From the NCBI GenBank assembly GCA_973895155.1, contig OZ316896.1, positions 7,573,278-7,637,277 on the forward strand: DNA of 64,000 nt, given 5' to 3'. The notes under the pieces are model-generated. The model saw nothing but the letters and a program-made list of their open reading frames with translations. It was not told where the DNA came from and ran no database searches. Source of the stretch: Marsupella aquatica (taxonomy: Eukaryota; Plantae; Marchantiophyta). Positions within the stretch are counted from its first letter, which is position 1, and every line of letters begins with the position of its first letter. Of this stretch, positions 1-64,000 are shown piece by piece. Made by a program: the position numbers and the translations under genes.

Positions 1-1848
1 TAAGCTACTAACCTTGCCCACACTTTATCATCACAACTGGCTGGTGGAGGCATATCTGGCTTCTCCCCACCTTCCTTCCAAGCCTTATGCATTCTCCACC
101 TCTCTTGCTTGATAATTTTACCTGCTGTACTCTCTAGGCAACCTATGTCCACGCCATCATCACTGCCCACATAATTCCATTTGGCAGCAACATTTTCACA
201 TACAGTCTTCCAATCTTTTGGATGTTGTTTTTTAAAATTAATAACACTCACATCTAACCAACGCAATACTTCAGCTTTCAAATCAGCATGCCATCGGTTC
301 TTGCGAGGACACTCCACCCATTGTCTCTCATTCAACTTTACGTTCCCTTTCTTTGTCACCTCCCCTCGTGCACTGCTCTCGGTAGTACTGGGCGTTGTAT
401 TGGCCACCCCTTCATTCACCCTACCTGGGGTTCTGAAGCCACCTGGGAAAATACAATGCCATTCATGCTTGAGAACTACATATAGCAGAATGGATGACGG
501 CAACATTCAATGCTTCACTTCAAGAAAAATTCTTCAAACATACATACCTGTAGCTCTGCCTGTAGATGCCTGTGCAGGGACTGCACTCTGAAATTGTTGC
601 GACCCTGGACCACCTGTCCAGCCTAGTATAGGGGCCGGATGATGTCACTTTCTAGGTATGTGTGTGCAAACATATGTACTGAAAACTAAGTACAAACTGT
701 AGGAAAACAACTGAACATTCACCGACATACCTGTCCCCCTTCCGTGCTGCATCTGCATAGGGGCATTAGTGAATACTTGAGTCGATGGTTCGACTGTCCA
801 ACCTGCACACATACATTTTCTATCATTATACATGTGCAGAGTCCCCCCCACGTGAATGGACTCCACATATAATGAGTTCTTCCATTGCTGACAAGATCAG
901 ACATTACCTGCTCCTCTTCCAGCGTTTGTAGGTACTGAATTTTTATATCCCTGCCAATTACCTTCACCACCTTCCCAACCTTGTTCATTCCACGACCCAC
1001 CACCATCCTCCCAACCTGGTTCAACCCATGTCTGTCCTTGTGGACATTGGAACTGATCATTACTAGCATTTGCCCAATCAGGTTGGGCAGAATCTGCATG
1101 CAATGGCAGGTGGACAGAATTTCATGTTGTCTGAATCCAATACATCCCAAACAATGTCAAAAATTGATATGCAGTCTGAAATTCAGGAGTGCCATGCCTT
1201 CACAAAGAACTGGCATATAGATATATACTCACATCCCCATGGTTGAGGTGGACGTCCATACCCACGAGATTGTGGGTTTGGACCTGCTCTGCCTCTACCA
1301 CGGGCATAACCTAGAGCTTGCCCCCTGCCATAGTATTGGGCACCAGCCTGGGATCTACCACTACTACCACCTCGCCAACCTTGATCAGAGGTCAGCCCCC
1401 CTGCTGGTATGGTGCATGCACAGGCTTCGAAGGCAAAACAGAACTGGCAGGACGCTGCATCACATCACCAACTACAATGTCAGGAACTAAGCAAGGTACA
1501 TATGTGTAGTACTGAACATATGAAACCTCTAAACAAGAGTTTTTAACTCAAAACCTTGTTGGGAAAACTACTTACATGTTTCTTTTGGGGCTGCTCTGCA
1601 ATGTATTCATCTTCATAACCCCCATCCTCATCCATTTCCTCTGGAAAATACTCATCATCTACATCTTCTTGTCTAGTGTCTGCACCCACCTGTGCAGCAT
1701 CAATGTCATCTCCACATTCTGCCATTGTAGGTACGACCTTCTTGCTCAACCTGTCACTCCGACGCACAGGCCCAGAGATAGTGCTGGTCACCCTTCTTGC
1801 GTACTCCTTTTGTTTCTTTGAAAATGCTGTGGCTCTGCGACATTCCAA
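1..1848 (-). CDS. CACTA TnpA/Ptta-like (Transposase_24-type) protein, multi-exon, truncated by window edge
   Basis: Exon 475->1 (after acceptor ATGTAG) reads ...RWHADLKAEVLRWLDVSVINFKKQHPKDWKTVCENVAAKWNYVG...IIKQERWRMHKAWKEG...DDKVWARLVA. This aligns with the TnpA exon at 22950-23537 (WRNFMAIDVLRIFDVSK...AAEWKYVG...ILKRERHKMH...KKWAALV). Upstream acidic and Gly/Trp-rich exons (897-1848) are less certain. Confidence 0.7.
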
Positions 1849-2209
1849 TATGAGAATACAATCACAATTTCAGTGCCACATTGAACTATTCATGTCACAC
1901 AAACTCAGCGGAGGGGTGTAGTTGAGAATCGTTCCCTTACAATTCAGCCACATCCTTTTCCAGATCCAGTTCTGCGATTTTGGCTTTCACGTATGCTCGT
2001 TGTTCCATAGCTTTCCTTTCATACTCACACATCTCTGTGTCACTCTGTTCCATCCTACTGGACCACAAAAACATGTCATCTATGGTCACCCCGTATAACA
2101 CAATGCAACCACAATCACCAGGCATCCATCCATACATCTGTGTTGCTTCAGAATTACTTTATTACACATCCTTCCCCTCACTAATGTCCATGCAAACAAT
2201 TCACATTAC

Positions 2210-5200
2210 TCATGGCACAGGCACACTGTTGGCATCTGCATCTCTAAATTCGCCTCCTTCAGCAAATGCATCTACCCTTGTCACAGGAATGAAGTCCCCG
2301 CTATCATGAACTACAGGCACTTGGTCTGAACGCCGACGATCAAAGGCACTATGAGAGTGTAAATGAAACTCAAGGTTTGATCCTTCCATCCGACGTTGCC
2401 TGGCCTGTTTATGACACACTACACGCCAACCTGGGGAGTCTTCCACATCCAGGAAGAAAGCTTGCTCCACCTGACTAGGAAACACAAATGGCTCAGACCA
2501 TTCGGGCAATTTCCCTCTGAAATTGGCCAGCAAGAAACCGTCGTTGTCTCTCTTCATGGTAGCCCTGTTACCAAGCCAATCCTGCCGCACCCATGAACCT
2601 TTCATAAGAATCACAGGACTGGACACCGCCCCATAGTCCAGAGCCCATATGTCAACTAATTCTCCCACATATCCCATCTCCATCCAGGCCCTGTCGTGAT
2701 TGTGGCTCTGTTGCTCAAATACAGTGATGAGCCCGCAGTCATTCGTCACCCTGTAGGCACTGTCACCATCCTTCACTCGGAAGTGATTCCCATATGCTCT
2801 CATCCGTTTGTAAGTCTTCACTTTCAGGCTAGGGGCATTAGACAGTAGGTAAACATCTGCATCCATGTCTGGGTGGGTCTCATGATGCTCTCTAATTGCC
2901 ACTCTGATCCACTCCATGAAACCTGGAAAAGTTGTTCCTGCAGTGGGATGGGCCGCCTTCAATGACTCATACTCCCTGAACGAACAACCACACAGCATTA
3001 GCTTGGGTAAACATGAACAGGCTGAAGGAGAAAACCACACGAACACAATATTTAAGCTCATGAACTGGATTATAGCACATGTATGCACTCACTGTATCCA
3101 GGGTTCCATCACCACAGTGTTGTGCAATACAAAGTCATGTGCCAAGTCTCTCATAGATATGGTCAGGTTCTTTGTGGTTGCAGCCCCTTCCAGTACTTCA
3201 CCTATCACCCCTTCCTCCTCATCAGAATTCCACACCCTGGTCTTCACATGCTCATATTGTGCTATGTATTCGGTCAGAAATCCCAGAGTCTCATCCTTGA
3301 TGTAACTTTTAGCCATGCTTGCTTCAGGTTTGTAATATGTTCTCACGTGACCTTTGAGTAGCTTCATGTACCGTTCCAAAGGGTACAACCAACGAGCACT
3401 CACAGGCCCAAATTGGTGTAGCTCTTCCACAACATGGACAAGTAGGTGGGTCATGACATCAAAAAATGCGGGAGGAAAATAAATCTCCAGGTCACACAGC
3501 ACCTGAGCGACATCTTCTGTCAATTGTGGGAAGTGTGTTTCATCCCAAACCTTCACACAAATACGACGAAACACATCACTGAGTCGCATGATCACAGTAC
3601 GAACAGGCTTCTGCAACAGGCCCCTCAGGCATAAAGGCAACACCTGTTGCATCAACATATGGTAGTCATGGCTTTTCATACTACCAAGCTTTCTAGTCAT
3701 GATATGCTTCTTGAAAGCACTGCCATAGTTTGAAGGAACCTTCAAAGAACTCAACCTCTGCACAAATAGTTCCCACTCTGTGTCTGTCAGAACATAGGGC
3801 GCTTGGTACTTCAAGAGCACATCAGCTCTGTGGGCATGTGGCCTCAACCAAAGATGGGGTTTCATTCCCCTCTGTTCAAGATCCAATCTCACTGAACCAG
3901 TGTCTTTCTCTCCACACAAGAATCTGAGTAGACTCTCACAAATATTCTTTTCAATGTGCATAACATCAATGTTATGTTTGCTTGGCTCAAACCCCTGCAT
4001 CGTTGCAATGCAAAAGCGTCAGGAAATGCCTCAAGTTTAGTCTCTCTCTTCGAAATGAATGCACATGCTCTGAACCAAAACATGTATCCCAATTAGCATC
4101 AACTCCAAGAGGCTTACCCTCCAGTACTTGAGCTCCAAGTCCAATATGCTCAGTCTTTTTACACCATATCGCTTTATTGGATCACTCACTCCATCTTCCC
4201 TGCCCCCTCGTTTGATATAGTCATCCCTCAGTGCTCCCCACTGCCTGATCTCCTCTTTGGTCACTCGTGCCGGGGGTCCACGTTGCTCAATCTCATTGCC
4301 AAAGTGTGCAATCAGTGCCTATCTTTCTCTATAAGGGTGATCTGCCTTCAGAAAATGACGATGGCCCATGTATATCACTTTCTGCAGGGCTCTGGAGTAC
4401 TCACTGGTGACATTGCGCCCACAGATAGTACAAGCACAATATCCTTTTGTTGTTTGGCCTGATATCATCCCATGGGCTGGGTAGTCAGCTATAGTCAGAA
4501 TGACAATGGCTCTAAGGATGAATGGGTTTAACCTCCCAAGCCTCTGTAGGACATCATATGTGAGAACTCCTTCCTCCCAAAGCTTTCTCAATTCCTCCAC
4601 TAGGGGAGCCAGAAACACATCTATGTTGGCAGATACAGCACTGTCTGGCCCTGGTATCAGTAGGACCATCAGAACAAAAAATCGCTTTGTAGTCATCCAA
4701 GGAGGAAGGTTATAATTCAAAATAGTTACAGGCCAGCACGAAAATTTGTTGTTCTTGTCTCCAAATGGGTTTACCCCATCCAATGACAGCCCAAGTCTGA
4801 CATTCCTCGGCTCAGCAGCAAATTCGGGATACATCTCATCTATGAGTTTCCATTGCCTTGAATCTGCAGCATGTCGTTGTAGCCCATCATCACTTTTCTT
4901 GTCAGTTGCCCAAGTCATCATCTCCGAGATGGCACGGCTTCTGAACATCTGCTGAAGTCTAGGAATGAGTGGAAAATGACGAAGTACCTTGGCGGGAACC
5001 ATAGACTTTCCTGAGTTCCGATACCTGTGCTTCCCACACTTAGGGCATGTCAACGATTCTTTATACTCCTTTCTGAAAAGAACATGCCCATCAGGATAGG
5101 CATGGATCGAATCATAGTTCAATCCAAGATTAGATATGCATCTTTTTGCCTCGTACATGTTCTTGGGCAAAATATTACCATCTGGTAGCACAGTTGTTCG

Positions 5201-5941
5201 CAAGAATGCCAACAACTCAGAAACCAAAATGTTGGGGACATTGTGGTTGCCGCAAATGTTCAGGAACATGATGACAAATCCCAGTTTAGAACATTTGCTA
5301 CCGGGGTACAAAGACTTCCTGCCTTCCTGTATTTGCAGGGGAGAGCCAAACATCCCATCATGCCCAGGGGTTTCCTGCCCTATCTCAAACTCATCAAGAG
5401 GCTCTTCGACAGGGGGCACACTTGCATCTGCAGCCGTATCCTCTTCATTGTCCAGCCCATCATGAAATGCATCCAAGTCTTGGAAGATGTCTCTCACCAT
5501 CTCTTCCACATGAATTCCTTCGTCACGTGGTGCTGCCTGAGCACCATCCCGTTGGAGAGCTGACAACCCACAGAGACCAGCTACAACATTTTCAAATGCA
5601 CCAGGCAGAACCTCACTTGCCCGTCTTGCAGCATTGGCAGCATCAAATTCTAACCTCCACTCCTCGTCGGAAGAATCTTCCTCTGCAGGATCATTCCAAA
5701 CTCGATGTCGTGGATCTCTTCCATGAACCGCGATATGCCGCCAAACCTCATTCAGACCCCTGGTACGGGATCCTTGGCAGATTGCACAAGGACATCTCAT
5801 CCTACTGGCTCCTGAAAGTCTGGTTCGTAACCTTTCACGCTGCCAAAGCTTATTATCATGGCGTGATATCCTTGTGGGATGATGCAAAGGCAGTGCCTGT
5901 GCCCTGGGCTGGGTCTGGGGAGGGTGGTGACCAGGGTGCAT
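2210..5941 (-). pseudogene. CACTA TnpD/Tnp2 transposase (Transpos_assoc, Transposase_21, DUF4218, DUF4216-type regions), with a premature stop
   Basis: Motifs RCPCAIC...HIAVHG, LRHFPLIPRLQ, HAADSRQW, EPRNVRLGLSLDGVNPF, YNLPPW, DYPAHG, DVMHIEKN, MKSHDYH, FPPAFFDVMTHLLVH, WLYPLERY, EPFVFPSQVEQAFF. GT-AG introns near 4117-4000 and 3092-2977. In-frame TAG at 4319-4321. Confidence 0.93.
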
Positions 5942-6374
5942 TGTAACAGGCTGGGAGCTCTGCAGTCATGGACAGCAGTGAACAAGGATGCCTAATGGTG
6001 GTATTTGTGTTCCATATATCCCTGACTGTATCTGCCAAAAGAGTTAACATAACGTGTACTAAATTCTCACAAACCCTAAACCACGCCAAAAGAAAAAAAC
6101 AGGTTCGCAAGTAGTGTACCTATTGTCAAGTGAATGACACAAAATTCCTAAATGTTGGAGGGTGTCACCACCTCCTCCGCTGTCCTCAAATGTACCGCCT
6201 CTGCATGTACGTTTATAGTGACACCCCCAGGCAGCAGGAAACAACAATCCGCCAACAGTAAAATAAGCCCAACTGCCACCAACCATAACAAGGTACATTA
6301 GTTCAAAGATCACATTTATTTCAATGATCTGATTTATACAAAAAAACTTGTGTCCAAACTGATGCTACTACTCC

Positions 6375-7253
6375 TCACTCTGATTCAGAATCGCTAATGA
6401 CCCATTCCTCACTTGTTGTCTCATAGTCCTCTCTGTAAGGATCCTGACCCTTCCGTGGCCAGGCCTCAAAAAGATCATAGTCCATTGGGTTTTGACGCTT
6501 CCCAGCTGCTACTGATTCCACAAGCCAAGCATATGAAACCACAAACACATTATGGGACATGACATAAAAGCGAATGTCTCCCTTCCCAAACTTGCGGCAG
6601 GCTTTGGGATATGACTTAGTAATGACATGAGTGGTGTCCTCTGTTATATTCTCCTCCACTGTCCCACCTAGGTCAAGCACTGTGGACTTGTACACTTTGC
6701 ACTTAACCTCTCCAATTCCCGCCTCCACAAATACCATGCTCAGCCCTTTCAGAATGGGGGTTGGTTGCTTCGTCTCCTCAGCCAACATACTCTTCAGCCT
6801 TGTAGAGCTCTGTCCTTTGTTGAGTACAGGTCCATATTGGAGATCAGCAAGCCGTGCCTTTGCTTCCCAGACTTCTTGTTCAGCCCAAGCTGATGCAGTA
6901 GCTTCTTCATCCTCCCACAACTCATATTGCTCAGTATCCTGTACAATCTTATGTGCTATGGAATCTGTGATCCAAGAGGCCTCAACTACTTTTAGGCCTT
7001 GCTTAGTAATTGCAGAATTCATGTAGGACCATGACCACTTCTTTATCACTGATAGCCATGTCCCTGCAACAACATGTGTAGTCTCTGGAGTGATGTCCTG
7101 AACTACAGTGCCATGGAGCTCAGAGAATCGTTTCTGTACAGTTGGCCAATGCACTTTGGTCAACCCATGCTGGCCATGGACCAAAATCGCTCTGACCCCT
7201 GTAAACACTGCTGGGTGGTCACACTTTCTATGTTTACCAGGCTCCATGTACAC
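6375..7253 (-). CDS. Tandem BRCT-domain protein (DNA polymerase lambda-like BRCT)
   Basis: Two BRCT repeats: VFTGVRAILV..HGTVVQDITPETTHVV..VVEASWITDSI..EQYEL and ILKGLSMVFVEAG..LGGTVEENITEDTTHVI..VVSYAWLVESVAAGKRQNPMDYDL. Open 292-aa frame. Confidence 0.85.
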   Translation of the reverse strand: MYMEPGKHRKCDHPAVFTGVRAILVHGQHGLTKVHWPTVQKRFSELHGTVVQDITPETTHVVAGTWLSVIKKWSWSYMNSAITKQGLKVVEASWITDSIAHKIVQDTEQYELWEDEEATASAWAEQEVWEAKARLADLQYGPVLNKGQSSTRLKSMLAEETKQPTPILKGLSMVFVEAGIGEVKCKVYKSTVLDLGGTVEENITEDTTHVITKSYPKACRKFGKGDIRFYVMSHNVFVVSYAWLVESVAAGKRQNPMDYDLFEAWPRKGQDPYREDYETTSEEWVISDSESE

Positions 7254-7839
7254 ACACTCTACGTGATGACAGTGAATTTTGGAAGAATGGGTTCACCTGA
7301 CAATACAAGGACAACAAAATTCCTGCTTTTTGAGTTGATCTGGCCCACTGGTGCTCAGGTCCGATTTTGATAGGTACAAGGGATATGTGAACAATACGTA
7401 CTAGGCACCTGCACGGATGTAGGACATTGTTTGAATATATACTACAAAATCCATATCCGTGGTGAAATGAAGTGCAACCAACTTGTCATGGCACATACAT
7501 ATTTTGTTGTAAAGGAGGATACATTCAATGACAAACTTATAGGGCAATTTGATTAATTGCATGCCTGATAATTTATACGCTTACAACTTAGAAGTCCTGT
7601 TTTAATTTAGCAGTCTGATGAAAGTGTTTATGAAAATGACCACTCAGCCTAAATACTTCCAAGAAGGCTTGTAAGGATAAGTTTGTATAGGCATGTACCC
7701 AGCCACTGACGCCAGAGCACAAGATAAGTGCTGCCTATATAAACTCGCCTACCCAACTCCTTTTCAAAATTGGAATCTCTGCAATCTCAAAAAATAGTAC
7801 ATCCACATCAGGTGCACTGTGCATGTACAATGTTCAGCT

Positions 7840-8520
7840 TCACAACCAAGATATGTGATCTCTCACAGGAGTGCGCGAGGTAGGATCAATGGCATGGCGA
7901 TGACAATAAAATATCCATCGATCAACACCATGTGCAGAGTGATCATAGATTTCTCTGTCACAAGCATAACCCTCTGCTTGATGATCTTTCAGGCAATGAT
8001 AGTGCCACATAGTGGGACACCTAGCACAGTGGACTATGTCAGTCCAGTAGTCATCATCATGCTCACCACATGCCTTGCACCTATGAAGTGGGCAAGCTGT
8101 GGCATGAGCAGGCAAACACTCAAAACAGAAAAATCTCACACAAAAACGGTCTGGACATTTCCTAACATTTGCTGCAGCATCAACAGAGCCCTCATAGGAC
8201 CCCAACTTCCCACACTGTGCACACTTAGCCTGCTTCTCCAAACAATCAGTGCACATCCAGTCTCCCTGGTGTGTTGACGGGAGGCCCACCCCTGGACAGT
8301 TGTTTTTTGCAGCAAGGTCAGACTCCGGGTTGAGGTGGAAATGCCTCATGCAAGGGCCCTCACAAATGACCAGGCCCCCACCATCGTCACAAATGGCACA
8401 ACAATGAGCTGCCTTCTGGAAAATCTGACTTGCAGAGAAGTTAGTAGCATCTGCCCCAAGTACACCTGTGTTTCTCACCTCTGTCACACGCTTTTTGGCT
8501 TGAATTTTAGGCTGTGCCAT
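7840..8520 (-). CDS. EDM2-like multi-PHD finger protein (PHD region only)
   Basis: CAICDDGG.LVICEGPCMRHFH, CTDC..KQAKCAQCGKLGS, CPLHRCKAC, CARCPTMWHYHCL and IFYCHRHAID...TPVRDHI match the recalled layout of the plant EDM2 PHD region, including its TPVRDH ending. Confidence 0.85.
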   Translation of the reverse strand: MAQPKIQAKKRVTEVRNTGVLGADATNFSASQIFQKAAHCCAICDDGGGLVICEGPCMRHFHLNPESDLAAKNNCPGVGLPSTHQGDWMCTDCLEKQAKCAQCGKLGSYEGSVDAAANVRKCPDRFCVRFFCFECLPAHATACPLHRCKACGEHDDDYWTDIVHCARCPTMWHYHCLKDHQAEGYACDREIYDHSAHGVDRWIFYCHRHAIDPTSRTPVRDHISWL

Positions 8521-8531
8521 GCCTGCGCATG

Positions 8532-8675
8532 AGATAGACTCTACAATTTAGCAGACTGCACAGAAAGTAAAATATATTTAGCATTTAAGGTACAAATGCA
8601 TTTAGATAGACTCTACAATTTAGCAGACTGCACAGAAAGTAAAATATATTTAGCATTTAAGGTACAAAGGCATTT
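8532..8675. repeat. 72-bp tandem duplication (2 copies)
   Basis: AGATAGACTCTACAATTTAGCAGACTGCACAGAAAGTAAAATATATTTAGCATTTAAGGTACAAA starts at both 8532 and 8604. Confidence 0.95.
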
Positions 8676-9290
8676 GCTACTGCAATGAATTGGAATGGCC
8701 ACACAAGGATGCAGAGCACACATACTTTTGGTATGTTGAGCCCACACACAAAACTGATCCCCTAATACAATTTCTCCACCAACACCTCAATTTTAATTGT
8801 GGCTATGATTCACCAAAGGAGATCTGCAACAACATTTCATGCATTTGAATCACATACAATAGTCGTGACATGTAAAACAGGCATTCTTCGAAGAGGATTG
8901 GTATGAAGCAGTGTCATAAGGGTTGAAATTTATACATCCTAAATAGGTTATGATAGTGGCTGAGACATATAAGTGAGGCATAAATCATTTTGCATATTAT
9001 CACATGGCCCATTAATTCATTCAACGTTGCAATGTTCACCAGGTTAAAGCAGTCATGAAAGCAGTCTTTCAATAGAGACTTTTATGCGAGTTTGCTAGCC
9101 TCTTAAATTAGGATATTTTGCTTAGTGCAGGCATAATAGGATATAAGTTATGTACTGTTGACCCTAAACCCTGGACCCAAAATTGCTCATACATCAAAAT
9201 TTTAAGTAAATATCCTCTGTGTTGAAGTCAGAGTGTTAAGCTATAGGTCAATGGTATCTGGTCTGTGCATGCGGTGTGACAAGTGGTCCT

Positions 9291-9740
9291 CTAGAGCATG
9301 TGATCCAAACATGTGTAGACACCAAAGTCACCGGTGGTGGGGTCTGGGAGGGCAGGACAAGTGACATCACCAGGCACACTGTAGGATGGCGAGTGGTTCC
9401 AGATGATACATTGTGCTCTGTGCAAAAATCGGCATCCAAGAGAACGGTCATCCAATTCTGGGCCAAAAGCCCTACAGGCAGGACAGTCATATTGGCAACT
9501 GTGTACACACCCTTGGCACCTAATTTGTGGCGGGTCATGTACAAGAGACACAAATACCAAGGATGTCGGGAAGGGTACTGAAGCAGGTAGAGGCCGGCTG
9601 TAGTTGTTCCTGGAAACAACAGGGTACTCAAAGTACCATGCAGACTGGGCTGGAAGGATCCCAAGTCTGACATACTCAAGGCGCAACATCTCTGCCTTGT
9701 GTGCAAGTCGCACATGTTCAGCGTTGCGGGTCCTCACCAT
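9291..9740 (-). CDS. Small Cys/His-rich hypothetical protein (possible degenerate zinc finger)
   Basis: 149-aa ATG-initiated ORF with CxxC, CxxC, CxxxHxxxC and CxDH spacing, on the same strand as the PHD and BRCT ORFs. Confidence 0.4.
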   Translation of the reverse strand: MVRTRNAEHVRLAHKAEMLRLEYVRLGILPAQSAWYFEYPVVSRNNYSRPLPASVPFPTSLVFVSLVHDPPQIRCQGCVHSCQYDCPACRAFGPELDDRSLGCRFLHRAQCIIWNHSPSYSVPGDVTCPALPDPTTGDFGVYTCLDHML

Positions 9741-10748
9741 AAGTGTTGCTTTCGTTGTGATGTCCTCTGTTCACGTCCTTTGATGAGCAAGGTGAGCAGG
9801 AGGTCGACTTGCCTCGCCAACAGCAACCACCTAAACTAATCAGTTCCCACTCATTGTCTTGGTTCCAACTACAGGTCATAGTATACACATAGCATGAAAC
9901 GTGCATAGTACATATTTGATTCTGAGTTTATGAGTTTCCTAAGACAAAGAGCTTGGTGATAAACCCATATTCTCGACGGACATGTATATCAATCATATTA
10001 AACTCCTGTTTTTTCATCCAGAAAGACCGAAAGTCTCACCTTGCAGGTTGCAGCAGAGAGAAAATTCACTGGTTGTCGTGTTGTGCAAGTGAACCTCCAC
10101 TGATGCCCCGGTGTAGCCCCTCAGATGCAGGTGACACTTACCAACTCCCAAGTTGCCTGGTCTAACAGAAAATGCTTATATCTTCAGAACTTTATAGAGC
10201 AAGTACATGATCACATACTTCTGGATCTATTCATATTTGGAACTCTTGCCAACTACAACTCCCATTATGCACAAGCTCACATCAACAGAGAAAGATACAG
10301 AATGCATACTTACTATGGCTCTAAGCACCTTCACTACCTTGTTGAACCCAGTCCTGAAGTCTTTTCAGCGTGTTTGTTGTGCTGTCTCCTTTGGCACCCA
10401 ACACCTTAGTCCTTGATGTAACAAAATGCGATTTTACAAGTTAGATGCTTTGGAACCTTCTATGGTCTTAGCTGAATTGATGTCATCGTAAGTGGTGAAA
10501 GACAAGGAAGACGAAAGCTGGTTGAAGAGCTGTGGACAACACACTAGCATGAAGTGCTTCAACCAATCCACTGCCAAACGGAACTCTTACACAGTCACAT
10601 TCTTTTAGTAAACAAAAACTCAGTCAAACTTCAGAATCAAAGTACAGACTCTGAAGGACCAAAGGAGGATGTTGTGAGTTTCTCTGTTGTTTAATGTGTT
10701 ACCCTTCTAGTTTCGAAGTTAGCAAATGCTGAATAATGTGTCTACCAG

Positions 10749-11091
10749 ATCTTCGAAAAGAAGCCCACCACAATTAAGAACTTCGGTATCTGGGTCCACG
10801 TATCAGAGTCGTACAGGTTATCACAACATGTACAAGGAATATTGTGATACCACAAGAAACGGAGCTGCAGAGCAGATGTATGATGAGATGGCTTCTTGTC
10901 ATAGAGTTCGGTTCCCTTGCATCCAGATCATGAAGACTACGACAGTCCCTGTCTCTCTGTGCAAGCGAGAAAGTACCAAGCAGTTCCATGATTCAAAGAT
11001 CAAGTTCCCCTTGACGTACTGCAAGATTCAACCTCCATTGCGAAAGCTAAAGAAGACTTACAAGGCCACCAAGCCCAACACAATTGTTTGA
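10749..11091 (+). pseudogene. RPL18A: 60S ribosomal protein L18a (eL20) last-exon remnant
   Basis: After acceptor CTACCAG: [15 protein letters not shown], a frameshift at about 10795, then [39 protein letters not shown]...[17 protein letters not shown]...[13 protein letters not shown]. Several R->C substitutions. Confidence 0.92.
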
Positions 11092-11399
11092 GTAGTGCGG
11101 GTGCAGGTTCCCAATTTTGAGACAATTTGGCTCATTTTATGTCCCGAGGGAATCCTGGAGTTTATGTATTGAGTTTCTAGGTGAAGATGCTTAATATAAG
11201 GAAATTCAATTATCACTTCGTTCCCAACTTCTATTAATTGAAAATACACAAGCTGGAAGCAAGAAGACAAGCCACAATCTAGCATCTTAGCCAAACACAA
11301 TCGTCCCGACAAAGCAAAACTCAGCTGGACAGAAGTCACTCGGATCCACAAAAAATTGAAGATTCACCTCCAAGCCGGAGGCTGATCACTTCAGTACAG

Positions 11400-14300
11400 C
11401 AGCTTCTAGACGGAACAAACTCTGCTCAGCCCCACAGAAACACAAATGTTAAGGCTCCAAGTCAGAGCTCACAAACAGAAACTCAGATAAATAACATTCA
11501 AAATCTGTCCAGGTTTGTGCAAAGGGTACATATTCATTCTTCTGGAATGAACACGCAATGCATACATCACCTAGACACAGTCATTATAAATCATTGGGCG
11601 ATTGGGGACCACTAAGCAGGTGTGTTCCTATTTCGAGGCTACAGGAAAGGATAGAGTGACACCAAACTCAAGAGTACACCAAAAGAAAAACAGCAAGAAC
11701 CAAAGTCAATCATGTGTGGATAAACTGCACATGGGAAGTTCCCCTGAAGAAGCATCAGTTGCTAACATTGTCACCCGAACCACACCTAGTTTATGACCTC
11801 AATGTCTTCAGCCTCAATATCCAATCCTCAGCCCCCTGGTGCTTCCGTGTTTGTTTTGAAAATTTCTGTGATGAAATAATTATTCAATACATTCAATAGG
11901 AGTTCAGACAATCTGAAGAGGACTTTGGACTTGAATGGGGGACAGCGTGGCCATATAGTTATCCTTGTGGCCTTCAGCTACGTGTCTCACGCTGAATTTC
12001 ACTTTCCAGTTTCGAGAGTTGTGAAGGTCTAGTTTTAGTAACTTCCTCCTGACTCGACTTGGGAGCATTCTCTGTATTTGCTAGCTTGTAGTTAGCTTTG
12101 ACTCCTTTCAGCTTAGTTGACGACCCTCTTGAGATATTAACAATTAATATCAAAGGCATTGAAACAAAGCGGGTGGCAGTTTCAGTATCTCAGGCAATGC
12201 AAAATTAATCCATACTTAATCAGCCCTGGCCACACATTCCTTCAAAGCCCCTCATACTAGCAAGCAGGTCTGGCCTGTGAATCTTGTAGTGCTTAACGAT
12301 ACAAAGCCTTCCCAAGTACCAATTCAAAAGTAGCAGAAATAGATCAAAAGCTAGTTCCGATGATAGCTCCCAAAAGCTTTCCTCAGCCCGATTCCTATGC
12401 ACATCAGAGGAGCTCAAACCATTTAGAAATGAGATCACAGATTACTCTTGACAATCTCAAAAATGCCACAACCTAAGCACTAACAGCTCCGTCCCCCCAT
12501 TCTAATTTCTCCGACAAGTTTGCCTTAAAGCACATCCACTCGCAGTTCAAGCAGATTCAGAATCATCATAGACAATAGAGTGTTCTACCATAGCCCACGG
12601 TAGGTCCACGGCCATCGTAACAAACGCTCCACCCCCGGGGCTTATTAGTATTGCTCACTTTTAAGAAGGGCAGTTTTCGCAAAAGCAGTCTAATTGCCTA
12701 GACTGCACTAGAAAAGTTGGAGGCAATATCACAGCGGAGCATTCTGCGTGTAAGGGAGAGCGACGCCGTTCAGGAGATAGATGTGCGAGAGAGTGAAGAT
12801 GGTGGGGAGCGGAAGATGGGTTGGGACTGGACCCTTGGTGCCGGTGGGTAATATGTGGGGTTTCAATGAACAATGGGCCAGTTTGAGGAGGATTAAGAAG
12901 CGCGCACCCCACGTTCTTGTGTGGTGGTTGGGTGGGGTTTTGTTTGATAGAAGAAGAAATCACCATTCTCTTATGGAAGAAAGAAAATCGCAGGAAACAG
13001 TGGGCGGGAGAACAAGGCATGTAATAGAGAACAACGAGGCATGTAATAGAGTACTTGCGGTTACTCTAACGGTGCACGAACACTCACCTTTGTCTTCCGC
13101 TTTGTCTGCTGTGGCCAACAAATCCCAGAGCGTTGGCGAGCTTGGTGGTTGCTTGATGGTTGAAAGTGCGTAGCTCACGTCCCTACCTCAATGTCCAACT
13201 CAATGTGGGATGCAACAGCTTCTCTTGGTCGCATCTCCTCTTCGTCGCATCTCCTCTTGGTTGCATCTCCTCCTTGTCGCAGCTCCTCTTGGGGTTCACA
13301 GCTAGCGCGCAGCAGCGCTCGATGGTTGACAATGCGCAGCTGAGCTAGGAGAAGAACTCAATGACTGTGGCTGCTCTTCTCTGCAGTCCAAGCACCCGGC
13401 TGGCAGAATGCTACGACACCTGAAAGAAGCGCACTTTCAGCTGCATGGCCGGGACTAGTAGAAACCGTTGACGGTGAAGGGCATTCTCGGTTTGGACCTC
13501 CTCTCTCCAACCCCTTCTAACCCGCACCTCCAAAGTTGATTCGGGAGTTGATTAGCAATAACGTCGCTCCTATGCCAAAGGCACCAAGAACCAAGCCAAA
13601 AGAAAGGGTTTAGCAAAGGGAGAGCGATGTAGTGTGCACTGATCAATGACTCAAAGTTGACGTCGAACCCTCCATTGCGCTAGCTATTGGCGATTGCCAC
13701 ACAGAGAGCAGCCGTATGTAGCAAACTATAATGCAGATACTCCCGTCAAAGGTCGATGCGTCACACTCAGCTTTAGAGGAAGGATAAACGATTGAGCAGC
13801 ATTGCATTGTGCAAAAATGTTGGAGAAGCACATTGCTTCCAGGCCCGAGCTCACCTCCTTCCCCTTTCACCACTTCGCAGCTCCTCCAAGAGACATTCAC
13901 TCAAGGGCACATCACGCAGTTGCTTGCCCTCCTCAGAAGCTCAACACCACAGCCACCAAAGTTGTCAGCTCCCACTGCAACTGAACAGGTCACTACCAAA
14001 AGCCCGCTCCCACCGCAGCTGAACAAGTGAGCGACACAAGAGTGTAGGACCTCCGCCAAGCCCAGGGCAGCAGCTCAATGAAACTCAATTTGCAACTCGT
14101 CTCACTCTCGCTCTTGCTGCAAAGAATAAAAAGCGCAGGTCAAACTCCTTTGTGGCCTCAGTCCCCATCGCTTTCCCCAAGCTATGGACAACTACTAGCA
14201 GCTTGCGCTCACAGCATGACATCCAGGTCTTTAGCCAACTGCACACTGGAAACCGAGAGAAGTGAGCGCAGTCACGCAAGGCCAAAAAAGACCAAAGTTG

Positions 14301-14900
14301 AGCCAAAGCAAAACTTTACTAATGTATTTACAGTCAAGCATGAGGGCAATCAGGTAAGCAGAAGACCACGCATTCCCGCAAAGAGTTGTAGGTTCTCGTC
14401 ACTTCCTCGCCTCTGTATAGAAGGTCGATCGTTGTATCTCGGGTACCCAATGATAGTGGAGATGAATGCAAATAGGCCTCACCAATCGCCAGTCATCCGC
14501 GATAAACCTCCCGACAACCTTGCTCCTATACACCTTAGCACCCGCGTTGTCACCACAGGAAAGACGAATGTAAGATTTAGGGCCCACCTAAACCCTATAG
14601 TGAGATTGCAGTCGACAATGGGTCATATAGCAAAGGTCGAAGCTCCAAGCCCTACGCAATGACATGAAATCCCACCTCCAAAAGCGCTAAATGTATTGAC
14701 TGAGTGCGATCAGGTGCAAGAGTCGAGAGCAACTGAGGAAAAGTGCATTATCGGGCGCAAAGTGTTTGGCCTTGGATTCCCTTGCAGAAACGTGAAGGAA
14801 AACCCTGGTGGTAGCCGTCGACACTTTGTACAATTTTCCTTTACAAAATCTGTTTACCCTAAACATTGAGTCGACTGGAAGGACTCGTTCATAGGCATTC
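11400..14900 (-). mobile_element. Highly degenerate repeat-derived sequence, possibly a LINE ORF1/endonuclease remnant
   Basis: Only weak traces: a decayed zinc-knuckle-like stretch near 13400-13450 and IALPLLNPFFW near 13600-13640. No RT motif seen. Confidence 0.25.
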
Positions 14901-15705
14901 TGCAAGCACCTAACACATTTAGACGTAAGTTCACAGCTAGGATTAAACGGTAACTAAGACCAAGGGTGCATGCATTTTTTTGGGGGGGGGGCTTTTAGTT
15001 GGGTATTTTGGGTATAGTCATTGGGTTAGATAAATATCCTAAGTCACCCAGATGGCAAAAAACAACACCCAAAAGCAGTCATGAAAGCAGTCATGAAAGC
15101 AGGCCCAAGTCTGACATTCCTCGGTGAGTTTTAATATGTGTGTGAGCAGTATGTGACAAGTACCACTAATTGGTTGTGGTGACTTTTTTAAGGTAACTAT
15201 GTATGTAGAGTATTAGGGTTTAGGGTGCATCATTATTTTTGGGGGCATGGCACAAATTTTCACACCTTTTTGAACTCAGTTGCGGCCGTGTACATGAATG
15301 TTAACTTAAATTTGGTTGGTTCTTGTCTAGCTAGAATCACAAATTTGCCCTACTTACCTAAACTTCAATTAGGGTAAAAATGTCATGTATACTTTCTTAC
15401 AGGGGAACAATAAAGAGCAACTCAGTGATGGTTAAAGCAAAGGGAGGTAACTATATATAATTGCATGACATAATGTGATTAATATGATGGATCCAAAATC
15501 ATATGTATTGGGCAAGGAAATCATGTAAGTCATGGTCACTTATATAACTTCAATATACTTGCCTTAACTCAGTTACAGAAGCAACTTTCCCAATAGTTAA
15601 ATACATGACTTCCCAAAACTTCACCAAAAGTGAGTCAAGAAGATGTAACAAAGATGACACCCTAAACCTTGGAGTCACTTATTTTCAAAGGTCTCACACA
15701 AGTCA

Positions 15706-17913
15706 TGTAAGGCTGGGTCTCAGAATGGCTCGGTTTCTTCTAGTGATATCGGGCCCGTACACACAGGGCCTAGCGCTACTGTGCGCATAGGTCTATACGT
15801 ATGCTTACTGTCATAGGTATGTTTCTATTCCGCCGCTGGAATGTACCCATAAACCAGTGACTCCTGACTGATTCCCGGCTTAGGGACTTCTAAGCCATTG
15901 CCCCACCACTCTGCCATTCCACTCTCAGCAATCAGAGCTATGACAGTCCTCACCCAGCCCGCTTCAATGCACCCTGTACACCTCTCAGTGGCACTGCTAG
16001 TCCCATCATACACTCAGATTGCCTCACACACACACACATCCATGAGAGAAATGAGGCCTGAGAGGAAAACTCAATTAGATTCAAAGATGTGCACAATAGT
16101 TCATTGAGAACACTTGATCCGAACACTAGGGCCGAATGCTGTCCCCTCCAGATTGTGACGTGCTTGCCCCGCAAGCCCCATGCTTGCCATGCAAGCTCAA
16201 TCCTGAACCTGAGCCCGGCTCACTCCAGATTGCGACGGCAGATTGGACTCAAACCAATCCCGTACTTGCCTTGCAAACTCAATCCTGAACTCAACCTCCT
16301 TCACTGCACTTCATTCTTGGGGGCACATACAGATCTCACACCTCCAATTCAGAACGTCAAGTTACGCATGCATAGTTGACTCGACTTCAAAGCTGGTACC
16401 AGGCCTAACGATGATCTATCCCAGACTGCAATGAGGCCCGGCCTCACGCTTGCCCTGCAAGCTCAGCTCTGGCCATAAATCCCTTAGTGCTCTCTACCAG
16501 ACAAAGGCCGGGACTCCCCATGGATCACGTAGCCTTGCCAGACTGAACTGTAAATGCTCCTTCTACTGCCCCTCAATCAGTGTCTCAGCCTCCCTAATGT
16601 GCTCACCACAAATCAAATTGACATCCTCCCCACAGTTTACAATCACCAATACATCACCTATCACCAAGGCTCTGTATCGGGGGAAAAGAACCCAGTTGTG
16701 CTGCCCACTAGAAAGAGCCACAATCCAGCTCGCAAACCTAGCAACCCGTTGCTATGAAGCTTGGCTGATTACTCCCTGAGTAATAGCACAACCAAGCTCT
16801 CCCCAACACGCAGCGTCCAAGTCCAGCCTTGCTTGCACAGAGCTCCTCCCTGCTGCTCAGTCTAAGTGAGATCACACAACTGAAGTCCCCCCTGCCTCTA
16901 CCGGGGGCTGCTCTATATACTCTCATACTGGGCCCAAATGGGTGGATACTACGCTGCTGGAGCCCCATCCCAGCCCTAACAGAGCCGCCACTATCTCTAA
17001 CTACTGAACCCTAACTCGCAACTTTATTTCTATCTCGAATTGGCTATGTACTTCGGATTTGGCCCTCCTCCATGGTTTTCGCGAGCTTGCGCCTCCTCTT
17101 TTGATTTCTCTATTCAACCATTTGTTGCGTGGATAGCAGCGTTGGAAGCGGCTTGAGCTCCTCTTTCCAACGAGGTCAATTATAGCCAATTTGGTCAAAT
17201 ACACAGAAAGTTATGCCCCCGCAACCGAGAGGGGGTACTCACTGCTGCGCTAACCCGAGTTACATAGCTAACCCGAGTTCGGCTAACCTAGCTATCCTAT
17301 CTAACCCGAGTAGAGCTAACCCGTGGTCTCGGGTTAGGCCACTATCCGCTATCCGCTAACCGCTAACCGCTAACCTAAGCTGAGCCCGAACCCGAGCTTA
17401 CCTATGCTAACCTGAGCCCGAGTTTAGGCTAACCCGAGTTAAGTCTAACCCGGGATCAATCTAATCGGAACCCGGGTTAAGCCTAAGCTGAAGCTGTGCT
17501 TACCTGAGCTAAGCTGAAGCCGTGCTTACCTGAGATAAGCTGAAGCCGTGCTTACCTAAGCTAAGCTGAAGCCGTGCTTACCTGAGCTAAGCTGAAGTCG
17601 TGCTTACCTGAGATAAGCTGAAGCCGTGCTTACCTAAGCTAAGCTGAAGCCGTGCTTACCTAAGCTAAGCCGTGGCCGAGCTTGGGTTAACCCGAAACTG
17701 AAGCCGAATCCGCTAATTCCGGCCACAAGTTAACCCGTCACACTAATCAGGCCGTATCTTCCTTAATACACCTCCGTTTCCCGAGTGTTTTATATCGATT
17801 TTACTCGCCTTGACCAGATCTTTCCAATGCTCTTTACAGATCCGGATTTGGTGACATATTGAACGAGATATGGTCGCCGACCACCCGCGACATAGCCTTT
17901 TATTTCCCTAACA
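15706..17913. mobile_element. LTR-like segment (possible solo LTR)
   Basis: Begins TGTAAG (15706) and ends TAACA (17913). Contains a TATA-like CTCTATATA (~16911), GTTGGAA...CTTTCCAACG blocks typical of plant LTRs, and internal tandem repeats. The 5-bp flanks (AGTCA/TTCTA) do not match. Confidence 0.45.
17245..17720. repeat. Tandem repeats: GCTAACCCGAG-type units, then seven 26-bp units (17485-17666)
   Basis: Unit AAGCTGAAGCCGTGCTTACCT(G/A)AG(C/A)T repeats exactly every 26 bp. Confidence 0.95.
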
Positions 17914-18288
17914 TTCTAAGACTAGACTATGAACCACTAACCTAACTAACAAAATGAAGCTACACACCCAAGACATTCAAATTTTATCATGAGAACAATC
18001 ACCATACCACACAGCTTCATATTCAGTTATGGAGACTCGCTTCCTCCTCTCCTCCCCAGCTTCTCCTTTGTGGCCTTGACAGTGACTACCTCAACTGTGT
18101 CTGCCTTGGTTGTGCAGTCTTCAAGCTGAAATACCTTTATCCCTACTCTTAACGCCATGATTGCCCTTATTCTTGCCATCTTGCTAATTGTTATGCGGTA
18201 TCAATAGCTACTCCTTGCATACAGCAACCTAGTTACTCAGATTACAAAATAAGGACCATGTCATTGGCATCACAGTGGGGACCATAAG

Positions 18289-21200
18289 ATGTACTGTCCT
18301 TGTGTGAACTGCAAAGGGAATTATAGGACTAATCGGAATACTGCTAGACTGCACCTTATTAAACATGGTCGGTACCCTGCATGTCGAGTGTGGGTGGGAG
18401 AGGGACAGGACTCTTCTGATGAAGAGTGGGGTGCTGACTACATGTCACAACATGGCCCTGAGGCATTGAGGGTAGCAAACCTTCAGCAGGCAACCTGTGC
18501 ACAACAGCCAATTGTAGATGTTGAAGAACATTTATTTGTAGATGTTCCAGAGTATCCAACTATGGATGTTCCAGAGTATGCAACTGTGGATGTTCAAGAA
18601 CATCCAACTATAGATGTCGAAGAACATATCAGGGCTCTACTGGACGAAACGTTGCTGAGAACCAGTGAAGAATCCCCTGAGCATGAACTAGATGATCAGG
18701 ACCGTTTTGACTTGGATTTTGTACTTGGGGATGATGAGAGTGAAGGAGGTGCCCATCCTGTAAACCCCCTTGAAACCTCCAAAACTCCTGTGGAGACTGA
18801 TCCTGCACAGTTATCTTTAGATGCAGCAATGCAACCTTTGTTCCCAGGCAGCAAAATAGATGTTGTGTCATTCATGTTGCTTCTGCTGAACATCTGTCAT
18901 GGCCATGGATTCTCAAACAAAGGAGTGAATGCATTGTTGTCTTTGATGGGGGAGCATGGTATGCCTGCAGAGCATAATCTGCCCAAGAACTTATATGCTG
19001 CAAAGCAGCTATTGAGAAAGCTTGGCTTGGATTATGAGAGAATCCCTATCTGTGAGAAAGGTTGCATGCTCTTTAGGGGTGAGAATGCCAAGTTAGAAAA
19101 CTGTTCAGTGTGTTAGCAGCCCAAGATGAAGAGAGTGGGGAATTCATTATAGGCAAGGAAGGTGGTGCAGTATTTCCCTATAATTCCCAGGTTGAAGAGA
19201 TTGTATGCCACTGCTGGTACATCTAAATTCATGACTTGGCATCATGAGAATAGAAGCACAGACAACATGGTTCGGCACGCAGCAGATTCCAAGGCTTGGA
19301 AGCATGTGGATACAAATATTGATAAAAAATTTGCAGCTAAACCAAGGAATGTGCGATTTGGGTTGGCACTTGATGGGGTGAATCCCTTTGGAATAATTCC
19401 ACAGCTTGGTCTACCTGGCCAATCTTGTTGTTGAATTACAATTTATCTCCTTGGCTTACCACCAAGAAGTTCTTTGTCATGCTAGCTATGTTGATTCCAG
19501 GACCTGATTCAGTAACAGAGGAACAACTGGACATAATATTGGGCCCATTCTATGGGGAGACGAGACAACATAATATTTGAAGAAGGGAGGAACCAAGGTT
19601 GAGGATGAGAGCTGCCCCATAAAGGTGCATGGAGTGAAGAGGGCTACTGGTCTGTACAAGTTGCCCTATTGGAACGTAAGACTCCATACTACTACAATGA
19701 ATTTCTGCAATCTCTTCATATGACTTTGAAATGTGTTTACTTCCTGTAGCCCAGATTTTGTAATTGTTGTATTCAATGCCCTAATTTCTGAATTGTGTGT
19801 CCACTGCAGGAACTACTCATTAACCATTGTCTAGATCCCATGCACTGTGAGAAGAATCTTGCACACAACATTGTGCACACTATCATTGGGACCAAGGACA
19901 CTCCTTCTGTGCGAGAAGACCTGAAGCTCTTACAGGTGCGCCAACACCTATGGCTTGTACCCAATCCAGCTCCCAAGCGTAAGGATGACAAATTGTTGAT
20001 GCCCCCAGCCCCATATTGCCTGAGCAAGAAGGAAAGAACAAGGTTCTTGGAGGTGTTATTGACCTTGAAAGGGCCCACTGGTTTTTCAAGTTCTTTGGCA
20101 AAGTGTATTACAAAATCCAAGAAACTCTTTGGGTTGAAATCACATGATTTCCACCAACTCATGCAGCAGATTCTCCCTCTGGCAACAATGGGATTACTTG
20201 ATGAAGGGGTTTGCTTGGCCATAGCTGGGATGAGCAATAACTATTGCCAGATCTGTACGAAGGTGTGGGACCCTTCAATGTATGAGAATTTGATGATGGA
20301 TGTTGCATTCACTCTCTGCATTGTGGAAATCCATTTTCCACCAAGCTTCTTTGATGTCATGACCCATTTAATGATTCACCTAGTGGAGGAATTAGACTTG
20401 TGTGGCCCAGTTACAGGCAGATGGATGTACCCAATAGAGAGGAACCTGAAGGTATTGAAGGGTTATGTACGAAACAAGGCACGTCCAGAGGCTTCTATGG
20501 CTGAAGGCTATGTATTAGATGAGTCTTTGGGATTCCTTTCTGAATACATGATTGATGCTCAGGGAGAGGGAAAATGAACCTGGGAGTTGGAGGAGGATGC
20601 TGGCGTTGCAGGCATTGTCTTGGAAGGGGCTGCAAAGGAGATAACTTTGAATTGGTCTGAAATGATGGCCATGCATCATTATATATTGGAGAATGAAGAG
20701 ACAGTGGCTCCATGGTACAGGTATGTAAACCCTGAACCATATGGATCATAATTATGCTACCCCATTGTGTTTATATATTCATGGTGGATCGTGCACTAAT
20801 GTCTTGAGTGTTGTTGTTGCCATGTGGGATATATGATGCTACCAATGAGACTATTACCAAACGAAGAGTGGATTTCCGGAAGATATGGATGAGGAAGCCT
20901 GCCAATCGAAGAAAACCAGTGGAATTTCCCCTTGACTGCCAAGAACTGCCACCTTTCAGGGAATGGTTTCAAACATTAGTCAATACCCATAATTTTGAGA
21001 CAGAGTCTGAGCGGTCATTACTATTTGCATACTCCACACCACCTAGTTTGAAGGCACGACTGTATAGGGCATGCAGAGCCTATGGGCATCACTGGAGGAC
21101 TATTCCATCTTTGGGGTGTTTGAGTGATTGTGATTCTGGTGCATTCAACACTTTTGATTCTGGGATGGCTTTGACATTCACTGAGAAGTGAGTGGACAGG

Positions 21201-21692
21201 TCTGGCGCAACTAGAGAAGAATTTGTACAGTATGTAGGGGCCTTGACAGCTATCTTAGTACTGAATTACGGCAGCTTGAGGAAAGAGGTGATTCTTTTCA
21301 AAGGGAAATGGGCAGATCCATCATGGACTCCTAAATCCTCTGCCAGTATGAGGTATTCTGAGTCTGGTCTTTGGCAGGTGAATTTCCATAGAGATCTGGG
21401 TGTGTCCAAGAAAATGGATTACGTTTTCCCAAAGCAAGTGGAGCAGGTTTTCTTCCACCCCAATGAGAAGGGGATAGCATGGAGAACAATCCAACACAAA
21501 GAATCCAGGTCCACAAGGGTGTTAGGTGATTACACAAATGTTGATTTCCATGCTACAATGGAAAACAATGCCAAATTACACATTGAATTGGCTAAAGCCT
21601 GTAGGACTAGAGCAAATCCAGGACCAAGTACTGGTCCCAAACAAGGCAGAGATGCAGAGGGATCTGCAAGAAAGGGTAGGCCTAAGCAGTGA
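18289..21692 (+). pseudogene. CACTA TnpD/Tnp2 transposase pseudogene
   Basis: MYCPCVNC, YFPIIPRLKRLY, HAADSKAW, PRNVRFGLALDGVNPF, DPMHCEKN, LKSHDFH, FPPSFFDVMTHL, WMYPIER, YVFPKQVEQVFF. Stops at 19114, 19150, 20575 and 21189, a frameshift, and an internal deletion near 19548. Confidence 0.93.
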
Positions 21693-22243
21693 ATAGGTTT
21701 TAGGTGTGTGAAGTCCATAGCTGGACTACATGTATGGACTATATATGAAATCAGACTAATGTTTTGCCCATTTGTGCAGTTGGTGAATGCAGCCTGTGAA
21801 AGGAAGATTGCAGGGGTTGTCACATCCTATGAATTAATGCTTATGAGGAGGCCCGAAAGCGGAACATAGAGCATAATGAGTGCATTATGCGTGATCTAGG
21901 ACTGGGGCCAGACTGCATGCTGATGTGTGTGTTAATATGTCTGTTGCAAATTTGATTTAGTAGATATATGGAGTTGTCAGGTTCATGTTCTGTTTTCATA
22001 TTCCAGATTGGTCTCATACTAGTATGGATCCTGTACATAAGTACCATTGTTACTGTGTTGTAGATTCTGCTTGCATGTATGTTTGATCTGCATTGGTGTA
22101 TGTTGATGATTGCTTTGTTCCTTAGAGGCCCAACCACACATGTACAACGACAGAGAGAAAAGCCTACATTGGTGAAAGGTACTTCAACTGGAACATTGCC
22201 AAAGAGGAGGAGCTCTAGACTATCACAAGTTACCAAGGTGAAC

Positions 22244-24976
22244 ATGGCAGAGTTTGGTGATGATGGCTATGCCAGTGCTGGGTATGACACTGAGGATTCT
22301 GACATTGGAGGGTCAGAACCTGAGAGTGAACAGCAGGTAATGCTTGAACTTCATCATCCTAAACCCTAAATCCTTGTCCTTGTTTCAAAGTAGTTGTTAA
22401 TATGCCTACGTTGTCCATGATGTAGGTACAGAAACAAAATCGTGGTCCTAAGAAGACTGGGCCTGGTGGAGGTGGGCTGGTGAGATTTGGAAAGACCCAG
22501 ACACTGGACTGTTATATGAAAGTGAGTGGATTGTACTGATATACCTTTTCAGTGTGTTTGGAAGTTGATATTCTACATTTTCCTAAAATTCATTGAAGTG
22601 CTTGGTGTTGTGTGTTTGTTTAGTGGTTCCATCAGCATCTGAAGGCAGATCAGGTCAATCTGACGTACTACATTCCAGAGGATCTTCAGGTAATACAAAT
22701 ATGCTCGTCATGCATATGCAAGTGCATTTGCTCAACTTTTCAATGTACATATTTTTTGATTGATAGCATGTGTGTGCATTGCAGGCGGGGCCTCTGAGAT
22801 GCGTAGGGAACGAAGGCATGCTAAGAAGATGTTTGATAATGCTGCCAAAGTACGAAGGAATCAGGGAGATTTGCCCAAACACATTAAAGTGAGTATTGTA
22901 CTTTTTTTGAATGTAGATTTAGACATAGATCCTCTCGATCTGTTATTGTGTGTATAAAACCTGGACTATGCATAAATTCCAGAGTTATGAATTGACATTG
23001 CATGTGAAATGCAGATTTATGACAATGATATTGATGATTCTGATCCCAACAAACAGTACTGGCTGGAGGAACTTCATGGCAATTGATGTACTTAGAATCT
23101 TTGATGTATCAAAGCCACAATGGACTGATCATCCACAAGTTCATATAACTAGTGTGTGGCAGAACATGGCAGCTGAGTGGAAGTATGTGGGTGGGGAATT
23201 TATTGACAACAAATTCCAAAGTCATTGTTGTGGCATATTGAAGAGAGAGCGCCATAAAATGCATGTTTACTGGAAGAAAGTTTGCAATGAGGATCCAACC
23301 AAACCTGGGCCATCTGGTGTTGATCCAAAGAAATGGGCAGCTTTGGTATCTCATTTCACCAGTCCAGCATTGATATCTTTGAGTAAACAGATGACTGATA
23401 AAAGAGCACGAGTGCAAGATACCAGTCACTTTGGTAGGGGAGGGCATGCTGCAGCAGCAAAGAGAATGGTAACTGTCTATATCATTTTCACTATCAATTC
23501 TGTCTTGTTTGTGAATCTTGATGAAAACAGACTCTGAGTTTCTCATTCTTTGTTAGTTTGAACAGAAGCAAAAGAGAGGATCAAGCCTAGGTATATCTGA
23601 CCTGAAAGAAAACCTTGGTAGTCAGGGTTCATTGCCAAAGGTGACAATGAGCCCATCATTGGCAAGTGCAGAAGGTCAGACTGGTAGTTTTTTGGGAGCA
23701 AAGGTGAGCCCGTCATTGGCAAGTGGGGAGGGTAAAGTGCTAGCTTACTGGGGCAAGGATACAGACATGGATCAGCTGTGAGTATTGCCATTCCAATCTG
23801 ATTTATACATCATTTTCCATTTGATAGAGTGTTGTGTCGTTTGTTAGTTTGACAGTGAGAATGTTGTGTTGGTTTGTGGTTCATTTACAGACCCCACATT
23901 CAAAAGAAGAGATCACTGCCATTGGGGCTGTCAAATTGGATGTTGATGAGTTGAAAGGCACTGTGAAGGAGTTGACAAACATGATGACTATATGGATGGC
24001 ACATCACTCCAGTAATGCACAAGTTCCAACATTTGTTCCTAGTCACAGTAAGTTGACTACAGCTACCAAAGAAGGTAGTAGAAAATGATCTCTTACTTTT
24101 TTAGGTGATAATGGAGGTAAAATTCTCTATCATCTATTCACTGTCCATTCAATGTAATTATTGTGGTGTATATATGTCATTGTATGTTATAATGTTCTTG
24201 CATGTTCTAGTGTGATTATATGTTGCTGGTGTATACATATTTGTTTATGCATTTCTCTTGTGTGTGTTTTATGATAGCATCTTTAGGGGAGCCCCCTGTG
24301 TCGCAGGGAAATCCAACTGACACAGCTAACAGTATTCTGAAGCAAAATGAATTGGAAGTGAACCTATTGCCATCTGAGTTGCCCAAAGATGCCATTTCAG
24401 ATGCCTTTCAGTTGCCAAAGGATAAGTCAATTGAGTTGACACCAGATAAAACCCCAGAATCATCTGAGTTGCCAAAAGATACTCCTACTCTAAGTGAACA
24501 GGGTGACACTCCATCAACTAGAAGGGGAAAGTTCAAGAAAAGGAAGAAAGGATCTTTAGCAAATGCATCACCTGCACAGAAGAAACTCATTCAGTCTCCT
24601 AACCCCATTGCAAAGGTAAAAGTGTTGTTAGATTTGAGTGTTAGATTTGAGTGTTCACAAATTGTATCTTTCAATTTGTGCATATTGCATTTTTAACAAA
24701 ATGTGTTATTCACAGGTTGCAAGAGGAGATTTGGTGAAGATGAAGAGTGTTGTGGACAATTCCATGATAGTGGCAGAAGGTGAGGTGACAGGGCTGCCAG
24801 GAGAAGATAAGTTCCATTGTGCAGATTTTGAAAGCCCTTTCTTGCGAGTGCGTGTGATTGATGTATTTGTAGATGTGGCATTGCCATTTGCTAATGCAGG
24901 GGAGAACCAGTCTAAGTTATCTGATGTGAAGGGGATGAATGCCCTGTGGAACTCTAGATTGCTCAAGAAGCAGTAG
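22244..24976 (+). CDS. CACTA TnpA-like protein, multi-exon (Transposase_24-type core plus C-terminal beta-rich Tnp1/DUF8039-type domain)
   Basis: KKWAALVSHF..S.QMTDKRARVQDTSHFGRGG motif (22950-23470) and terminal exon GDLVKMKS..VAEGEV..FH..RVRVIDVFVDVALPF..ALWN. GT-AG introns. Integrity not verified. Confidence 0.75.
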
Positions 24977-25099
24977 AAGCAGCCATGTGCCAAGAAGCGA
25001 TAGACATGATAGAAGTAGGTTTTGTAGAATGAGAATGACAACTCTATTTTTCTACAGACATTAAGAGTTGTTGGTATTTCAGATTGTAGCACTTGACAA

Positions 25100-26098
25100 T
25101 ATATCTACTAATAATATGTGTATGCTTTTTTTCAATGTCATTTTGCTTGTCATTGAAATGACATTGAAAAAAACTTAATCACACTTGCATTTGATTATTT
25201 GCTTGCATTTGCATTGAGTTGAATAACTATTGCAGGATTGAAGAATGTGTCATGTCAATTGGATTTGTAAGGTATAGAATGTCTCTTTAGGGTTTCATTC
25301 TGCAAATGTATTGAATAACTTTGTAGTGTATGACTCTTAAAATGACATGGATTTCTGTCTAATAAGACCACCCTAAGTCATTAAATACATGACCTGAATG
25401 ACATATAAATTGACTGATCTAATGGTCATTATGAACATTTACATTTGTGGCCAATATGACTCGCCTCAAGTCATTAAATACATAACTTTAATGACACCTA
25501 AAATGACCGATCTCATGGTCATTATGGACATATATAATTGCGTCCAAAATGACTACTTTGAAGTCATTCAAGACATGTCATTAATGACTAATGTGTATTT
25601 TACGTGTCATCTCCCAATTGAATCACGTGTTCCAATATCACTAGACTACAATGTAGTCATTTTGGACAAGTCTTAAATGATGCAACCCTATTGCCTCGTG
25701 ATGAATACCCTTTGAGCCACATGTCATTACTTGATTTGTTACGTATTGTACGTCATTTTAGACATCCTAAATGACGGATGATCTTCCTTCCTTAATTGCC
25801 ACATGGAATTATATAATTGGGTACGGAGACCGTCGACGGTGAACGACAATTGATCATCAACGGTGGTTTTTTGGTCATTTCGGAACGTTCATGATTTATG
25901 ACCAAATTGTAAATTTAGTCATTTCAGACTATACAAAATGACCACACCTTTTTTGCGTCATTTGTCCAAAAGGACCGTGACCCATATGTCCGTTGTGACG
26001 CGTCTGGAAAGACCTACACAAATGCTTCATTATTTTGTTAAAAAGACCATTTGTATAGTCATTTTTGTGGTCATAAACAACCTTGTTTTCCACTAGTG
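25100..26098. repeat. CACTA-2 subterminal repeats and TIR
   Basis: Dense AATGAC/GTCATT motifs in both orientations, ending at TAGTG (26098). Confidence 0.8.
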
Positions 26099-28917
26099 GT
26101 CATACCTGGCATATGTGGAGTTGGGTGGAAGGAATTGCAATTGGGATGTTACAGACATCTCTTTCGCAAGTCCAATCGATCCTACCTACTGACCGTCTGA
26201 CAATAGGAGGAGTGGATACGTTTGAAGCTTTGGTTTTAAACATCACCAATGATTTCAAGACATATTGTGAAACAATGAAGGCTAAGTTTTTTAGCACAAT
26301 TTGGCAGTCCAAGTACGGGGACAAGGAAGATTAATATACCATTTGCAACTAGAAGCGAGCGAAGAGATATCTCTATCGCTTCTACATGGCGATGGAGACC
26401 GGTTCTCCCCAGTATTTTTGGGCTTACCCTCCTGCATTCCAAAAGTGGTCAGTTCTTGAAGGGGATGCTTTTAGCGAAGTTTACTCAATGTACCCTGCCG
26501 AAGGGGACTTTCCCCCGCGTGACATTTCATTGTGGGAGATAACCCACTGTCTGTGGTATCTTGACACAGATAAGTGGGACACCCCTTTTGATGAAGCTGA
26601 AAAGGATGCCTTTCTGAAATTGTCAAAGTCTTTAGTGCCTAGAAAAGTTATTTCTGAAATGAAACAAGGTTTATCGGAAGATGTGGATGCCTCGTCCAAT
26701 GAGCTGTAGAAACATTGTGAAATAAAAGTTGTGCATGTAGACAGGAGTCAAAAACCCCGGGCGAAAGCAAAAGTAGACACGGGAGTGACCAGCCCATCCA
26801 CAAGATCTGGGAAGAAACGTGAGATTCCTCTATTTTTCATTGGCATTAATTCCGTATTTTCCCTTTACTAGTTTGGATATTTAGGTGATTTTTTCTATAG
26901 CACCACAGATGTTGGTGTCCCTTTATTGGTTGATTTTTGTGCAGTTTGGTTAGCGCCCGGCGCTGGTGTTATTTAGATTGTAAGATTTCCAACTTTTCAA
27001 TCTTTGTTTTAGGTGGACAAAAATCAGATGGAGAAGAAACACAAGATGCGAAGACGATTGTCACTCTTGGCGTCTCTGATGTAGATACGGGGGAACAAGA
27101 TGTCCCTGATGAATAGACTCCTCCCAACACGAAGAAGATGGTGCGACCAGTAGATGCCACCAGCACGAAGAAAAAGAAAAAGAAATCTTCGGATCATGGA
27201 TTTTCCTCTTGGGATTTGGTCGCTTCTACTGGTGTTCAACGAGATGTTGGACAGTTCAAGTCTAAAACTTCTAGGCATGTTTTTGTGGAGTCCAGCGTGA
27301 TGGACTTCTTTGATAGTGTATTCACAAAAGAGCATAAACCGGCATGGGTTTCAAATGTGGAGAAGTGGGGGAAAGACCTTGTCTTGCTTGGTCTCAAGGA
27401 GAAAGGAGTCATAAGAGGAGGAAAGATGAGATCATTTGGAGTTGATGCTGGATTCATTTACCTCCCAACTGGACTGCGCCCATCTCTTTTAGAGAAGTCT
27501 CCAAAGTGGAATTTTCCAGATCACAGAATTGCTGGGTCATTCTTTCGCGCAATGGACCCCTTTCTAGCCGATGATGGTTTATTGGCCATTTTACACACCA
27601 GCGAGTATGATCAGATCTCACAGGTCATTGCCGCGAGCCAGGAGTCTCAAAAGTTCCATTGTGTCAAAACCCTGAATGTGGTTTTGGGAGTTTCAATGTA
27701 CATGGCCCAAAGTGATTGTGAGGTAAATTCCCACCCAACTATAAGGTTGTTTCCAAAATTGGATTGATATGTCTCTCACTCTACGTGCTCATCTTTACTA
27801 GCGTCGAGCGCGATCCAAACAATTGCTTACCTTTGAGGGCTGTGCTTTGTTAGCATCAGGCGCTATCTACAAATGTTTCATATGCCCTTCCATTTGTGGG
27901 CTATACTTTGTTAGCGCCTGGCGCTATCAAAAACTTATTGGTGTTGCCTTGATTATAGGGAATTTCTTTTCATATTGTCTGCATCTTTACAAAGAACTTA
28001 TTAATTGTTTGGGTCTTTCACAAGTTTTCACTTTAAGATTGGATCTGTTCAGTTGTGTTTCTTCGAAGGTTAAGGTTCCAAAGGACCCACTCCTTCAGCA
28101 GCATTTGTTGGGAACGGACTCTTGTCTGTTGGGTTCATGCAATCTGTGTTAGAGTTAATCACCCGGCTGGGTGACATTGTTATGGACTGGACTGTGGGTT
28201 CAGGAAGTTCATTTGTTGCGGGTGACTATAGTGGTCATTTTATTCTTGGCATAGAAAACCGAAAAGAGTTTGTTGATATTGCGGAACAGACTTGGATGGA
28301 GTTGTTGATTCCAAAAGATGTCAGTTCCTATCTCTAGCTAAAGATGCGGCAAAAAAACAGAAAGATAAAGTTTGATCTGTCTTAAATTTTGACTCTGATG
28401 AAGAAGAAGATGCGGGTGGAGATGACGCTTCGGGAGCACATGGGGAAGAGAATGCAGGAAACCAAAAGGAGAGGGAGACGACGGAAGAAACAAAAGATTC
28501 AGATTCTTCTGAGTAATGCCCGTACCTACTTCACTTTTCATTATCGATTTTGGATATGTCCCATTTTGATTTTTGATTCTAATGCGGTTCTGTCCCTCTT
28601 CCAGATCGGAGTGGAATCTTTGAGAACGGTCGGGAGAACGGTTTAATCTCCGGAGGATATTTTCTAGGAAAGTTCTCATTTCTCCTCATAAGCCTTTCGT
28701 GTTGCCCTCTTATGCAGAATATGTTGCACGCAAAGAAGAATATAGGAGAACACTTACTTGGGAGAGTAAGGGGCTACGGTTAAGGAGAGGTTCGGATAAG
28801 AAATTCATCCGTCAGCCTTTTCTTGGTGATGTACCTAGAAGCAAATTTATAGACGATGAAGCCAAGTCTACCAATAGGTCTGATAGTAGTGAGTCCGAGT
28901 CATCTGACTTGGAGTAG
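26099..28917 (+). pseudogene. 3' part of a ParB-like/DNA amino-methyltransferase-like gene (paralog of gene at 48475-62851), 5' part removed by CACTA-2
   Basis: Collinear with 49850-62851 (HTW..W..VEGI, YFWAYP, WYLDTD, WVSNVEKWGKDLV, SFGVDAGFIYLPTG, MDPFL.DDG.LAILH, FTLRLD). C-terminal ELITRLGDIVMDWTVGSGSSFVAGDYSGHFILGIE resembles motif X/I of N6_N4 MTases. Stops and frameshifts present. Confidence 0.85.
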
Positions 28918-30249
28918 GTTAAACTTGTGTTACTTTTTAATGTTTTAACCCTAAACCTTGGACTAGCGCCTGGCGCTATTAAAGTGTATGTTTTGATCTT
29001 AGCCTTCAATGGAGACAAACGCACCAGAAGTCTCTTTCCTTATTACACATTTGTCCACATATCATAAATGCATGTACTTGTACAGTTGTACGCAAAATAA
29101 TTGTACTTTTGATTTTCATACATATTTTTTCAATCTGGTCCCGTTGGTTTTGGTTGTTTTGACTCTCTCAAAGTGCCATTCGTTCTTTAACTTTGGGTCG
29201 CATTTCTCCCTATTCTTTCTGTGCGGCGCCAACTCCTGGAAGTTCTGCATCTACCCAGACTCACCTCATCGGGTATTATCCTGGACCTCCTTTTTTTGCT
29301 GAGCGAGAGGATGGGTTTCGACAAGATGAGGATAGGTTTAATGCAGGATTGGACAACGATTGCAAGTCTTCTACGTCCTGAATAGTGTGTGGATTTCTTC
29401 TGCAATACTAGCGCCTGGCGCTTACTTTGAACTCATCTTTGGAGTGGTTGATGATTTGCATTCATGTCATCTACTTCCGATGTTTTCTCTTTGAACGATG
29501 GCTTCTGTTGGGTATGATAGCCATGACAAAAAACAGAAAACAGAAAACCTGTTACCAGGAAATGTTTTGCTGTTAACAGTCAAATTTTACCTGTTACTAG
29601 TAAGCGATTCCCTGTTACCAGTTTTGCATCAACCATAGCCCTTTGGTCCGAATGAAAAACTACACTAATCACATAATTTTGCTTTAGTGAATTAGGTTTA
29701 AAACAAACAATTATTTTGTGCCATCCGATGGATGAAGAGTACTAGCAATCCTCCCTTGCAACAACATTATGTTGTAGAAGACAACTGAACACGGTATTGG
29801 GACTATACTCAATGAAACATTCATTCAAATATCAAAATTTGTCCAAGCTAAAAAGTGAACCTTAGGGTGGGACCCACCATAGAACAAGTGAAGAGTAGTG
29901 TCCAAATAAACTGAATCAAAATGAGTTCACTTAAATGGACTGTGTATCTTGACAAACAAATGACAAAACACCTCCTAGCGATAACTATATTTTTCAGAAT
30001 AATTGAATAAACGCGGCTTGAAAGATAAAACAGAATGATATCAACTTACACATTTTAAATAAAACATGTTGCAATGCTTACACTACACGCGTACATAATA
30101 AAGCAAGAAAAGTAAGATTTCTGGGAGCAACGCCCAGCGCTAACCAAAAAAATTTGAATAAAAAAAGTAAAATATCCATTGGCTAAAGACAAAATAGTGA
30201 CTATCCGTTATATTGAACAACCTAAACGGAAGTTTCGGCCTCTATTATA

Positions 30250-33154
30250 AGCCATTCAAGTTCTGCCTCTCCAAGACAAGCCTAACTTCGCCCACAGTCA
30301 AAATTGGTTGGCTACAAAGAGTCGACTCCCCAACCTTGAGCAAGTTTGAAAACATTTATGTACACCCAGTATAGATGTTTACAAGGCATGTACGACTTGC
30401 CACGCGAATGTCGTTGGAAGAAGTCCTCACAAGAGCAAGCATGGAAGATACAGATTTGCATGAAGTACAGCTTGGTGATCGAAGGTTCTCATGGGTTCGA
30501 ATTTGAAATTGCTTTCCAAAAGCATTTCCAGTCGGAACATTCCATTCCCCATCCAAACTCATCTCTTCTTGTCATGCAAACTCCATTCGCTTAGTGTGAC
30601 CCACAATGAGATTAGACCGAGGTCTTGAGTTCCTCCCATTCCGACTACCCAGCCGGACATTTGGCTCCAAAAACCTTATTGTTTCTGGGAACACGTTCAC
30701 ATTTATCCTAAGGTCAAATGAAGATGGCACAGATCGACTCGATCCTATTGTTCGGGCTAAGACAAGTCCTTGCTCTTTGAGGAACGTGATTTCAGAAAGA
30801 GAGAGGCTTGTACCATTCAAAATAGTCAAAATTTCAGGAAGAGGAGGAAGCTAATGAACACCACGACGCGAACGACTCTTATAATAGGTTTGGTTTGGGC
30901 AGAACCAAATCATTTTGGAGATGGGCTCGCCCCTGAAGAGACGATGGCCCTTCACGACAATTCCAACAACACCGTCAGACAAATGGAAGCCAACCTTCTT
31001 GATACGATTTCGACACTCATCGCGATCAGAACTCCCATTGAGTGTCCCATTACACTGGGGACCTGCTCCATACTTGGACGTCCGTCACAACTGCCACTGC
31101 CCCAGAGGGACATCCTTCTCTAGCACAATCGTGCATGGAAGTGGATTCTGAAGTGAGGCTGGGGCACTGAGTGGAGGTTTTGTGGATCTTGTTGTACGGG
31201 TTGTTTGAGGGTATTGTCCAGTGAATCAGTATCACCATCTGATGTGTCCATACCAGAGAGATTCACCACTCTTGTCACATGATCATTAGAATTAGAGGGA
31301 ATGGAGGCAAAGTCAGTTCTGTTTAGGTTTTTCCTTTTCAAACCACAAATATTTGGTGTGGTTATGAGAACGGTGTCATGCCGATGGGAGTCTTGTGGAG
31401 ACACAGTCCCAGTTGCATGTCCCTTTCTCTTCATTGACTTGGTCACGATATCTCCGTTAAGGGGAGTACTTCTTTCCAAATCAAAGTCCGCCGCGTTGGA
31501 AAGAAGCATGCTGGTCGCATCTTCAAATAACCTCGGCAAACCTACTTGATCGGCGGAACGGAACGCCAATTCCCATATAGTTGGCCCCTTTCCTCTGTTC
31601 AACCCTTTCCGATATGCATTGTATCCCGCAACTTGAGACAGGGCTCAGTTTTGGTCAACTTTGCATGCTTCAAAAAGACCAACATTTTTCTTTGTAGCCC
31701 ACGCTTTCATCGACGCATGCCTTGATTCTGACCCTGTACAATTGGGAATCAAGGCACCTTCTTCTGCGCTTTTGCTTTGCCATAGTCCGAATGCAATAAT
31801 AAGTACTAGCATTGTATTACCAGCGCCCGGCGCTGGCACCGACAAGTATGTATAACAGATGTGAAATACAATTGCAATTATGATTCTGGAACTTTATGGA
31901 CATGTTAGACTCAATGTATTGTATTCCTGGTTTTTACGTGTAAGATATGAGCAAATCATACCAACGCCTGGCGCTAATATAAAGTTGAATGATGGAAATG
32001 AAAGACAAGAGAGGAGATGGATGTCATACCACTCGAATAAAATTGCCCCACTGGCGCCATCGAACAACCCACCAAGATATCCAGCTTTGTAGCATCATGA
32101 GCTTTCCAGGGACACAGTTTCCTGATTGCCACCAAACCACAATCTCTTGGGACAAGCGATACTCTACCACAAACGTTGGAGCGTTTCTTAGTTTCTCCCA
32201 AAGTCTCCGATGTTCCGATTGACATTCTTCGAGTACTCCTTCCTTGGAATGTCGATGGAAAGATTGATAAAAGTGAAATGCATCAGAGCGCTCCCTCTCC
32301 GGGTCTAGGTGTCCATAAAAAAACATTCCGCACAACATTCCATCCAGCTTGTGCATTGTCCGCCATAAACCCTTGGATGACAACCTCTTGTAATCCATTC
32401 TCCTTGCAAACCTCAATCATAACTCTCCAAGCCTTTTCGAAAGACTCAGTGTCTTCACCTTTCAACTCGCATGTGAAAATTGTACAAAGTGCACGGAAGT
32501 TATGGTCGTAGACATGCACGCTAAAAGTAAACCAATTGGTTGTGATACGCTGCATCACATCAAAATTGACCCAGGCTCCATCGAGTCTTCCACCAAGTTG
32601 CATCTGTCTCAAAAGATCCACACCGGAACCGTGACCCTTTGTGGTCATTTTAGAGATGTGAGGCCTGTCGTCTTGATATCCCTGACCCAGGAGCAAATAC
32701 CTCTGGAGAAATGATAGGTTAATCCTCTTTTGCATTTGCGAGAGAAAATCTAGATCACCCCAACCCTTTTGGTCTATCCTAACGCTCCGACAAAGAGATG
32801 CAAACTTCTGGGGAGTGGAAAGTACCATCAGAGACTTCCATATTTCAGTTTCTTCGATATCGACCATGTCGTCAACATGTTCGTAGAGAGCTTTCACTAT
32901 GGACCCTGTAGCAGAATTCAAGATCCCAGTTGGTTTTGCCAGAGGATTGGCTTCATGATTTTTTTTAATTAAATCCTCAGCCATCTTCTCCGCACTCCTA
33001 CAAAAGGTTTTTCTATCTGGATGGTTATGCTCACCTATATGAATCGCCAAGCGGGACATATGACTACATGTTCCACATCAAGTAATACTTGCAGGTACAT
33101 ATAGAACAAACGGGCAGGGCGGTAATTGACACAAAAAGGAATCTGATCACAATA
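30250..33154 (-). pseudogene. MULE-type transposase with C-terminal SWIM finger (3' part)
   Basis: MSRLAIHIGEHNHP; WVNFDVMQR..F.VHVYD..LCTIF.CEL..ED; GFMADNAQAGWNVVRNVF..RSDAFHFYQS; NCTGSESRHASMK; SWIM ACSCEDF...MPCKHLYWV at about 30360-30450. Frameshifts and an intron at about 32030-31780. Confidence 0.8.
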
Positions 33155-33189
33155 ATCAGCCTATTCATTAAAAGTATATTATTATTTGA

Positions 33190-33520
33190 TTTATGTACAT
33201 TTGGGCAATGAAAAATGTACTTTTGGGCTTGGAAAAGTGTACATTTGGCCAATGAAAAGTGTACATTTGGGGATAGAAAAGTGTACAATTGGCCCAAAGA
33301 GTGTACATTTGGGCAATGAAAAGTGTAAATTTGAACATCAAAATAGGTACATTTGGCTTTAAAAGTGTACATTTGAGTACATTTGGCCTAGAAAGTGTAC
33401 ATTTGAGTGAAAAATGCATACATTTGGCTTAAAAAGTGTACATTTAAGTGCATTTGGTCTAGAAAGTGTAACTTTTAGTGCAACAAAGTGTACATTTGGC
33501 CTAAAAAGTGTACATTTGCC
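33190..33520. repeat. Left subterminal repeats AAAAGTGTACATTTGG
   Basis: More than 10 copies next to the left TIR. Confidence 0.9.
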
Positions 33521-33769
33521 TACCAACTCTTCTTATAATCATTTAAAAGAAAGGAATGAATAGAAAAATATTTTTAATTATGTAGAAAAAGCAAACATTC
33601 ATATTCATAATGATCAAAAGTTTAGAAAATGAGGAGATAGTATCAAATTAAAACTATTAGAATAGTAAATAACTAGTACGTAAATTACTATGTTTGAATG
33701 AGTGACTATCTTAGTTACATAAAAACTAGTAACTATCTATTTAATTATTATAGCTTCTAACAACTAAGT

Positions 33770-36700
33770 CTACTTGTCCATCCTTTGAAGATAATTTTGG
33801 ACAGTTTGTAGAACATTTCGAGGGATCTTCAAACCTCTGCCCGCCATGTTTTCTTCTTTCATTCCAGATTTAAAACCATACATTGCAGAATTTGCATACT
33901 GCTAATGTTGAGTATTCTCACCAAACCCTGGATCTCGTTCCCATGTCTTAGTGGACATGAAACAATTTAGATACCGCGCACTCTCAATCACATCAAGTTT
34001 AGAGTGTTTAGGCCTCCACCATTCAACTGGGAACATTGGAGCGTACTGTCAAGGCAGAGAAGGGTTTGTTGAAGATGTAGTTGGGACTTCATGCTTTGGG
34101 TCCACCAAACCCAAAGCTCTCACCAACCAGAAATGACCTCCACCATTTTTATTCTCCCAATCATCCTCGGGTCGAAGAAATACAAAGTTTCCTTCACAAA
34201 TATCCTGTAAAGGAATCCATCGTCCTTGTTCTCTCTCAGCTCGAGATCCAACAAATGGTGTTGCTTGATCTTCCATCTCTTCCAAGACCTCATCTTGAAG
34301 AGCCGTTATCTCTGCATTCTCCTCATCTTCACTTGGAGGACCACTTTGTTCCGGTTGGTTGACCTTGTAACCAGTGCCGTGGTTAGTCTTAGGCCAAAAT
34401 CTGTTTTTCAAGGGAAATTTAGTACTTCCCTCCCCTTCTAGTGCGAGCCCATTTGTCAACAACTCCACAATTCTCTCCCAATATTTCACAAGAGGAAATC
34501 TTTCCTTATATGCTATAGATGTCTCATCAGTGCAACTCCTTCTCAAAAAATCAAAATACTTGTTAAGAAATGGGATAATCTCTTCAGATTTTTTGTGTAT
34601 CTCTCCAATGGATTTAGCTAAGGGCTCTCCACTAGGTAAAAGAAGAGAATTTGTTGTCAGAGCTGTTGCCCAAATGCACCTTCCACCAACTGGAGCCCAA
34701 GCTTGCTTTACATGGGACTTATACTGAAATATTGGTACATTATCTCTCATAGAGAAAAGAAATGATACAGGTTTTGAGTGACCTTGAATATCTTTCACCT
34801 TGAAAGTTTGAAGATATTCTTTGTAAGATGCAACTTCTTGTATCAATCTGGGAACTGGATGAATGCTCTCGCATTCCCATACCTCTGCCATAAGAGCAAG
34901 GAGGGTTGCAACTTCTTTGTGCTGAACTTGATATGATACCTTTGAAAAGAGTGCATCAACATCTTCGTGCGTATGACCAACCATTAGAAAAGACATTTGA
35001 ACAGTTTCAAATACTCCTCTACTCACAAGCTCGTTACAAAATGCCATGACAGTCTGGTTTTTGTTGTCCTTTGCTGAATTATCCATCTGCAATGTTAGGT
35101 GCCTTGGCAAGGGCTTGAACGATGGACTTCCTTGCTCTCCTTGCATGTCTTCTCCTTCATCCTCATCTTGTTGGTTTGGGACGGTCTCAGTCCGACTCTC
35201 AACTCCATCTTCAGAACCAATATACCTATTCACCGGTATATTCTTTGGTTCCAAATAACCCGTCAAAAATGCTTCAAAGTCAAGTAGGGCTTGAAAGAAG
35301 GTCTGTGAGGTTCCCAATGAAGGCCATCCAACATGTCACCTGTCTTGTCTCCATTGTACTCTTCAAGGTCTCGAAGACACTTAGCCAAGGATGTCACTAT
35401 GAAATCGGCATCTCCTGGCCAAAGGCCAGTGACACTAAAGTGTGCATAAACTCCTGGATCCCTCCCGTGGGTCAACATCCCTGTGAGAGCAATAGGTGCG
35501 GCATTCCATGACCCGAAAGAGATTTAGGAGTACTAACCATTTTTGGAATCCATGTCTTTCCTTGATCCATCTTGTCGTGAATAATGCAAAGATATTCTCC
35601 TGGGTGTTGTTTGGCCATCACTCGATGAGCGTAGTAAACATATCTACGTGACATTTGCTCACGAAGATGTTGCGCTCGCTTTTCTTCAATTTCAGCACGT
35701 TCTTTTTTCCTTCTTTCTCGCATCAAACTGTCTTTGTATTCACAAAAAAGAGTACACTTGGCAAATGCACCATCTTTATGAAAACTGAAGTTTGCAAATG
35801 AGTTGCTCCAGATCTTGTAGAGAGTATTCTTTGTGATAGGAGGAAGCCCTTCTTCCTTCATCTTTGTTCTCACATCTTCCAGAATCTCTAGCTTCTTGTA
35901 ACACGCCGGAAGACGGTACTCAGTAGAGTCTGTCCCATGTGCCCCTCCATAAGGCATATGAGGCATGGGCTCTGTATTTTGAGTCAAAAAAGCCTCCAAC
36001 AAAGCTCGTGCATGCAAGGTATTTGCCCTTGTTTTCATCAAGCCCGTATTGCCATGGAACCCAATTTTGCAACCCTCCACATATCTCCTTTTGTAATCAT
36101 AATATTTGGTGTGGCTAAAATCGTGGATAATTGCAAATGCATGTCTGCATACGACCATACCCTTAAGAACATGGTGTCCCTTATCACGAACATCATCCTC
36201 TCTATAGTGAAAGAGGTTGAAAATATGTGACGTTTTTGACTCGCTTGACATCCCATGAAATTCCATCCTAATATCTTTGATGTTTTCCCTTGGCATAATG
36301 AGACAACATTTTTGCTTGCAACAATTTTCTCTTTTCACGTCATCAATTGACGCCTTTGTTGTTTTTGAAATTGCCTTGGTTTCCAACAACCTCCTCTTCT
36401 TTTCATTCGGATCTACTTGATTCCTCTTGTTGAAATTGTACGGCCTTGAACACAGTACTCCTCTATCACTTACATCCGCATTGAGTTCATCCCTATCCAT
36501 TGAGTCCCTTCCACCAAAATGTATGACAAAAATTTTCCATTTGCAACTAGTTTTGTTGAATCAATCCGCCATCGAATCAAACTCACTACTCCCTTGGGAA
36601 AGTATTGTGCTGCCACGACATCTTTCACAGCAATCCCAACATGGTCATCACCAAGAATTTCATCATCAACTGCTGCTGTCACTTGAGGGACAGTGATCGT

Positions 36701-37527
36701 TCCAGTGGCAACCATTTTGGTTCGATCCAAACCAGTGTAGAGTTCAACCAACTCTGACATCCAGTTTGCCCGATGAAAATAGTCACACTTAGTGTCCGTG
36801 GTGTTCGCCGAACAAGACTGTGAAACAAAATTTGCCTTGTCCTTCTGCTTCTTAGAGGAAGATTTGTTGCTCCCATCAATATCAACATTCCATACTTTAT
36901 TATGGACGTCAACCACATCCCATAGAACCCAGGAGCCCTTTGCCTCTTCAATTGTTGCAGCTCCACCATGTGCGTAAGGTAAAGTCTTACTACCATGAAT
37001 CACATCTGTGACTTTTACACTAACCCGAGACTCACCGAGTAATATGTTATGACATCTCTCCATTGGATCGGTCTTGAAAACAACTCCAAAGGCCACACAA
37101 TGGCCAGAGATAAACATTTCAACCTCATCGCCTGGCCTTAGGGTGGTCGAAGCATCCTCCTCTACATTTGCAAAATTATGGATGTTGTTATCTTTTCGAG
37201 TTGAACAACTACCAATACTGATGCATTTTTTAGTAATCTTATCCGCAGATCGATATGCACATGACATATCCCAAATGACACATGAGTCAATGGCATCATG
37301 AAGATTTTCTGCCCTAGGCATTGGAAAAGGGAGCTTCCTAGTCTCACCAAAGGCCTTCTCAATGAGAACCCCAATTCGATTCTCTCCCAGCACAATATTT
37401 TGAACACTCTCTCGCGGATTTGTCTTTTGAACTGTCCCATTTCCAACGTCGTAACCATCGATTGTCAAGGTAACATCATCGCCCCTAGAAAACCTTTGAG
37501 GCATCCTTTTCCTATTTTCTTGCACAC
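33770..37527 (-). pseudogene. DUF7869/Sola1-like DDD/E transposase with N-terminal triplicated beta-rich domain
   Basis: CCKQKC, VCRHAF, FAKC, HLREQMSRRYVY, LCIIHDKMDQGKTWIP, MLTHG..WPGDAD, LTLQMDNSAKDNKN, FLMVGHTHEDVDALFS. ORFs 36470-37525, 35472-36500, 35263-35478 and 34049-35317 are joined by frameshifts. Confidence 0.85.
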
Positions 37528-37579
37528 TGAAAAAAATGGATTAAAACCAAACTCATGCAAATTTTGATTCAGACTACTA

Positions 37580-38460
37580 TCCTCCAATTTTGGATTTGGA
37601 CTAGGACCATCCGAGTCCGGATTTGGACCGGGACCATCCAAGTCTGGATTAGGACTGCAATCCTCTGAGTCTGGATTTGGACTACGATCCTCCGATTCTG
37701 GATTTGGCCTGGGACCATCCGAGTCCGGATTTGGACCAGGACCATCCAAGTTCGGATTTGGACTGCAATCCTCCGAGTCTGGATTTGGACTACAATCCTC
37801 CGATTCTGGATTTGGACTGGGACCATCCGAGTCCGGATTTGGACCGGGACCATCCAAGTCCGGATTTGGACTGCAATCCTTCGAGTCTGGATTTGGACTA
37901 CGATCCTCCAATTCTGGATTTGGACTGGGACCATCCCAGTCCAAGGTTGGACTAGGACCATCCCAATCCAAACTAGGACTTGGACCATCCAAGTCCAAAC
38001 CTGGACTCGGACCATCCCAATCCAAACTTGGACTTGGACCGTCCAAGTCCAAACTTGGACTCGGACCATCCCAATCCAAACTTGGACTCGGACCATCCCA
38101 ATCCAAACTAGGACTTAGACCATCCAAGTCCAAACTAGGACTCGGACCATCCCAATCCAAACTTGGACTCGGACCATCCTAATCCAAAGTTGGACTCGGA
38201 CCATCCAAGTTCAAACTTGGACTCGGATGATCCCAATCCAAAGTTGGACTCGGACCATCATAATCCAAAGTTGGACTCGGACCATCCCAATCCAAACTAG
38301 GACTTGGACCATCCAAGTTCAAACTTGGACTCGTATGATCCCAATCCAAAGTTGGACTCAGATGATCCCAATGCAAACTTGGACTAGGACCATCCGAATC
38401 CAAACTTGGACTAGGACCATCCGAATCCAAACTTGGACTAGGACCATCCTAGACCAACCC
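37580..38460. repeat. About 32 tandem 27-bp quasi-palindromic units (TTGGACT.GGACCATCC.A.TCCAAAC and variants)
   Basis: 27-bp period, seen as 9-aa repeats in ORFs 37465-38160 and 38179-38430. Two subtypes switch near 37940. Confidence 0.95.
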
Positions 38461-39319
38461 ATGATGTAATGGGAGATAAACTTCAAACATCTTAAGCTAA
38501 GAAAAATCCAAATTTAGGAAGACCCCGTATTTTACGGATCTCCCTAGATATGGTGTAGCCTAAAGTTTGCGTGGTCTTAAGGCAGACCCTAATGTCTACA
38601 TACAGTTTCATGAAATAATGGAACCTTATATTTGAATGCATTAACCTTATATACTCACATTAGTATTAAGATCTGGTAGAAGATGAATATCACATCCAAG
38701 GGGTATACATTGTTGTTTGAATAATGGTAAAAACTTCTCAGAACCTTGAAATACAAGCTATATGCCACTAAATCTTGGGAGTAAAAAACAAACTGAACCC
38801 TAAACCACACATGTCTGTAAAAGATAAACTGAGAGGACTCCAAAAGTCAAGAAGCTGGCTAAGCTGACCCAATGAAGGTAAGTGGCTCAATACATAACAC
38901 TTTAAGAGAAACTCCACTCCGGATTACATGGAGCTTAGATTTGGGAAACTAGAACAAGAATGAGCTCCGAAGTGGGCATCTCCCAAATTATACCCTTCGC
39001 TCGAGTCGGCTCAACCGGAAATTGCGTGAAGATAAGGGTTGAGTACGCGTTCACCTTAGCTTGCGGACACACCTTATCTTCACGAGCCTAATTGCGTGGG
39101 GACTACCATGGAAGGTTGTTAGGTATGCAGGACATCAAGGAAGGAGGCCGTATGCAAGGTGAGGGCAACGGGCCGTATGCAAGAGCAGGCCATACGCCAG
39201 AGCAGGCCGTACACCAGAGCAGGCCGTATGCAATAGAAGGAGGCAACCGGCCGTACACAGGCCGGGGTGAGGCAGGAGGGGGTAAAGGGACGGAGAGGTC
39301 CAGCCAGGACCTCATTTTC

Positions 39320-39480
39320 ATTCTCTCACTCTTCGCTCTCTCGCTCTCTCGCTCTCTCGCTCTCCTCCTCACTCTCTCGCTCTCCTCTTGCTCTCCTTGC
39401 TCTCTGCTCTCCGCTCTCTCTCTGCTCTCCGTTCTCTCTCTGCCTCCCCGCCTCCGCCTGCCTCTGCCTTCCACCTTCCA
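39320..39480. repeat. CT-rich microsatellite-like tract upstream of the ParB-MTase gene
   Basis: CTCTCTCG/CTCTG repeats about 80-230 bp upstream of ATG 39556, typical of plant 5' regions. Confidence 0.8.
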
Positions 39481-39715
39481 CCTCCATTCTTTTTTATTGC
39501 CCTAGATTGGACGCCTGCTAAGACGCCACGTGACACGCTGCCACGTGTTAGAAAGATGGAAGTGAATCGCATCCTTGTGATGTCCTACGTGGAAGAAACG
39601 GAGGAGTTTGACCTCTCCTCTATGAGCGACAGTGTGGAACTGGCACTCAAAGACTCTAGACAATTTCAATCACGAATCCCTAGTAAGTATCCATCACCTA
39701 TCCTCCCTAAGTCTT

Positions 39716-39950
39716 AGAGGACTGGGACCATCCGAGTCCAAACTTGGACTCGGACCATCCCAATCCAAACTTGGACTCGGACCATCCAAATCCAAAGTTG
39801 GACTCGGATGATCCCAATCCAAAGTTGGACTCGGACCATCCCAATCCAAAGTTGGACTCGGATGATCCTAATCCATCTAGGAGATTGAATCCTGATTGTA
39901 GGAGCAAGTCTAAAACCATCTCAAGTTGGACTAGGACCATCCTAATCCAA
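39716..39950. repeat. Intronic 27-bp palindromic repeat cluster (same family as 37580-38460)
   Basis: About 6 tandem units plus a copy at 39926-39950, inside predicted intron 39683-40011. Confidence 0.9.
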
Positions 39951-41712
39951 CAAGAGTTATTCGAATGTTGTAAAGGTTTCAAGTCTAACATGGATGACGT
40001 TTATGATGTAGGGAGCGATCTTGTTGTTTTCAAACCCGTGATTGCACCGACCCACTGCCTGGACGGATTCTTACTAGATGAGAGATCCCCACGCTTTCAA
40101 TGGGGGCTTGAGTTCTCAAGAACCCCGCTTAATAATGAAGTGCCATCAACCACGATTGAACCTGTTTTGACCTTAAAGTGCAGAGGAAATGATAGCCTGA
40201 CTTTTGTTTGCGGACCTGTGGTCTCTGTTGGCATTGGAGGGAGAGGGATGAATACGGTCATTCTTGAGATGCACGATAAGTCCTGTTGGGTTAAAGTTAA
40301 CCTTCTGTCAAAGGCATACTCCTCTGAATTCAATGTCGAATGGCACGCAAGTGGGGAATTGAGCGTTTTGTCAATGGGATTTTTTCCAAAGACCTATGAC
40401 ACAAAGAAGTTGGTCGCCGGGGTAACTGGTATGCTTTCAGTCGACATTATGTATGGGTTTCAATATTTGAAACTCAACATGATGAAGCACCAAGGCAATT
40501 TTTCTTTTGCAACTACCTGGACGTTAAGCAATTTACTTGAGAAAGCTGGATTGTTATTGTTGGAGTCGGAGGAGCCTGGTGTTTTAATTGATAAGGATGT
40601 TGCATTTGCTCCCAAGTTTGATTCAGTCAAAGCAAAGCAATGGATAGAATCTTTGTCCAAGGCGAGAAAGCTTCCAGCGGTGAATACAAACCCTGTGCCC
40701 AAGAAAGCGCCAGAGAAAGCTCTAGAACCTACAACAGAGACCGCGGGAACTACAACAGCGACCTCTCAAAGAGCAGTGGGAAAACGAAAACAAAGCCAAA
40801 GGAAACCTTCGGTTGAGAAGAAACTTCCGGTTGAGAAGCCGAGTTGAGAAGCCAGTTGAGAAGCCGAGTACGAGAAGCCAAGTTGAGAAGCCAGTTGAGA
40901 AGAAACGTCCGGTTGAGAAGCCGAGTGCAAGTGAAAAGAGACCAAGACAGAAGAAGAAACAGAAAATTGACAGTGCCATCATGGATGACACTACAAAAAA
41001 CCTAACAGTGCATTCACAAGATGTGGACGAGCAGTTGGACGCTCCTGAGGAGAAGAAGGTCTTAGAAGGTAATGAGGTATTGCAACAAATGGAGCAATAT
41101 TATACGTTTGGGATCAATTCGATATTTCTATTCCTGTAGACAGTATTTTCCCTGCGTCGGCAAGACTCTGTTACAGAATGTTGAATGCAGAACATGTAAA
41201 GGAGGTGGCCAATTCCATGATAAGAAATCCGGGGCATGAACCACACATAGCAGACTTGATTCCTTACACTACAAAACATAGAAACCTAATGCAATATGAC
41301 AACACAGAATCAGATAGAAGGGACTTTGTAGCAGCCGTGAAAAAGGGCGAGGTGCAATTCCTTGCCATTAGCGGTCAACATTCGGCTAGAGCAGCCAGAT
41401 GGATTCGAGAATGGGCAAACAAGGATGCCAAGCTGACAGCATTGGCGAAAAAGCTGGAATTTCGAAAGTCAAGAATATTATCTCATCGAACACCATCGTC
41501 AATATTAGTTGAGCATTCAATGCGATCTAATGCGATCAATAGCACGATGGTGTTTCAATCATGCTTCAAAGATACAGTCATTCATGCTAGGCGACAATTT
41601 GTGGAATGTGGAAAACCTAGCCGTCCAAAACATGGGGACAACAAAACAAACGCTCAAGACAATCAAAAATTTCAGGTACGAAGTGTTACTGGTTGATGGG
41701 TACAATACCGTA

Positions 41713-42110
41713 GATTCATGCACATTCAATAGAATATTTCCACTGATATCGCCTAGTTTTGCGTTGGACTGGGACCATCCCAGTCCAAATGGATTCATGC
41801 ACATTCAGTAGAATCTTTGTCCACTGATATCGTCTAGTTTTGTGTTGGATTGGGATGGTCCTAGTCCAAATGGATTCATGCACATTCAGTAGAATATTTC
41901 CACTGATATCGCCTAGTTTTGCGTTGGACTGGGATGGTCCCAGTCCAAATGGATTCATACACATTCAATAGATTATTTTTCCACTGATACTGTCTAGTTT
42001 TGTTCTGGACTGGGATGGTCCCAGTCCAAACTAAATCATCCACATTCAATAGAATATTTCCACTGATACTGTCTAGTTCTATGTTGGACTGGGATGGTCT
42101 CAGTCCGCAC
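41713..42110. repeat. Intronic ~80-bp tandem repeat (5 copies), each with the hairpin TTGGACTGGGA-NNN-TCCCAGTCCAA
   Basis: Perfect 11-bp arms at 41764-41788 and 41924-41948, inside intron 41676-42170. Confidence 0.93.
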
Positions 42111-45075
42111 CTGAGTGCTATCAAACAATTGAGTTATGGAGAACTAACAGACTTTCCTTTGCAATTGTAGGATTGGTTGGCTCTTGCAAGAATGACCATG
42201 GGAAGGAAAGATTGTCGAAATGTTTACTGGTTACTGTTTGTGGACGATGCTCTTTTTGAGTTATGGAGTTTGGTATGCCAGTTGTGGTTGGATGGGAAAC
42301 TTCCCGATGGAGCTGGGGTAGAAGGAAATGAGAAGTCTGAAAAAGCAATTACTGTTGCCATGTTTCGTTGTTTTGATGGTGAGTTGATCTCACAATGAGA
42401 CATCACAAGAATACTGACGCGGGTGAAGTCAGGAAAGGTATTGCTAAAGAAAGATGCCTCTAATAAATCAGACATGCCATCTATAGAGGAGTTGGCCAAA
42501 GATGTGAAGATCGTGCGGAAACTGAAGTCCCTTATTGAAGACTACTATTGCACCAAGGATGCGGTGAATTTCCCAGAAAATACTAATTGGGGGAAAGTAG
42601 TGGAGGTTCTTCCTACGCTAGCAATTGATTCAGAGTTCAACAGGTGTCGAAGAGCCGCTGGCAACATCTATCTTGCCAACCTTTTAAAACCAAATCATAC
42701 GCGGGAGAGCGCAATCTTGCCGACGGCATTGGCATTCCGCCTAGATGATATATACTGCCAAAAATTTGGTGGAGGATCACGTTCTCGGACCCTACCATGG
42801 GCTACATTTTTTAGCGACAATCTCATGAAGACCATTGATCTAGAGTCATTGCAAGAAGCTCCTCCGACCTGCCCTCTTGCCATTGTTGATTTTAGCCGGC
42901 TTTCGCAAAAACAAGGACTGAAGCAGAGATTCTTGTTCTCTTTGAATACATTGTGGAGCTTCCACAAAATCCCACGATTGTTGTGACGATAATAGTTCAT
43001 CCTGGACAACTTGCATTGAATGTCCATGGTGCCCTTCGTAAACTGGGACAAGAGAAAGCTTTGACCATTCACATTGAGTATGGGAGTTATTCTCGAGATG
43101 ATCAACCGCACCCTCATGACTCATGTTGGGGTGGGGGGATTGAAGAAGTTATCTTTGCGGGGATTTCTCGAGATGAAGACGTCAATTGGAATGAAGTTTT
43201 CAAGCCCAACTATCCAAAGCCAAAATTCTTGTATACTGCAAAGGATGTTGATTATGAAGTATGCAAGATCGACAAGGGAAAGGGGAAGGCTAAGGAATCA
43301 GATGAGGGGACACAAAACGACGACCTAAAAGTGGTTTTGGACCCGGAAGAGGCCGTCAAGATTATGAATATGGCCCCTCAATTTGAGACAGTTGGCAGTC
43401 GCGGAGGGTGGGTTAATCCTCATGCCAAACCCACGCGGATGATCCAAAGGATTATTGAATCCTTGTCAGAACTGGGAGATTTGGTTCTAGATTTTTTCTC
43501 CGGTGGCCAAGTCATGAAGACATCATTTTTTTGCGATAGGGAATGCTTTGTTTATTGTGACTCTCACTCCGAGAGGCATTTTGTGGAAGCTTTTGCTTCC
43601 TACCTTTGCGAGAGAGTTCCCTCACTTAAAGCTCATTGTGAATCACTTGCTGAAAATTCTCGACAATGGGCTACCACTGTTGCGCCTGTAGCTGTTGCTG
43701 TTGAATCCGATGGTTCTGAGTCTGAAGATGTTGCTGACAAAGTGGCTGAAGGCGTAGAGGCATCAGAGGAGGCATATGTCAAGATTTTGGATGACCGTGT
43801 TGGTCAAGGGGAGCCTTATGATGTAGATGATGATATTGGACTTGCACCAAACCGTTCATCTAGTTTAGATGACATCCCTCTGGGGCCCAATGAAGTTCAA
43901 GTTGATGATAACTTGGACAAGGATGATCCCAATCCAACAACGCCGGGAGGACAGATGGAGCAACTGGAAGGAGCAAGGGTTGATACGTTTGATCATCTTT
44001 CTTCAACCAATCTGCTCAGGGGTCTCACTATATGGGGACCTCCCCATCGCCTGCGACGTTTTTAGGCCTCGGACCCCCTAAAATGTAAGAAAAAAAATTT
44101 ATTTATTAACCCCTATAAAGTTGGAATATTCTTGGAATATTCTAAAAATTGGATTAAAAGGACCCTAATGTTCTTATAAGTCTCAAAATTGAATTTAAAA
44201 GACCCTATTGTTCTTCTACAAAAATTCTTAAGTCTTCCCTTAGAACCAATAAAATGACCCTATCCTTCGTCGCACGTGATATGCCATTTTTGTGGAAGTG
44301 AAACCCCCGAGCCAATCTGATCAATGAAGGCGCAACGAGGCTCGGAGATTCAAATGAAGCTGAAACTAAAGAATTGACTCGGGGGGAGACCGAGGGGGAG
44401 ACTGGCGGATTGCTTGTCATTCCGATCAATCCAGGAGGAAATGCATCAACGGCTACTGACAACCAGGCAGGTGCTTCAACTTGTCCTGACACACTCTTTT
44501 CAGCTTCTGATGACAAATTGGTGTTCGTTCGTTCACACTCGGGGAGTCCTACTGTCCTTCCGCTCTCAAAAAAGAAAGGAAATAGAGTTGGATCAACTGG
44601 ATGGAGGTCATTGGAATGCGACGCACGATGTTACGTGTGGAAAAGTGGGCCAAATCGAGGCCAAGAAATATCATTGGATGCTGCTCCTTCAATTCTCAAT
44701 AAGGAGGAGTATAAGAGTGGAGAATTGGGGTTGATAACTCCTGTTTGGACTTCACCTTATTGGGTAGAACAAAGTACTTCAGATGTCAATTTTGAAATCC
44801 AATAGGAGCTTGGTGCTGACATGATTATTGATGAATACGGATCTCTTATTTCGGAATGAAATTCAGCCTTTGACTTTGTATTTATTCATATCAATCTAAA
44901 ATACTTCTCGGTCTCACAAAATGCGCTCACCAATTAAAGTCTCCATATCCGTCTACACATTGTGAGGCTTCTAAAAATGGTATGTAGGTTAATTTTCTTT
45001 TTTGTCAGCCATTGTCTTGTATTTTTGGACTGAGACAATCCTAATCCAAAGTTCACTTTTGGTCTTTTCTCTGAG

Positions 45076-46135
45076 AATGGTGTTTGGTGCACTTGCAGAA
45101 TCGAGACCTGGTCCCCTCAAGCGGAAGTTGCTGATTTTGGACCTTAATAAAATACTTTGGGATTCCATTGAATTCCAAAGCAAGGGCACATCCAAGAATA
45201 TTGTCACCTCAAGTGGAGTGCATTGGGATAGATCAAATGGAACTAGTCGCATGTATACAGAGAGGCCAGGGCTCCATGAGTTTCTAAAGTTGGTTTTTGA
45301 CCGGTTTGACGTTGCAATTTGGACATGTGCTGGGATGTCGCAAACAGTGAAAATGTTGAACATGATGTTCACAATTGAGGAGCGGTTGAAACTGAAGTTT
45401 GTATTCACATAGGTGGAAGCCTTTGACACAGGCATTCAAAGGCGTGACATTACAAATGGAAAGGAAAATGTGCTATTGAAGGATTTTCGGGTGGTATGGA
45501 GTGCATTTGGAAATCTATATGATGAAACCAACACACTCCTTGTGGATGACTCCCCCTTGAAGGCATTTGCCAACCCAGACATGATTGGACTATTTCCAGT
45601 GCCCTACATGCATGCCAATCGTGGAGACAATTTTCTTCTAACAATTCTTTGGCCATGTCTTGAGAAACTGTCACATGCAAGTGACATTCATTGTTATCTT
45701 CTCCTAAACTCTCCAAAGTGGTCTCTATTGCACATTAAGAGAGACAAGGCAAAAAATGAGATTACTTATGATCAACTTAGTAAGAGATGTGCAGCAAAAA
45801 TTTGGAAGTCACAGTATAGGCATAGTGTGCTGGACCTCAATAGCAATGAGATTCCTTGGGCTATGAAGCACCATATATGCAGCTTACGTCCTGAGGTGGA
45901 ACTTGACGATGCACTTGTCACCTCACTTGCTAGATCATTTGTAGGACGGGAATATTCAGGTCTGTATAGAGAAAATCCCAGACACTTTTTGCGGGAGATT
46001 ATAGCAGTTAGGAACAACACCACCAAATTTCATCTCCCTGAAGATAAAGGGAGTTGCAACCGTGACATTAGGGTAGATAGTAAAGGAGACAAAGGCACGT
46101 GCTCAAATAAATATTGTAAGGAGCACTTTGTTTAG
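45076..46135 (+). pseudogene. FCP1-homology/NIF (HAD-family CTD phosphatase-like) protein
   Basis: KRKLLILDLNKIL, ERPGLHEFL..VFDRFDVAIWT, LLKDFRVVW, YDETNTLLVDDSPLKAFANP. One in-frame TAG at 45410-45412 joins the two ORFs. Confidence 0.88.
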
Positions 46136-46384
46136 AGATCTGACTCATGTTAAGCCCATTAGATAGTAAAAATGGGTGCCAGCCCTGGATATTCATTGTA
46201 AGTTTGGACATAATTGTATATAATTATTTTCACACATTATCAATCAATGGTCCTTGCCTGGGCTTCTTTGTGCGGAAATGTTTTTACAAGTATGATCTCT
46301 ATCCCATGGTTCTTTGTGAACTAATAAGTAATATAATACTATTATATTATATTATATTATAATAATATAATACTAATAAGATTT

Positions 46385-46470
46385 GGCCTATAAAGTGTAC
46401 ATTTAGGTATCAAAAAGTGTACATTTGGGCTTCGTAAAGTGTACATTTGGGGACATAAAAGTGTACATTT
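46385..46470. repeat. Right subterminal repeats AAAGTGTACATTT
   Basis: Four copies next to the right TIR, same motif as at the left end. Confidence 0.9.
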
Positions 46471-46521
46471 CAGGACTGATTTGTGAACAAAAGAAAATAC
46501 ACTTTTAATGAATAGGTTGAT

Positions 46522-47383
46522 AATAATGACACACAACACCGCCCTCTTCGATAAAAGATCCGACAGCATACTGACCACTAAGCTTTGGAGTACCCTGCCA
46601 TGCCTTAGCATTTGCCTTCTTCTTCCTTTGGAAGTACTTGCAGGACTTGTTCCGACATTCAATAAATCCCGTACAGGTAACCTTATCGAATTGCCAAAGT
46701 TTTTTTGGCTGAACGTTTGCGGTAGTGGGAAATATGCGTGTCCAAATGTAGCAATCTTTGGCACGGTCCATGTCCCTTAGCCTAGAGCCTTTAAAGAGCA
46801 TCTTGTCAATGGGTGGCAATTCAAACATGACGTTCCCATTATACTTAGTTGGCAGATAAGAGACTTGCTCATGTCTGAAATCACCCGCTGATATGAACCT
46901 CGATAACTCGCTATGACCAGTGGATTTGAGTAACGTATCCATTGCACTCCGCCGATACACAACCTCCAACTGGTTGGAGCTTCCTGGAGTCTCACCTTTA
47001 ACGACAGCATGTTGCGGGACTTTCATCTTCAACGGAGGACTTGGAGTGTGATCTCCATCTTCACTAGAAGAAATCTCGACAACATCAAATGGAACTTGGG
47101 GGACACTGGACAGTCCTTCATGTTGTCTTACTCAAAGTGAGTACAAAATCCCTGCGTATAGATGCCAAAACTGTTCATCATCATCCACATTGAATGTTGT
47201 TGCATCTTCGATGTCATCACTGGTTTTGAGCTCTCGAACAATGGCCTCAATATCATTCATCTTCAAATCAAATCTCCCGCAAAGGTATCTCTCCCGGACC
47301 TGCTTGTACGTGTCTTCCTTAGGGACGGGGATGGTCACAATATCCCCAGTCCCGAATCGGGATAGAACGATGGACCGAGACAT
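46522..47383 (-). pseudogene. MULE transposase 5' part (WRKY/GCM-like Cys-rich N-terminus)
   Basis: YLPTKYNGNVMFELPP..MDRAKDCYIW..CTGFIECRNKSC..VCHY continues in frame at 33150 after the inserted element is removed. TGA at 47132. Confidence 0.8.
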
Positions 47384-48474
47384 TGCAATCAAAAACAAAT
47401 AACGAGGGCTGTAATGTTTTGGGGAAGAAAAGTCTATGGGAATATGGAGCTTATATCAGTCGAACCTGGGAACTTCACATTAACAGATCCGTTTGTATAA
47501 GACATAAAACATAGTCGACATAGGATCCGTTGGCACCATAAATGAATTTTGTCATTTTTCCCCGATAAGTCCGGATGTCAGACGCATACATACTTCCAAA
47601 AAAGACACCAGAAAAATCTTTAACAGACTCTAAGATATTGTATAGTTGGAACAATTTGAGTAGCGCCTGGCGCTAACTAAAATACCTCAAACATAATGTG
47701 CCCAAAATCTCTAATATTCCATACTAGCGCCTGGCGCTAGTATAGAAAAAATCTCCAGATATACATCAATACTATGAGGTAATTGGATTTAAATGGTCAA
47801 TGAAAATGTGAATTCTCTTAGAACTGTGGATGAAAAATTCTACTTTTCACTAGCGCCAGGCGTTAGTATAGGATGCAAGTAATGTTTCCCAAAAACCATT
47901 AAAACAATAGACATTTCTTTAAATATGGGGGTTGTTTTGACAAAATTTATGTACTAGAGCCACTATTGCAGACCTATTTTATAGCTGTTGTTTTTACTAG
48001 CGCCGGGCACTGCCTTGACAATCATCCCAATTATCTACTTCAAGTGAAGGTGTTTATAATAGCGCCCAACGCTAGTATTCCGAGTAAGAGAGGAAAACGG
48101 TAACATTTAACGATAACTTATGAGTTCCATGTGTGTTACGCTTCTTCTACCGCTTGATTTAGCTAATTAAGTTCTCCGCATACATACATTGGAATCCGCC
48201 AAACTTACGAGCTTCTCGCTTTAATCGAAGCATTTCGCTGAATTCCACCCTCCTTCTAGAGTATATTACTCGTTGAGAGTTGATTAGAGTTCCATAATTT
48301 CATTGTATGATAGTTTGTACGCTTCTGGAAGGAAGACGATGGAGGTATATATTCCCCACTTCATCCGGAGGGTATAGTGCAATTCCTGACCAGGAGCGAG
48401 CTTATTTTGAATCCTCGTAGTCTTCGTTTACTGGTTTAGTTTATACACGTCGTGTAACTCATTCCATAAAATTC

Positions 48475-51400
48475 TTGCCTCCTACTTCTGATAGCACTGT
48501 TTTGCTTCCTAAATCTCTGCGTAGAAAGATGGAGAACCTCAACACGATTGCGATCCAGGATGTTTTGGACTGCGCACTCGCGGAGACTGATGTCATCTCA
48601 AAACATGTCATGTGTTTTGGAAAGGATTATCGTGGATTTGACAAGGAGCCGCCTCGAATCCCTCTATGCCGATTGGTTCATATGGAGGTGGTTCATACTT
48701 TGCAGAAAGACAACTCTTCCATCGAGAAGCTAAAAGACTCATTTCGTAGTATGGGTTACAATTCATCCATAGGAATGCGTTTCTATGTGCAGCCAACGGA
48801 TGAGAATGGAATTGTTCTGACCTGTACCCAAGAGATTCGTGAGTCATGGGATCCAATTTGGCAATTGGAGAACGAGAAGTTTGAGGCTGAATGCGAGGCC
48901 GACCCAGATTTTCTCGTGTTGAAGGATAAGATGTTCTCTGTCTTTGATGGAAATCATAGGCTGTACTCTTGGACGCTTGTTACTGAGGAGAACCCAGACA
49001 ATCCAAAATACCATCCTCGAGTGCTCTGCACAATATTTAAGGGAGACAAGGGATCTGTTATTGAAATTGAGGCAGCTATGCACACCGTCAATCAGTAAGT
49101 TCTTGTTCTTTTCCGGTTACTTCTTTGAATCTTGCGAGTGTTCTATTTAAGAGCGCTCGGCGTTGGTTATAGATCCCGTTATAGATAAATTGTACTTCGA
49201 CTCTAACTCACTGCGTCTCTTCGTGTACTAGGCTTGGCCAAGCCGTTGTTGAGCCATCCCGAATCCTTGATGCAAATAGAATCAAACAAATTCTGGCGCA
49301 TGACCTTGAGTATTACAGTAAACTGATTGACCCGGCTAATTTCAAGAAGTTTGAGAGCATTTGGCTGAAGACTTGGAAGGGGTCATGGTATACGAAGAAG
49401 ATGCCACAGGAAGCTCTTGTTTACATTCTATGTGAGAATAAGATAAAGTCCTATTCGCACCAATTCAAGCTTGACATGGAGGCAGCCAAGGCTCAATGGA
49501 GTCCCTGGTTGGTGGACAAGATTTCCAAACGCCATGCGGCCATGATGAAGGACGCAACCAAAGACTGGGCAGTGAAGTCCTCAAAAATTACGCCCTTGTT
49601 AAGTCCTAAATTTGAAGATTTTCTTAGTACATGTGCAAAAATGTATGCTATCACAAAGAGAAACAAGAGAGAGAAGAAGCCTAACGCCATCGTATGTACA
49701 ATGGACCGCGCCCAATTTTTCACTGCTGTTTCTGCCCTAGACCCAAAGTTACAAAGCACCCTACTTGTGGCACATTGCAATCCTGAGCTACGAAGACAGT
49801 TTTTCCACCCAGAAAGTGTCAACAACGACCCAGTCAAACAATGGTGTCATACTTGGATCACTTGGAATAGTGTAGAGGGAATTGTTGTCGGCATGTTACA
49901 TTCATGTCTGCGTGAAGTAGAGCAAACGATGCCCGCGACTAGATTAGAAGAGTGGAATTGTGGTTTGTTTGATGATCTCGTTCAGTTTGTTACAAATGAA
50001 TTGAAGAGATATGGTAATTCTGTGAAGAGTAAGTTCTTTCACACTATGTGGCCTTCAAAGTATCCAGAAAAAGAAGACTACACCCAGAAAAACCAGAAGC
50101 GGGCTAAAAGGTATCTTTACAGGTTCTACATGCACATGGAGGTAACCAAACCTGATTACTTCTGGGCATATCCTGCAGCTTCCATGAAGTGGATTACAAT
50201 AAGTGAGGATGATGCCATAGCTGATTTGTACTCCATGTACCCAGTGGAGGGCATATTTCCTCCGAGACCTATGACAGAATGGGAGAGAACTCACTACCCC
50301 TGGTATCTAGATACAGATATGGGATTCTCCTTTTGATCAAAGGGAGAAAGATGCATTCCATAAGCTTTCACAGTCCCACATACCAGCAAAAATTGTGTCC
50401 GACATGAAGCAGGGCCTGCTAGACGATGTAGACAAGTCTGCCATAGACTTGCAAAGTATCTGTGAAACGACTATTCTTCATGTGGACCGTAGTCGCAAAC
50501 CTCGAGCGAAAGCAAAAACGGAGTTAGCAGCACCAAGCGAGTCAACAAAATCTGGGAGGAAAAGTGAGTATAGTGTTCCATAGTTTGGCCAGTGCCTGGC
50601 GCTGGCTAGACCTATCATGCGAATTCACATTTCTTTCTAGATTCTTAGGCCTTTGTTGAAACCTAAGTGATTTGCATTTGGTTAGCGCCTGGCGCTAGCT
50701 TGTTTGAATACTCGATATTTACTTGTTCTAACTAGGACCTATTGGTAATTTAGGAGGGAGGAAGTCTAATACTGCGGGAACAGGAGGTACTAAAGTGGAT
50801 GCTACACCTGAAGTTTCTGAGGCAAACATCGGAGCTCGATCGGACCCCATTACTCCTGTCGACAAGGGGAAGGTAATAGTTCCGGTCGACGCCACAAGTA
50901 CCAGGAAGAAATGAAAGAGAGCTATTGAAGGCGGACCTTCTTCAAGGGAGAGTGTTGCAGCATCTGGTGTCCAACGTGAAGTTGGAAACTTCAAAACTAG
51001 AGTGTCTCGTCATGCCATGGTTGAGACAAGCATATCCAAATTTTTTGACTCGACTTTCAACAAGGGGGAATGGGTTAGTAATGTGGAGAAGTGGGGGAAG
51101 GATCTTGTTAAGTCGGGATATAAAGAGAAGGGTGTTGTGCGGGGAGGAAAAGAAAGATCGTTTGGAGTGGATGCGGGTTTCATTTACCTACCGACCGGGT
51201 TCAAACCAATGATCGTAGATAAGAAGGTTCCTAAATGGAACACTCCAGATCACTCCATGGCTAGATCTTTTTTCAAATACATGGATCCATTTCTATCAGA
51301 TGATGGGTTCCTTGCAATTCTACACAATGGGGAGTACGATCCCATGTCTCAAGTCATTGCTGCCTGTCAGGAGTCGAGAAAATTTAAGTGCATATGCACG

Positions 51401-51568
51401 CATAATGTTGTAATGTCTGTCCCAATGTATGCGGCAAAGATAGACCGTCAGGTAATGATCTACTCTTAACTATATCGCATTTTGAGTTATAACTCGTTTA
51501 ACTTGGAGTTGCCAACTGATACTTGGGATTGCTTTCCGCAGATGTTTACCCTCAGGCTGGACATATTT
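48475..51568 (+). pseudogene. Gene B, 5' part: ParB/Srx-like N-terminus and first half of MTase-like fold
   Basis: RIPLCRL..V..LQ..IEKLKDSFRSMGY..MFSVFDGNHRLYSW (ParB GxHR motif). Introns 49095-49231, ~50564-50735 and 51452-51541. VDAGFIYLPTG..WN..FFKYMDPFLSDDGFLAILH corresponds to the motif IV-VI region. Frameshift at about 50320 and TGA at 50912. Confidence 0.82.
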
Positions 51569-52317
51569 CATTGGTACATTTTAGGCATTTTTCCGATACT
51601 AAAAACACGCGTTTCTCAACGCGCCCGATACTAAACACAACGGAAAACTTCCGATACTCCCAGCTACGGAACTTCCGATACTACCCAAATCGAACATTAT
51701 TATCCGATATGTTTTGTATCAAAAACTTTATCCAATACCCATCATATCGGACAATGTCCGAAACATCCTGTATCGCAAATTGAGAGCCGACATGTTTTTC
51801 AGATGTCCGATAATAATAGTATCGAAAGCTAATTCCGATAGGTTTGGTTTCAGACATTTACCGATACAAAATGTATCGGACATATGTTTGCGATACTATT
51901 TACAACGGAAATCATTTGCAAAGGCTGAGGGATCGGTTACTATCTGTTGAAATTTCTATCGGACCCCTCCTCGGCTGCGGGCTTAAGCGTCCGATCTGTG
52001 GAGTATCGGATAGTGGCTTCCGATTTTTATAGTATCGGAAAATCCGATACTTTGAGGATGGGAAGGGGTTTTTTGCTTTGGCAGTACTGATGTGTGTCCG
52101 ATATGTTTCCGATGGTATTTGAATGGGACATATGGGACTTTAGTGTTTTACAATGTATAGGTTGCATGGAATTAATGGATTCAGATATGGGGCATACTTT
52201 AAGCAATAGATATGTATACTGCATGAAATTGTGGACAATTAGAAAAATCATAGAATGCCGATAAAAAGATAGTGCCGGTAAAAATATACATGAAGATGGT
52301 GGGGTCTACAATTTATA

Positions 52318-55300
52318 CTAACTCGTGGGGGGTATGTCTCTATCTTCCACTACAACTACGTTGGGTCTCTCTTGGACTATGGACCGTGATCTGGGAATAT
52401 ACGGCATGACAATGGACCACTCGGGGTCATTGGGATAGGGTAGGTAAAAGCATTGCTCAAGGTGATGTGGGAAGGCAAAGGGATCTGAGGACCTCCAGTT
52501 GGAACTGATGACACTATTTGCGGATGTCTTCAAACGAGTAAAACCGCATGCATCATCTTCACAAGTACGATTGTGGCCTACAAGATTCATCTTGAACCAT
52601 TTGCACTTGAATACCACTTCCTCCAAAGTAGTATGTGCATGGTACTTCACTGTTAGGATCTCCTCAATCTTCCCATAATGGGCCACGGTGGAGCGAATGG
52701 GATTCATGTCTGACATGCTACTCTGGGAATCTTGGGTGAACCAACCCATCACCCCACAATCCTGTGTAGCTGCCCTCTTCTCATCAAGTCGTTCCACACG
52801 AAAATGTCTCCCCTTTGACCACATGGCAGTCCGAGTCGTGACTATAAGTAGTGGACCATGAATCAAGGTACGAAGTTTATCTGTCACGTTTGGGTAGTGT
52901 AATACACTCTCCCCGGTACCCACCAGGGCATCCACTTCTAACAACTTCTCCTTCATGTATGGGTGAAACTTGGGAAATAACCGTGGGCGTCGACTGTTTT
53001 GCTTCTCCTCCTCATAAAATGTTGTCCACTCCCCGACAACCTCGGGTGAGTTATACAACATAAATGTTGTGAGCTGTAAACGCTCTGCTGAGCCTATGAG
53101 ACGCTCTCCAGATGCCCCAGTGAGTCTATCATCCTCGTAGTCAGCCTCTCGTGCCGCCTCATCTATCCATCCCCTAGGAGCACTAGGATCTAGTGTGGCA
53201 ACTATGTTTGTACAGTAAAACATACTCTCTGCTCCAAGATGACGCTCCGCAATGCTACCTTCCACCCTAGCGCGATTAAAGACATATGACTTCATCACCC
53301 CCATATAACGCTCTACCCAATACATCCATCGACAATGTACTGGGCCTGCAATTGCAACCTCGCACACTAAATGTATGAGGAAATGAACCTGACCATCAAA
53401 GAATGAGGGAGGGAGTGCCTTCTCCAACTTGCAGACAACCTCTACTCCAAATATCTCCATGGCAGCAATGTCATCCTCCTGTACCTCCTTTTGACATACC
53501 CATCTTAAGAGCTTACCCAATGACCAAAGGGCATCACGAAGTTCCTCACTACCCAATCCAATAATAGCAACTGGAAGAACATGTTCAAGCAACCGATGAT
53601 AATCATGTGTCTTCAAGAAAGATGGCCATTTTGGAGAATCCTCCCCCCCAAATGCCTTCCTAAGATTGGTACCATAACCTGTGGGAAACCTCATCAACCC
53701 AATACGTCTGCGAAACTCAATGCGCTCTGCCCTTGTCAAAACCCAAGGAGGATGGATGCTAGGGGGAGCACCAGGGGGGTCCAAAGATGGCCAAAAACCC
53801 AAAAGACCATGCATCCCCATCTCCTCACAACTTTCTCTCCAATTGTTATTTTTCTCCCCATATAGATGGCGAATCAATGATTTTCCCACATTCCCCTCAA
53901 TGTGCATAGGGTCTAACAAGTGATTAATGGGCATATCTGACCAATATGGCAATTGTGACAATGCAGACAAACGGGTCATGCCACATCTGAATAATGGTAA
54001 TGGATCACTCGGATCCTGAACTCTCCCCCATACCTCTCTCCAATATGTTGGATCCTTCCGCTAAGGTTGAGGACGAATATCAGGTTGGCCCTCATCAGTA
54101 TCATAAAGGAATGGATCACTCCTCCAAGGATGGTCTGGTGGAAGATATTTAGTATGACCAATGTAAACAATTTTTTGCAGAGTACTTGACTTGGGCCTGG
54201 CCACCCCCTCCAAATCGGGTCCACATGTAGAGCAAGCTCGATAGCCTGATGTTTGCAATCCAGAAACATATCCAAACCCTGCCCAGTGCATAGAAAACAC
54301 ATTAATAAAATAAGGTTCATCAAGGCAAAAATCTGCATAATTGCAATTAAATACAAGGTTTAGGTACTAGAGGAAATAAGGGTTTACCATACCTGGTAAA
54401 TCATGCATGGTCCACATAAGGATGGCCTTTAGAGTAAATACGCGGGATAAACCTCTTGTGTTGTGACGTCCATCATAACAATCCACTCCTCTCCACAGTT
54501 GTATCAACTCATCAATCAATGGCTGCAAGTACACATCAATCTTTTTAACTTGCTTAGGACCCGGAATAATCATGGAGAGTAGTAGTTGACCTTTCTTCAT
54601 GGCCATCCAAGGAGGGATGTTGTAGTTTGTCAACACTACTGGCCACACCAAATATGGTTTGGCTTTTCCTGTCAATGCAAAAGGGCTGATACCGTCTGCT
54701 GCCAAGCCTAGTCAAACATGTCGTGGGTCAATTTTGAACTCTCCCCATCTATCCTCTACAAATCAATTGGCAGGAGAGTCAACCATCATCCGCATGGCAC
54801 TAGAGGGTACAGCCATATCAGAACGATTTTGTGAGTGCCATACCATCATCTCAGCCAACTCTACACATCGGAATTGATGTCGCAATCGAGGGATAAGAGG
54901 AAAGTACCTCATAACTTTTTGCGGTACCTTCCCCGTCAACATGTCATCACGGTACCGTGGCTTCTGACATTTAGGACATGTAGTGGCATTTTCATGCTCA
55001 CCCCTAAAAAGAATGCAATCATCCACACATGCATGTATCACCTCATACTTCAGGCCAATGGACCTCAACACCTGTTTAGCCTCTTTCCAAGAGGCTGGCA
55101 ATGCATTGCCTACTGGCAAAATATGATCATGCAAGGTACGGAAAACATCATCCAAAAGTAGATTGCTTGCCCCATGTCTTTGCTGCAAGTTGAGCAATAA
55201 CATTATTGATGAGAGCCGAGATAACCTACTCCCCTCGAATATGCGAGTACGGGCATGACGTTGCGCCTCCTCCCATTGCTTGTCTTGGGACCCCCTAGAA

Positions 55301-55560
55301 AGATGTGGATGACTAGTCCTTTCATGGGTTGAACCAATGTCCTCCAAACCAATGTCATCGTGATCATCATAGAATTGGTCCATGAGCTCATCCATGGCCC
55401 TCTCCTCATCAAGATGGTCTTGGATAGGATCATCACCATCATGTCGTACCCCATCCTCTTGCCTTTGTGGTTCATGCCCACGGTTGGCCACCATGGCCTC
55501 AACAAGGTGTTGTCGCATAGCTCATGATATTACCCCAATATCAGGCGTTACATATTGATT
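52318..55560 (-). pseudogene. CACTA TnpD/Tnp2 transposase pseudogene
   Basis: IHACVDDCILFRG, MRYFPLIPRL, LGLAADGISPF, YNIPPW, WTMHDLPG, DPMHIEGN, LKTHDYH, WMYWVER, DPFAFPHHLEQCFY. Stops at 55522, 54763 and about 54712. Confidence 0.93.
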
Positions 55561-55682
55561 CTATCATACAACATCAATTAATTAATCTCATCAACACATG
55601 CACTGTTGAACAACATCATTCTCATGTAAACATGTAAAATAAACTGACATATATATATAAAATATGTAAGTCCAAGAAACTA

Positions 55683-57010
55683 TCATGGACGACAACGCAA
55701 GGACAATTTTGGTGCATCCCACTCATACTCACACAATAACTCCTCACCAGCTCTAATGGTCCTAACAGCTACTGTCATGATATGGTCGTCCATATGTTTC
55801 ACAAAATATGGATGTCTAGGTGGACCAAACATTTGAATCCACTCTACATTAGCCTCCAAACCTCTATCTCTACCTGTGGTACTATTGATGTACCCTGCTA
55901 AATTACCGTTCCGAATAGGGTCACCATCAATCATCCAGCAATGCCACGGCCTAGTGAAGACCTCATCCGGGTCTGAGTCCATCCTCAATGTATACACCCC
56001 CCAACTTGGGTGTTGACGCAACAAAATATTCCAACTCTTGGAGTTATATACAGCCCCAATGTAAGGAAAGAGGTGCTCTCCATCATAACCACGTCTCCAT
56101 GGCTTTGGAGGGACCACAATATCCTCCAAAGCAAAAAGACCATATCCTATATCAGGACCAATAGAGGATGCCTTCACTATCCAAGGGCGACCCCATATTT
56201 GAACTGGTTCATCTGTAGGAATAAAATCTGGAAATTTGAAGAGACTTGGAGAAAAGTCCTTCAAAACTTCGGCAGCCCTACCAGTGAGATAGGATAGTCC
56301 AAACCTGCCCTCAACGCAAATATAATCTACGTTACCGGCTGGTCGATCACTAGTACCTAACACCTCCTCTCGTTTGTCTACCTGGTCCAGTGGTCCATAC
56401 TGCCGTCTACGTCTACCAGATCGTGGTCGTGTACGTAGGACCCTAGTAGTCACAACCTCGGGCTGAGAGACCGGTTCCCCCTCTACATGTTCATGTGTGG
56501 GCACGGGAGTGGGGATAGGAGCAGGTGGGCTAAGAGGCATCTGGGCAGGAGGAACTGCAAGCAACTCCCTGGCCCTTGCTAGAAACCCTTCCAACCACAC
56601 AGCTTCAGGAACCAAAGGAGGTGGGGGCCTATGAGGCACCTATTTCAACACACGTACAATGGTTTTACACAAATCAATAAATTAAGTAGTGCCAGGATGT
56701 AAATGAAAGATAATTAAGCAATACCCTAAATTGGAATGCATACATGGAATGAATAGGGGACATAAACATATCTGTACCTGGCTAGGCAAATACCCTGGCA
56801 TATCACCCTCGTGGCGGCCATAGTTCTCGATGTGCTCACAAGTCTCCCACGCATGTCGAACCACAAGTCCCTTACATCTCACACACCAGCAAGGTATGGG
56901 TCCTAGTGGAGCACGAGGACGATCTGGAGGAGGGGGTGGAGGAACCTCCCCCTCAGACGAGCTTGTGTCTGAGTCTGAATCTGACGTGGAACTATCAGAA
57001 GTAGACATCT
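55683..57010 (-). CDS. Transposase-associated Zn domain fused by splicing to a SET domain
   Basis: Exon ending 56778 (IPCWCVRC..HIENYGRH) joins in phase 0 to the exon starting 56639. SET motifs: VKASSI..GYGLFALEDI, FPYIG, IDG..GNLAGYINS, ANVE, VAVRTIRAGEELLCEY. Confidence 0.85.
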
Positions 57011-57326
57011 GCATGCATGAAGTACACTCTGAATTCATGTAAGCTGCATAAAAGAAGACAAGTGTTGGAGTATCAAAATAGAATTAATTAATGCATGAGA
57101 TACAAAAGTCCTGTTGTACCTCAATGATACCCGCGCTTTGCCAGCCTACTGTGTCGTATTTTCTACACACAAGGTGTGGGACATCCAAAATCTCTGCATA
57201 TATGGGTGAGCATTTTGCTAATGAGCATACTAATCTGTAAGTGCGAAAGAGTGTAGGAAGAACACACCACATATAAAAAAATTCCAACATACAAATTAAG
57301 TGTAAATGACGCGGCTCGTGAAGCGG

Positions 57327-58027
57327 GGACATCATACCTCCTGGATGCGCGGTCTCACACTATGCATAGTGCATTGTCCAAAACAAAACCTATCTACCCC
57401 CTCACAAACATTGAACCACCCCTCCAAACGCAAGGTACTATGCATCAAATCCAACAAAACCATTAGCCTAGCTAATATATGGAGGTTGAACCTTATCCTA
57501 AGAAAAGGTGTAACCTTATCCTAGTAAAACCCCATAACCCTAAGCCCATAAACCCCTCCAAAGAAATGATCCAAATAGCTTTCACCAAGAAATGGTTCGT
57601 ACAAAAACTTCTTGTAGTATTTTGTCTATCATATATCATAGTATTGAGTTCCCATCACCACAACCATCCCTAAATTTGCAAGGAACTTGCAAGAGGACAT
57701 CATACCTCCTGGATGCACAGTTTCATGCATAGTGCATTGTCCAAAATCGAAACCTCCCTACCCCCTCAAAAAAAGTTAACCACCCCTCCAAAAGCAAGGT
57801 ACTACACATCAAATCCAAACACAAAGATTAGCCTAATGAAGGGGTTTAATATTATCCTAACAAAAGGTAGAATGTTATACTAATAGAACCTCTACGTACA
57901 CCCATAATCCCCTATAAAGAAATGAAACAAAAGGCTTTCACCCGAAAATGGTTCATACAAAAACTTCTTGTAGTATTTTCTTGATCCTATATTACATATC
58001 ATAGTATTGAGTTCCCATCACCACAAC
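57327..58027. repeat. Imperfect ~370-bp direct duplication
   Basis: GGACATCATACCTCCTGGATGC...GTATTGAGTTCCCATCACCACAAC occurs from about 57327 and about 57694. Confidence 0.88.
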
Positions 58028-58575
58028 GTAACCACCCCTAAAACACCAAGACTCTATACACAATTGCATCATTAATTAGAGCCCAATATATTAAGCATGC
58101 AAGACCATAGCTTATCAAAAAATTATGAAGTCCGGTACAAACCCCAAAATTTTTTCTCCGCAACAAAGAAACTTGCAAGAGGTCCCTCTACATGCATGAC
58201 ACGTTCACTGTCCCGTTCACATATGTAGAGCCCTACAAAACGCGGATTCAAATATGAAAGCAAATAATAACTCCAACCATGTGCCCTTACCCCATACAAA
58301 ACCTAAATATCCTAACTTATACTCTAAACCCTCCAATCCCATACCCAACCCAAATTCAAAACATTATATTGGACCCCCTTTGGGAAAGCCAAGAGGTATC
58401 CGATATAACTTCATGAGGGGTCCGATGCAATAGGAAACGGGCCACACTTGGTAAATACACGGCCACAAGAAAAGGACGAGGGGTCCGAAGCAGATAGTTT
58501 CGGAAAGTCCAATTGCGTGTCTTATACCTTTGGTTTCGCAAAGTCTGAAACAGAAAGAATCGGAAGCAGCAGGTT

Positions 58576-61040
58576 TTGTTTCGGAAAAAAGAACCGATGC
58601 AGGTGCGAAGACCCGCGCGTCGGGCCCCATTTCACACTTGGTGTTTTTCAAATTTTTTGAAGCTGGATCAAGGAGGAGAGCTTGAAGGAGGAGGAGAGAT
58701 GGAGGGGGGCGGGGGATCAGGTGGTGGGGGAGACGAAGGGGGATCAGGTGGTGGTGGAGAGCAAGGGGGACCGTCCCAGCCATACAATGAAGTTATGAGG
58801 GACATTTTTGTGGCCAAGGCAGGGCTGAGTGTGGAGGACGCAGAGAGAGTAGTCCCACTCCTCCAAATGCTGATTGATGCCTCTCGGCGTGAGGCAGAGA
58901 AGACTGCTGCTTCAAGCATTGCAAGTGAGAAGGAGGCAAAGAAGAGGAAGAAAGAGGCAAAGAGAGGCAAGGGGGATGCAGAGGAGACACTGTCTCCAAG
59001 AAAACGAGAGAAAAAGCTTCGAAACGAAGCTAGGGCAATTGAGAAGGTGCGATTGGAGGAGCAGAGGCGAAAGGAGGCAGAGAGAGCTCTCAGGCCTGAG
59101 CTAGCTCTCAATTCGGGTGGTGGTCCATTGCCTAAGAGCTACCATCTATTCCGAAGCCAATTCAAGCAGGTGCTGAGGGCCAATTTGGGGCCACTGGATT
59201 ACTGGGGCAAGAAGAAGGAGGAAGAGAGATTGAGAATCAGAGAGCAGGTGAAGGAACGGTTCAGGAACGAGGCCTACATTGATGACAGGTTCCTAAACAA
59301 ATGAATTTCAGCATCACTCTCAGACATGCGCAATCATCAGCGAGAGAAATTCAGAAAGTACCTTGGAGATATGGCAGTGGATGCAGAGGTGATCAGGGAG
59401 GAGGGTTGTCCAGACGATGTTTCCCCGGATGAGTGGGCGGCTTGGCTTGAGGAGGAACTCTCAGTCCGTGCCTGGCTGAAAAGAAGACATTGGGACAACA
59501 AAATTAGGCTGGCAGAGGAGAAGCGAAAGGCTGGGGAGAATGTTGATATCCTCCCCCTTCAACAGAACCTGCAACAATGAGCAGCTCAGGCAGCAAGACT
59601 CCCCAAACCACCAAGGCACATCATAGCAGCATTGGAGAGAGTGCAGGGGAGGCCAACCATCACTCATCGGATGGGGCAAGGCGGCTCCAATCGATTGAAG
59701 GCTGAGTTTGTAAGTGCCCTCCCTCTCCTCCCCACCTCGACTCCCTGATCACCTGACTCCTCGCACGAAGAATGAGTTGTTTGTGCCTTATGTCTTTTGT
59801 TTAAACCCTTTGCAAAACTCATTTTTGCTCTCAGGCTTGTTCTTTCCGATACTCATCCGATAGGTTTTGCATCGGAAGCAACATCGGACACCGTGTCATG
59901 CCATTTTTCTTGTTACGCATCCGATAGACGTCCGATGCAGGATGTATCGGACTTTGCATCGGACCCCTCGGCATAACATTTTGAATGAACGTACTTAACG
60001 TTAATTTTTTACTAGGGTAGAGTATAAGTTAGGGTGAACTATGGTTTAAGGTTACATTAGGGCTATGTAGGGTGGCTTGGTTTAGGGTAGGGCACGCTAA
60101 TACTAGATTTGATATTAACCTGGCCTCTATGGTTTGGATCTTTAAATTTCAGGAGTGGGAGTATGGTCGCCCTATTGCGCCGTTGGAGAGGAATTTGGCA
60201 AAGGATGGACCCCGCGCTCTAAAGCGCCACCTTGAGGATGAGTTGGGAGAGGTAAGTGTTCACCCTAGGTTGATATAATGTTTAAGGTTGTCATGAATTT
60301 GTTAGAGTTATGGTCGGGACCATTCATTCTAACTGCAATTAAACCCTATTGCACAGGATGAGGAGGGGTCTGGGTTAGAGGAGTTGGACTCAGATTCTGA
60401 GCAGGATGCTGAGGCAGGGTTGGGGAGGGTGCCCACAGTCACCCCTACTCCTCAGGTCCGAGGTATTGTTGCCCCATCTGGTGCCGTTGCCCCATCAGCA
60501 GGGAGGGGTGGGTCACATGCTGCTGATGGTGTGGGCTCCCATCGCTCTGGAGCATCACGGGGTGCGGGGCCCAGGCACTCAGGGGGTAGTAGAGGTGATG
60601 GCATGGGACAAGGCGATCACGTAGGAGTATCTGGTGCAGGTGGCCCTTCCCGACGAGGTAGTGGCGACGTGCCGGATGGTGGATCTAGAGGGCGCGCACC
60701 ATCTCGTGAGTCTGGTGGGAGTACAGCACGACATGGGCCACCCACAGGATCTGTCGGCGCACCATCCCATCACTCTAGCAGGTCTGCGGGAGGAGCTGAG
60801 GCATCCTTTCACTCTGTTGTGTCGGGGGTTGGTGGGACATCTACCTTGCCTGACCACCCTAGCGGTGCATCTAGTGGGTCAGGGTCTAGGCCTGCATCAG
60901 GCCAACCCATGCCATCTAGTGAGCAGGTGGCTGCCACGGTTGTGGGCAGCCAGAGGGAGGAGGGCTCTCATGATGCTAGACCTGTACCACCCCTTTGTTC
61001 TCGCCCAAAGAAGAAGAAGGGACGCAACACACCTTTTTAG
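58576..61040 (+). pseudogene. TnpA/Ptta-like gene of CACTA-3, multi-exon, divergent from TnpD
   Basis: W.KK.EEER..I.EQVKERF, CPDDVSPDEWAAW and THRMGQGG (compare SHFGRGG at about 23430). TGA stops at 59302 and 59578. Gly/Ser-rich last exon. Confidence 0.65.
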
Positions 61041-61893
61041 AGGTTAGTTGCATTTAGGTGGCCGGGTATCTAGTGCTAGACAGCTTTGATTAGACACTCA
61101 CTAGGAGGTACCTTGTATATAGCTCAGTGTAGTCTCTAGTCAAAGCTCTCTTTACATCTTCTATCGTGCCATCACGACCAGGATGGGTCTACCCAGTAGG
61201 CCTAATCCATTTTGTACATATTAGGGTGATACCCTTTTTGAATATGATATTTTGACCTCGTGTTTATAGCATTATCTTTGGTTCCTAATTGGTGTATGTC
61301 ACCTTCAACCCTAAACCAATACCCAAACCCCCAAAAAACCACCCATGAAACCCTGTATTCCACCCCCAGAACATTTGATAATCCGTTGCAAGTCCGTTAC
61401 CATCCGTATCGGTAATATAGCAGTGTCCGATGCTGCTGCCTTCAAACTTTCCCATCCCCAACGCATCGGACCCCTCCTTGAGGGTTCCCATCTTAAACAT
61501 ATCGGATAGTCCGATACAAAAACTAACGCACTTTCCGTTATTATAAATAATGCAATGTCCGATAAAAATTACTTTGCAAATTGCCATATCAAATATATCG
61601 GACATCCCGATGTAAATAGTATCGGACATAGGAAATCGTCGTGTGCCATCGCGTGTTAATTATCCGATTCATTTTACATCGGACATAAAATATCCATAAC
61701 ACATTACGATGGAACATCCGTTGTCCAAAATATTGGAAAGTCCGATGGAAGTCCGATGGTCGATATGCGATGGTTTACGCATCGCAAAGTGCGTTGGGAA
61801 TAGCATCGGATGATAGAAATTTTTGCGTCAATTTTCCTCAAGGGATCCGATGTAAATCCTATCGAATAAAGGCCCAAAAATGTACTAGTGTTT

Positions 61894-62851
61894 GGTCAAA
61901 TTAATGGGAAATTTAAAATTCCCAAAGACCCTAAATTCCATCCACTCTCCATCAGTGAGGACCCCTCGGTCACCAATTTGATCGGACTCCCTTCTCTCAA
62001 ATCCGATCCATTCCTGCAAATGGAGTTTTCTGGAAATGCTCGCCTGTCTGTCGAGTTTATGCAATTTGTCATCGAGCTTGTCACTCGACCTCGTGATATT
62101 TTTATGGATTGGACCGCTGGGGATGGAAGCTCCTTCATTGCTAGAGACTTCTCCGGGAGGTTTGTGCTTGGGATAGAACATAGAAAATTTATTGAAACCG
62201 CTTTGAAGGTTTTTCATGGATTTGTTGTCTCCCAACGAGATTGCGGTTTTACCTCCACCTGTTCCTACTGCCGACAGAAAGAAGCAAGATAAGCTTCAGT
62301 CAGTATTCAATTTTGACTCTGATGATGAGTCCAGTGAAGGTGGAGATGGCGAGGAACAAGGTACAGGGGACTCGGAGGAGGAAAAGGAAGAACCTTGTGG
62401 ATCTCCAGATGAAACCGATAGTGATGACTCTTCCGAGTAATGTTCATAACTCGTAAACTTCTTTCTCCATTCCTGTCAATTTATAACATTTCTGTGTTGT
62501 TTTGGAGAAGGCACCTAACCTACTGGATTTCGTTTCATCAGGTCAGAGTGGAATGCGAGGAGACATTTCAAACTGCGAAGGAGGGTTGCTAGACACAACA
62601 TAGAAACACCAGAAAAACCTTTTGTTCTTCCCTCCTATGCAGAGAAAGCCGCAAGGAAAGCCGAGAGTACCAGGATGCATTGCTGGGAAAATAAAGGTCT
62701 TCGGTTACAAAGGGGTGTTGACAGGAAGTTCATTAAACATCCTTATGTTGATGACTTCTCCCGCAGCCAGTACGTAGATGATGAGGTTGTGTCCATGGAC
62801 AAATCCGAGAGTACAGATTCTGGTTCTAAATCAGAATCTACAGAATCGTGA
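61894..62851 (+). pseudogene. Gene B, 3' part: N4/N6-MTase-like SAM-binding region and acidic tail
   Basis: RLSVEFMQFVIELVTRPRDIFMDWTAGDGSSFIA..SGRFVLGIE versus canonical KP..L...I...T.PGD.VLDPF.GSGTT..A...GR..IGIE. Final exon is collinear with 28600-28917. Confidence 0.82.
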
Positions 62852-63189
62852 CACGTATTGAGGAATTTAGGGAGAAATGTTTTACCAACGCCTAGCGCTA
62901 GTACCAACTTGTATTCGATTCCTCTCATTGGGTCCTTATAAATTAATGTCTCATTACTTGTGTTTTTTACAAGCGCCAGGCGCTCGCCAAATGGTGATTC
63001 ATAAAGCAAATATTTCCAGCTCTTATTTGTGTAACACGGCCGTTTGGTCTTTGTCGTGTCCTACCAACGGTCATCATAATGAGACAAATAGTAGGCAATA
63101 CATAGTATAATATACGTTTCGGATACCAACGGCCATTTCATTTAGGTCCGTTAGTTTGCCAAGGAAACCCACATGGACTGTATTTGGAT

Positions 63190-63870
63190 GATATTTTTGG
63201 ATCTCTCGGATTACATTTCCGTATCTCTTGTTGACAACATTTCTCTAAGACATTTTTGGATCTCTTGTTGACGGCATCTCTCTCGGACGACATTTTTGGA
63301 TCTCTTGTTGACGACAATTTTCAAGGATGACACTTGTCGCGGATGGCAAGTTTTCGGACCGACGACTGTTTTGGGACCGACGACCGTCTTCTCTGACGAC
63401 ACTTTTCGCGCACTTCAATTCTTGTAGTCGACAGTTTTTGGGCCCACGACCGTTTGCGGACCTTTTGCGGAAGATATAGTTCGGGCATTGTCGTGATTTT
63501 CTCTTAAGTTATAAAAACATTGTTTGTTTTAATATGTTATAGATTATATAAGTAGTTTAGTAGTTAGATTATTAAATTTAGACTTTATTAACTTCTTTAG
63601 CTATATTAACGGACTACAGTAGTTTCACCAATACATATGAGTAGTTCTACCAACGCACAATAGTTCTGCCAACGCACAGTAGGTCCACTAACGCATACTA
63701 GTTCCACCAACGCATACTAGTTCCACCAACGCATAGTAGTTCCACCAACGCATAGTAGGACCACCAAAGCACAGTAGTTCCACCAACGCATAGTAGGTCC
63801 ACCAATGCACAGTAGTTCCACCAACGCATGGTAGTTCCACCTACTAAAAGTAGTTTCACCAACTATGAAC
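63190..63870. repeat. Short tandem repeats: CATTTTTGGATCTCTTGTTGAC and GACCGACGAC types, then about 12 x 19-bp TAGTTCCACCAACGCA(T/C)AG
   Basis: Directly visible periodicity. Confidence 0.9.
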
Positions 63871-64000
63871 AGTACTAGCACACTCTTAGGTATTTGATGC
63901 TTGCCACTTGGCCTTCATCCAAGTGCTTGGGCTTGATCCATGCCCTCTTGGTGTGCACTATAAATAATTAAAGTGGTGAGGGGCACTCTCCCCTCATTTC

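Follow-up and report, generated by a model that had tools for sequence, protein, structure and literature searches.

What reads the palindromes that two unrelated DNA transposons carry in a 64,000-nucleotide stretch of the liverwort Marsupella aquatica genome (hereafter the window), and what is the role of the gene paired with each of them? A sequence-only reading had described a MULE and a Sola-like element, each with a spliced accessory gene for ParB-like and methyltransferase (MTase)-like domains, transcribed divergently from the transposase. Each element was said to have its own palindrome (motif A, TAGCGCC-W-GGCGCTA, for the MULE and motif B for the Sola-like element), and the whole was proposed as a new system of self-recognition that marks or shields its own element.

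Nested transposons and their accessory genes

Both transposon types are present in the window (Table 1). As had been described, each accessory gene stands head-to-head with its own transposase on the opposite strand, has GT/AG splice contexts and encodes a GNHR (MULE) or GQHS (Sola-like) motif. On the other hand, the two units are nested and not adjacent: the empty-site joints skip 13,371 bases in three of four runs, so the MULE transposase is split by the Sola-like element. Both elements are decayed. The MULE accessory gene is in turn interrupted within an MTase exon by a CACTA element, in which no ParB-like gene was detected. All three accessory copies of the window contain stops or frameshifts and are pseudogenes.

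The MULE label comes from DDE and SWIM motifs of the transposase, read by eye against what we take to be their consensus. The SWIM match is weak (E 0.27), no MULE Pfam domain was matched in the window ORFs, and a search for the element ends did not find them. Homologues of this transposase lie head-to-head with a ParB gene in 6 of 47 related locus clusters. The second, truncated MULE copy (26099-28918) is cut at its left edge by a CACTA-type end at 26098 (CACTAGTG end). The two MULE accessory copies share 53-68% amino acid identity, with dN of 0.25-0.39 and saturated synonymous sites; in the MTase part, dN is 0.25-0.26 and pS 0.75-0.78. The low dN relative to pS indicates that the gene, including its MTase part, was formerly under purifying selection.

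The Sola-like element has the TIR and the 4-bp target duplication (AATA) of the Sola superfamily, and we presume its transposase to be Sola1-like from a motif and the DUF7869 match. The N-terminal part of this transposase gene contains repeated segments (internal tblastx repeat) that are weakly Transposase_23-like (E 0.024). The subterminal repeats with the TGTACA core form a second motif system, distinct from motif B. The accessory protein of this element has five homologues, that of Calypogeia fissa among them.

Table 1. Coordinates of elements, genes, domains and repeats within the window
Feature	Position	Strand	Evidence or remarks
Second (truncated) copy of MULE accessory gene, 3' part (middle region, MTase-like domain, tail); broken	26099..28918	+	tblastx to 49848-62803
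Motif A, MULE copy 1: 26951, 27799, 27851, 27912, 28964, 29409	26951..29423	.	introns, 3' DNA
Motif A, MULE transposase intron and 3' DNA: 30128, 31821, 31962	30128..31976	.	
Broken MULE transposase: core plus SWIM-like C-terminal part	30312..33154	-	ORFs
Sola-like TIR element, 13,367 bp	33155..46521	.	inverted arms, AATA 4-bp target duplication, joints, end sequences
Left subterminal 22-bp repeats, TGTACA core	33194..33522	.	
DUF7869 (Sola1-like) transposase gene	34049..37504	-	DUF7869 E 1e-38
Motif B 27-bp tandem array, about 32 units, between divergent Sola-like genes	37572..38449	.	
Sola-like accessory gene, several frameshifts, start predicted	39557..44065	+	ParB-like domain and beta-class MTase-like C-terminus
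Motif B array 39719-39875 (5.8 units) and one site, predicted first intron of Sola-like accessory gene	39719..39950	.	
ParB-like domain (GQHS) of Sola-like accessory gene	about 41124-41681	+	
Intronic array, 79-bp unit, one motif B each	41713..42106	.	Sola-like accessory gene
Third gene of Sola-like element, NIF/FCP1-like phosphatase, stop-broken	44993..46135	+	PF03031 E 2e-7 and 7e-6
Right subterminal 22-bp repeats, TGTACA core	46392..46470	.	
MULE transposase, N-terminal part	46522..47455	-	ORFs, joints across Sola-like insertion
Motif A, five sites between divergent MULE genes: 47661, 47725, 47851, 47998, 48060	47661..48074	.	
MULE accessory gene, broken, CACTA-split	48421..62851	+	structure, profile alignment, splice contexts
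MULE accessory gene, ParB/Srx domain (GNHR)	48529-49094	+	
MULE accessory gene, middle region	49232-50563	+	
Motif A, two intronic sites, MULE accessory gene	50590..50697	.	
MULE accessory gene, MTase-like domain (followed by a tail)	50753-51568 plus 61891-62290	+	
CACTA element (DUF4218, DUF4216, SET-domain gene), TTT target duplication	51569..61890	.	inserted in MTase exon
Motif A, two sites 3' of MULE accessory gene	62886..62985	.	

ParB-like and methyltransferase-like domains

A ParB-like domain had been assigned to both accessory proteins, and structure supports the fold for the MULE protein only. The model of its domain (pLDDT 92.5) gave ParB, Noc and KorB as top Foldseek rows, with probability mostly 0.9-1.0 and E of 0.02-0.1 (above 0.001). 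In VIA, KorB was the best match, tied with others, at Z 7.2 (rmsd 3.0, 95 aligned), a Z under 8 being one that may reflect a common arrangement. The top 12 VIA rows belong to what we take to be the ParB/Srx superfamily. At these moderate scores, the N-terminal domain of the MULE protein probably has the ParB/Srx fold. For the Sola-like protein, the fold is suggested by the GQHS motif and by language-model neighbours, as Atlas neighbour clusters are common to its domain and the MULE-type one. ParB clamps have the motif GERRxRA, in place of which G-N-H-R or G-Q-H-S occurs here, and there is no ParA. Neither an HTH nor a C-terminal dimerisation domain was detected, and the middle region matched no Pfam or PDB profile.

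The C-terminal domain aligns with beta-class amino-methyltransferases, in agreement with the sequence-only reading. N6_N4_Mtase (PF01555) was matched by the Sola-like protein at E 1e-5 and by the MULE protein at 0.0044, both below the Pfam cut-off. The Sola-like region matched M.RsrI (E 0.045), the accessory-family profile was colinear with CcrM (E 0.0049) and matched DpnA and Mod more weakly, and PHROG MTases were matched down to E 2e-7. The motif order IV...X-I is that of CcrM, M.RsrI and M.MboIIA, with the SAM-binding motif I (DWTAGDG, DWTVGSG, DFFSGG) downstream of motif IV.

An active amino-methyltransferase could mark the element by laying 4mC or 6mA on the palindromes or near them. The colinearity with CcrM is consistent with this, as are a motif I-like D/Q-x-x-x-G-x-G in most readable sequences, D or N as the first residue of motif IV in 11 of 14, and an aromatic fourth residue in two relatives, DVPF in Adiantum and DIPW in L047. 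Moreover, active N4C enzymes exist in eukaryotes, according to passages of PMC8885841. On the other hand, the canonical motif IV, (D/N/S)PP(Y/F/W), was found in 0 of the 14 readable relatives, the P-P pair in none, and the aromatic residue was missing in 12. Both MULE copies of the window, saturated as they are at synonymous sites, read YLPT for DPPY and lack the motif X lysine, and the Sola-like region (AIVDFS) falls at a frameshift. In the eukaryotic N4CMT, changing SPPY to APPA abolished activity, according to the same passages (PMC8885841). The eroded motif IV makes methylation by the MULE protein doubtful, and an active enzyme that marks the element seems rather unlikely; the earlier proposal of marking is weakened to the same effect. 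N4CMT also differs in being a host gene with a chromodomain, whereas the genes here are transposon-borne and lack this domain (compared with passages of PMC8885841).

Palindromes and their possible readers

Motif A occurs in five exact copies in the window. With up to two mismatches there are 14 sites and with up to three 19 sites, against 0.05 and 0.35 expected from 20 Markov-3 simulations; 18 of the 19 lie inside the two MULE copies and the remaining one (15764) is at chance level. Motif B has three exact copies and, when relaxed, 41 sites against 0.05 expected from the same kind of simulation, every one within 35171-45049 and at least 1.5 kb inward of the element ends. Above chance, each motif is confined to its own kind of element. 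Coding DNA holds 0 of 18 motif A sites (by approximate exon models covering about 65% of the region) and 2 of 41 motif B sites. The claims of element-specific, mostly noncoding palindromes thus hold, but the extent of motif B had been understated, as it forms arrays of 27-bp and 79-bp units.

We collected 80 metagenome loci with related genes; the relatives likely come from mosses, liverworts and ferns. Among them are at least six more palindrome families, each restricted to one ParB clade. Each of the three multi-row motif families corresponds to one ParB clade (99-100 bootstrap), which bears out the co-variation predicted by the sequence-only reading. Most palindromes of the relatives lie either in introns or ahead of the ParB exon, at 350-1,600 bp upstream; in loci that show the transposase as well (for example, L078 and L020), the distance to it is at least 5 kb. 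Of the 21 windows of 1.5 kb taken upstream, 8 held at least five copies, against 3 of the 54 distal control tiles (Fisher P 0.001); the other 13 testable loci stayed below five copies. Motif, accessory gene and transposase are co-inherited, so the agreement between clade and motif is explicable by linkage alone. L001 has the closest ParB domain (64-65% identity), yet its palindrome differs, so the ParB-like domain does not set the specificity.

We give a probability of roughly 0.5 to the reading that the accessory protein binds its own palindrome in dimeric form and thereby keeps the copies of its family open to transcription in a VANC-like manner. A dimer would form on the internal palindrome, load in a nucleotide-dependent manner and then spread outward from the sites in promoter and introns; the bound protein would protect the element from host silencing, much as VANC does for VANDAL. 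In the MULE lineage, the MTase domain probably no longer methylates and is probably retained as a module for DNA binding or scaffolding. At 0.71, the CpG observed/expected ratio of the MULE exceeds that of the younger CACTA nested in it (0.54) and those of two further CACTA-like regions (0.29-0.34), a weak contrast that we counted for protection; that of the Sola-like element (0.54) is not above the CACTA control. Where sites of motif A deviate in the core, the change is C>T or G>A, as expected had the copies become methylated, and this counts against shielding.

Alternatively, the reader of the palindromes may be the transposase, or the TnpA-like repeats at its N-terminus, and the ParB-MTase protein may aid otherwise (transpososome assembly, bridging) or be a separate cargo. 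The Transposase_23-like segments of the Sola-like transposase gene would suit such a reader, and linkage accounts for the motif-clade tree. Palindromic repeat clusters also occur near the ends of CACTA-like elements in the window (17.4-17.7 kb, 51.6-51.9 kb and 61.6-61.85 kb), in which no ParB gene was detected. Moreover, transposases and TnpA can be sequence-specific anti-silencers or activators (bioRxiv 10.64898/2026.08.24.746577), which counts against our reading. On the other hand, the separate subterminal repeats of the Sola-like element, with motif B deep inside, fit a reader other than an end-binding transposase, and the sites gather at the 5' region and introns of the accessory gene, distant from transposase and ends. 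Passages on Plavaka describe a ParB gene paired with palindrome arrays next to another transposase (bioRxiv 10.1101/2025.02.11.637652). Reading by the transposase is unlikely in our view.

Binding by the accessory protein could also serve a KorB-like repression of its own gene and the transposase, limiting copy number. The site density is highest in the shared divergent promoter region and KorB is among the tied best VIA matches, but distal-intron and 3' sites exist too, fitting whole-element coverage as with VANC (passages of PMC5735166), and CpG retention is slightly, if weakly, higher in the MULE. We regard such repression as improbable. Neutral by-products of tandem amplification, without any reader, would explain why motif B is mostly tandem and why 3 of the 54 control tiles also reach the threshold. 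They would hardly explain the dispersed sites of motif A and the relatives, which keep palindromy within unlike flanks, the same motif in both MULE copies despite synonymous saturation, or the avoidance of exons, and this origin is very improbable.

Known systems and significance

The claim of a new system does not stand, because the ParB-accessory design was already reported from seaweeds in 2025, with the same architecture and self-binding hypothesis in passages of PMC12477816 and bioRxiv 10.1101/2025.02.11.637652. Sola1-1_Ec32 of Ectocarpus (21.5 kb, 282-bp TIR, 4-bp target duplication) carries a ParB-like and N4C/N6A MTase accessory gene on the strand opposite to the transposase, and its authors propose that the protein binds and modifies its own element (passages of PMC12477816). 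Our Sola-like element resembles this brown-algal one in architecture (Sola type, 4-bp duplication, opposite-strand ParB-MTase gene), but is 13.4 kb long, contains a NIF phosphatase gene in addition and has large arrays of its palindrome. An internal palindrome is not described in those passages.

The Plavaka accessory genes PAG2/PAG3 of the red alga Bostrychia adjoin tandem inverted-repeat arrays, have homologues in Mutator elements of Chondrus and moved between superfamilies including Mutator; the authors propose self-binding and draw an explicit VANDAL parallel (passages of bioRxiv 10.1101/2025.02.11.637652). The ParB-like N-domain is common to these proteins and ours, and 7BNR, the best match there, is also a top match here. 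PAG3 is fused to a 2OG-oxygenase, with the MTase on a separate gene with SET, whereas the ParB and MTase-like domains are fused here. A motif-clade analysis was not met in the passages on PAG2/PAG3.

Arabidopsis VANDAL is likewise a MULE with an accessory gene, and its family-specific motifs occur upstream, in introns and in tandem repeats that evolve fast, though the motif of VANC21 (YAGTATTAY, 9 bp) is not a palindrome (passages of PMC5735166). DUF1985/DUF287 (VANC) was not detected by Pfam in 29 window ORFs or 26 homologues, and anti-silencing, shown for VANC, is proposed here. The probable ParB/Srx nucleotide-binding fold is that of bacterial ParB-parS, Noc and KorB (passages of PMC8367383), and the palindromes, at 15-25 bp, are similar in size to parS (16 bp).

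The algal papers, in their passages on the subject, proposed self-binding from single cases without tests. Matched pairs now comprise at least eight different palindromes, each belonging to a ParB clade, together with the Riccia protein P0158, a full-length and intact liverwort homologue; cognate versus non-cognate binding and anti-silencing can therefore be tested directly in a bryophyte. If true, our reading would mean a second, convergent VANC-like strategy made from bacterial partition machinery, and it would supply orthogonal chromatin tools that act at specific sequences. The erosion of the catalytic motif shifts the question from which methyl mark is made to the role of a dead methylase on a ParB clamp. 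It is also possible, if doubtful, that a ParB-derived sliding clamp is a common anti-silencing device of eukaryotic DNA transposons of several superfamilies, from algae to liverworts and ferns, perhaps even of fungal Starships (DUF3723), in which a nucleotide-gated dimer would load at the family palindrome, spread and shield from methylation, the dead MTase would read DNA, and site and protein would co-diversify.

In the literature searched, we did not find the liverwort or fern homologues, the 80 metagenome loci with their clade-bound, upstream-enriched palindrome families or the DUF3723 lead. The last would link the ParB-like domain to the Starship cargo DUF3723.

Nested transposons and their own palindromes

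The DNA of the window is eukaryotic, CpG-depleted and built from DNA transposons nested in one another, and bacterial contamination was rejected on account of introns, CpG depletion and this nesting of eukaryotic transposons. We take the outer transposon to be a MULE and the 13,367-bp element inside its transposase to be a Sola1, in both cases partly from characteristic motifs. In contigs of three of the four public runs, the two halves of the MULE transposase are joined with 13,371 bases skipped, and these joints indicate a 4-bp target duplication, AATA, for the Sola-like element. The MULE termini and target duplication were looked for in the window and not found. The Sola-like element contains a DUF7869 transposase gene (E 1e-38), a NIF phosphatase gene and a spliced accessory gene with a ParB-like domain and an MTase-like C-terminus. 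This accessory gene stands head-to-head with the transposase, as does that of the MULE, so the sequence-only reading was right about divergent transcription in both elements. All accessory-gene copies in the window are pseudogenes.

Features of the window (positions in nucleotides along the window)
Feature	Position	Strand	Remarks
MULE-like transposase	47455 to ~30300	-	interrupted by TIR element
Sola-like TIR element	33155-46521		13,367 bp; sits within MULE transposase
MULE accessory gene	start ~48.4 kb		head-to-head with MULE transposase
CACTA element	51569-61890		TTT duplication; splits MTase exon of MULE accessory gene
Second MULE accessory-gene copy	26099-28918		diverged; 3' part only
NIF/FCP1-like phosphatase gene	44993-46135		in Sola-like element; motif B site at 45025 just ahead
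SET-domain gene	55683-56639		E 3e-6; within CACTA element
Tandem BRCT gene and NSD-like PHD-finger gene	6375-8547		BRCT E 3e-13; adjoin CACTA-like transposase
Repeated segments, weakly Transposase_23-like	36470-37540		N-terminus of DUF7869 transposase gene
ORF	24638-24976		resembles these Transposase_23-like segments
26-bp tandem array	17369-17670		imperfect palindromes; left side of CACTA-like element without detectable ParB gene
24-bp tandem array	18503-18627		as preceding row
40-bp and 19-bp tandem arrays	63202-63863		further element, right end of window

Motif A (TAGCGCC-W-GGCGCTA), the palindrome of the MULE, has 14 sites in the window against 0.05 expected at up to two mismatches, and 19 against 0.35 at up to three. 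The two MULE copies hold 18 of these 19, none of the 18 within exon models. Motif B, a different palindrome, has 41 sites against 0.05 expected, every one inside the Sola-like element and mainly in three tandem arrays, which lie between genes and in introns. Confinement of each motif to its own unit, and a mostly intronic or intergenic location, had been claimed at first sight, and both are borne out by these counts, the one stray motif A site being no more than chance predicts. A rival explanation is that the palindromes are bound by the transposase (bioRxiv 10.64898/2026.08.24.746577). The Sola-like element carries at both ends a 22-bp subterminal repeat distinct from motif B, and since this separate repeat is present, we rejected motif B as a transposase end repeat. 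Palindromic clusters also occur, near the ends, in CACTA-like elements in which no ParB gene was detected, and are thus not unique to ParB elements.

Folds of the accessory proteins

The N-terminal domain of the MULE type has 229 relatives at E <= 0.001, and its model, folded with 75 sequences, reached a pLDDT of 92.5. ParB, Noc and KorB led the Foldseek matches (best E 0.019, none below 0.001), and the top rows of VIA-align were KorB, sulfiredoxin, PadC and other proteins that we take to belong to the ParB/Srx superfamily (best Z 7.2, rmsd 3.0 over 95 residues). For 75 aligned members, Pfam returned no ParB family match, nor did a profile search of the PDB. The Sola-type domain has only five homologues and a low-confidence model (pLDDT 49), and hhalign detected no significant link between the two types. 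The proposed ParB-like structure is supported for the MULE type. Fold searches with the poor Sola-type model gave no match, and the putative ParB-like domain of that type is assigned from its motif and its Atlas neighbours. Repression of the KorB type is a rival reading here, KorB being among the leading matches in both structural searches. The middle region of the protein matched no known fold, and two of three homologue searches came back empty, an outcome that the tool itself rates as weak evidence.

In the Atlas, two top clusters (score 0.95), DUF3723 clusters included, were common to one homologue of each type. The MULE-type homologue also drew a cluster in which 11% of members are ParB_N. 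The DUF3723 clusters were among the nearest neighbours (0.95) of residues 285-450 of one homologue (P0003) and 165-325 of the Riccia homologue (P0158). DUF3723 is a conserved cargo gene of Starships in a preprint whose accessible part does not mention ParB (bioRxiv 10.1101/2021.12.13.472469). Pfam gave no link between DUF3723 and ParB-like domains, and no paper with both terms was among the matches listed. From these neighbourhoods, the giant transposons of fungi may have in DUF3723 an accessory gene of the ParB-like kind.

With the family profile of the MULE-type MTase part, CcrM gives a colinear alignment (E 0.0049), followed by DpnA and Mod, and the Sola-like MTase part matches M.RsrI (E 0.045), in agreement with the MTase assignment of the sequence-only reading. 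At the catalytic motif IV, canonically (D/N/S)PP(Y/F/W), both MULE copies of the window have YLPT. Riccia has DLPT, DMPS and DMPT, Adiantum has DVPF, and the metagenome loci show DYPE, DIPE (twice), DVPR, NIPR, NVPG, EVLG and DIPW. The D/N is kept in 11 of 14, an aromatic residue in two of 14 and the canonical form in none of 14, though, with many locus copies decayed, some letters may have changed only after the gene died. In the loci, a strict regular expression for MTase motifs gave one convincing row, and the profile search performed better. Active 4mC/6mA marking by the accessory protein is a rival that these letters weaken, motif IV being essential in N4CMT (PMC8885841). The MTase part of the two window MULE copies nevertheless bears the mark of purifying selection (dN 0.25-0.26, synonymous sites saturated), so the domain was retained for some purpose.

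Relatives and turnover of the palindromes

Named homologues were found in the liverworts Calypogeia fissa and Riccia sorocarpa and in two Adiantum ferns, which makes a bryophyte or fern origin of the window likely. The 1,207-aa P0158 of Riccia matches the MULE gene over the ParB and MTase domains and what lies between them. One metagenome scan yielded 93 relatives, from which 80 loci were kept and grouped into 47 clusters. An MTase-like segment was found in 14 of the 47 and a head-to-head MULE-like transposase in six, many contigs being too short to show either. Motifs A and B have at most one site each per locus in all 80 loci. The palindromes of the relatives are GGGCTTC-n4-GAAGCCC (L001, 16 sites), GGTGCC-n6-GGCACC (L006, 17 sites), TTGGCGG-nn-CCGCCAA (L039, eight sites), CATATGC-n6-GCATATG (L020, 10 sites), CTTTCGA-nn-TCGAAAG (L023 and L051), CCAAGCT-nn-AGCTTGG (a family of nine rows) and a weaker family in L003, with counts that lean high because the motifs were chosen from those same loci. 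The ParB domain of L001 is the closest to that of the window (64-65%), yet its palindrome differs, which points to fast turnover and places the specificity outside the ParB domain. The L001 sites follow one another in ~20-bp steps in an intron 3' of the ParB exon (L001:482-985).

Of the 21 loci that extend 1.5 kb upstream, 8 have at least five copies of some palindrome within that stretch, versus 3 of 54 control tiles at least 5 kb away (P 0.001, not a strict probability because the loci are related). A further rival is that the palindromes are neutral. A careful tree was made from the 18 rows for which a motif could be called, and a quick tree served for 46 rows; the 28 rows left out of the former had no motif called and were mostly short or decayed. 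On the 18-row tree, each of the three multi-row motif families is set apart from all other rows by a single branch with bootstrap support of 99-100, the motif labels need seven changes, the minimum, and L018 and L019 are near-copies. The expected covariation of palindrome with clade is thus seen as one branch per multi-row family, but since kin share motif labels, the agreement amounts to co-inheritance, not co-evolution.

Proposed self-recognition and published systems

The reading that we favour is that the accessory gene and the palindromes form a self-recognition module, of which the anatomy and the folds alone are observed. The accessory protein, as a dimer, would bind the palindromes of its own family, both in introns and in the divergent promoter. 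It would perhaps spread like ParB (PMC8367383), and would keep the family transcribable, as does VANC, the anti-silencing protein of Arabidopsis VANDAL MULEs (PMC5735166). CpG o/e is highest (0.71) in the MULE, the oldest of the nest, while both elements within it stand at 0.54. This is a weak hint, for which the history of the elements would account just as well.

A Sola1 element is already described in which, as in the window's Sola-like element, a gene joining ParB and MTase lies opposite the transposase. That gene encodes 1,104 aa, its MTase being of the N4C/N6A type, and self-binding and self-modification were proposed for it (PMC12477816). A Bostrychia preprint reports ParB-domain accessory genes adjoining tandem inverted repeats, with homologues in Mutator elements and a comparison with VANDAL (bioRxiv 10.1101/2025.02.11.637652). 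The self-binding hypothesis is thus already in print as a proposal, and the claim of a categorically new system was given up because of these prior reports. ParB-fused N6A MTases are also known from chlorophytes and chytrids, their MTase group being another one (PMC4738411). The literature searched, with most subscription journals outside its coverage, held neither a land-plant report of such genes nor a motif-by-clade analysis. The window system is a real, well-formed member of a recently described kind.

As for other cargo, the NIF/FCP1-like gene is possibly an RNA polymerase II CTD phosphatase and a third cargo, and chromatin-reader cargo seems common in the DNA transposons of the host genome.

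Follow-up and report, generated by a model that had tools for sequence, protein, structure and literature searches.

A broken ParB-like and methyltransferase-like accessory gene in Marsupella aquatica, with a conserved YLPT at the likely position of motif IV

The window analysed here, a stretch of 64,000 nucleotides from a Marsupella aquatica contig, carries a gene (gene B; Table 1) that is a dead copy, a pseudogene of a multi-copy accessory gene. The intact product is likely a ParB-like protein of about 1,158 aa with a beta-class methyltransferase fold, and the reading preferred here, at slightly under an even chance, is that it would bind a palindrome of its own element without methylating DNA. 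YLPT apparently replaces the catalytic D/S-P-P-Y, and the 13-residue stretch that contains it, FGVDAGFIYLPTG, is under selection, because all 13 residues are identical between gene B and its paralog B' despite saturated synonymous sites.

Table 1. Positions in the window of gene B, its paralog and the elements around them
Feature	Position	Strand	Description and support
Paralog B'	26099..28920	+	5'-truncated pseudogene; motif I MDWTVGSGSS; PHROG DNA methyltransferase E 1.2e-7
Palindrome TAGCGCC-N-GGCGCTA, 9 copies	26951..31976	.	B' introns and 3' flank, transposase intron
VDAGFIYLPTG of B'	27441-27473	+	13-residue motif 27435-27473
Mutator-like transposase gene, 3' part	30300..33156	-	low end approximate
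Transposase motifs D, D, DxxH, E	32573-32547, 32369-32349, 32287-32264, 31734-31705	-	
Nested DUF7869 transposon	33157..46519	.	13.4 kb; terminal inverted repeats; DUF7869 E 1e-38
Arrays of TTGGACTGGGA-N3-TCCCAGTCCAA	37572..42106	.	ahead of and within gene A
Gene A	39711..44065	+	start uncertain; broken; ParB-like and beta-class methyltransferase-like
Mutator-like transposase gene, 5' part	46520..47455	-	head-to-head with gene B, ~1.07 kb between
Palindrome TAGCGCC-N-GGCGCTA, 5 copies	47661..48074	.	between transposase and gene B
Gene B exon 1	48529..49094	+	ParB/Sulfiredoxin-like domain; DGNHR at 48946-48960; ESM 0.95, DGQHR E 0.043
VFDGNHR	48940-48960	+	gene B
Gene B exon 2	49232..50563	+	matches no known family (no Pfam/NCBIfam match); described as helical in the original prediction; frameshift ~50319
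Palindrome TAGCGCC-N-GGCGCTA, 2 copies	50590..50697	.	gene B intron 2
Gene B exon 3	50754..51451	+	low-complexity linker, in-frame TGA 50912-50914, then methyltransferase-like N-half
FGVDAGFIYLPTG	51161..51199	+	likely motif IV position; YLPT replaces D/S-P-P-Y; rival registers exist
VDAGFIYLPTG	51167-51199	+	gene B
PKWN	51230..51241	+	likely KWD-type loop after motif IV; also rival motif IV register
FLSDDGFLAI	51290-51319	+	gene B, motif VI-like
Gene B exon 4, pre-CACTA part	51542..51568	+	
CACTA-3	51569..61890	-	10,322 bp; TTT target duplication; ends CATTG/TAGTG; Transposase_21, DUF4218, DUF4216, SET-domain gene
Gene B exon 4, remainder	61894..62436	+	motif X-like, motifs I and II, frameshift ~62210, acidic tail
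Motif I MDWTAGDGSS	62104-62133	+	gene B exon 4
Motif II LGIEH	62167-62181	+	gene B exon 4
Gene B last exon	62542..62851	+	basic then acidic; 53% identity with last exon of B'
Palindrome TAGCGCC-N-GGCGCTA, 2 copies	62886..62985	.	3' of gene B

Once CACTA-3 is taken out, exon 4 of gene B is back in register with the paralog, and with the introns (all with GT..AG ends, intron 4 being 62437-62541) also removed, VFDGNHR, VDAGFIYLPTG, FLSDDGFLAI and MDWTAGDGSS follow one another on the + strand at the places and in the order originally predicted; the order stands, an open frame does not, being broken by two frameshifts and a TGA. These breaks are absent from public contigs of related copies: other gene B copies have two extra bases at ~50319 and, in most of the read depth, a C at 50912 (each in all four public runs), and one base less at 62210 (in three of the four). 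Divergent copies are numerous in these runs, with up to 15-18 contigs per position. The paralog is itself truncated on its 5' side by another CACTA end, and is broken by stops at 26350, 26707 and 27114, one lost splice acceptor and one frameshift.

The N-terminus of gene B is likely a ParB-type domain, as had been proposed: ESM Atlas places exon 1 at 0.95 to a ParB/Sulfiredoxin cluster and at 0.92 to ParB_N, the DGNHR motif is present, and NCBIfam DGQHR, below its cut-off, matches at E 0.043. Pfam, the PDB sequence search and hhalign gave this part no support.

Gene B is very probably transposon cargo. Its ParB-like and methylase domains are in one gene on the strand opposite to a neighbour whose D, D, DxxH and E motifs we take to be a Mutator-like transposase signature; Mutator-like elements are defined by a DDE triad with C/DxxH, long terminal inverted repeats and a 9-11 bp target duplication. 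The neighbour has no Pfam match, MULE included, and is split by the nested DUF7869 transposon (target duplication of 4 or 8 bp), across which its reading frame resumes. A search for the termini of the gene B/transposase unit did not find them, so that B, B' and the transposase moving together remains a putative arrangement. The unit has a palindrome of its own: the 15-bp YAGCGCC-N-GGCGCTR was found 19 times where 0.5 would be expected, and 18 of the 19 are within the unit, every one of them in non-coding DNA (chance about 4e-10, at an approximate non-coding share of 30%). Changes in the palindrome core are C>T or G>A in 14 of 15 cases, which suggests that the palindromes were methylated in this copy. 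The CpG o/e ratio, 0.65-0.71 in the B unit versus 0.35-0.54 in neighbouring elements, was considered as a sign of anti-silencing and set aside, because age could explain it and the palindromes look methylated.

The preferred reading, put at just short of even, is that the gene B protein recognises this palindrome in introns and between genes and in this way marks its own element, which would then stay transcribed or become organised for transposition, in the manner of the VANC proteins on VANDAL elements. Against it counts that the transposase might bind the palindrome just as well. Another possibility, on the unlikely side, is that the palindromes are DNA-binding sites of the transposase, a non-methylating gene B protein acting by contacts with other proteins or by binding DNA unspecifically: the transposase gene is also surrounded by palindromes, a 2026 preprint reports sequence-specific activation by a Mutator transposase (10.64898/2026.08.24.746577), and CACTA-3, in which no ParB-like gene was seen, has a repeated motif of its own (TCCGATA, 23 of 26 copies). 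This fits less well with copies placed well inside the introns of both B and B' and not just near ends, which is the VANC pattern, or with the nested element, where all 40 of the window's copies of TTGGACTGGGA-N3-TCCCAGTCCAA are found, 37 of them at 37596-42084, clustered before and inside gene A. Gene A, within the terminal repeats of that transposon, has a methyltransferase part recognised by Pfam N6_N4_Mtase (E 1e-5) and hhalign (probability 91.7) and a putative ParB part, recognised by its motif (AISGQHS, 41364-41384); hhalign detects no closeness to gene B, with probabilities of 1.3 and 0.1 for the methyltransferase and ParB parts.

The conservation of the odd motif can be followed at the codon level. 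The 13 shared residues of B and B' include six synonymous changes, synonymous sites between the two are saturated (pS 0.63-0.83), and the chance of such an identity is about 0.002-0.01 given the background of 62-70%. The motif is also the most conserved stretch of the pair (87% over 15 codons; 45-83% elsewhere). Protein P0001 keeps 12 of the 13 residues, and YLPT recurs with other codons in one diverged contig in X1 and one in X4; three family members in all could be aligned. The original prediction, that the paralog has the identical VDAGFIYLPTG and that the substitution is conserved rather than decay, thus agrees with identity kept across saturated sites.

Homology of motifs X-I-II to those of beta-class amino-methyltransferases is solid on profile evidence. 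The exon 4 remainder matches Pfam N6_N4_Mtase at E 0.0044 (under the cut-off) and NCBIfam PRK13699 at E 3e-4, hmmsearch with the SAM-side part gives E 1e-6 for gene B and 7e-12 for B', and D72, G76, G78 and E95 are invariant in B, B' and 26 phage enzymes; a PDB sequence search with the C-halves found weak beta-class matches (DpnA, E 0.063; M.RsrI, E 0.027). The whole domain is highly likely to have the beta-class fold, and the predicted layout is supported by hhalign (probability 94.5, E 7.4e-8), colinear across 191 columns, in which GVDAGFIYLPTG falls gap-free on svDlvlTDPPYg.

That YLPT occupies motif IV, as first proposed, is likely: the profile alignment and the spacing favour it, the significance of the N-half and the MAFFT register do not. 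Gene B has 169 aa between this Y and motif I, and the median is 172 for a set of 31 phage beta-class domains (taken by a canonical-motif pattern, with 184 of 290 loci passing, and thinned at 65% identity); as this set was preselected for the canonical motif, it is silent on how often the motif varies. MAFFT, unlike hhalign, places V/S/I-P-K-W on DPPY, while in a simple scan for motif IV the top-ranked match is SVPMY in B, SPKW in B' and GAPMY in P0001. Both registers appear less likely. In V/S/I-P-K-W, the W is 20 residues before motif VI and resembles that of KWD, which in six sequences is 18 residues before it, the aromatic residue of motif IV being at least 25 away (measurable in 16 of 31); the stretch just ahead is polar and contains an indel. 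For V/A-P-M-Y, B' has VSMY, and the strands upstream are left unexplained. In none of the three registers do B, B' or P0001 have (D/N/S)-P-P-(Y/F/W), and the stacking aromatic position of motif IV is a Thr in YLPT, a point that bears on the base-flipping binder suggested originally.

With neither the D/S acceptor nor the stacking Tyr present, methylation of exocyclic amines is quite probably lost, while D, G, G and E remain on the SAM side. The roles of the motif IV Ser and Tyr are described for N4CMT (PMC10406627), in which SPPY to APPA is reported to abolish activity (PMC8885841). Could the protein nevertheless be enzymatically active, its pocket remodelled, binding SAM and methylating or otherwise modifying a base of its own element through the Tyr/Thr of YLPT or the conserved Trp of PKWN? 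The retained SAM-side residues and the strength of the motif's conservation, which points to a precise function, speak for this, as does the description of the Ectocarpus protein as a predicted methylase (PMC12477816). It is rather improbable, with a conserved acceptor absent in every register, GNARLS at motif X where HPTQKP is expected, N4CMT killed by loss of S and Y (PMC8885841), and gene A likewise without D/S-P-P-Y. Slightly less probable still is that at least two plant transposon superfamilies each pair a private parS-like palindrome with a ParB-methylase, the YLPT pocket, rebuilt under selection, reading a modified base or writing an unrecognised mark; a bacterial partition-plus-modification module would then have become a sequence-specific anti-silencing system of origin independent of VANC.

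A methyltransferase origin might also hold for the SAM-binding half alone, with exon 3 unrelated or unrecognisable and the motif IV match a coincidence. The N-half statistics are weak: aligned alone it scores 18.2 in local mode (shuffles 13.1 +/- 2.5, 7 of 150 as high), is not significant in global mode (nearly all shuffles, 199 of 200, score as high), has hmmsearch domain scores below 0, and finds no methyltransferase-pointing match in Pfam, NCBIfam, PHROG or PDB sequences, the last giving nothing useful for the ParB exon either. The colinear hhalign match nevertheless makes this very improbable, together with ESM Atlas, where exon 3 alone leads to methyltransferase clusters at 0.83-0.84 and all ten family-bearing matches belong to one family or clan (a lead only), and with the helix-strand order expected for a permuted half, seen in both structural models, which cover the N-half. 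The unbiased model (pLDDT 34) had no Foldseek match. The second, an AlphaFold model with phage methyltransferase rows (pLDDT 54), had none at E 0.001; its best structural match, among class I methyltransferases, reached Z 7.5 (below Z 8; rmsd 3.0, 111 aligned), beta-class DNA enzymes were absent among the 50 matches listed, and its Rossmann-like matches are largely circular, because phage methyltransferase rows were supplied. AlphaFold made F-I-Y a strand although the supplied alignment put a helix there (local pLDDT ~35). Passive, Pack-MULE-style capture of a host gene family useless to the element, with which the missing ends of the B unit would agree, is least probable of all, given the many divergent copies, the selection between B and B', and the same gene type in a second, unrelated transposon of the window.

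The architecture itself is known: ParB-methylase accessory genes have been described on algal transposons, and Sola1-1_Ec32 of Ectocarpus (PMC12477816) carries, opposite to the transposase on a large DNA transposon, a protein of 1104 aa with ParB-like and N4C/N6A methyltransferase domains, for which self-binding was proposed. What is new is that gene B lies in a land plant beside a Mutator-like transposase, that a conserved non-canonical motif stands in place of the catalytic one, and that the palindromes are element-specific, one being dispersed around gene B; this comparison is with the published description. Plavaka elements of Bostrychia, as reported (10.1101/2025.02.11.637652), have the same domain types in PAG2 (PF01555 and SET) and PAG3 (ParB-like and 2OG oxygenase), inverted-repeat arrays beside the ParB-like gene and accessory genes that moved between superfamilies, with ParB and methylase in separate proteins, whereas gene B fuses the two and has a non-canonical motif. 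ParB/beta-class fusions of phages and prophages (L003 and L004 among them) have the domain order and motifs X-I-II of gene B, but measure about 400 aa and carry the canonical DPPY; in gene B some 550 extra residues separate the domains, there are introns, and its ParB part has no detectable profile match to theirs (probability 1.6). MpDN4MT1 of Marchantia (bioRxiv 2021.02.12.428880) and N4CMT of bdelloid rotifers (PMC8885841, PMC10406627) share the eukaryotic beta-class layout, but are described as active host enzymes with (T)SPPY, a ParB domain not being among the features these accounts describe. VANC in Arabidopsis, a transposon accessory protein, binds a short family-specific motif that lies within introns and between genes of its element (PMC5735166); its motifs have one orientation and that of the B unit is a palindrome, the likeness claimed being functional and not one of sequence.

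Homolog searches with exon 3 confirmed one of 19 near-length candidates (P0001) and none of 251 longer ones; the ParB exon confirmed none of 283 longer candidates. Scans for related loci confirmed 0 of 57 and 0 of 191 metagenome stretches, 0 of 52 in GTDB genomes and 0 of 186 in viral contigs, and a literature search, covering papers outside subscription, found none on a land-plant gene B family or the YLPT motif.

The locus gives both ParB-methylase genes, A and B, a specific candidate site and shows a catalytic motif replaced and then kept under selection, so that the self-binding proposal becomes a direct test of binding and activity. If the gene B protein is a non-methylating self-binder, plants would have a second way, besides VANC, to self-protection of this type, and programmable DNA binders might be derived from it. 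As for the insertion that divides exon 4, contigs skipping exactly 51569-61890, and thus the empty site, are present in all four public runs (in the fourth at a depth of 4.9).

The copy of gene B in the window, which joins a ParB-like region to a beta-class methyltransferase-like domain, is a dead copy from a family with many members. Its five exons, whose product would be about 1,158 aa, are interrupted by the transposon CACTA-3, with CATTG/TAGTG ends and a TTT target duplication. Exact skipping of the insertion is seen in contigs from all four public sequencing runs compared, and its removal brings the exon back into register with B', a 5'-truncated pseudogene paralog; two frameshifts (near 50319 and 62210) and a stop (50912), none of them named in the original prediction, remain. 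It is because related contigs lack these breaks (50319 and 50912 in 4/4 runs, 62210 in 3/4), and because single positions are covered by up to 15-18 distinct contigs, that we assign the gene to such a family; the library type of the runs is not on record, and contig depth is not copy number. A form without intron 3, represented by one contig per run with a short side of only 18-29 letters, was seen in four of the four runs in one comparison and three in another: intron gain or loss between subfamilies is possible. In such a subfamily a single exon would carry motifs IV to I.

The stretch that likely replaces the catalytic motif is, on sequence comparison, conserved between gene B copies. All four predicted motifs were found at the positions and in the order claimed, and VDAGFIYLPTG recurs with the same letters in B'. 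Synonymous sites are saturated between B and B' (pS 0.63-0.83; amino-acid identity 45-83%), and all 13 residues of FGVDAGFIYLPTG are identical despite six synonymous changes; P0001, a homolog from a protein search, retains 12 of the 13, bearing out the prediction of conservation rather than decay. YLPT also occurs in different codons in one diverged contig in each of two runs (X1, X4). Among the contig differences listed, none falls within 51107-51208, which carries no weight.

YLPT probably occupies the motif IV position: it is the sole candidate invariant in B, B' and P0001, ranks first in B once the preceding strand is scored, and gives a Trp spacing that agrees with the KWD loop. When a profile of these three proteins was aligned with 31 phage beta-class domains (191 columns, probability 94.5), GVDAGFIYLPTG was laid without gaps on svDlvlTDPPYg, with 169 aa from the Tyr to motif I (phage median 172). 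Against this predicted placement stand a weak N-half (the exon 3 part of the domain), a MAFFT alignment that puts V/S/I-P-K-W at motif IV, and a plain motif scan that, in B and P0001, favours an xPMY segment further on. No register yields a conserved D/N/S-P-P-Y. AlphaFold built F-I-Y as a strand, at low local confidence, despite a supplied alignment placing a helix there. The model made with phage rows reached at best Z 7.5 (below Z 8; rmsd 3.0, 111 aligned) against class I methyltransferases, a likeness largely imposed by those rows; the model built without them failed.

Gene B also lies amid a palindrome of its own. TAGCGCC-N-GGCGCTA occurs 19 times (up to 3 mismatches; 0.5 expected), 18 of them within the unit comprising gene B, B' and a gene with D, D, DxxH, E motifs that starts ~1.07 kb upstream of gene B on the opposite strand; neither nested element contains a copy, and all 18 lie outside exons (exon bounds approximate). 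Fourteen of 15 core changes are C>T or G>A, the pattern of cytosine-methylation decay. A search for termini of the unit found none. The upstream gene, which we take to be a Mutator-like transposase, has no Pfam match; B' is located past its 3' end, and it is interrupted by a DUF7869 element with terminal inverted repeats; a 4-bp target duplication, if that is its length, would fit a Sola-type element. A second palindrome, unlike the first, occurs 40 times, always inside this element, which places the element's gene A, a second ParB-like and beta-class gene with canonical motif IV absent, likewise amid its own. A frame just ahead of gene A's ParB-like part begins within a 27-bp palindrome array and may be the N-terminus of gene A.

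Our leading, though tentative, reading is that an intact gene B protein would be a self-recognition factor for its own element: it would bind the palindromes in introns and intergenic DNA, with the methyltransferase fold acting, without catalysis, as a module that binds DNA or SAM; this would help the element remain expressed or transpose. Another possibility, rather unlikely, is that the palindrome binder is the putative transposase.

Two N4CMT papers place the Ser hydroxyl and Pro carbonyl at the amine position, with Tyr stacking on the base (PMC10406627), and report activity abolished on changing SPPY to APPA (PMC8885841). YLPT has neither Ser nor Tyr in place, and motif X is altered too; with the N4CMT precedent, we infer that amino-methylation is likely lost. 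SAM binding may be retained. Judged by its catalytic motif, gene B would not qualify as an active beta-class enzyme, and the alternative, that it still catalyses through a remodelled pocket, seems a poor prospect.

As for the predicted beta-class layout, the C-terminal half (exon 4, motifs X-I-II) is clearly of this type by sequence: it matches PF01555 (E 0.0044) and PRK13699 (E 3e-4), and shares the motif I residues D, G, G and the motif II residue E with all of 26 phage enzymes; B' matches a PHROG DNA methyltransferase (E 1.2e-7). The N-half joins it in the colinear 191-column alignment but is weak alone, its score being reached by 7/150 column shuffles in local and 199/200 shuffles in global mode; ESM Atlas methyltransferase clusters (0.83-0.84) are leads only. 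That it is unrelated to methyltransferases is improbable. The N-terminus is likely ParB-like, as predicted, given DGNHR, the ESM Atlas ranking (ParB/Sulfiredoxin 0.95, DUF3723 0.94, ParB_N 0.92) and a faint NCBIfam DGQHR match, but no corroboration came from Pfam, PDB or an hhalign comparison with 11 phage ParB fusions.

The architecture is already known; the observation is real and the copy dead. Gene B would work like accessory proteins described in three sources: PF01555 and ParB-like genes moving across transposon superfamilies in Bostrychia, with arrays of inverted repeats next to the ParB-like one (bioRxiv 10.1101/2025.02.11.637652); VANC, binding family-specific motifs in non-coding VANDAL parts (PMC5735166); and ParB-HTH fusions and inactive methyltransferase domains, the latter transposon-borne, in other clades (PMC4738411). 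The literature searched held nothing on its family or YLPT. With its conserved non-canonical motif and element-specific palindromes, gene B departs from the known architecture in a clearly testable way; passive capture of gene B can be given hardly any credence.

Features in and around gene B
Feature	Position (strand)	Remarks
Twin-BRCT and NSD-type PHD-finger frames	6378-8547 (-)	adjoin first CACTA transposase; chromatin-type cargo
RPL18a (ribosomal protein L18a) remnant	10723-11091 (+)	Pfam E 3.4e-18; intronless in that stretch
Gene B palindrome copies	26951-62985	include CG and CCWGG sites
Nested DUF7869 transposon	33157-46519	13.4 kb; gene A, phosphatase gene, 40 own palindromes
Open frame, 378 codons	39711-40847 (+)	no known family; immediately 5' of gene A's ParB-like part
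NIF/FCP1-type phosphatase gene	44993-46135	on DUF7869 transposon
Gene B intron 3	51452-51541	
CACTA-3	51569-61890	
SET-domain gene	55686-56639 (-)	carried by CACTA-3; Pfam E 3.4e-6
Short tandem repeats	63202-63863	periods 40, 18, 19; beyond gene B

The tandem repeats, which have no matching partner elsewhere in the window, could be the terminus of gene B's element or of a neighbour. The window is eukaryotic, presumably from a land plant, and repeat-rich, with three CACTA-type transposase regions, GT-AG introns and CpG depletion in most regions (o/e 0.35-0.71).

Follow-up and report, generated by a model that had tools for sequence, protein, structure and literature searches.

A SET-domain exon embedded in the transposase gene of a CACTA transposon from the liverwort Marsupella aquatica, and its possible use by alternative splicing

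The classic case of two transposon proteins made from one gene by alternative splicing is En/Spm, which produces TnpA and TnpD in this way (accessible part of PMC13547354; that of PMC4158355 adds little). SET domains have also been described in transposons: according to the accessible parts of the sources, HarbingerS and oomycete MuDR families carry SET lysine methyltransferase genes (Kojima and Jurka 2014, Repbase Reports, as cited in PMC12730594, bioRxiv 2025.02.11.637652), red-algal Plavaka elements of the EnSpm superfamily have an accessory gene, PAG2, with a SET domain (bioRxiv 2025.02.11.637652) and Phytophthora Helentrons contain a SET ORF with conserved cofactor sites (PMC4067079). In the same partial texts the ability to bind its own sequence and to modify it is said to be known for VANDAL alone among transposons (bioRxiv 2025.02.11.637652), and transposable elements of liverworts are described as partly silenced via H3K27me3 (bioRxiv 2022.10.24.513474). 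How transposons evade or exploit chromatin silencing by the host is an open question on which the SET protein described here bears. SET-carrying transposons are thus already known, and it is the nested, exon-sharing form that was not found in print: our literature search gave no description of a land-plant Tnp2 gene with a nested SET exon or of such an exon in a bryophyte CACTA element, one could stand in Repbase (entries or reports), in subscription papers or in the Bostrychia supplement, which lay outside the search, and the accessible parts of PMC11982613 and bioRxiv 2022.10.24.513474 do not mention such SET-bearing elements.

The locus lies in a stretch of 64,000 nucleotides of M. aquatica (contig OZ316896.1, positions 7,573,278 to 7,637,277 of the forward strand), referred to as the window; positions are counted from its first letter. 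The region 51569–61890 is a single CACTA transposon (Table 1). It has short TIRs of the CACTA/G type (14 bp with two changes between the ends, one of which begins with CACTAG), a 3-bp target site duplication (TSD) with a corresponding empty site, TCCGAT/ATCGGA clusters as subterminal repeats at both ends and a DDE transposase of the TnpD/Tnp2 type. The empty site was seen in contigs of four out of four runs as a joint from 51565 to 61891, skipping 10,325 letters with 3 letters shared, and the contigs of the runs revealed that the element is multi-copy and polymorphic. It sits inside a multi-copy repeat, the empty site being deeply covered, and the left-flank repeat has a 65–70% identical paralog within the window (48421–51469 and 26245–27767). 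The plus-strand gene at 58699–61040, which is divergent from the transposase gene, probably encodes a TnpA-type protein. Related loci (L005, L006, L008, L010, L027–L029, L031 and L032) contain homologs of it in the corresponding place, upstream of the Zn exon and on the strand opposite to it. It gave no useful match in Pfam or the Atlas, and stops are present in this copy at about 59302 and 59578.

Table 1 Features of the CACTA element in window coordinates (strand: -, minus; +, plus;., none assigned).
Feature	Position	Strand	Basis
Whole CACTA element, 10,322 bp	51569..61890	-	ends, TSD, empty-site joint
TSD TTT (51566-51568) and left TIR CATTGGTACATTTT, identity to right TIR 12/14	51566..51582	.	
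Subterminal TCCGAT/ATCGGA repeats, direct and inverted, left end	51590..52135	.	
Last TnpD exon: DUF4218, DUF4216; stop at 54063 in this copy	52318..54278	-	
TnpD exon: N-terminal part and Transposase_21; stops 55524, 54765, 54714 in this copy	54393..55560	-	
Spacer after the SET stop, ending with the conserved ATAG/AAT acceptor of TnpD	55561..55682	-	
SET exon, 957 nt, 318 codons and stop: helix, Pro/Arg-rich linker, SET domain	55683..56639	-	
Internal GT, proposed second donor, CAG/GTAGAC; in this copy, not conserved	56380..56381	-	
Intron 1, 138 nt, 32% GC, GT...AG	56640..56777	-	
First coding exon: Ser/Pro leader and CxCxxC...HIxxYGRH Zn finger, phase-0 donor	56778..57008	-	likeness to transposase-associated domain
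Tandem duplication of ~360 bp between the two divergent genes	57327..58027	.	
Divergent intron-containing gene, probably TnpA-type accessory protein	58699..61040	+	homologs, same place in related loci
Subterminal TCCGAT/ATCGGA repeats, right end	61390..61872	.	
Right TIR (minus-strand reading CACTAGTACATTTT, at 61890) and TSD TTT (61891-61893)	61877..61893	.	

TnpD was recognised by matches to PF02992 (E 7.5e-33), DUF4218 (E 2e-29) and DUF4216 (E 7e-7, slightly under the cut-off), and its exons are separated by an intron of 114 nt at 54392–54279. Acidic motifs at 54702, 54411 and 53319 are presumably the DDE triad. The TGA at 55524, 12 codons past the TnpD acceptor, is private to this copy, since all covering contigs, in four of four runs, carry another base there; the same is true of essentially all contigs covering the stop at 54063, and the stops at 54765 and 54714 are absent from the 40 variants listed. 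The sequence-only reading had described the SET frame as open and TnpD as broken, and the counts agree (0 versus 4 in-frame stops), but its hint that SET has outlived TnpD is not significant, zero stops in 395 codons at the stop rate of TnpD having P = 0.22. Domestication of the SET domain after death of the transposase was rejected with this value and with the multi-copy, polymorphic state of the element.

The Zn exon starts at ATG 57008 or 57014 and ends with the donor CAG/GTACAG at 56778. Joined in phase 0 to the acceptor AATAG/GTG at 56639, it continues into the SET exon and gives an open protein of 395 aa, Zn-SET, with the landmarks GxG (165–167), Y193, N252–S253, Y305 and W307 in the SET exon. 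The best homolog, a protein of Calypogeia fissa, is 73% identical, in keeping with a liverwort host. A direct join of 56778 to 55560 is also in phase 0 and gives a TnpD of 1,119 aa with the finger; the AG of this acceptor, at 55562–55561, is in phase 0 with the TnpD frame. By itself the Zn exon had no match to PF13963 in Pfam, and it aligned with the fingers of two SET-less TnpD genes of the same window (E 3e-4, probability 40%), which match PF13963 weakly, under the cut-off. Those two genes have the Zn motif at the N-terminus, and the TnpD exon of the element studied has none of its own. A short predicted helix stands at the start of the SET exon (56555–56639, minus strand) and another at the start of the TnpD exon (55560–55490, minus strand). 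By eye these helices loosely resemble the helix SSDEEW that follows the Zn finger in SET-less TnpD, which could mean that the SET exon originated by duplication of the 5' part of TnpD.

Further features of the window lie outside this element. The region 2210–8547 (minus strand) holds a second CACTA TnpD, with a Zn finger contiguous with the transposase; two ORFs immediately upstream of this TnpD and in the same orientation, one with a pair of BRCT domains (6375–7292) and one with NSD-type PHD fingers (7840–8547), are possibly chromatin-reader cargo. In the region 18253–23537 (plus strand) a third, SET-less CACTA TnpD with an N-terminal Zn finger is followed by ORF 22929–23537, the HFGRGGH motif of which resembles HRMGQGG in the divergent gene of the element studied. 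ORFs at 34049–37540 (minus strand) belong to another likely DNA transposon (DUF7869, E 1e-38). An ORF cluster at 41076–46135 (plus strand) includes a weak N6_N4 DNA methylase match (42896–44065, E 1e-5, slightly under the cut-off) and a NIF phosphatase-like ORF (45413–46135); a large element may carry these ORFs as accessory genes, which is reminiscent of the methylase cassette of Plavaka. Tandem arrays with a period of 27 bp, open in several frames, were found at 37465–38460 and 39711–39950.

Scanning of metagenome contigs yielded 35 loci, most of them copies of one subfamily with a SET ~42% identical to that of the window; L001 represents a third subfamily with a SET of 47% identity. The sequence-only reading had placed the SET exon inside the TnpD transcription unit and had named absence of SET from sister elements as evidence to the contrary. 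Indeed, the exon lies between the Zn exon and TnpD and is common to sister elements: TnpD follows directly after SET in 15 of the 35 metagenome loci, as it does in gene models of Riccia, a Zn motif precedes SET in 15 of 35, and all three parts are visible in L007, L010 and L025. Most of the 20 loci without TnpD (16) end at most 460 nt from the SET match; in L021, L033 and L034 the SET breaks off and L035 is a weak unrelated match. In L033, at 488, the end CACTAGTA right after the broken-off SET suggests a nested CACTA insertion.

The SET family is broad, with 133 clusters at 50% identity (at least two of them spurious) matched in a profile search. Twenty matched clusters were looked up and seven of these were named, six from Riccia sorocarpa and one from Calypogeia fissa. 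SET is fused to TnpD in the Riccia gene models P0063 and P0082 and in P0092, Zn is joined to SET in P0025, P0028 and P0036 (Riccia) and in P0001 (Calypogeia), and P0031 contains Zn and SET within one ORF of a 2,141-nt contig. Since the Riccia models join Zn to SET or SET to TnpD, the order holds in a thalloid liverwort too, with the proviso that the Riccia and Calypogeia gene models are predictions and may merely follow the same signals. In both genera transposon SETs are annotated as anonymous host SET genes, and therefore counts of bryophyte chromatin genes are inflated. In a tree of the family (59 sequences, FastTree, midpoint root; host, viral and bacterial outgroups not included) the SET of the window grouped with P0005, P0001 (Calypogeia), P0002 and P0047 with a support of 1.0. 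Two distant members of the SET family from C. fissa, P0078 and P0155, have a different, Cys/His-rich N-terminus and could represent another element or a gene that has been domesticated. None of 51 pattern matches in viral contigs was confirmed, and the two confirmed among 70 in prokaryote genomes were ordinary small SETs at 28–29%. The look-alikes in the Atlas and BFVD are haptophyte and giant-virus SETs with an identity of at most 20%, where given; we regard this as a generic likeness of minimal SETs and not as a sign of viral origin.

The splice sites were compared among these loci. All 14 loci in which the motif search found the Zn finger have a phase-0 donor after the Zn exon and an AATAG acceptor that opens the SET frame, so that the in-frame splice of the Zn exon into the SET ORF, predicted from the letters of the window, gained support; the distance from the finger to the phase-0 GT is 36 nt in the loci and 33 nt in the window. 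In diverged copies represented by contigs of the runs, likeness was lost within 56653–56775 and kept on both sides of intron 1. The runs consist of contigs throughout, and among the joints listed for them none lies at 56778/56639, 56778/55560 or 56382/55560. The ATAG/AAT acceptor of TnpD was found in 14 of 15 loci with TnpD, in 13 of them in phase 0, and also at the very end of L001; the exceptions are L004, which is frameshifted downstream, and L017, which has lost the G. Thus, the three sites 56778, 56639 and 55560 are conserved in phase 0 over three subfamilies whose SETs are ~42–47% identical to that of the window. Because one subfamily accounts for 13 of the 14 loci with Zn and for all 15 with TnpD, this corresponds to only ~3 independent observations of the splice sites (window, L001 and main subfamily).

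We favour the reading, with a probability of about 60%, that a single Zn exon has the choice of two acceptors, 56639 for Zn-SET and 55560 for TnpD. One promoter would give rise to one pre-mRNA containing the Zn exon. Use of the near acceptor, with the transcript ending after the SET stop, would yield the 395-aa Zn-SET; use of the far acceptor would skip the whole SET exon and yield the 1,119-aa TnpD. The SET exon would then be an alternative last exon within the first intron of the transposase. This one-donor/two-acceptor model is the simpler one; the direct junction 56778/55560 uses only conserved sites, and in this simpler form the earlier proposal that one locus could make either Zn-SET or the transposase survives. 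Counting against it, the far junction would remove an intron of 1,217 nt that is mostly GC-rich exon. Further, a search for full-length spliced TnpD at 1e-30, which was too strict, and one for longer Zn-exon proteins, both weak searches, revealed no database protein of the SET-bearing family in which Zn is joined directly to TnpD.

The presence of Zn-SET joins among database proteins, with Zn–TnpD joins not found, is what would be expected if the Zn exon belonged to SET only. TnpD would then start from its own ATG at 55518, on a separate or dicistronic RNA or after a non-coding leader spliced to 55560, and SET would be an ordinary accessory gene in tandem which has acquired the Zn exon. In the window as well as in the main related subfamily the TnpD exon has a Met after its first 7–14 codons, and therefore TnpD could start there; besides, separate tandem genes occur in some Arabidopsis En/Spm families (accessible part of PMC13547354). 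We nevertheless regard separate expression of TnpD as unlikely. The acceptor is in phase 0, and the stretch between it and the Met is open too, although neither would be needed after a non-coding leader. Moreover, the SET-less TnpD genes of the window bear an N-terminal Zn finger, and merely 122 nt of AT-rich spacer (26% GC) separate the SET stop from the acceptor.

TnpD had originally been routed through a second donor inside the SET ORF. The site as such is real: CAG/GTAGAC lies at 56381–56380 in phase 0 and the acceptor ending at 55561 is in the frame of TnpD. With intron 1 always removed and 56381 joined to 55560, a TnpD of 1,205 aa with the first 86 residues of the SET exon would result, from a frame that is open except for the four stops of this copy and with a shorter intron (821 nt). 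The donor matches the consensus at 6 of 9 positions, equal to the Zn donor, and 56381 is not among the 40 variants listed for close copies. The route is, however, probably wrong, and we consider it improbable, because the donor is not conserved in intact relatives and sister copies have AT in its place. A phase-0 donor with a match of at least 6/9 was absent from the whole SET exon in 11 of 14 relatives; the exceptions are the frameshifted copies L007 and L029 and also L001, in which the site lies inside the SET core, and in the pre-SET part of the exon no intact copy among the 14 related loci has such a donor. The GT at 56381 reads AT in four loose-end rows of sister-subfamily contigs (X2 at 56398, X5 at 56398 and 56401, X6 at 56396), all ungapped, with CAC, CAT or AAC followed by ATA in place of CAG GTA when read by eye against the window. 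Such a site is no more than expected by chance: when the codons of that stretch were shuffled, 59% of the shuffles had a phase-0 donor of equal quality and 8% had CAGGTA itself.

Both products of the one-donor/two-acceptor model would carry the finger, and one of them would carry a SET domain. The SET exon matches Pfam PF00856 (E 3.4e-6, above the cut-off), and the predicted model, although of modest confidence (mean pLDDT 58.9), has the fold expected of a SET lysine methyltransferase. Foldseek returned 270 chains at E ≤ 0.001, and those among the matches listed were SET proteins. In the structure comparison SETD8 ranked first (Z 10.8, rmsd 4.1, 141 aligned) in a tie that also includes EZH2, MLL1, yeast Set1 and SET7/9, so that no substrate can be read from the structure; SETD8 was also on top of the sequence list, weakly (E 0.35). 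GxG, YxG and the C-terminal GEEL..Y tyrosine were all found, and we take these columns to have the catalytic and cofactor roles of the SET motifs. Among the homologs covering each column, G165 is kept in 99/103, G167 in 101/105, E300 in 93/95, Y305 in 87/88 and N252 in 104/115; position 193 is Y or F in 107/109, and an aromatic residue (W, F or Y) occupies position 307 in 65/76. The motif at the place of NHS reads YINST in the window, as had been noted. In register with the bacterial WINHSC (L037), position 253 is Ser in 107 of 115 homologs and His in none, and INST is therefore a signature of the family and not a sign of decay. Two residues before the last tyrosine mostly C, A, I, V or T is found, not Tyr, which presumably would allow transfer of more than one methyl group.

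The dN/dS of L001 versus three copies of the main subfamily was 0.28–0.32, and versus the window it was ~0.35 (range to 0.36) with synonymous sites near saturation. Near-identical copies of the main related subfamily had a dN/dS of 0.75 and stops in 6 of 13, as dead insertions decay. With the catalytic tyrosine kept and this dN/dS between subfamilies, Zn-SET is probably an active SAM-dependent lysine methyltransferase. That the SET exon is passive or catalytically dead cargo, be it a captured fragment or a binder of methyl-lysine or SAM without activity, is very improbable: the missing NHS histidine and the stops and high dN/dS among near-identical copies would fit, but the between-subfamily dN/dS is ~0.3, the catalytic positions are nearly invariant in ~100 homologs and decay of recent copies after insertion is normal for transposons.

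As to the function of the predicted splice switch, Zn-SET would methylate a lysine, and we lean slightly towards a histone as its substrate. The shared Zn finger might bring Zn-SET to the DNA of the element or to the transposase complex and thereby let it reset the chromatin of the copies, as an anti-silencing or a self-limiting activity; this part, drawn by analogy, is possible and put forward tentatively. Whether the element invests in mobility or in chromatin control would then depend on which acceptor is used. Taken to its full extent, the picture would be that of a bryophyte-wide CACTA lineage that obtains a histone methyltransferase of its own from a splice isoform of the transposase gene, targets it to its own copies by the Zn finger and switches between jumping and rewriting of chromatin by 3' splice-site choice, a combination that we hold to be doubtful as a whole. 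If true, a land-plant transposon would counter or tune silencing by the host with a SET enzyme of its own, from an NS-motif subfamily unlike the enzymes of the host. As a small, conserved, element-encoded bryophyte SET protein, Zn-SET is directly testable.

Compared with described SET enzymes (SETD8/KMT5A, the SET of MLL1, SET7/9 and small viral SETs), Zn-SET shares the fold and the catalytic tyrosines but has NS in place of NH and lacks both a Tyr or Phe at the switch position and a pre- or post-SET Cys cluster; because of 18–30% identity, tied Z-scores and divergent motifs it is not assignable to a SET subfamily or substrate. Phytophthora Helentrons are rolling-circle elements with a stand-alone, intronless, Clr4-like ORF (accessible part of PMC4067079). 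HarbingerS and the oomycete MuDR families are, like the element studied, DNA transposons with a SET, but belong to other superfamilies and hosts and have it as an accessory gene, and the accessible text on them does not mention sharing of a transposase exon. VANC of VANDAL is a possible functional analogy, being an element-encoded factor that alters the epigenetic state of its own copies (bioRxiv 2025.02.11.637652, PMC12730594), although it is not described as a SET enzyme in the parts of these sources drawn on here. PAG2 of Plavaka is, as far as the accessible text goes, a separate gene of a three-gene cassette that combines a DNA methylase with a SET; here this combination in one separate gene was not found and PF00856 is the only domain matched in the SET exon, which has no methylase domain and lies inside the gene of a transposase of the plant Tnp2 type. 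Maize En/Spm and Arabidopsis EN/SPM3 and EN/SPM7 have CACTA ends, a 3-bp TSD and Tnp2 in common with the element and make two proteins from one gene by alternative splicing (accessible part of PMC13547354). There the products are TnpA and TnpD, whereas here the TnpA-like gene is separate and divergent and the second predicted product is a SET protein.
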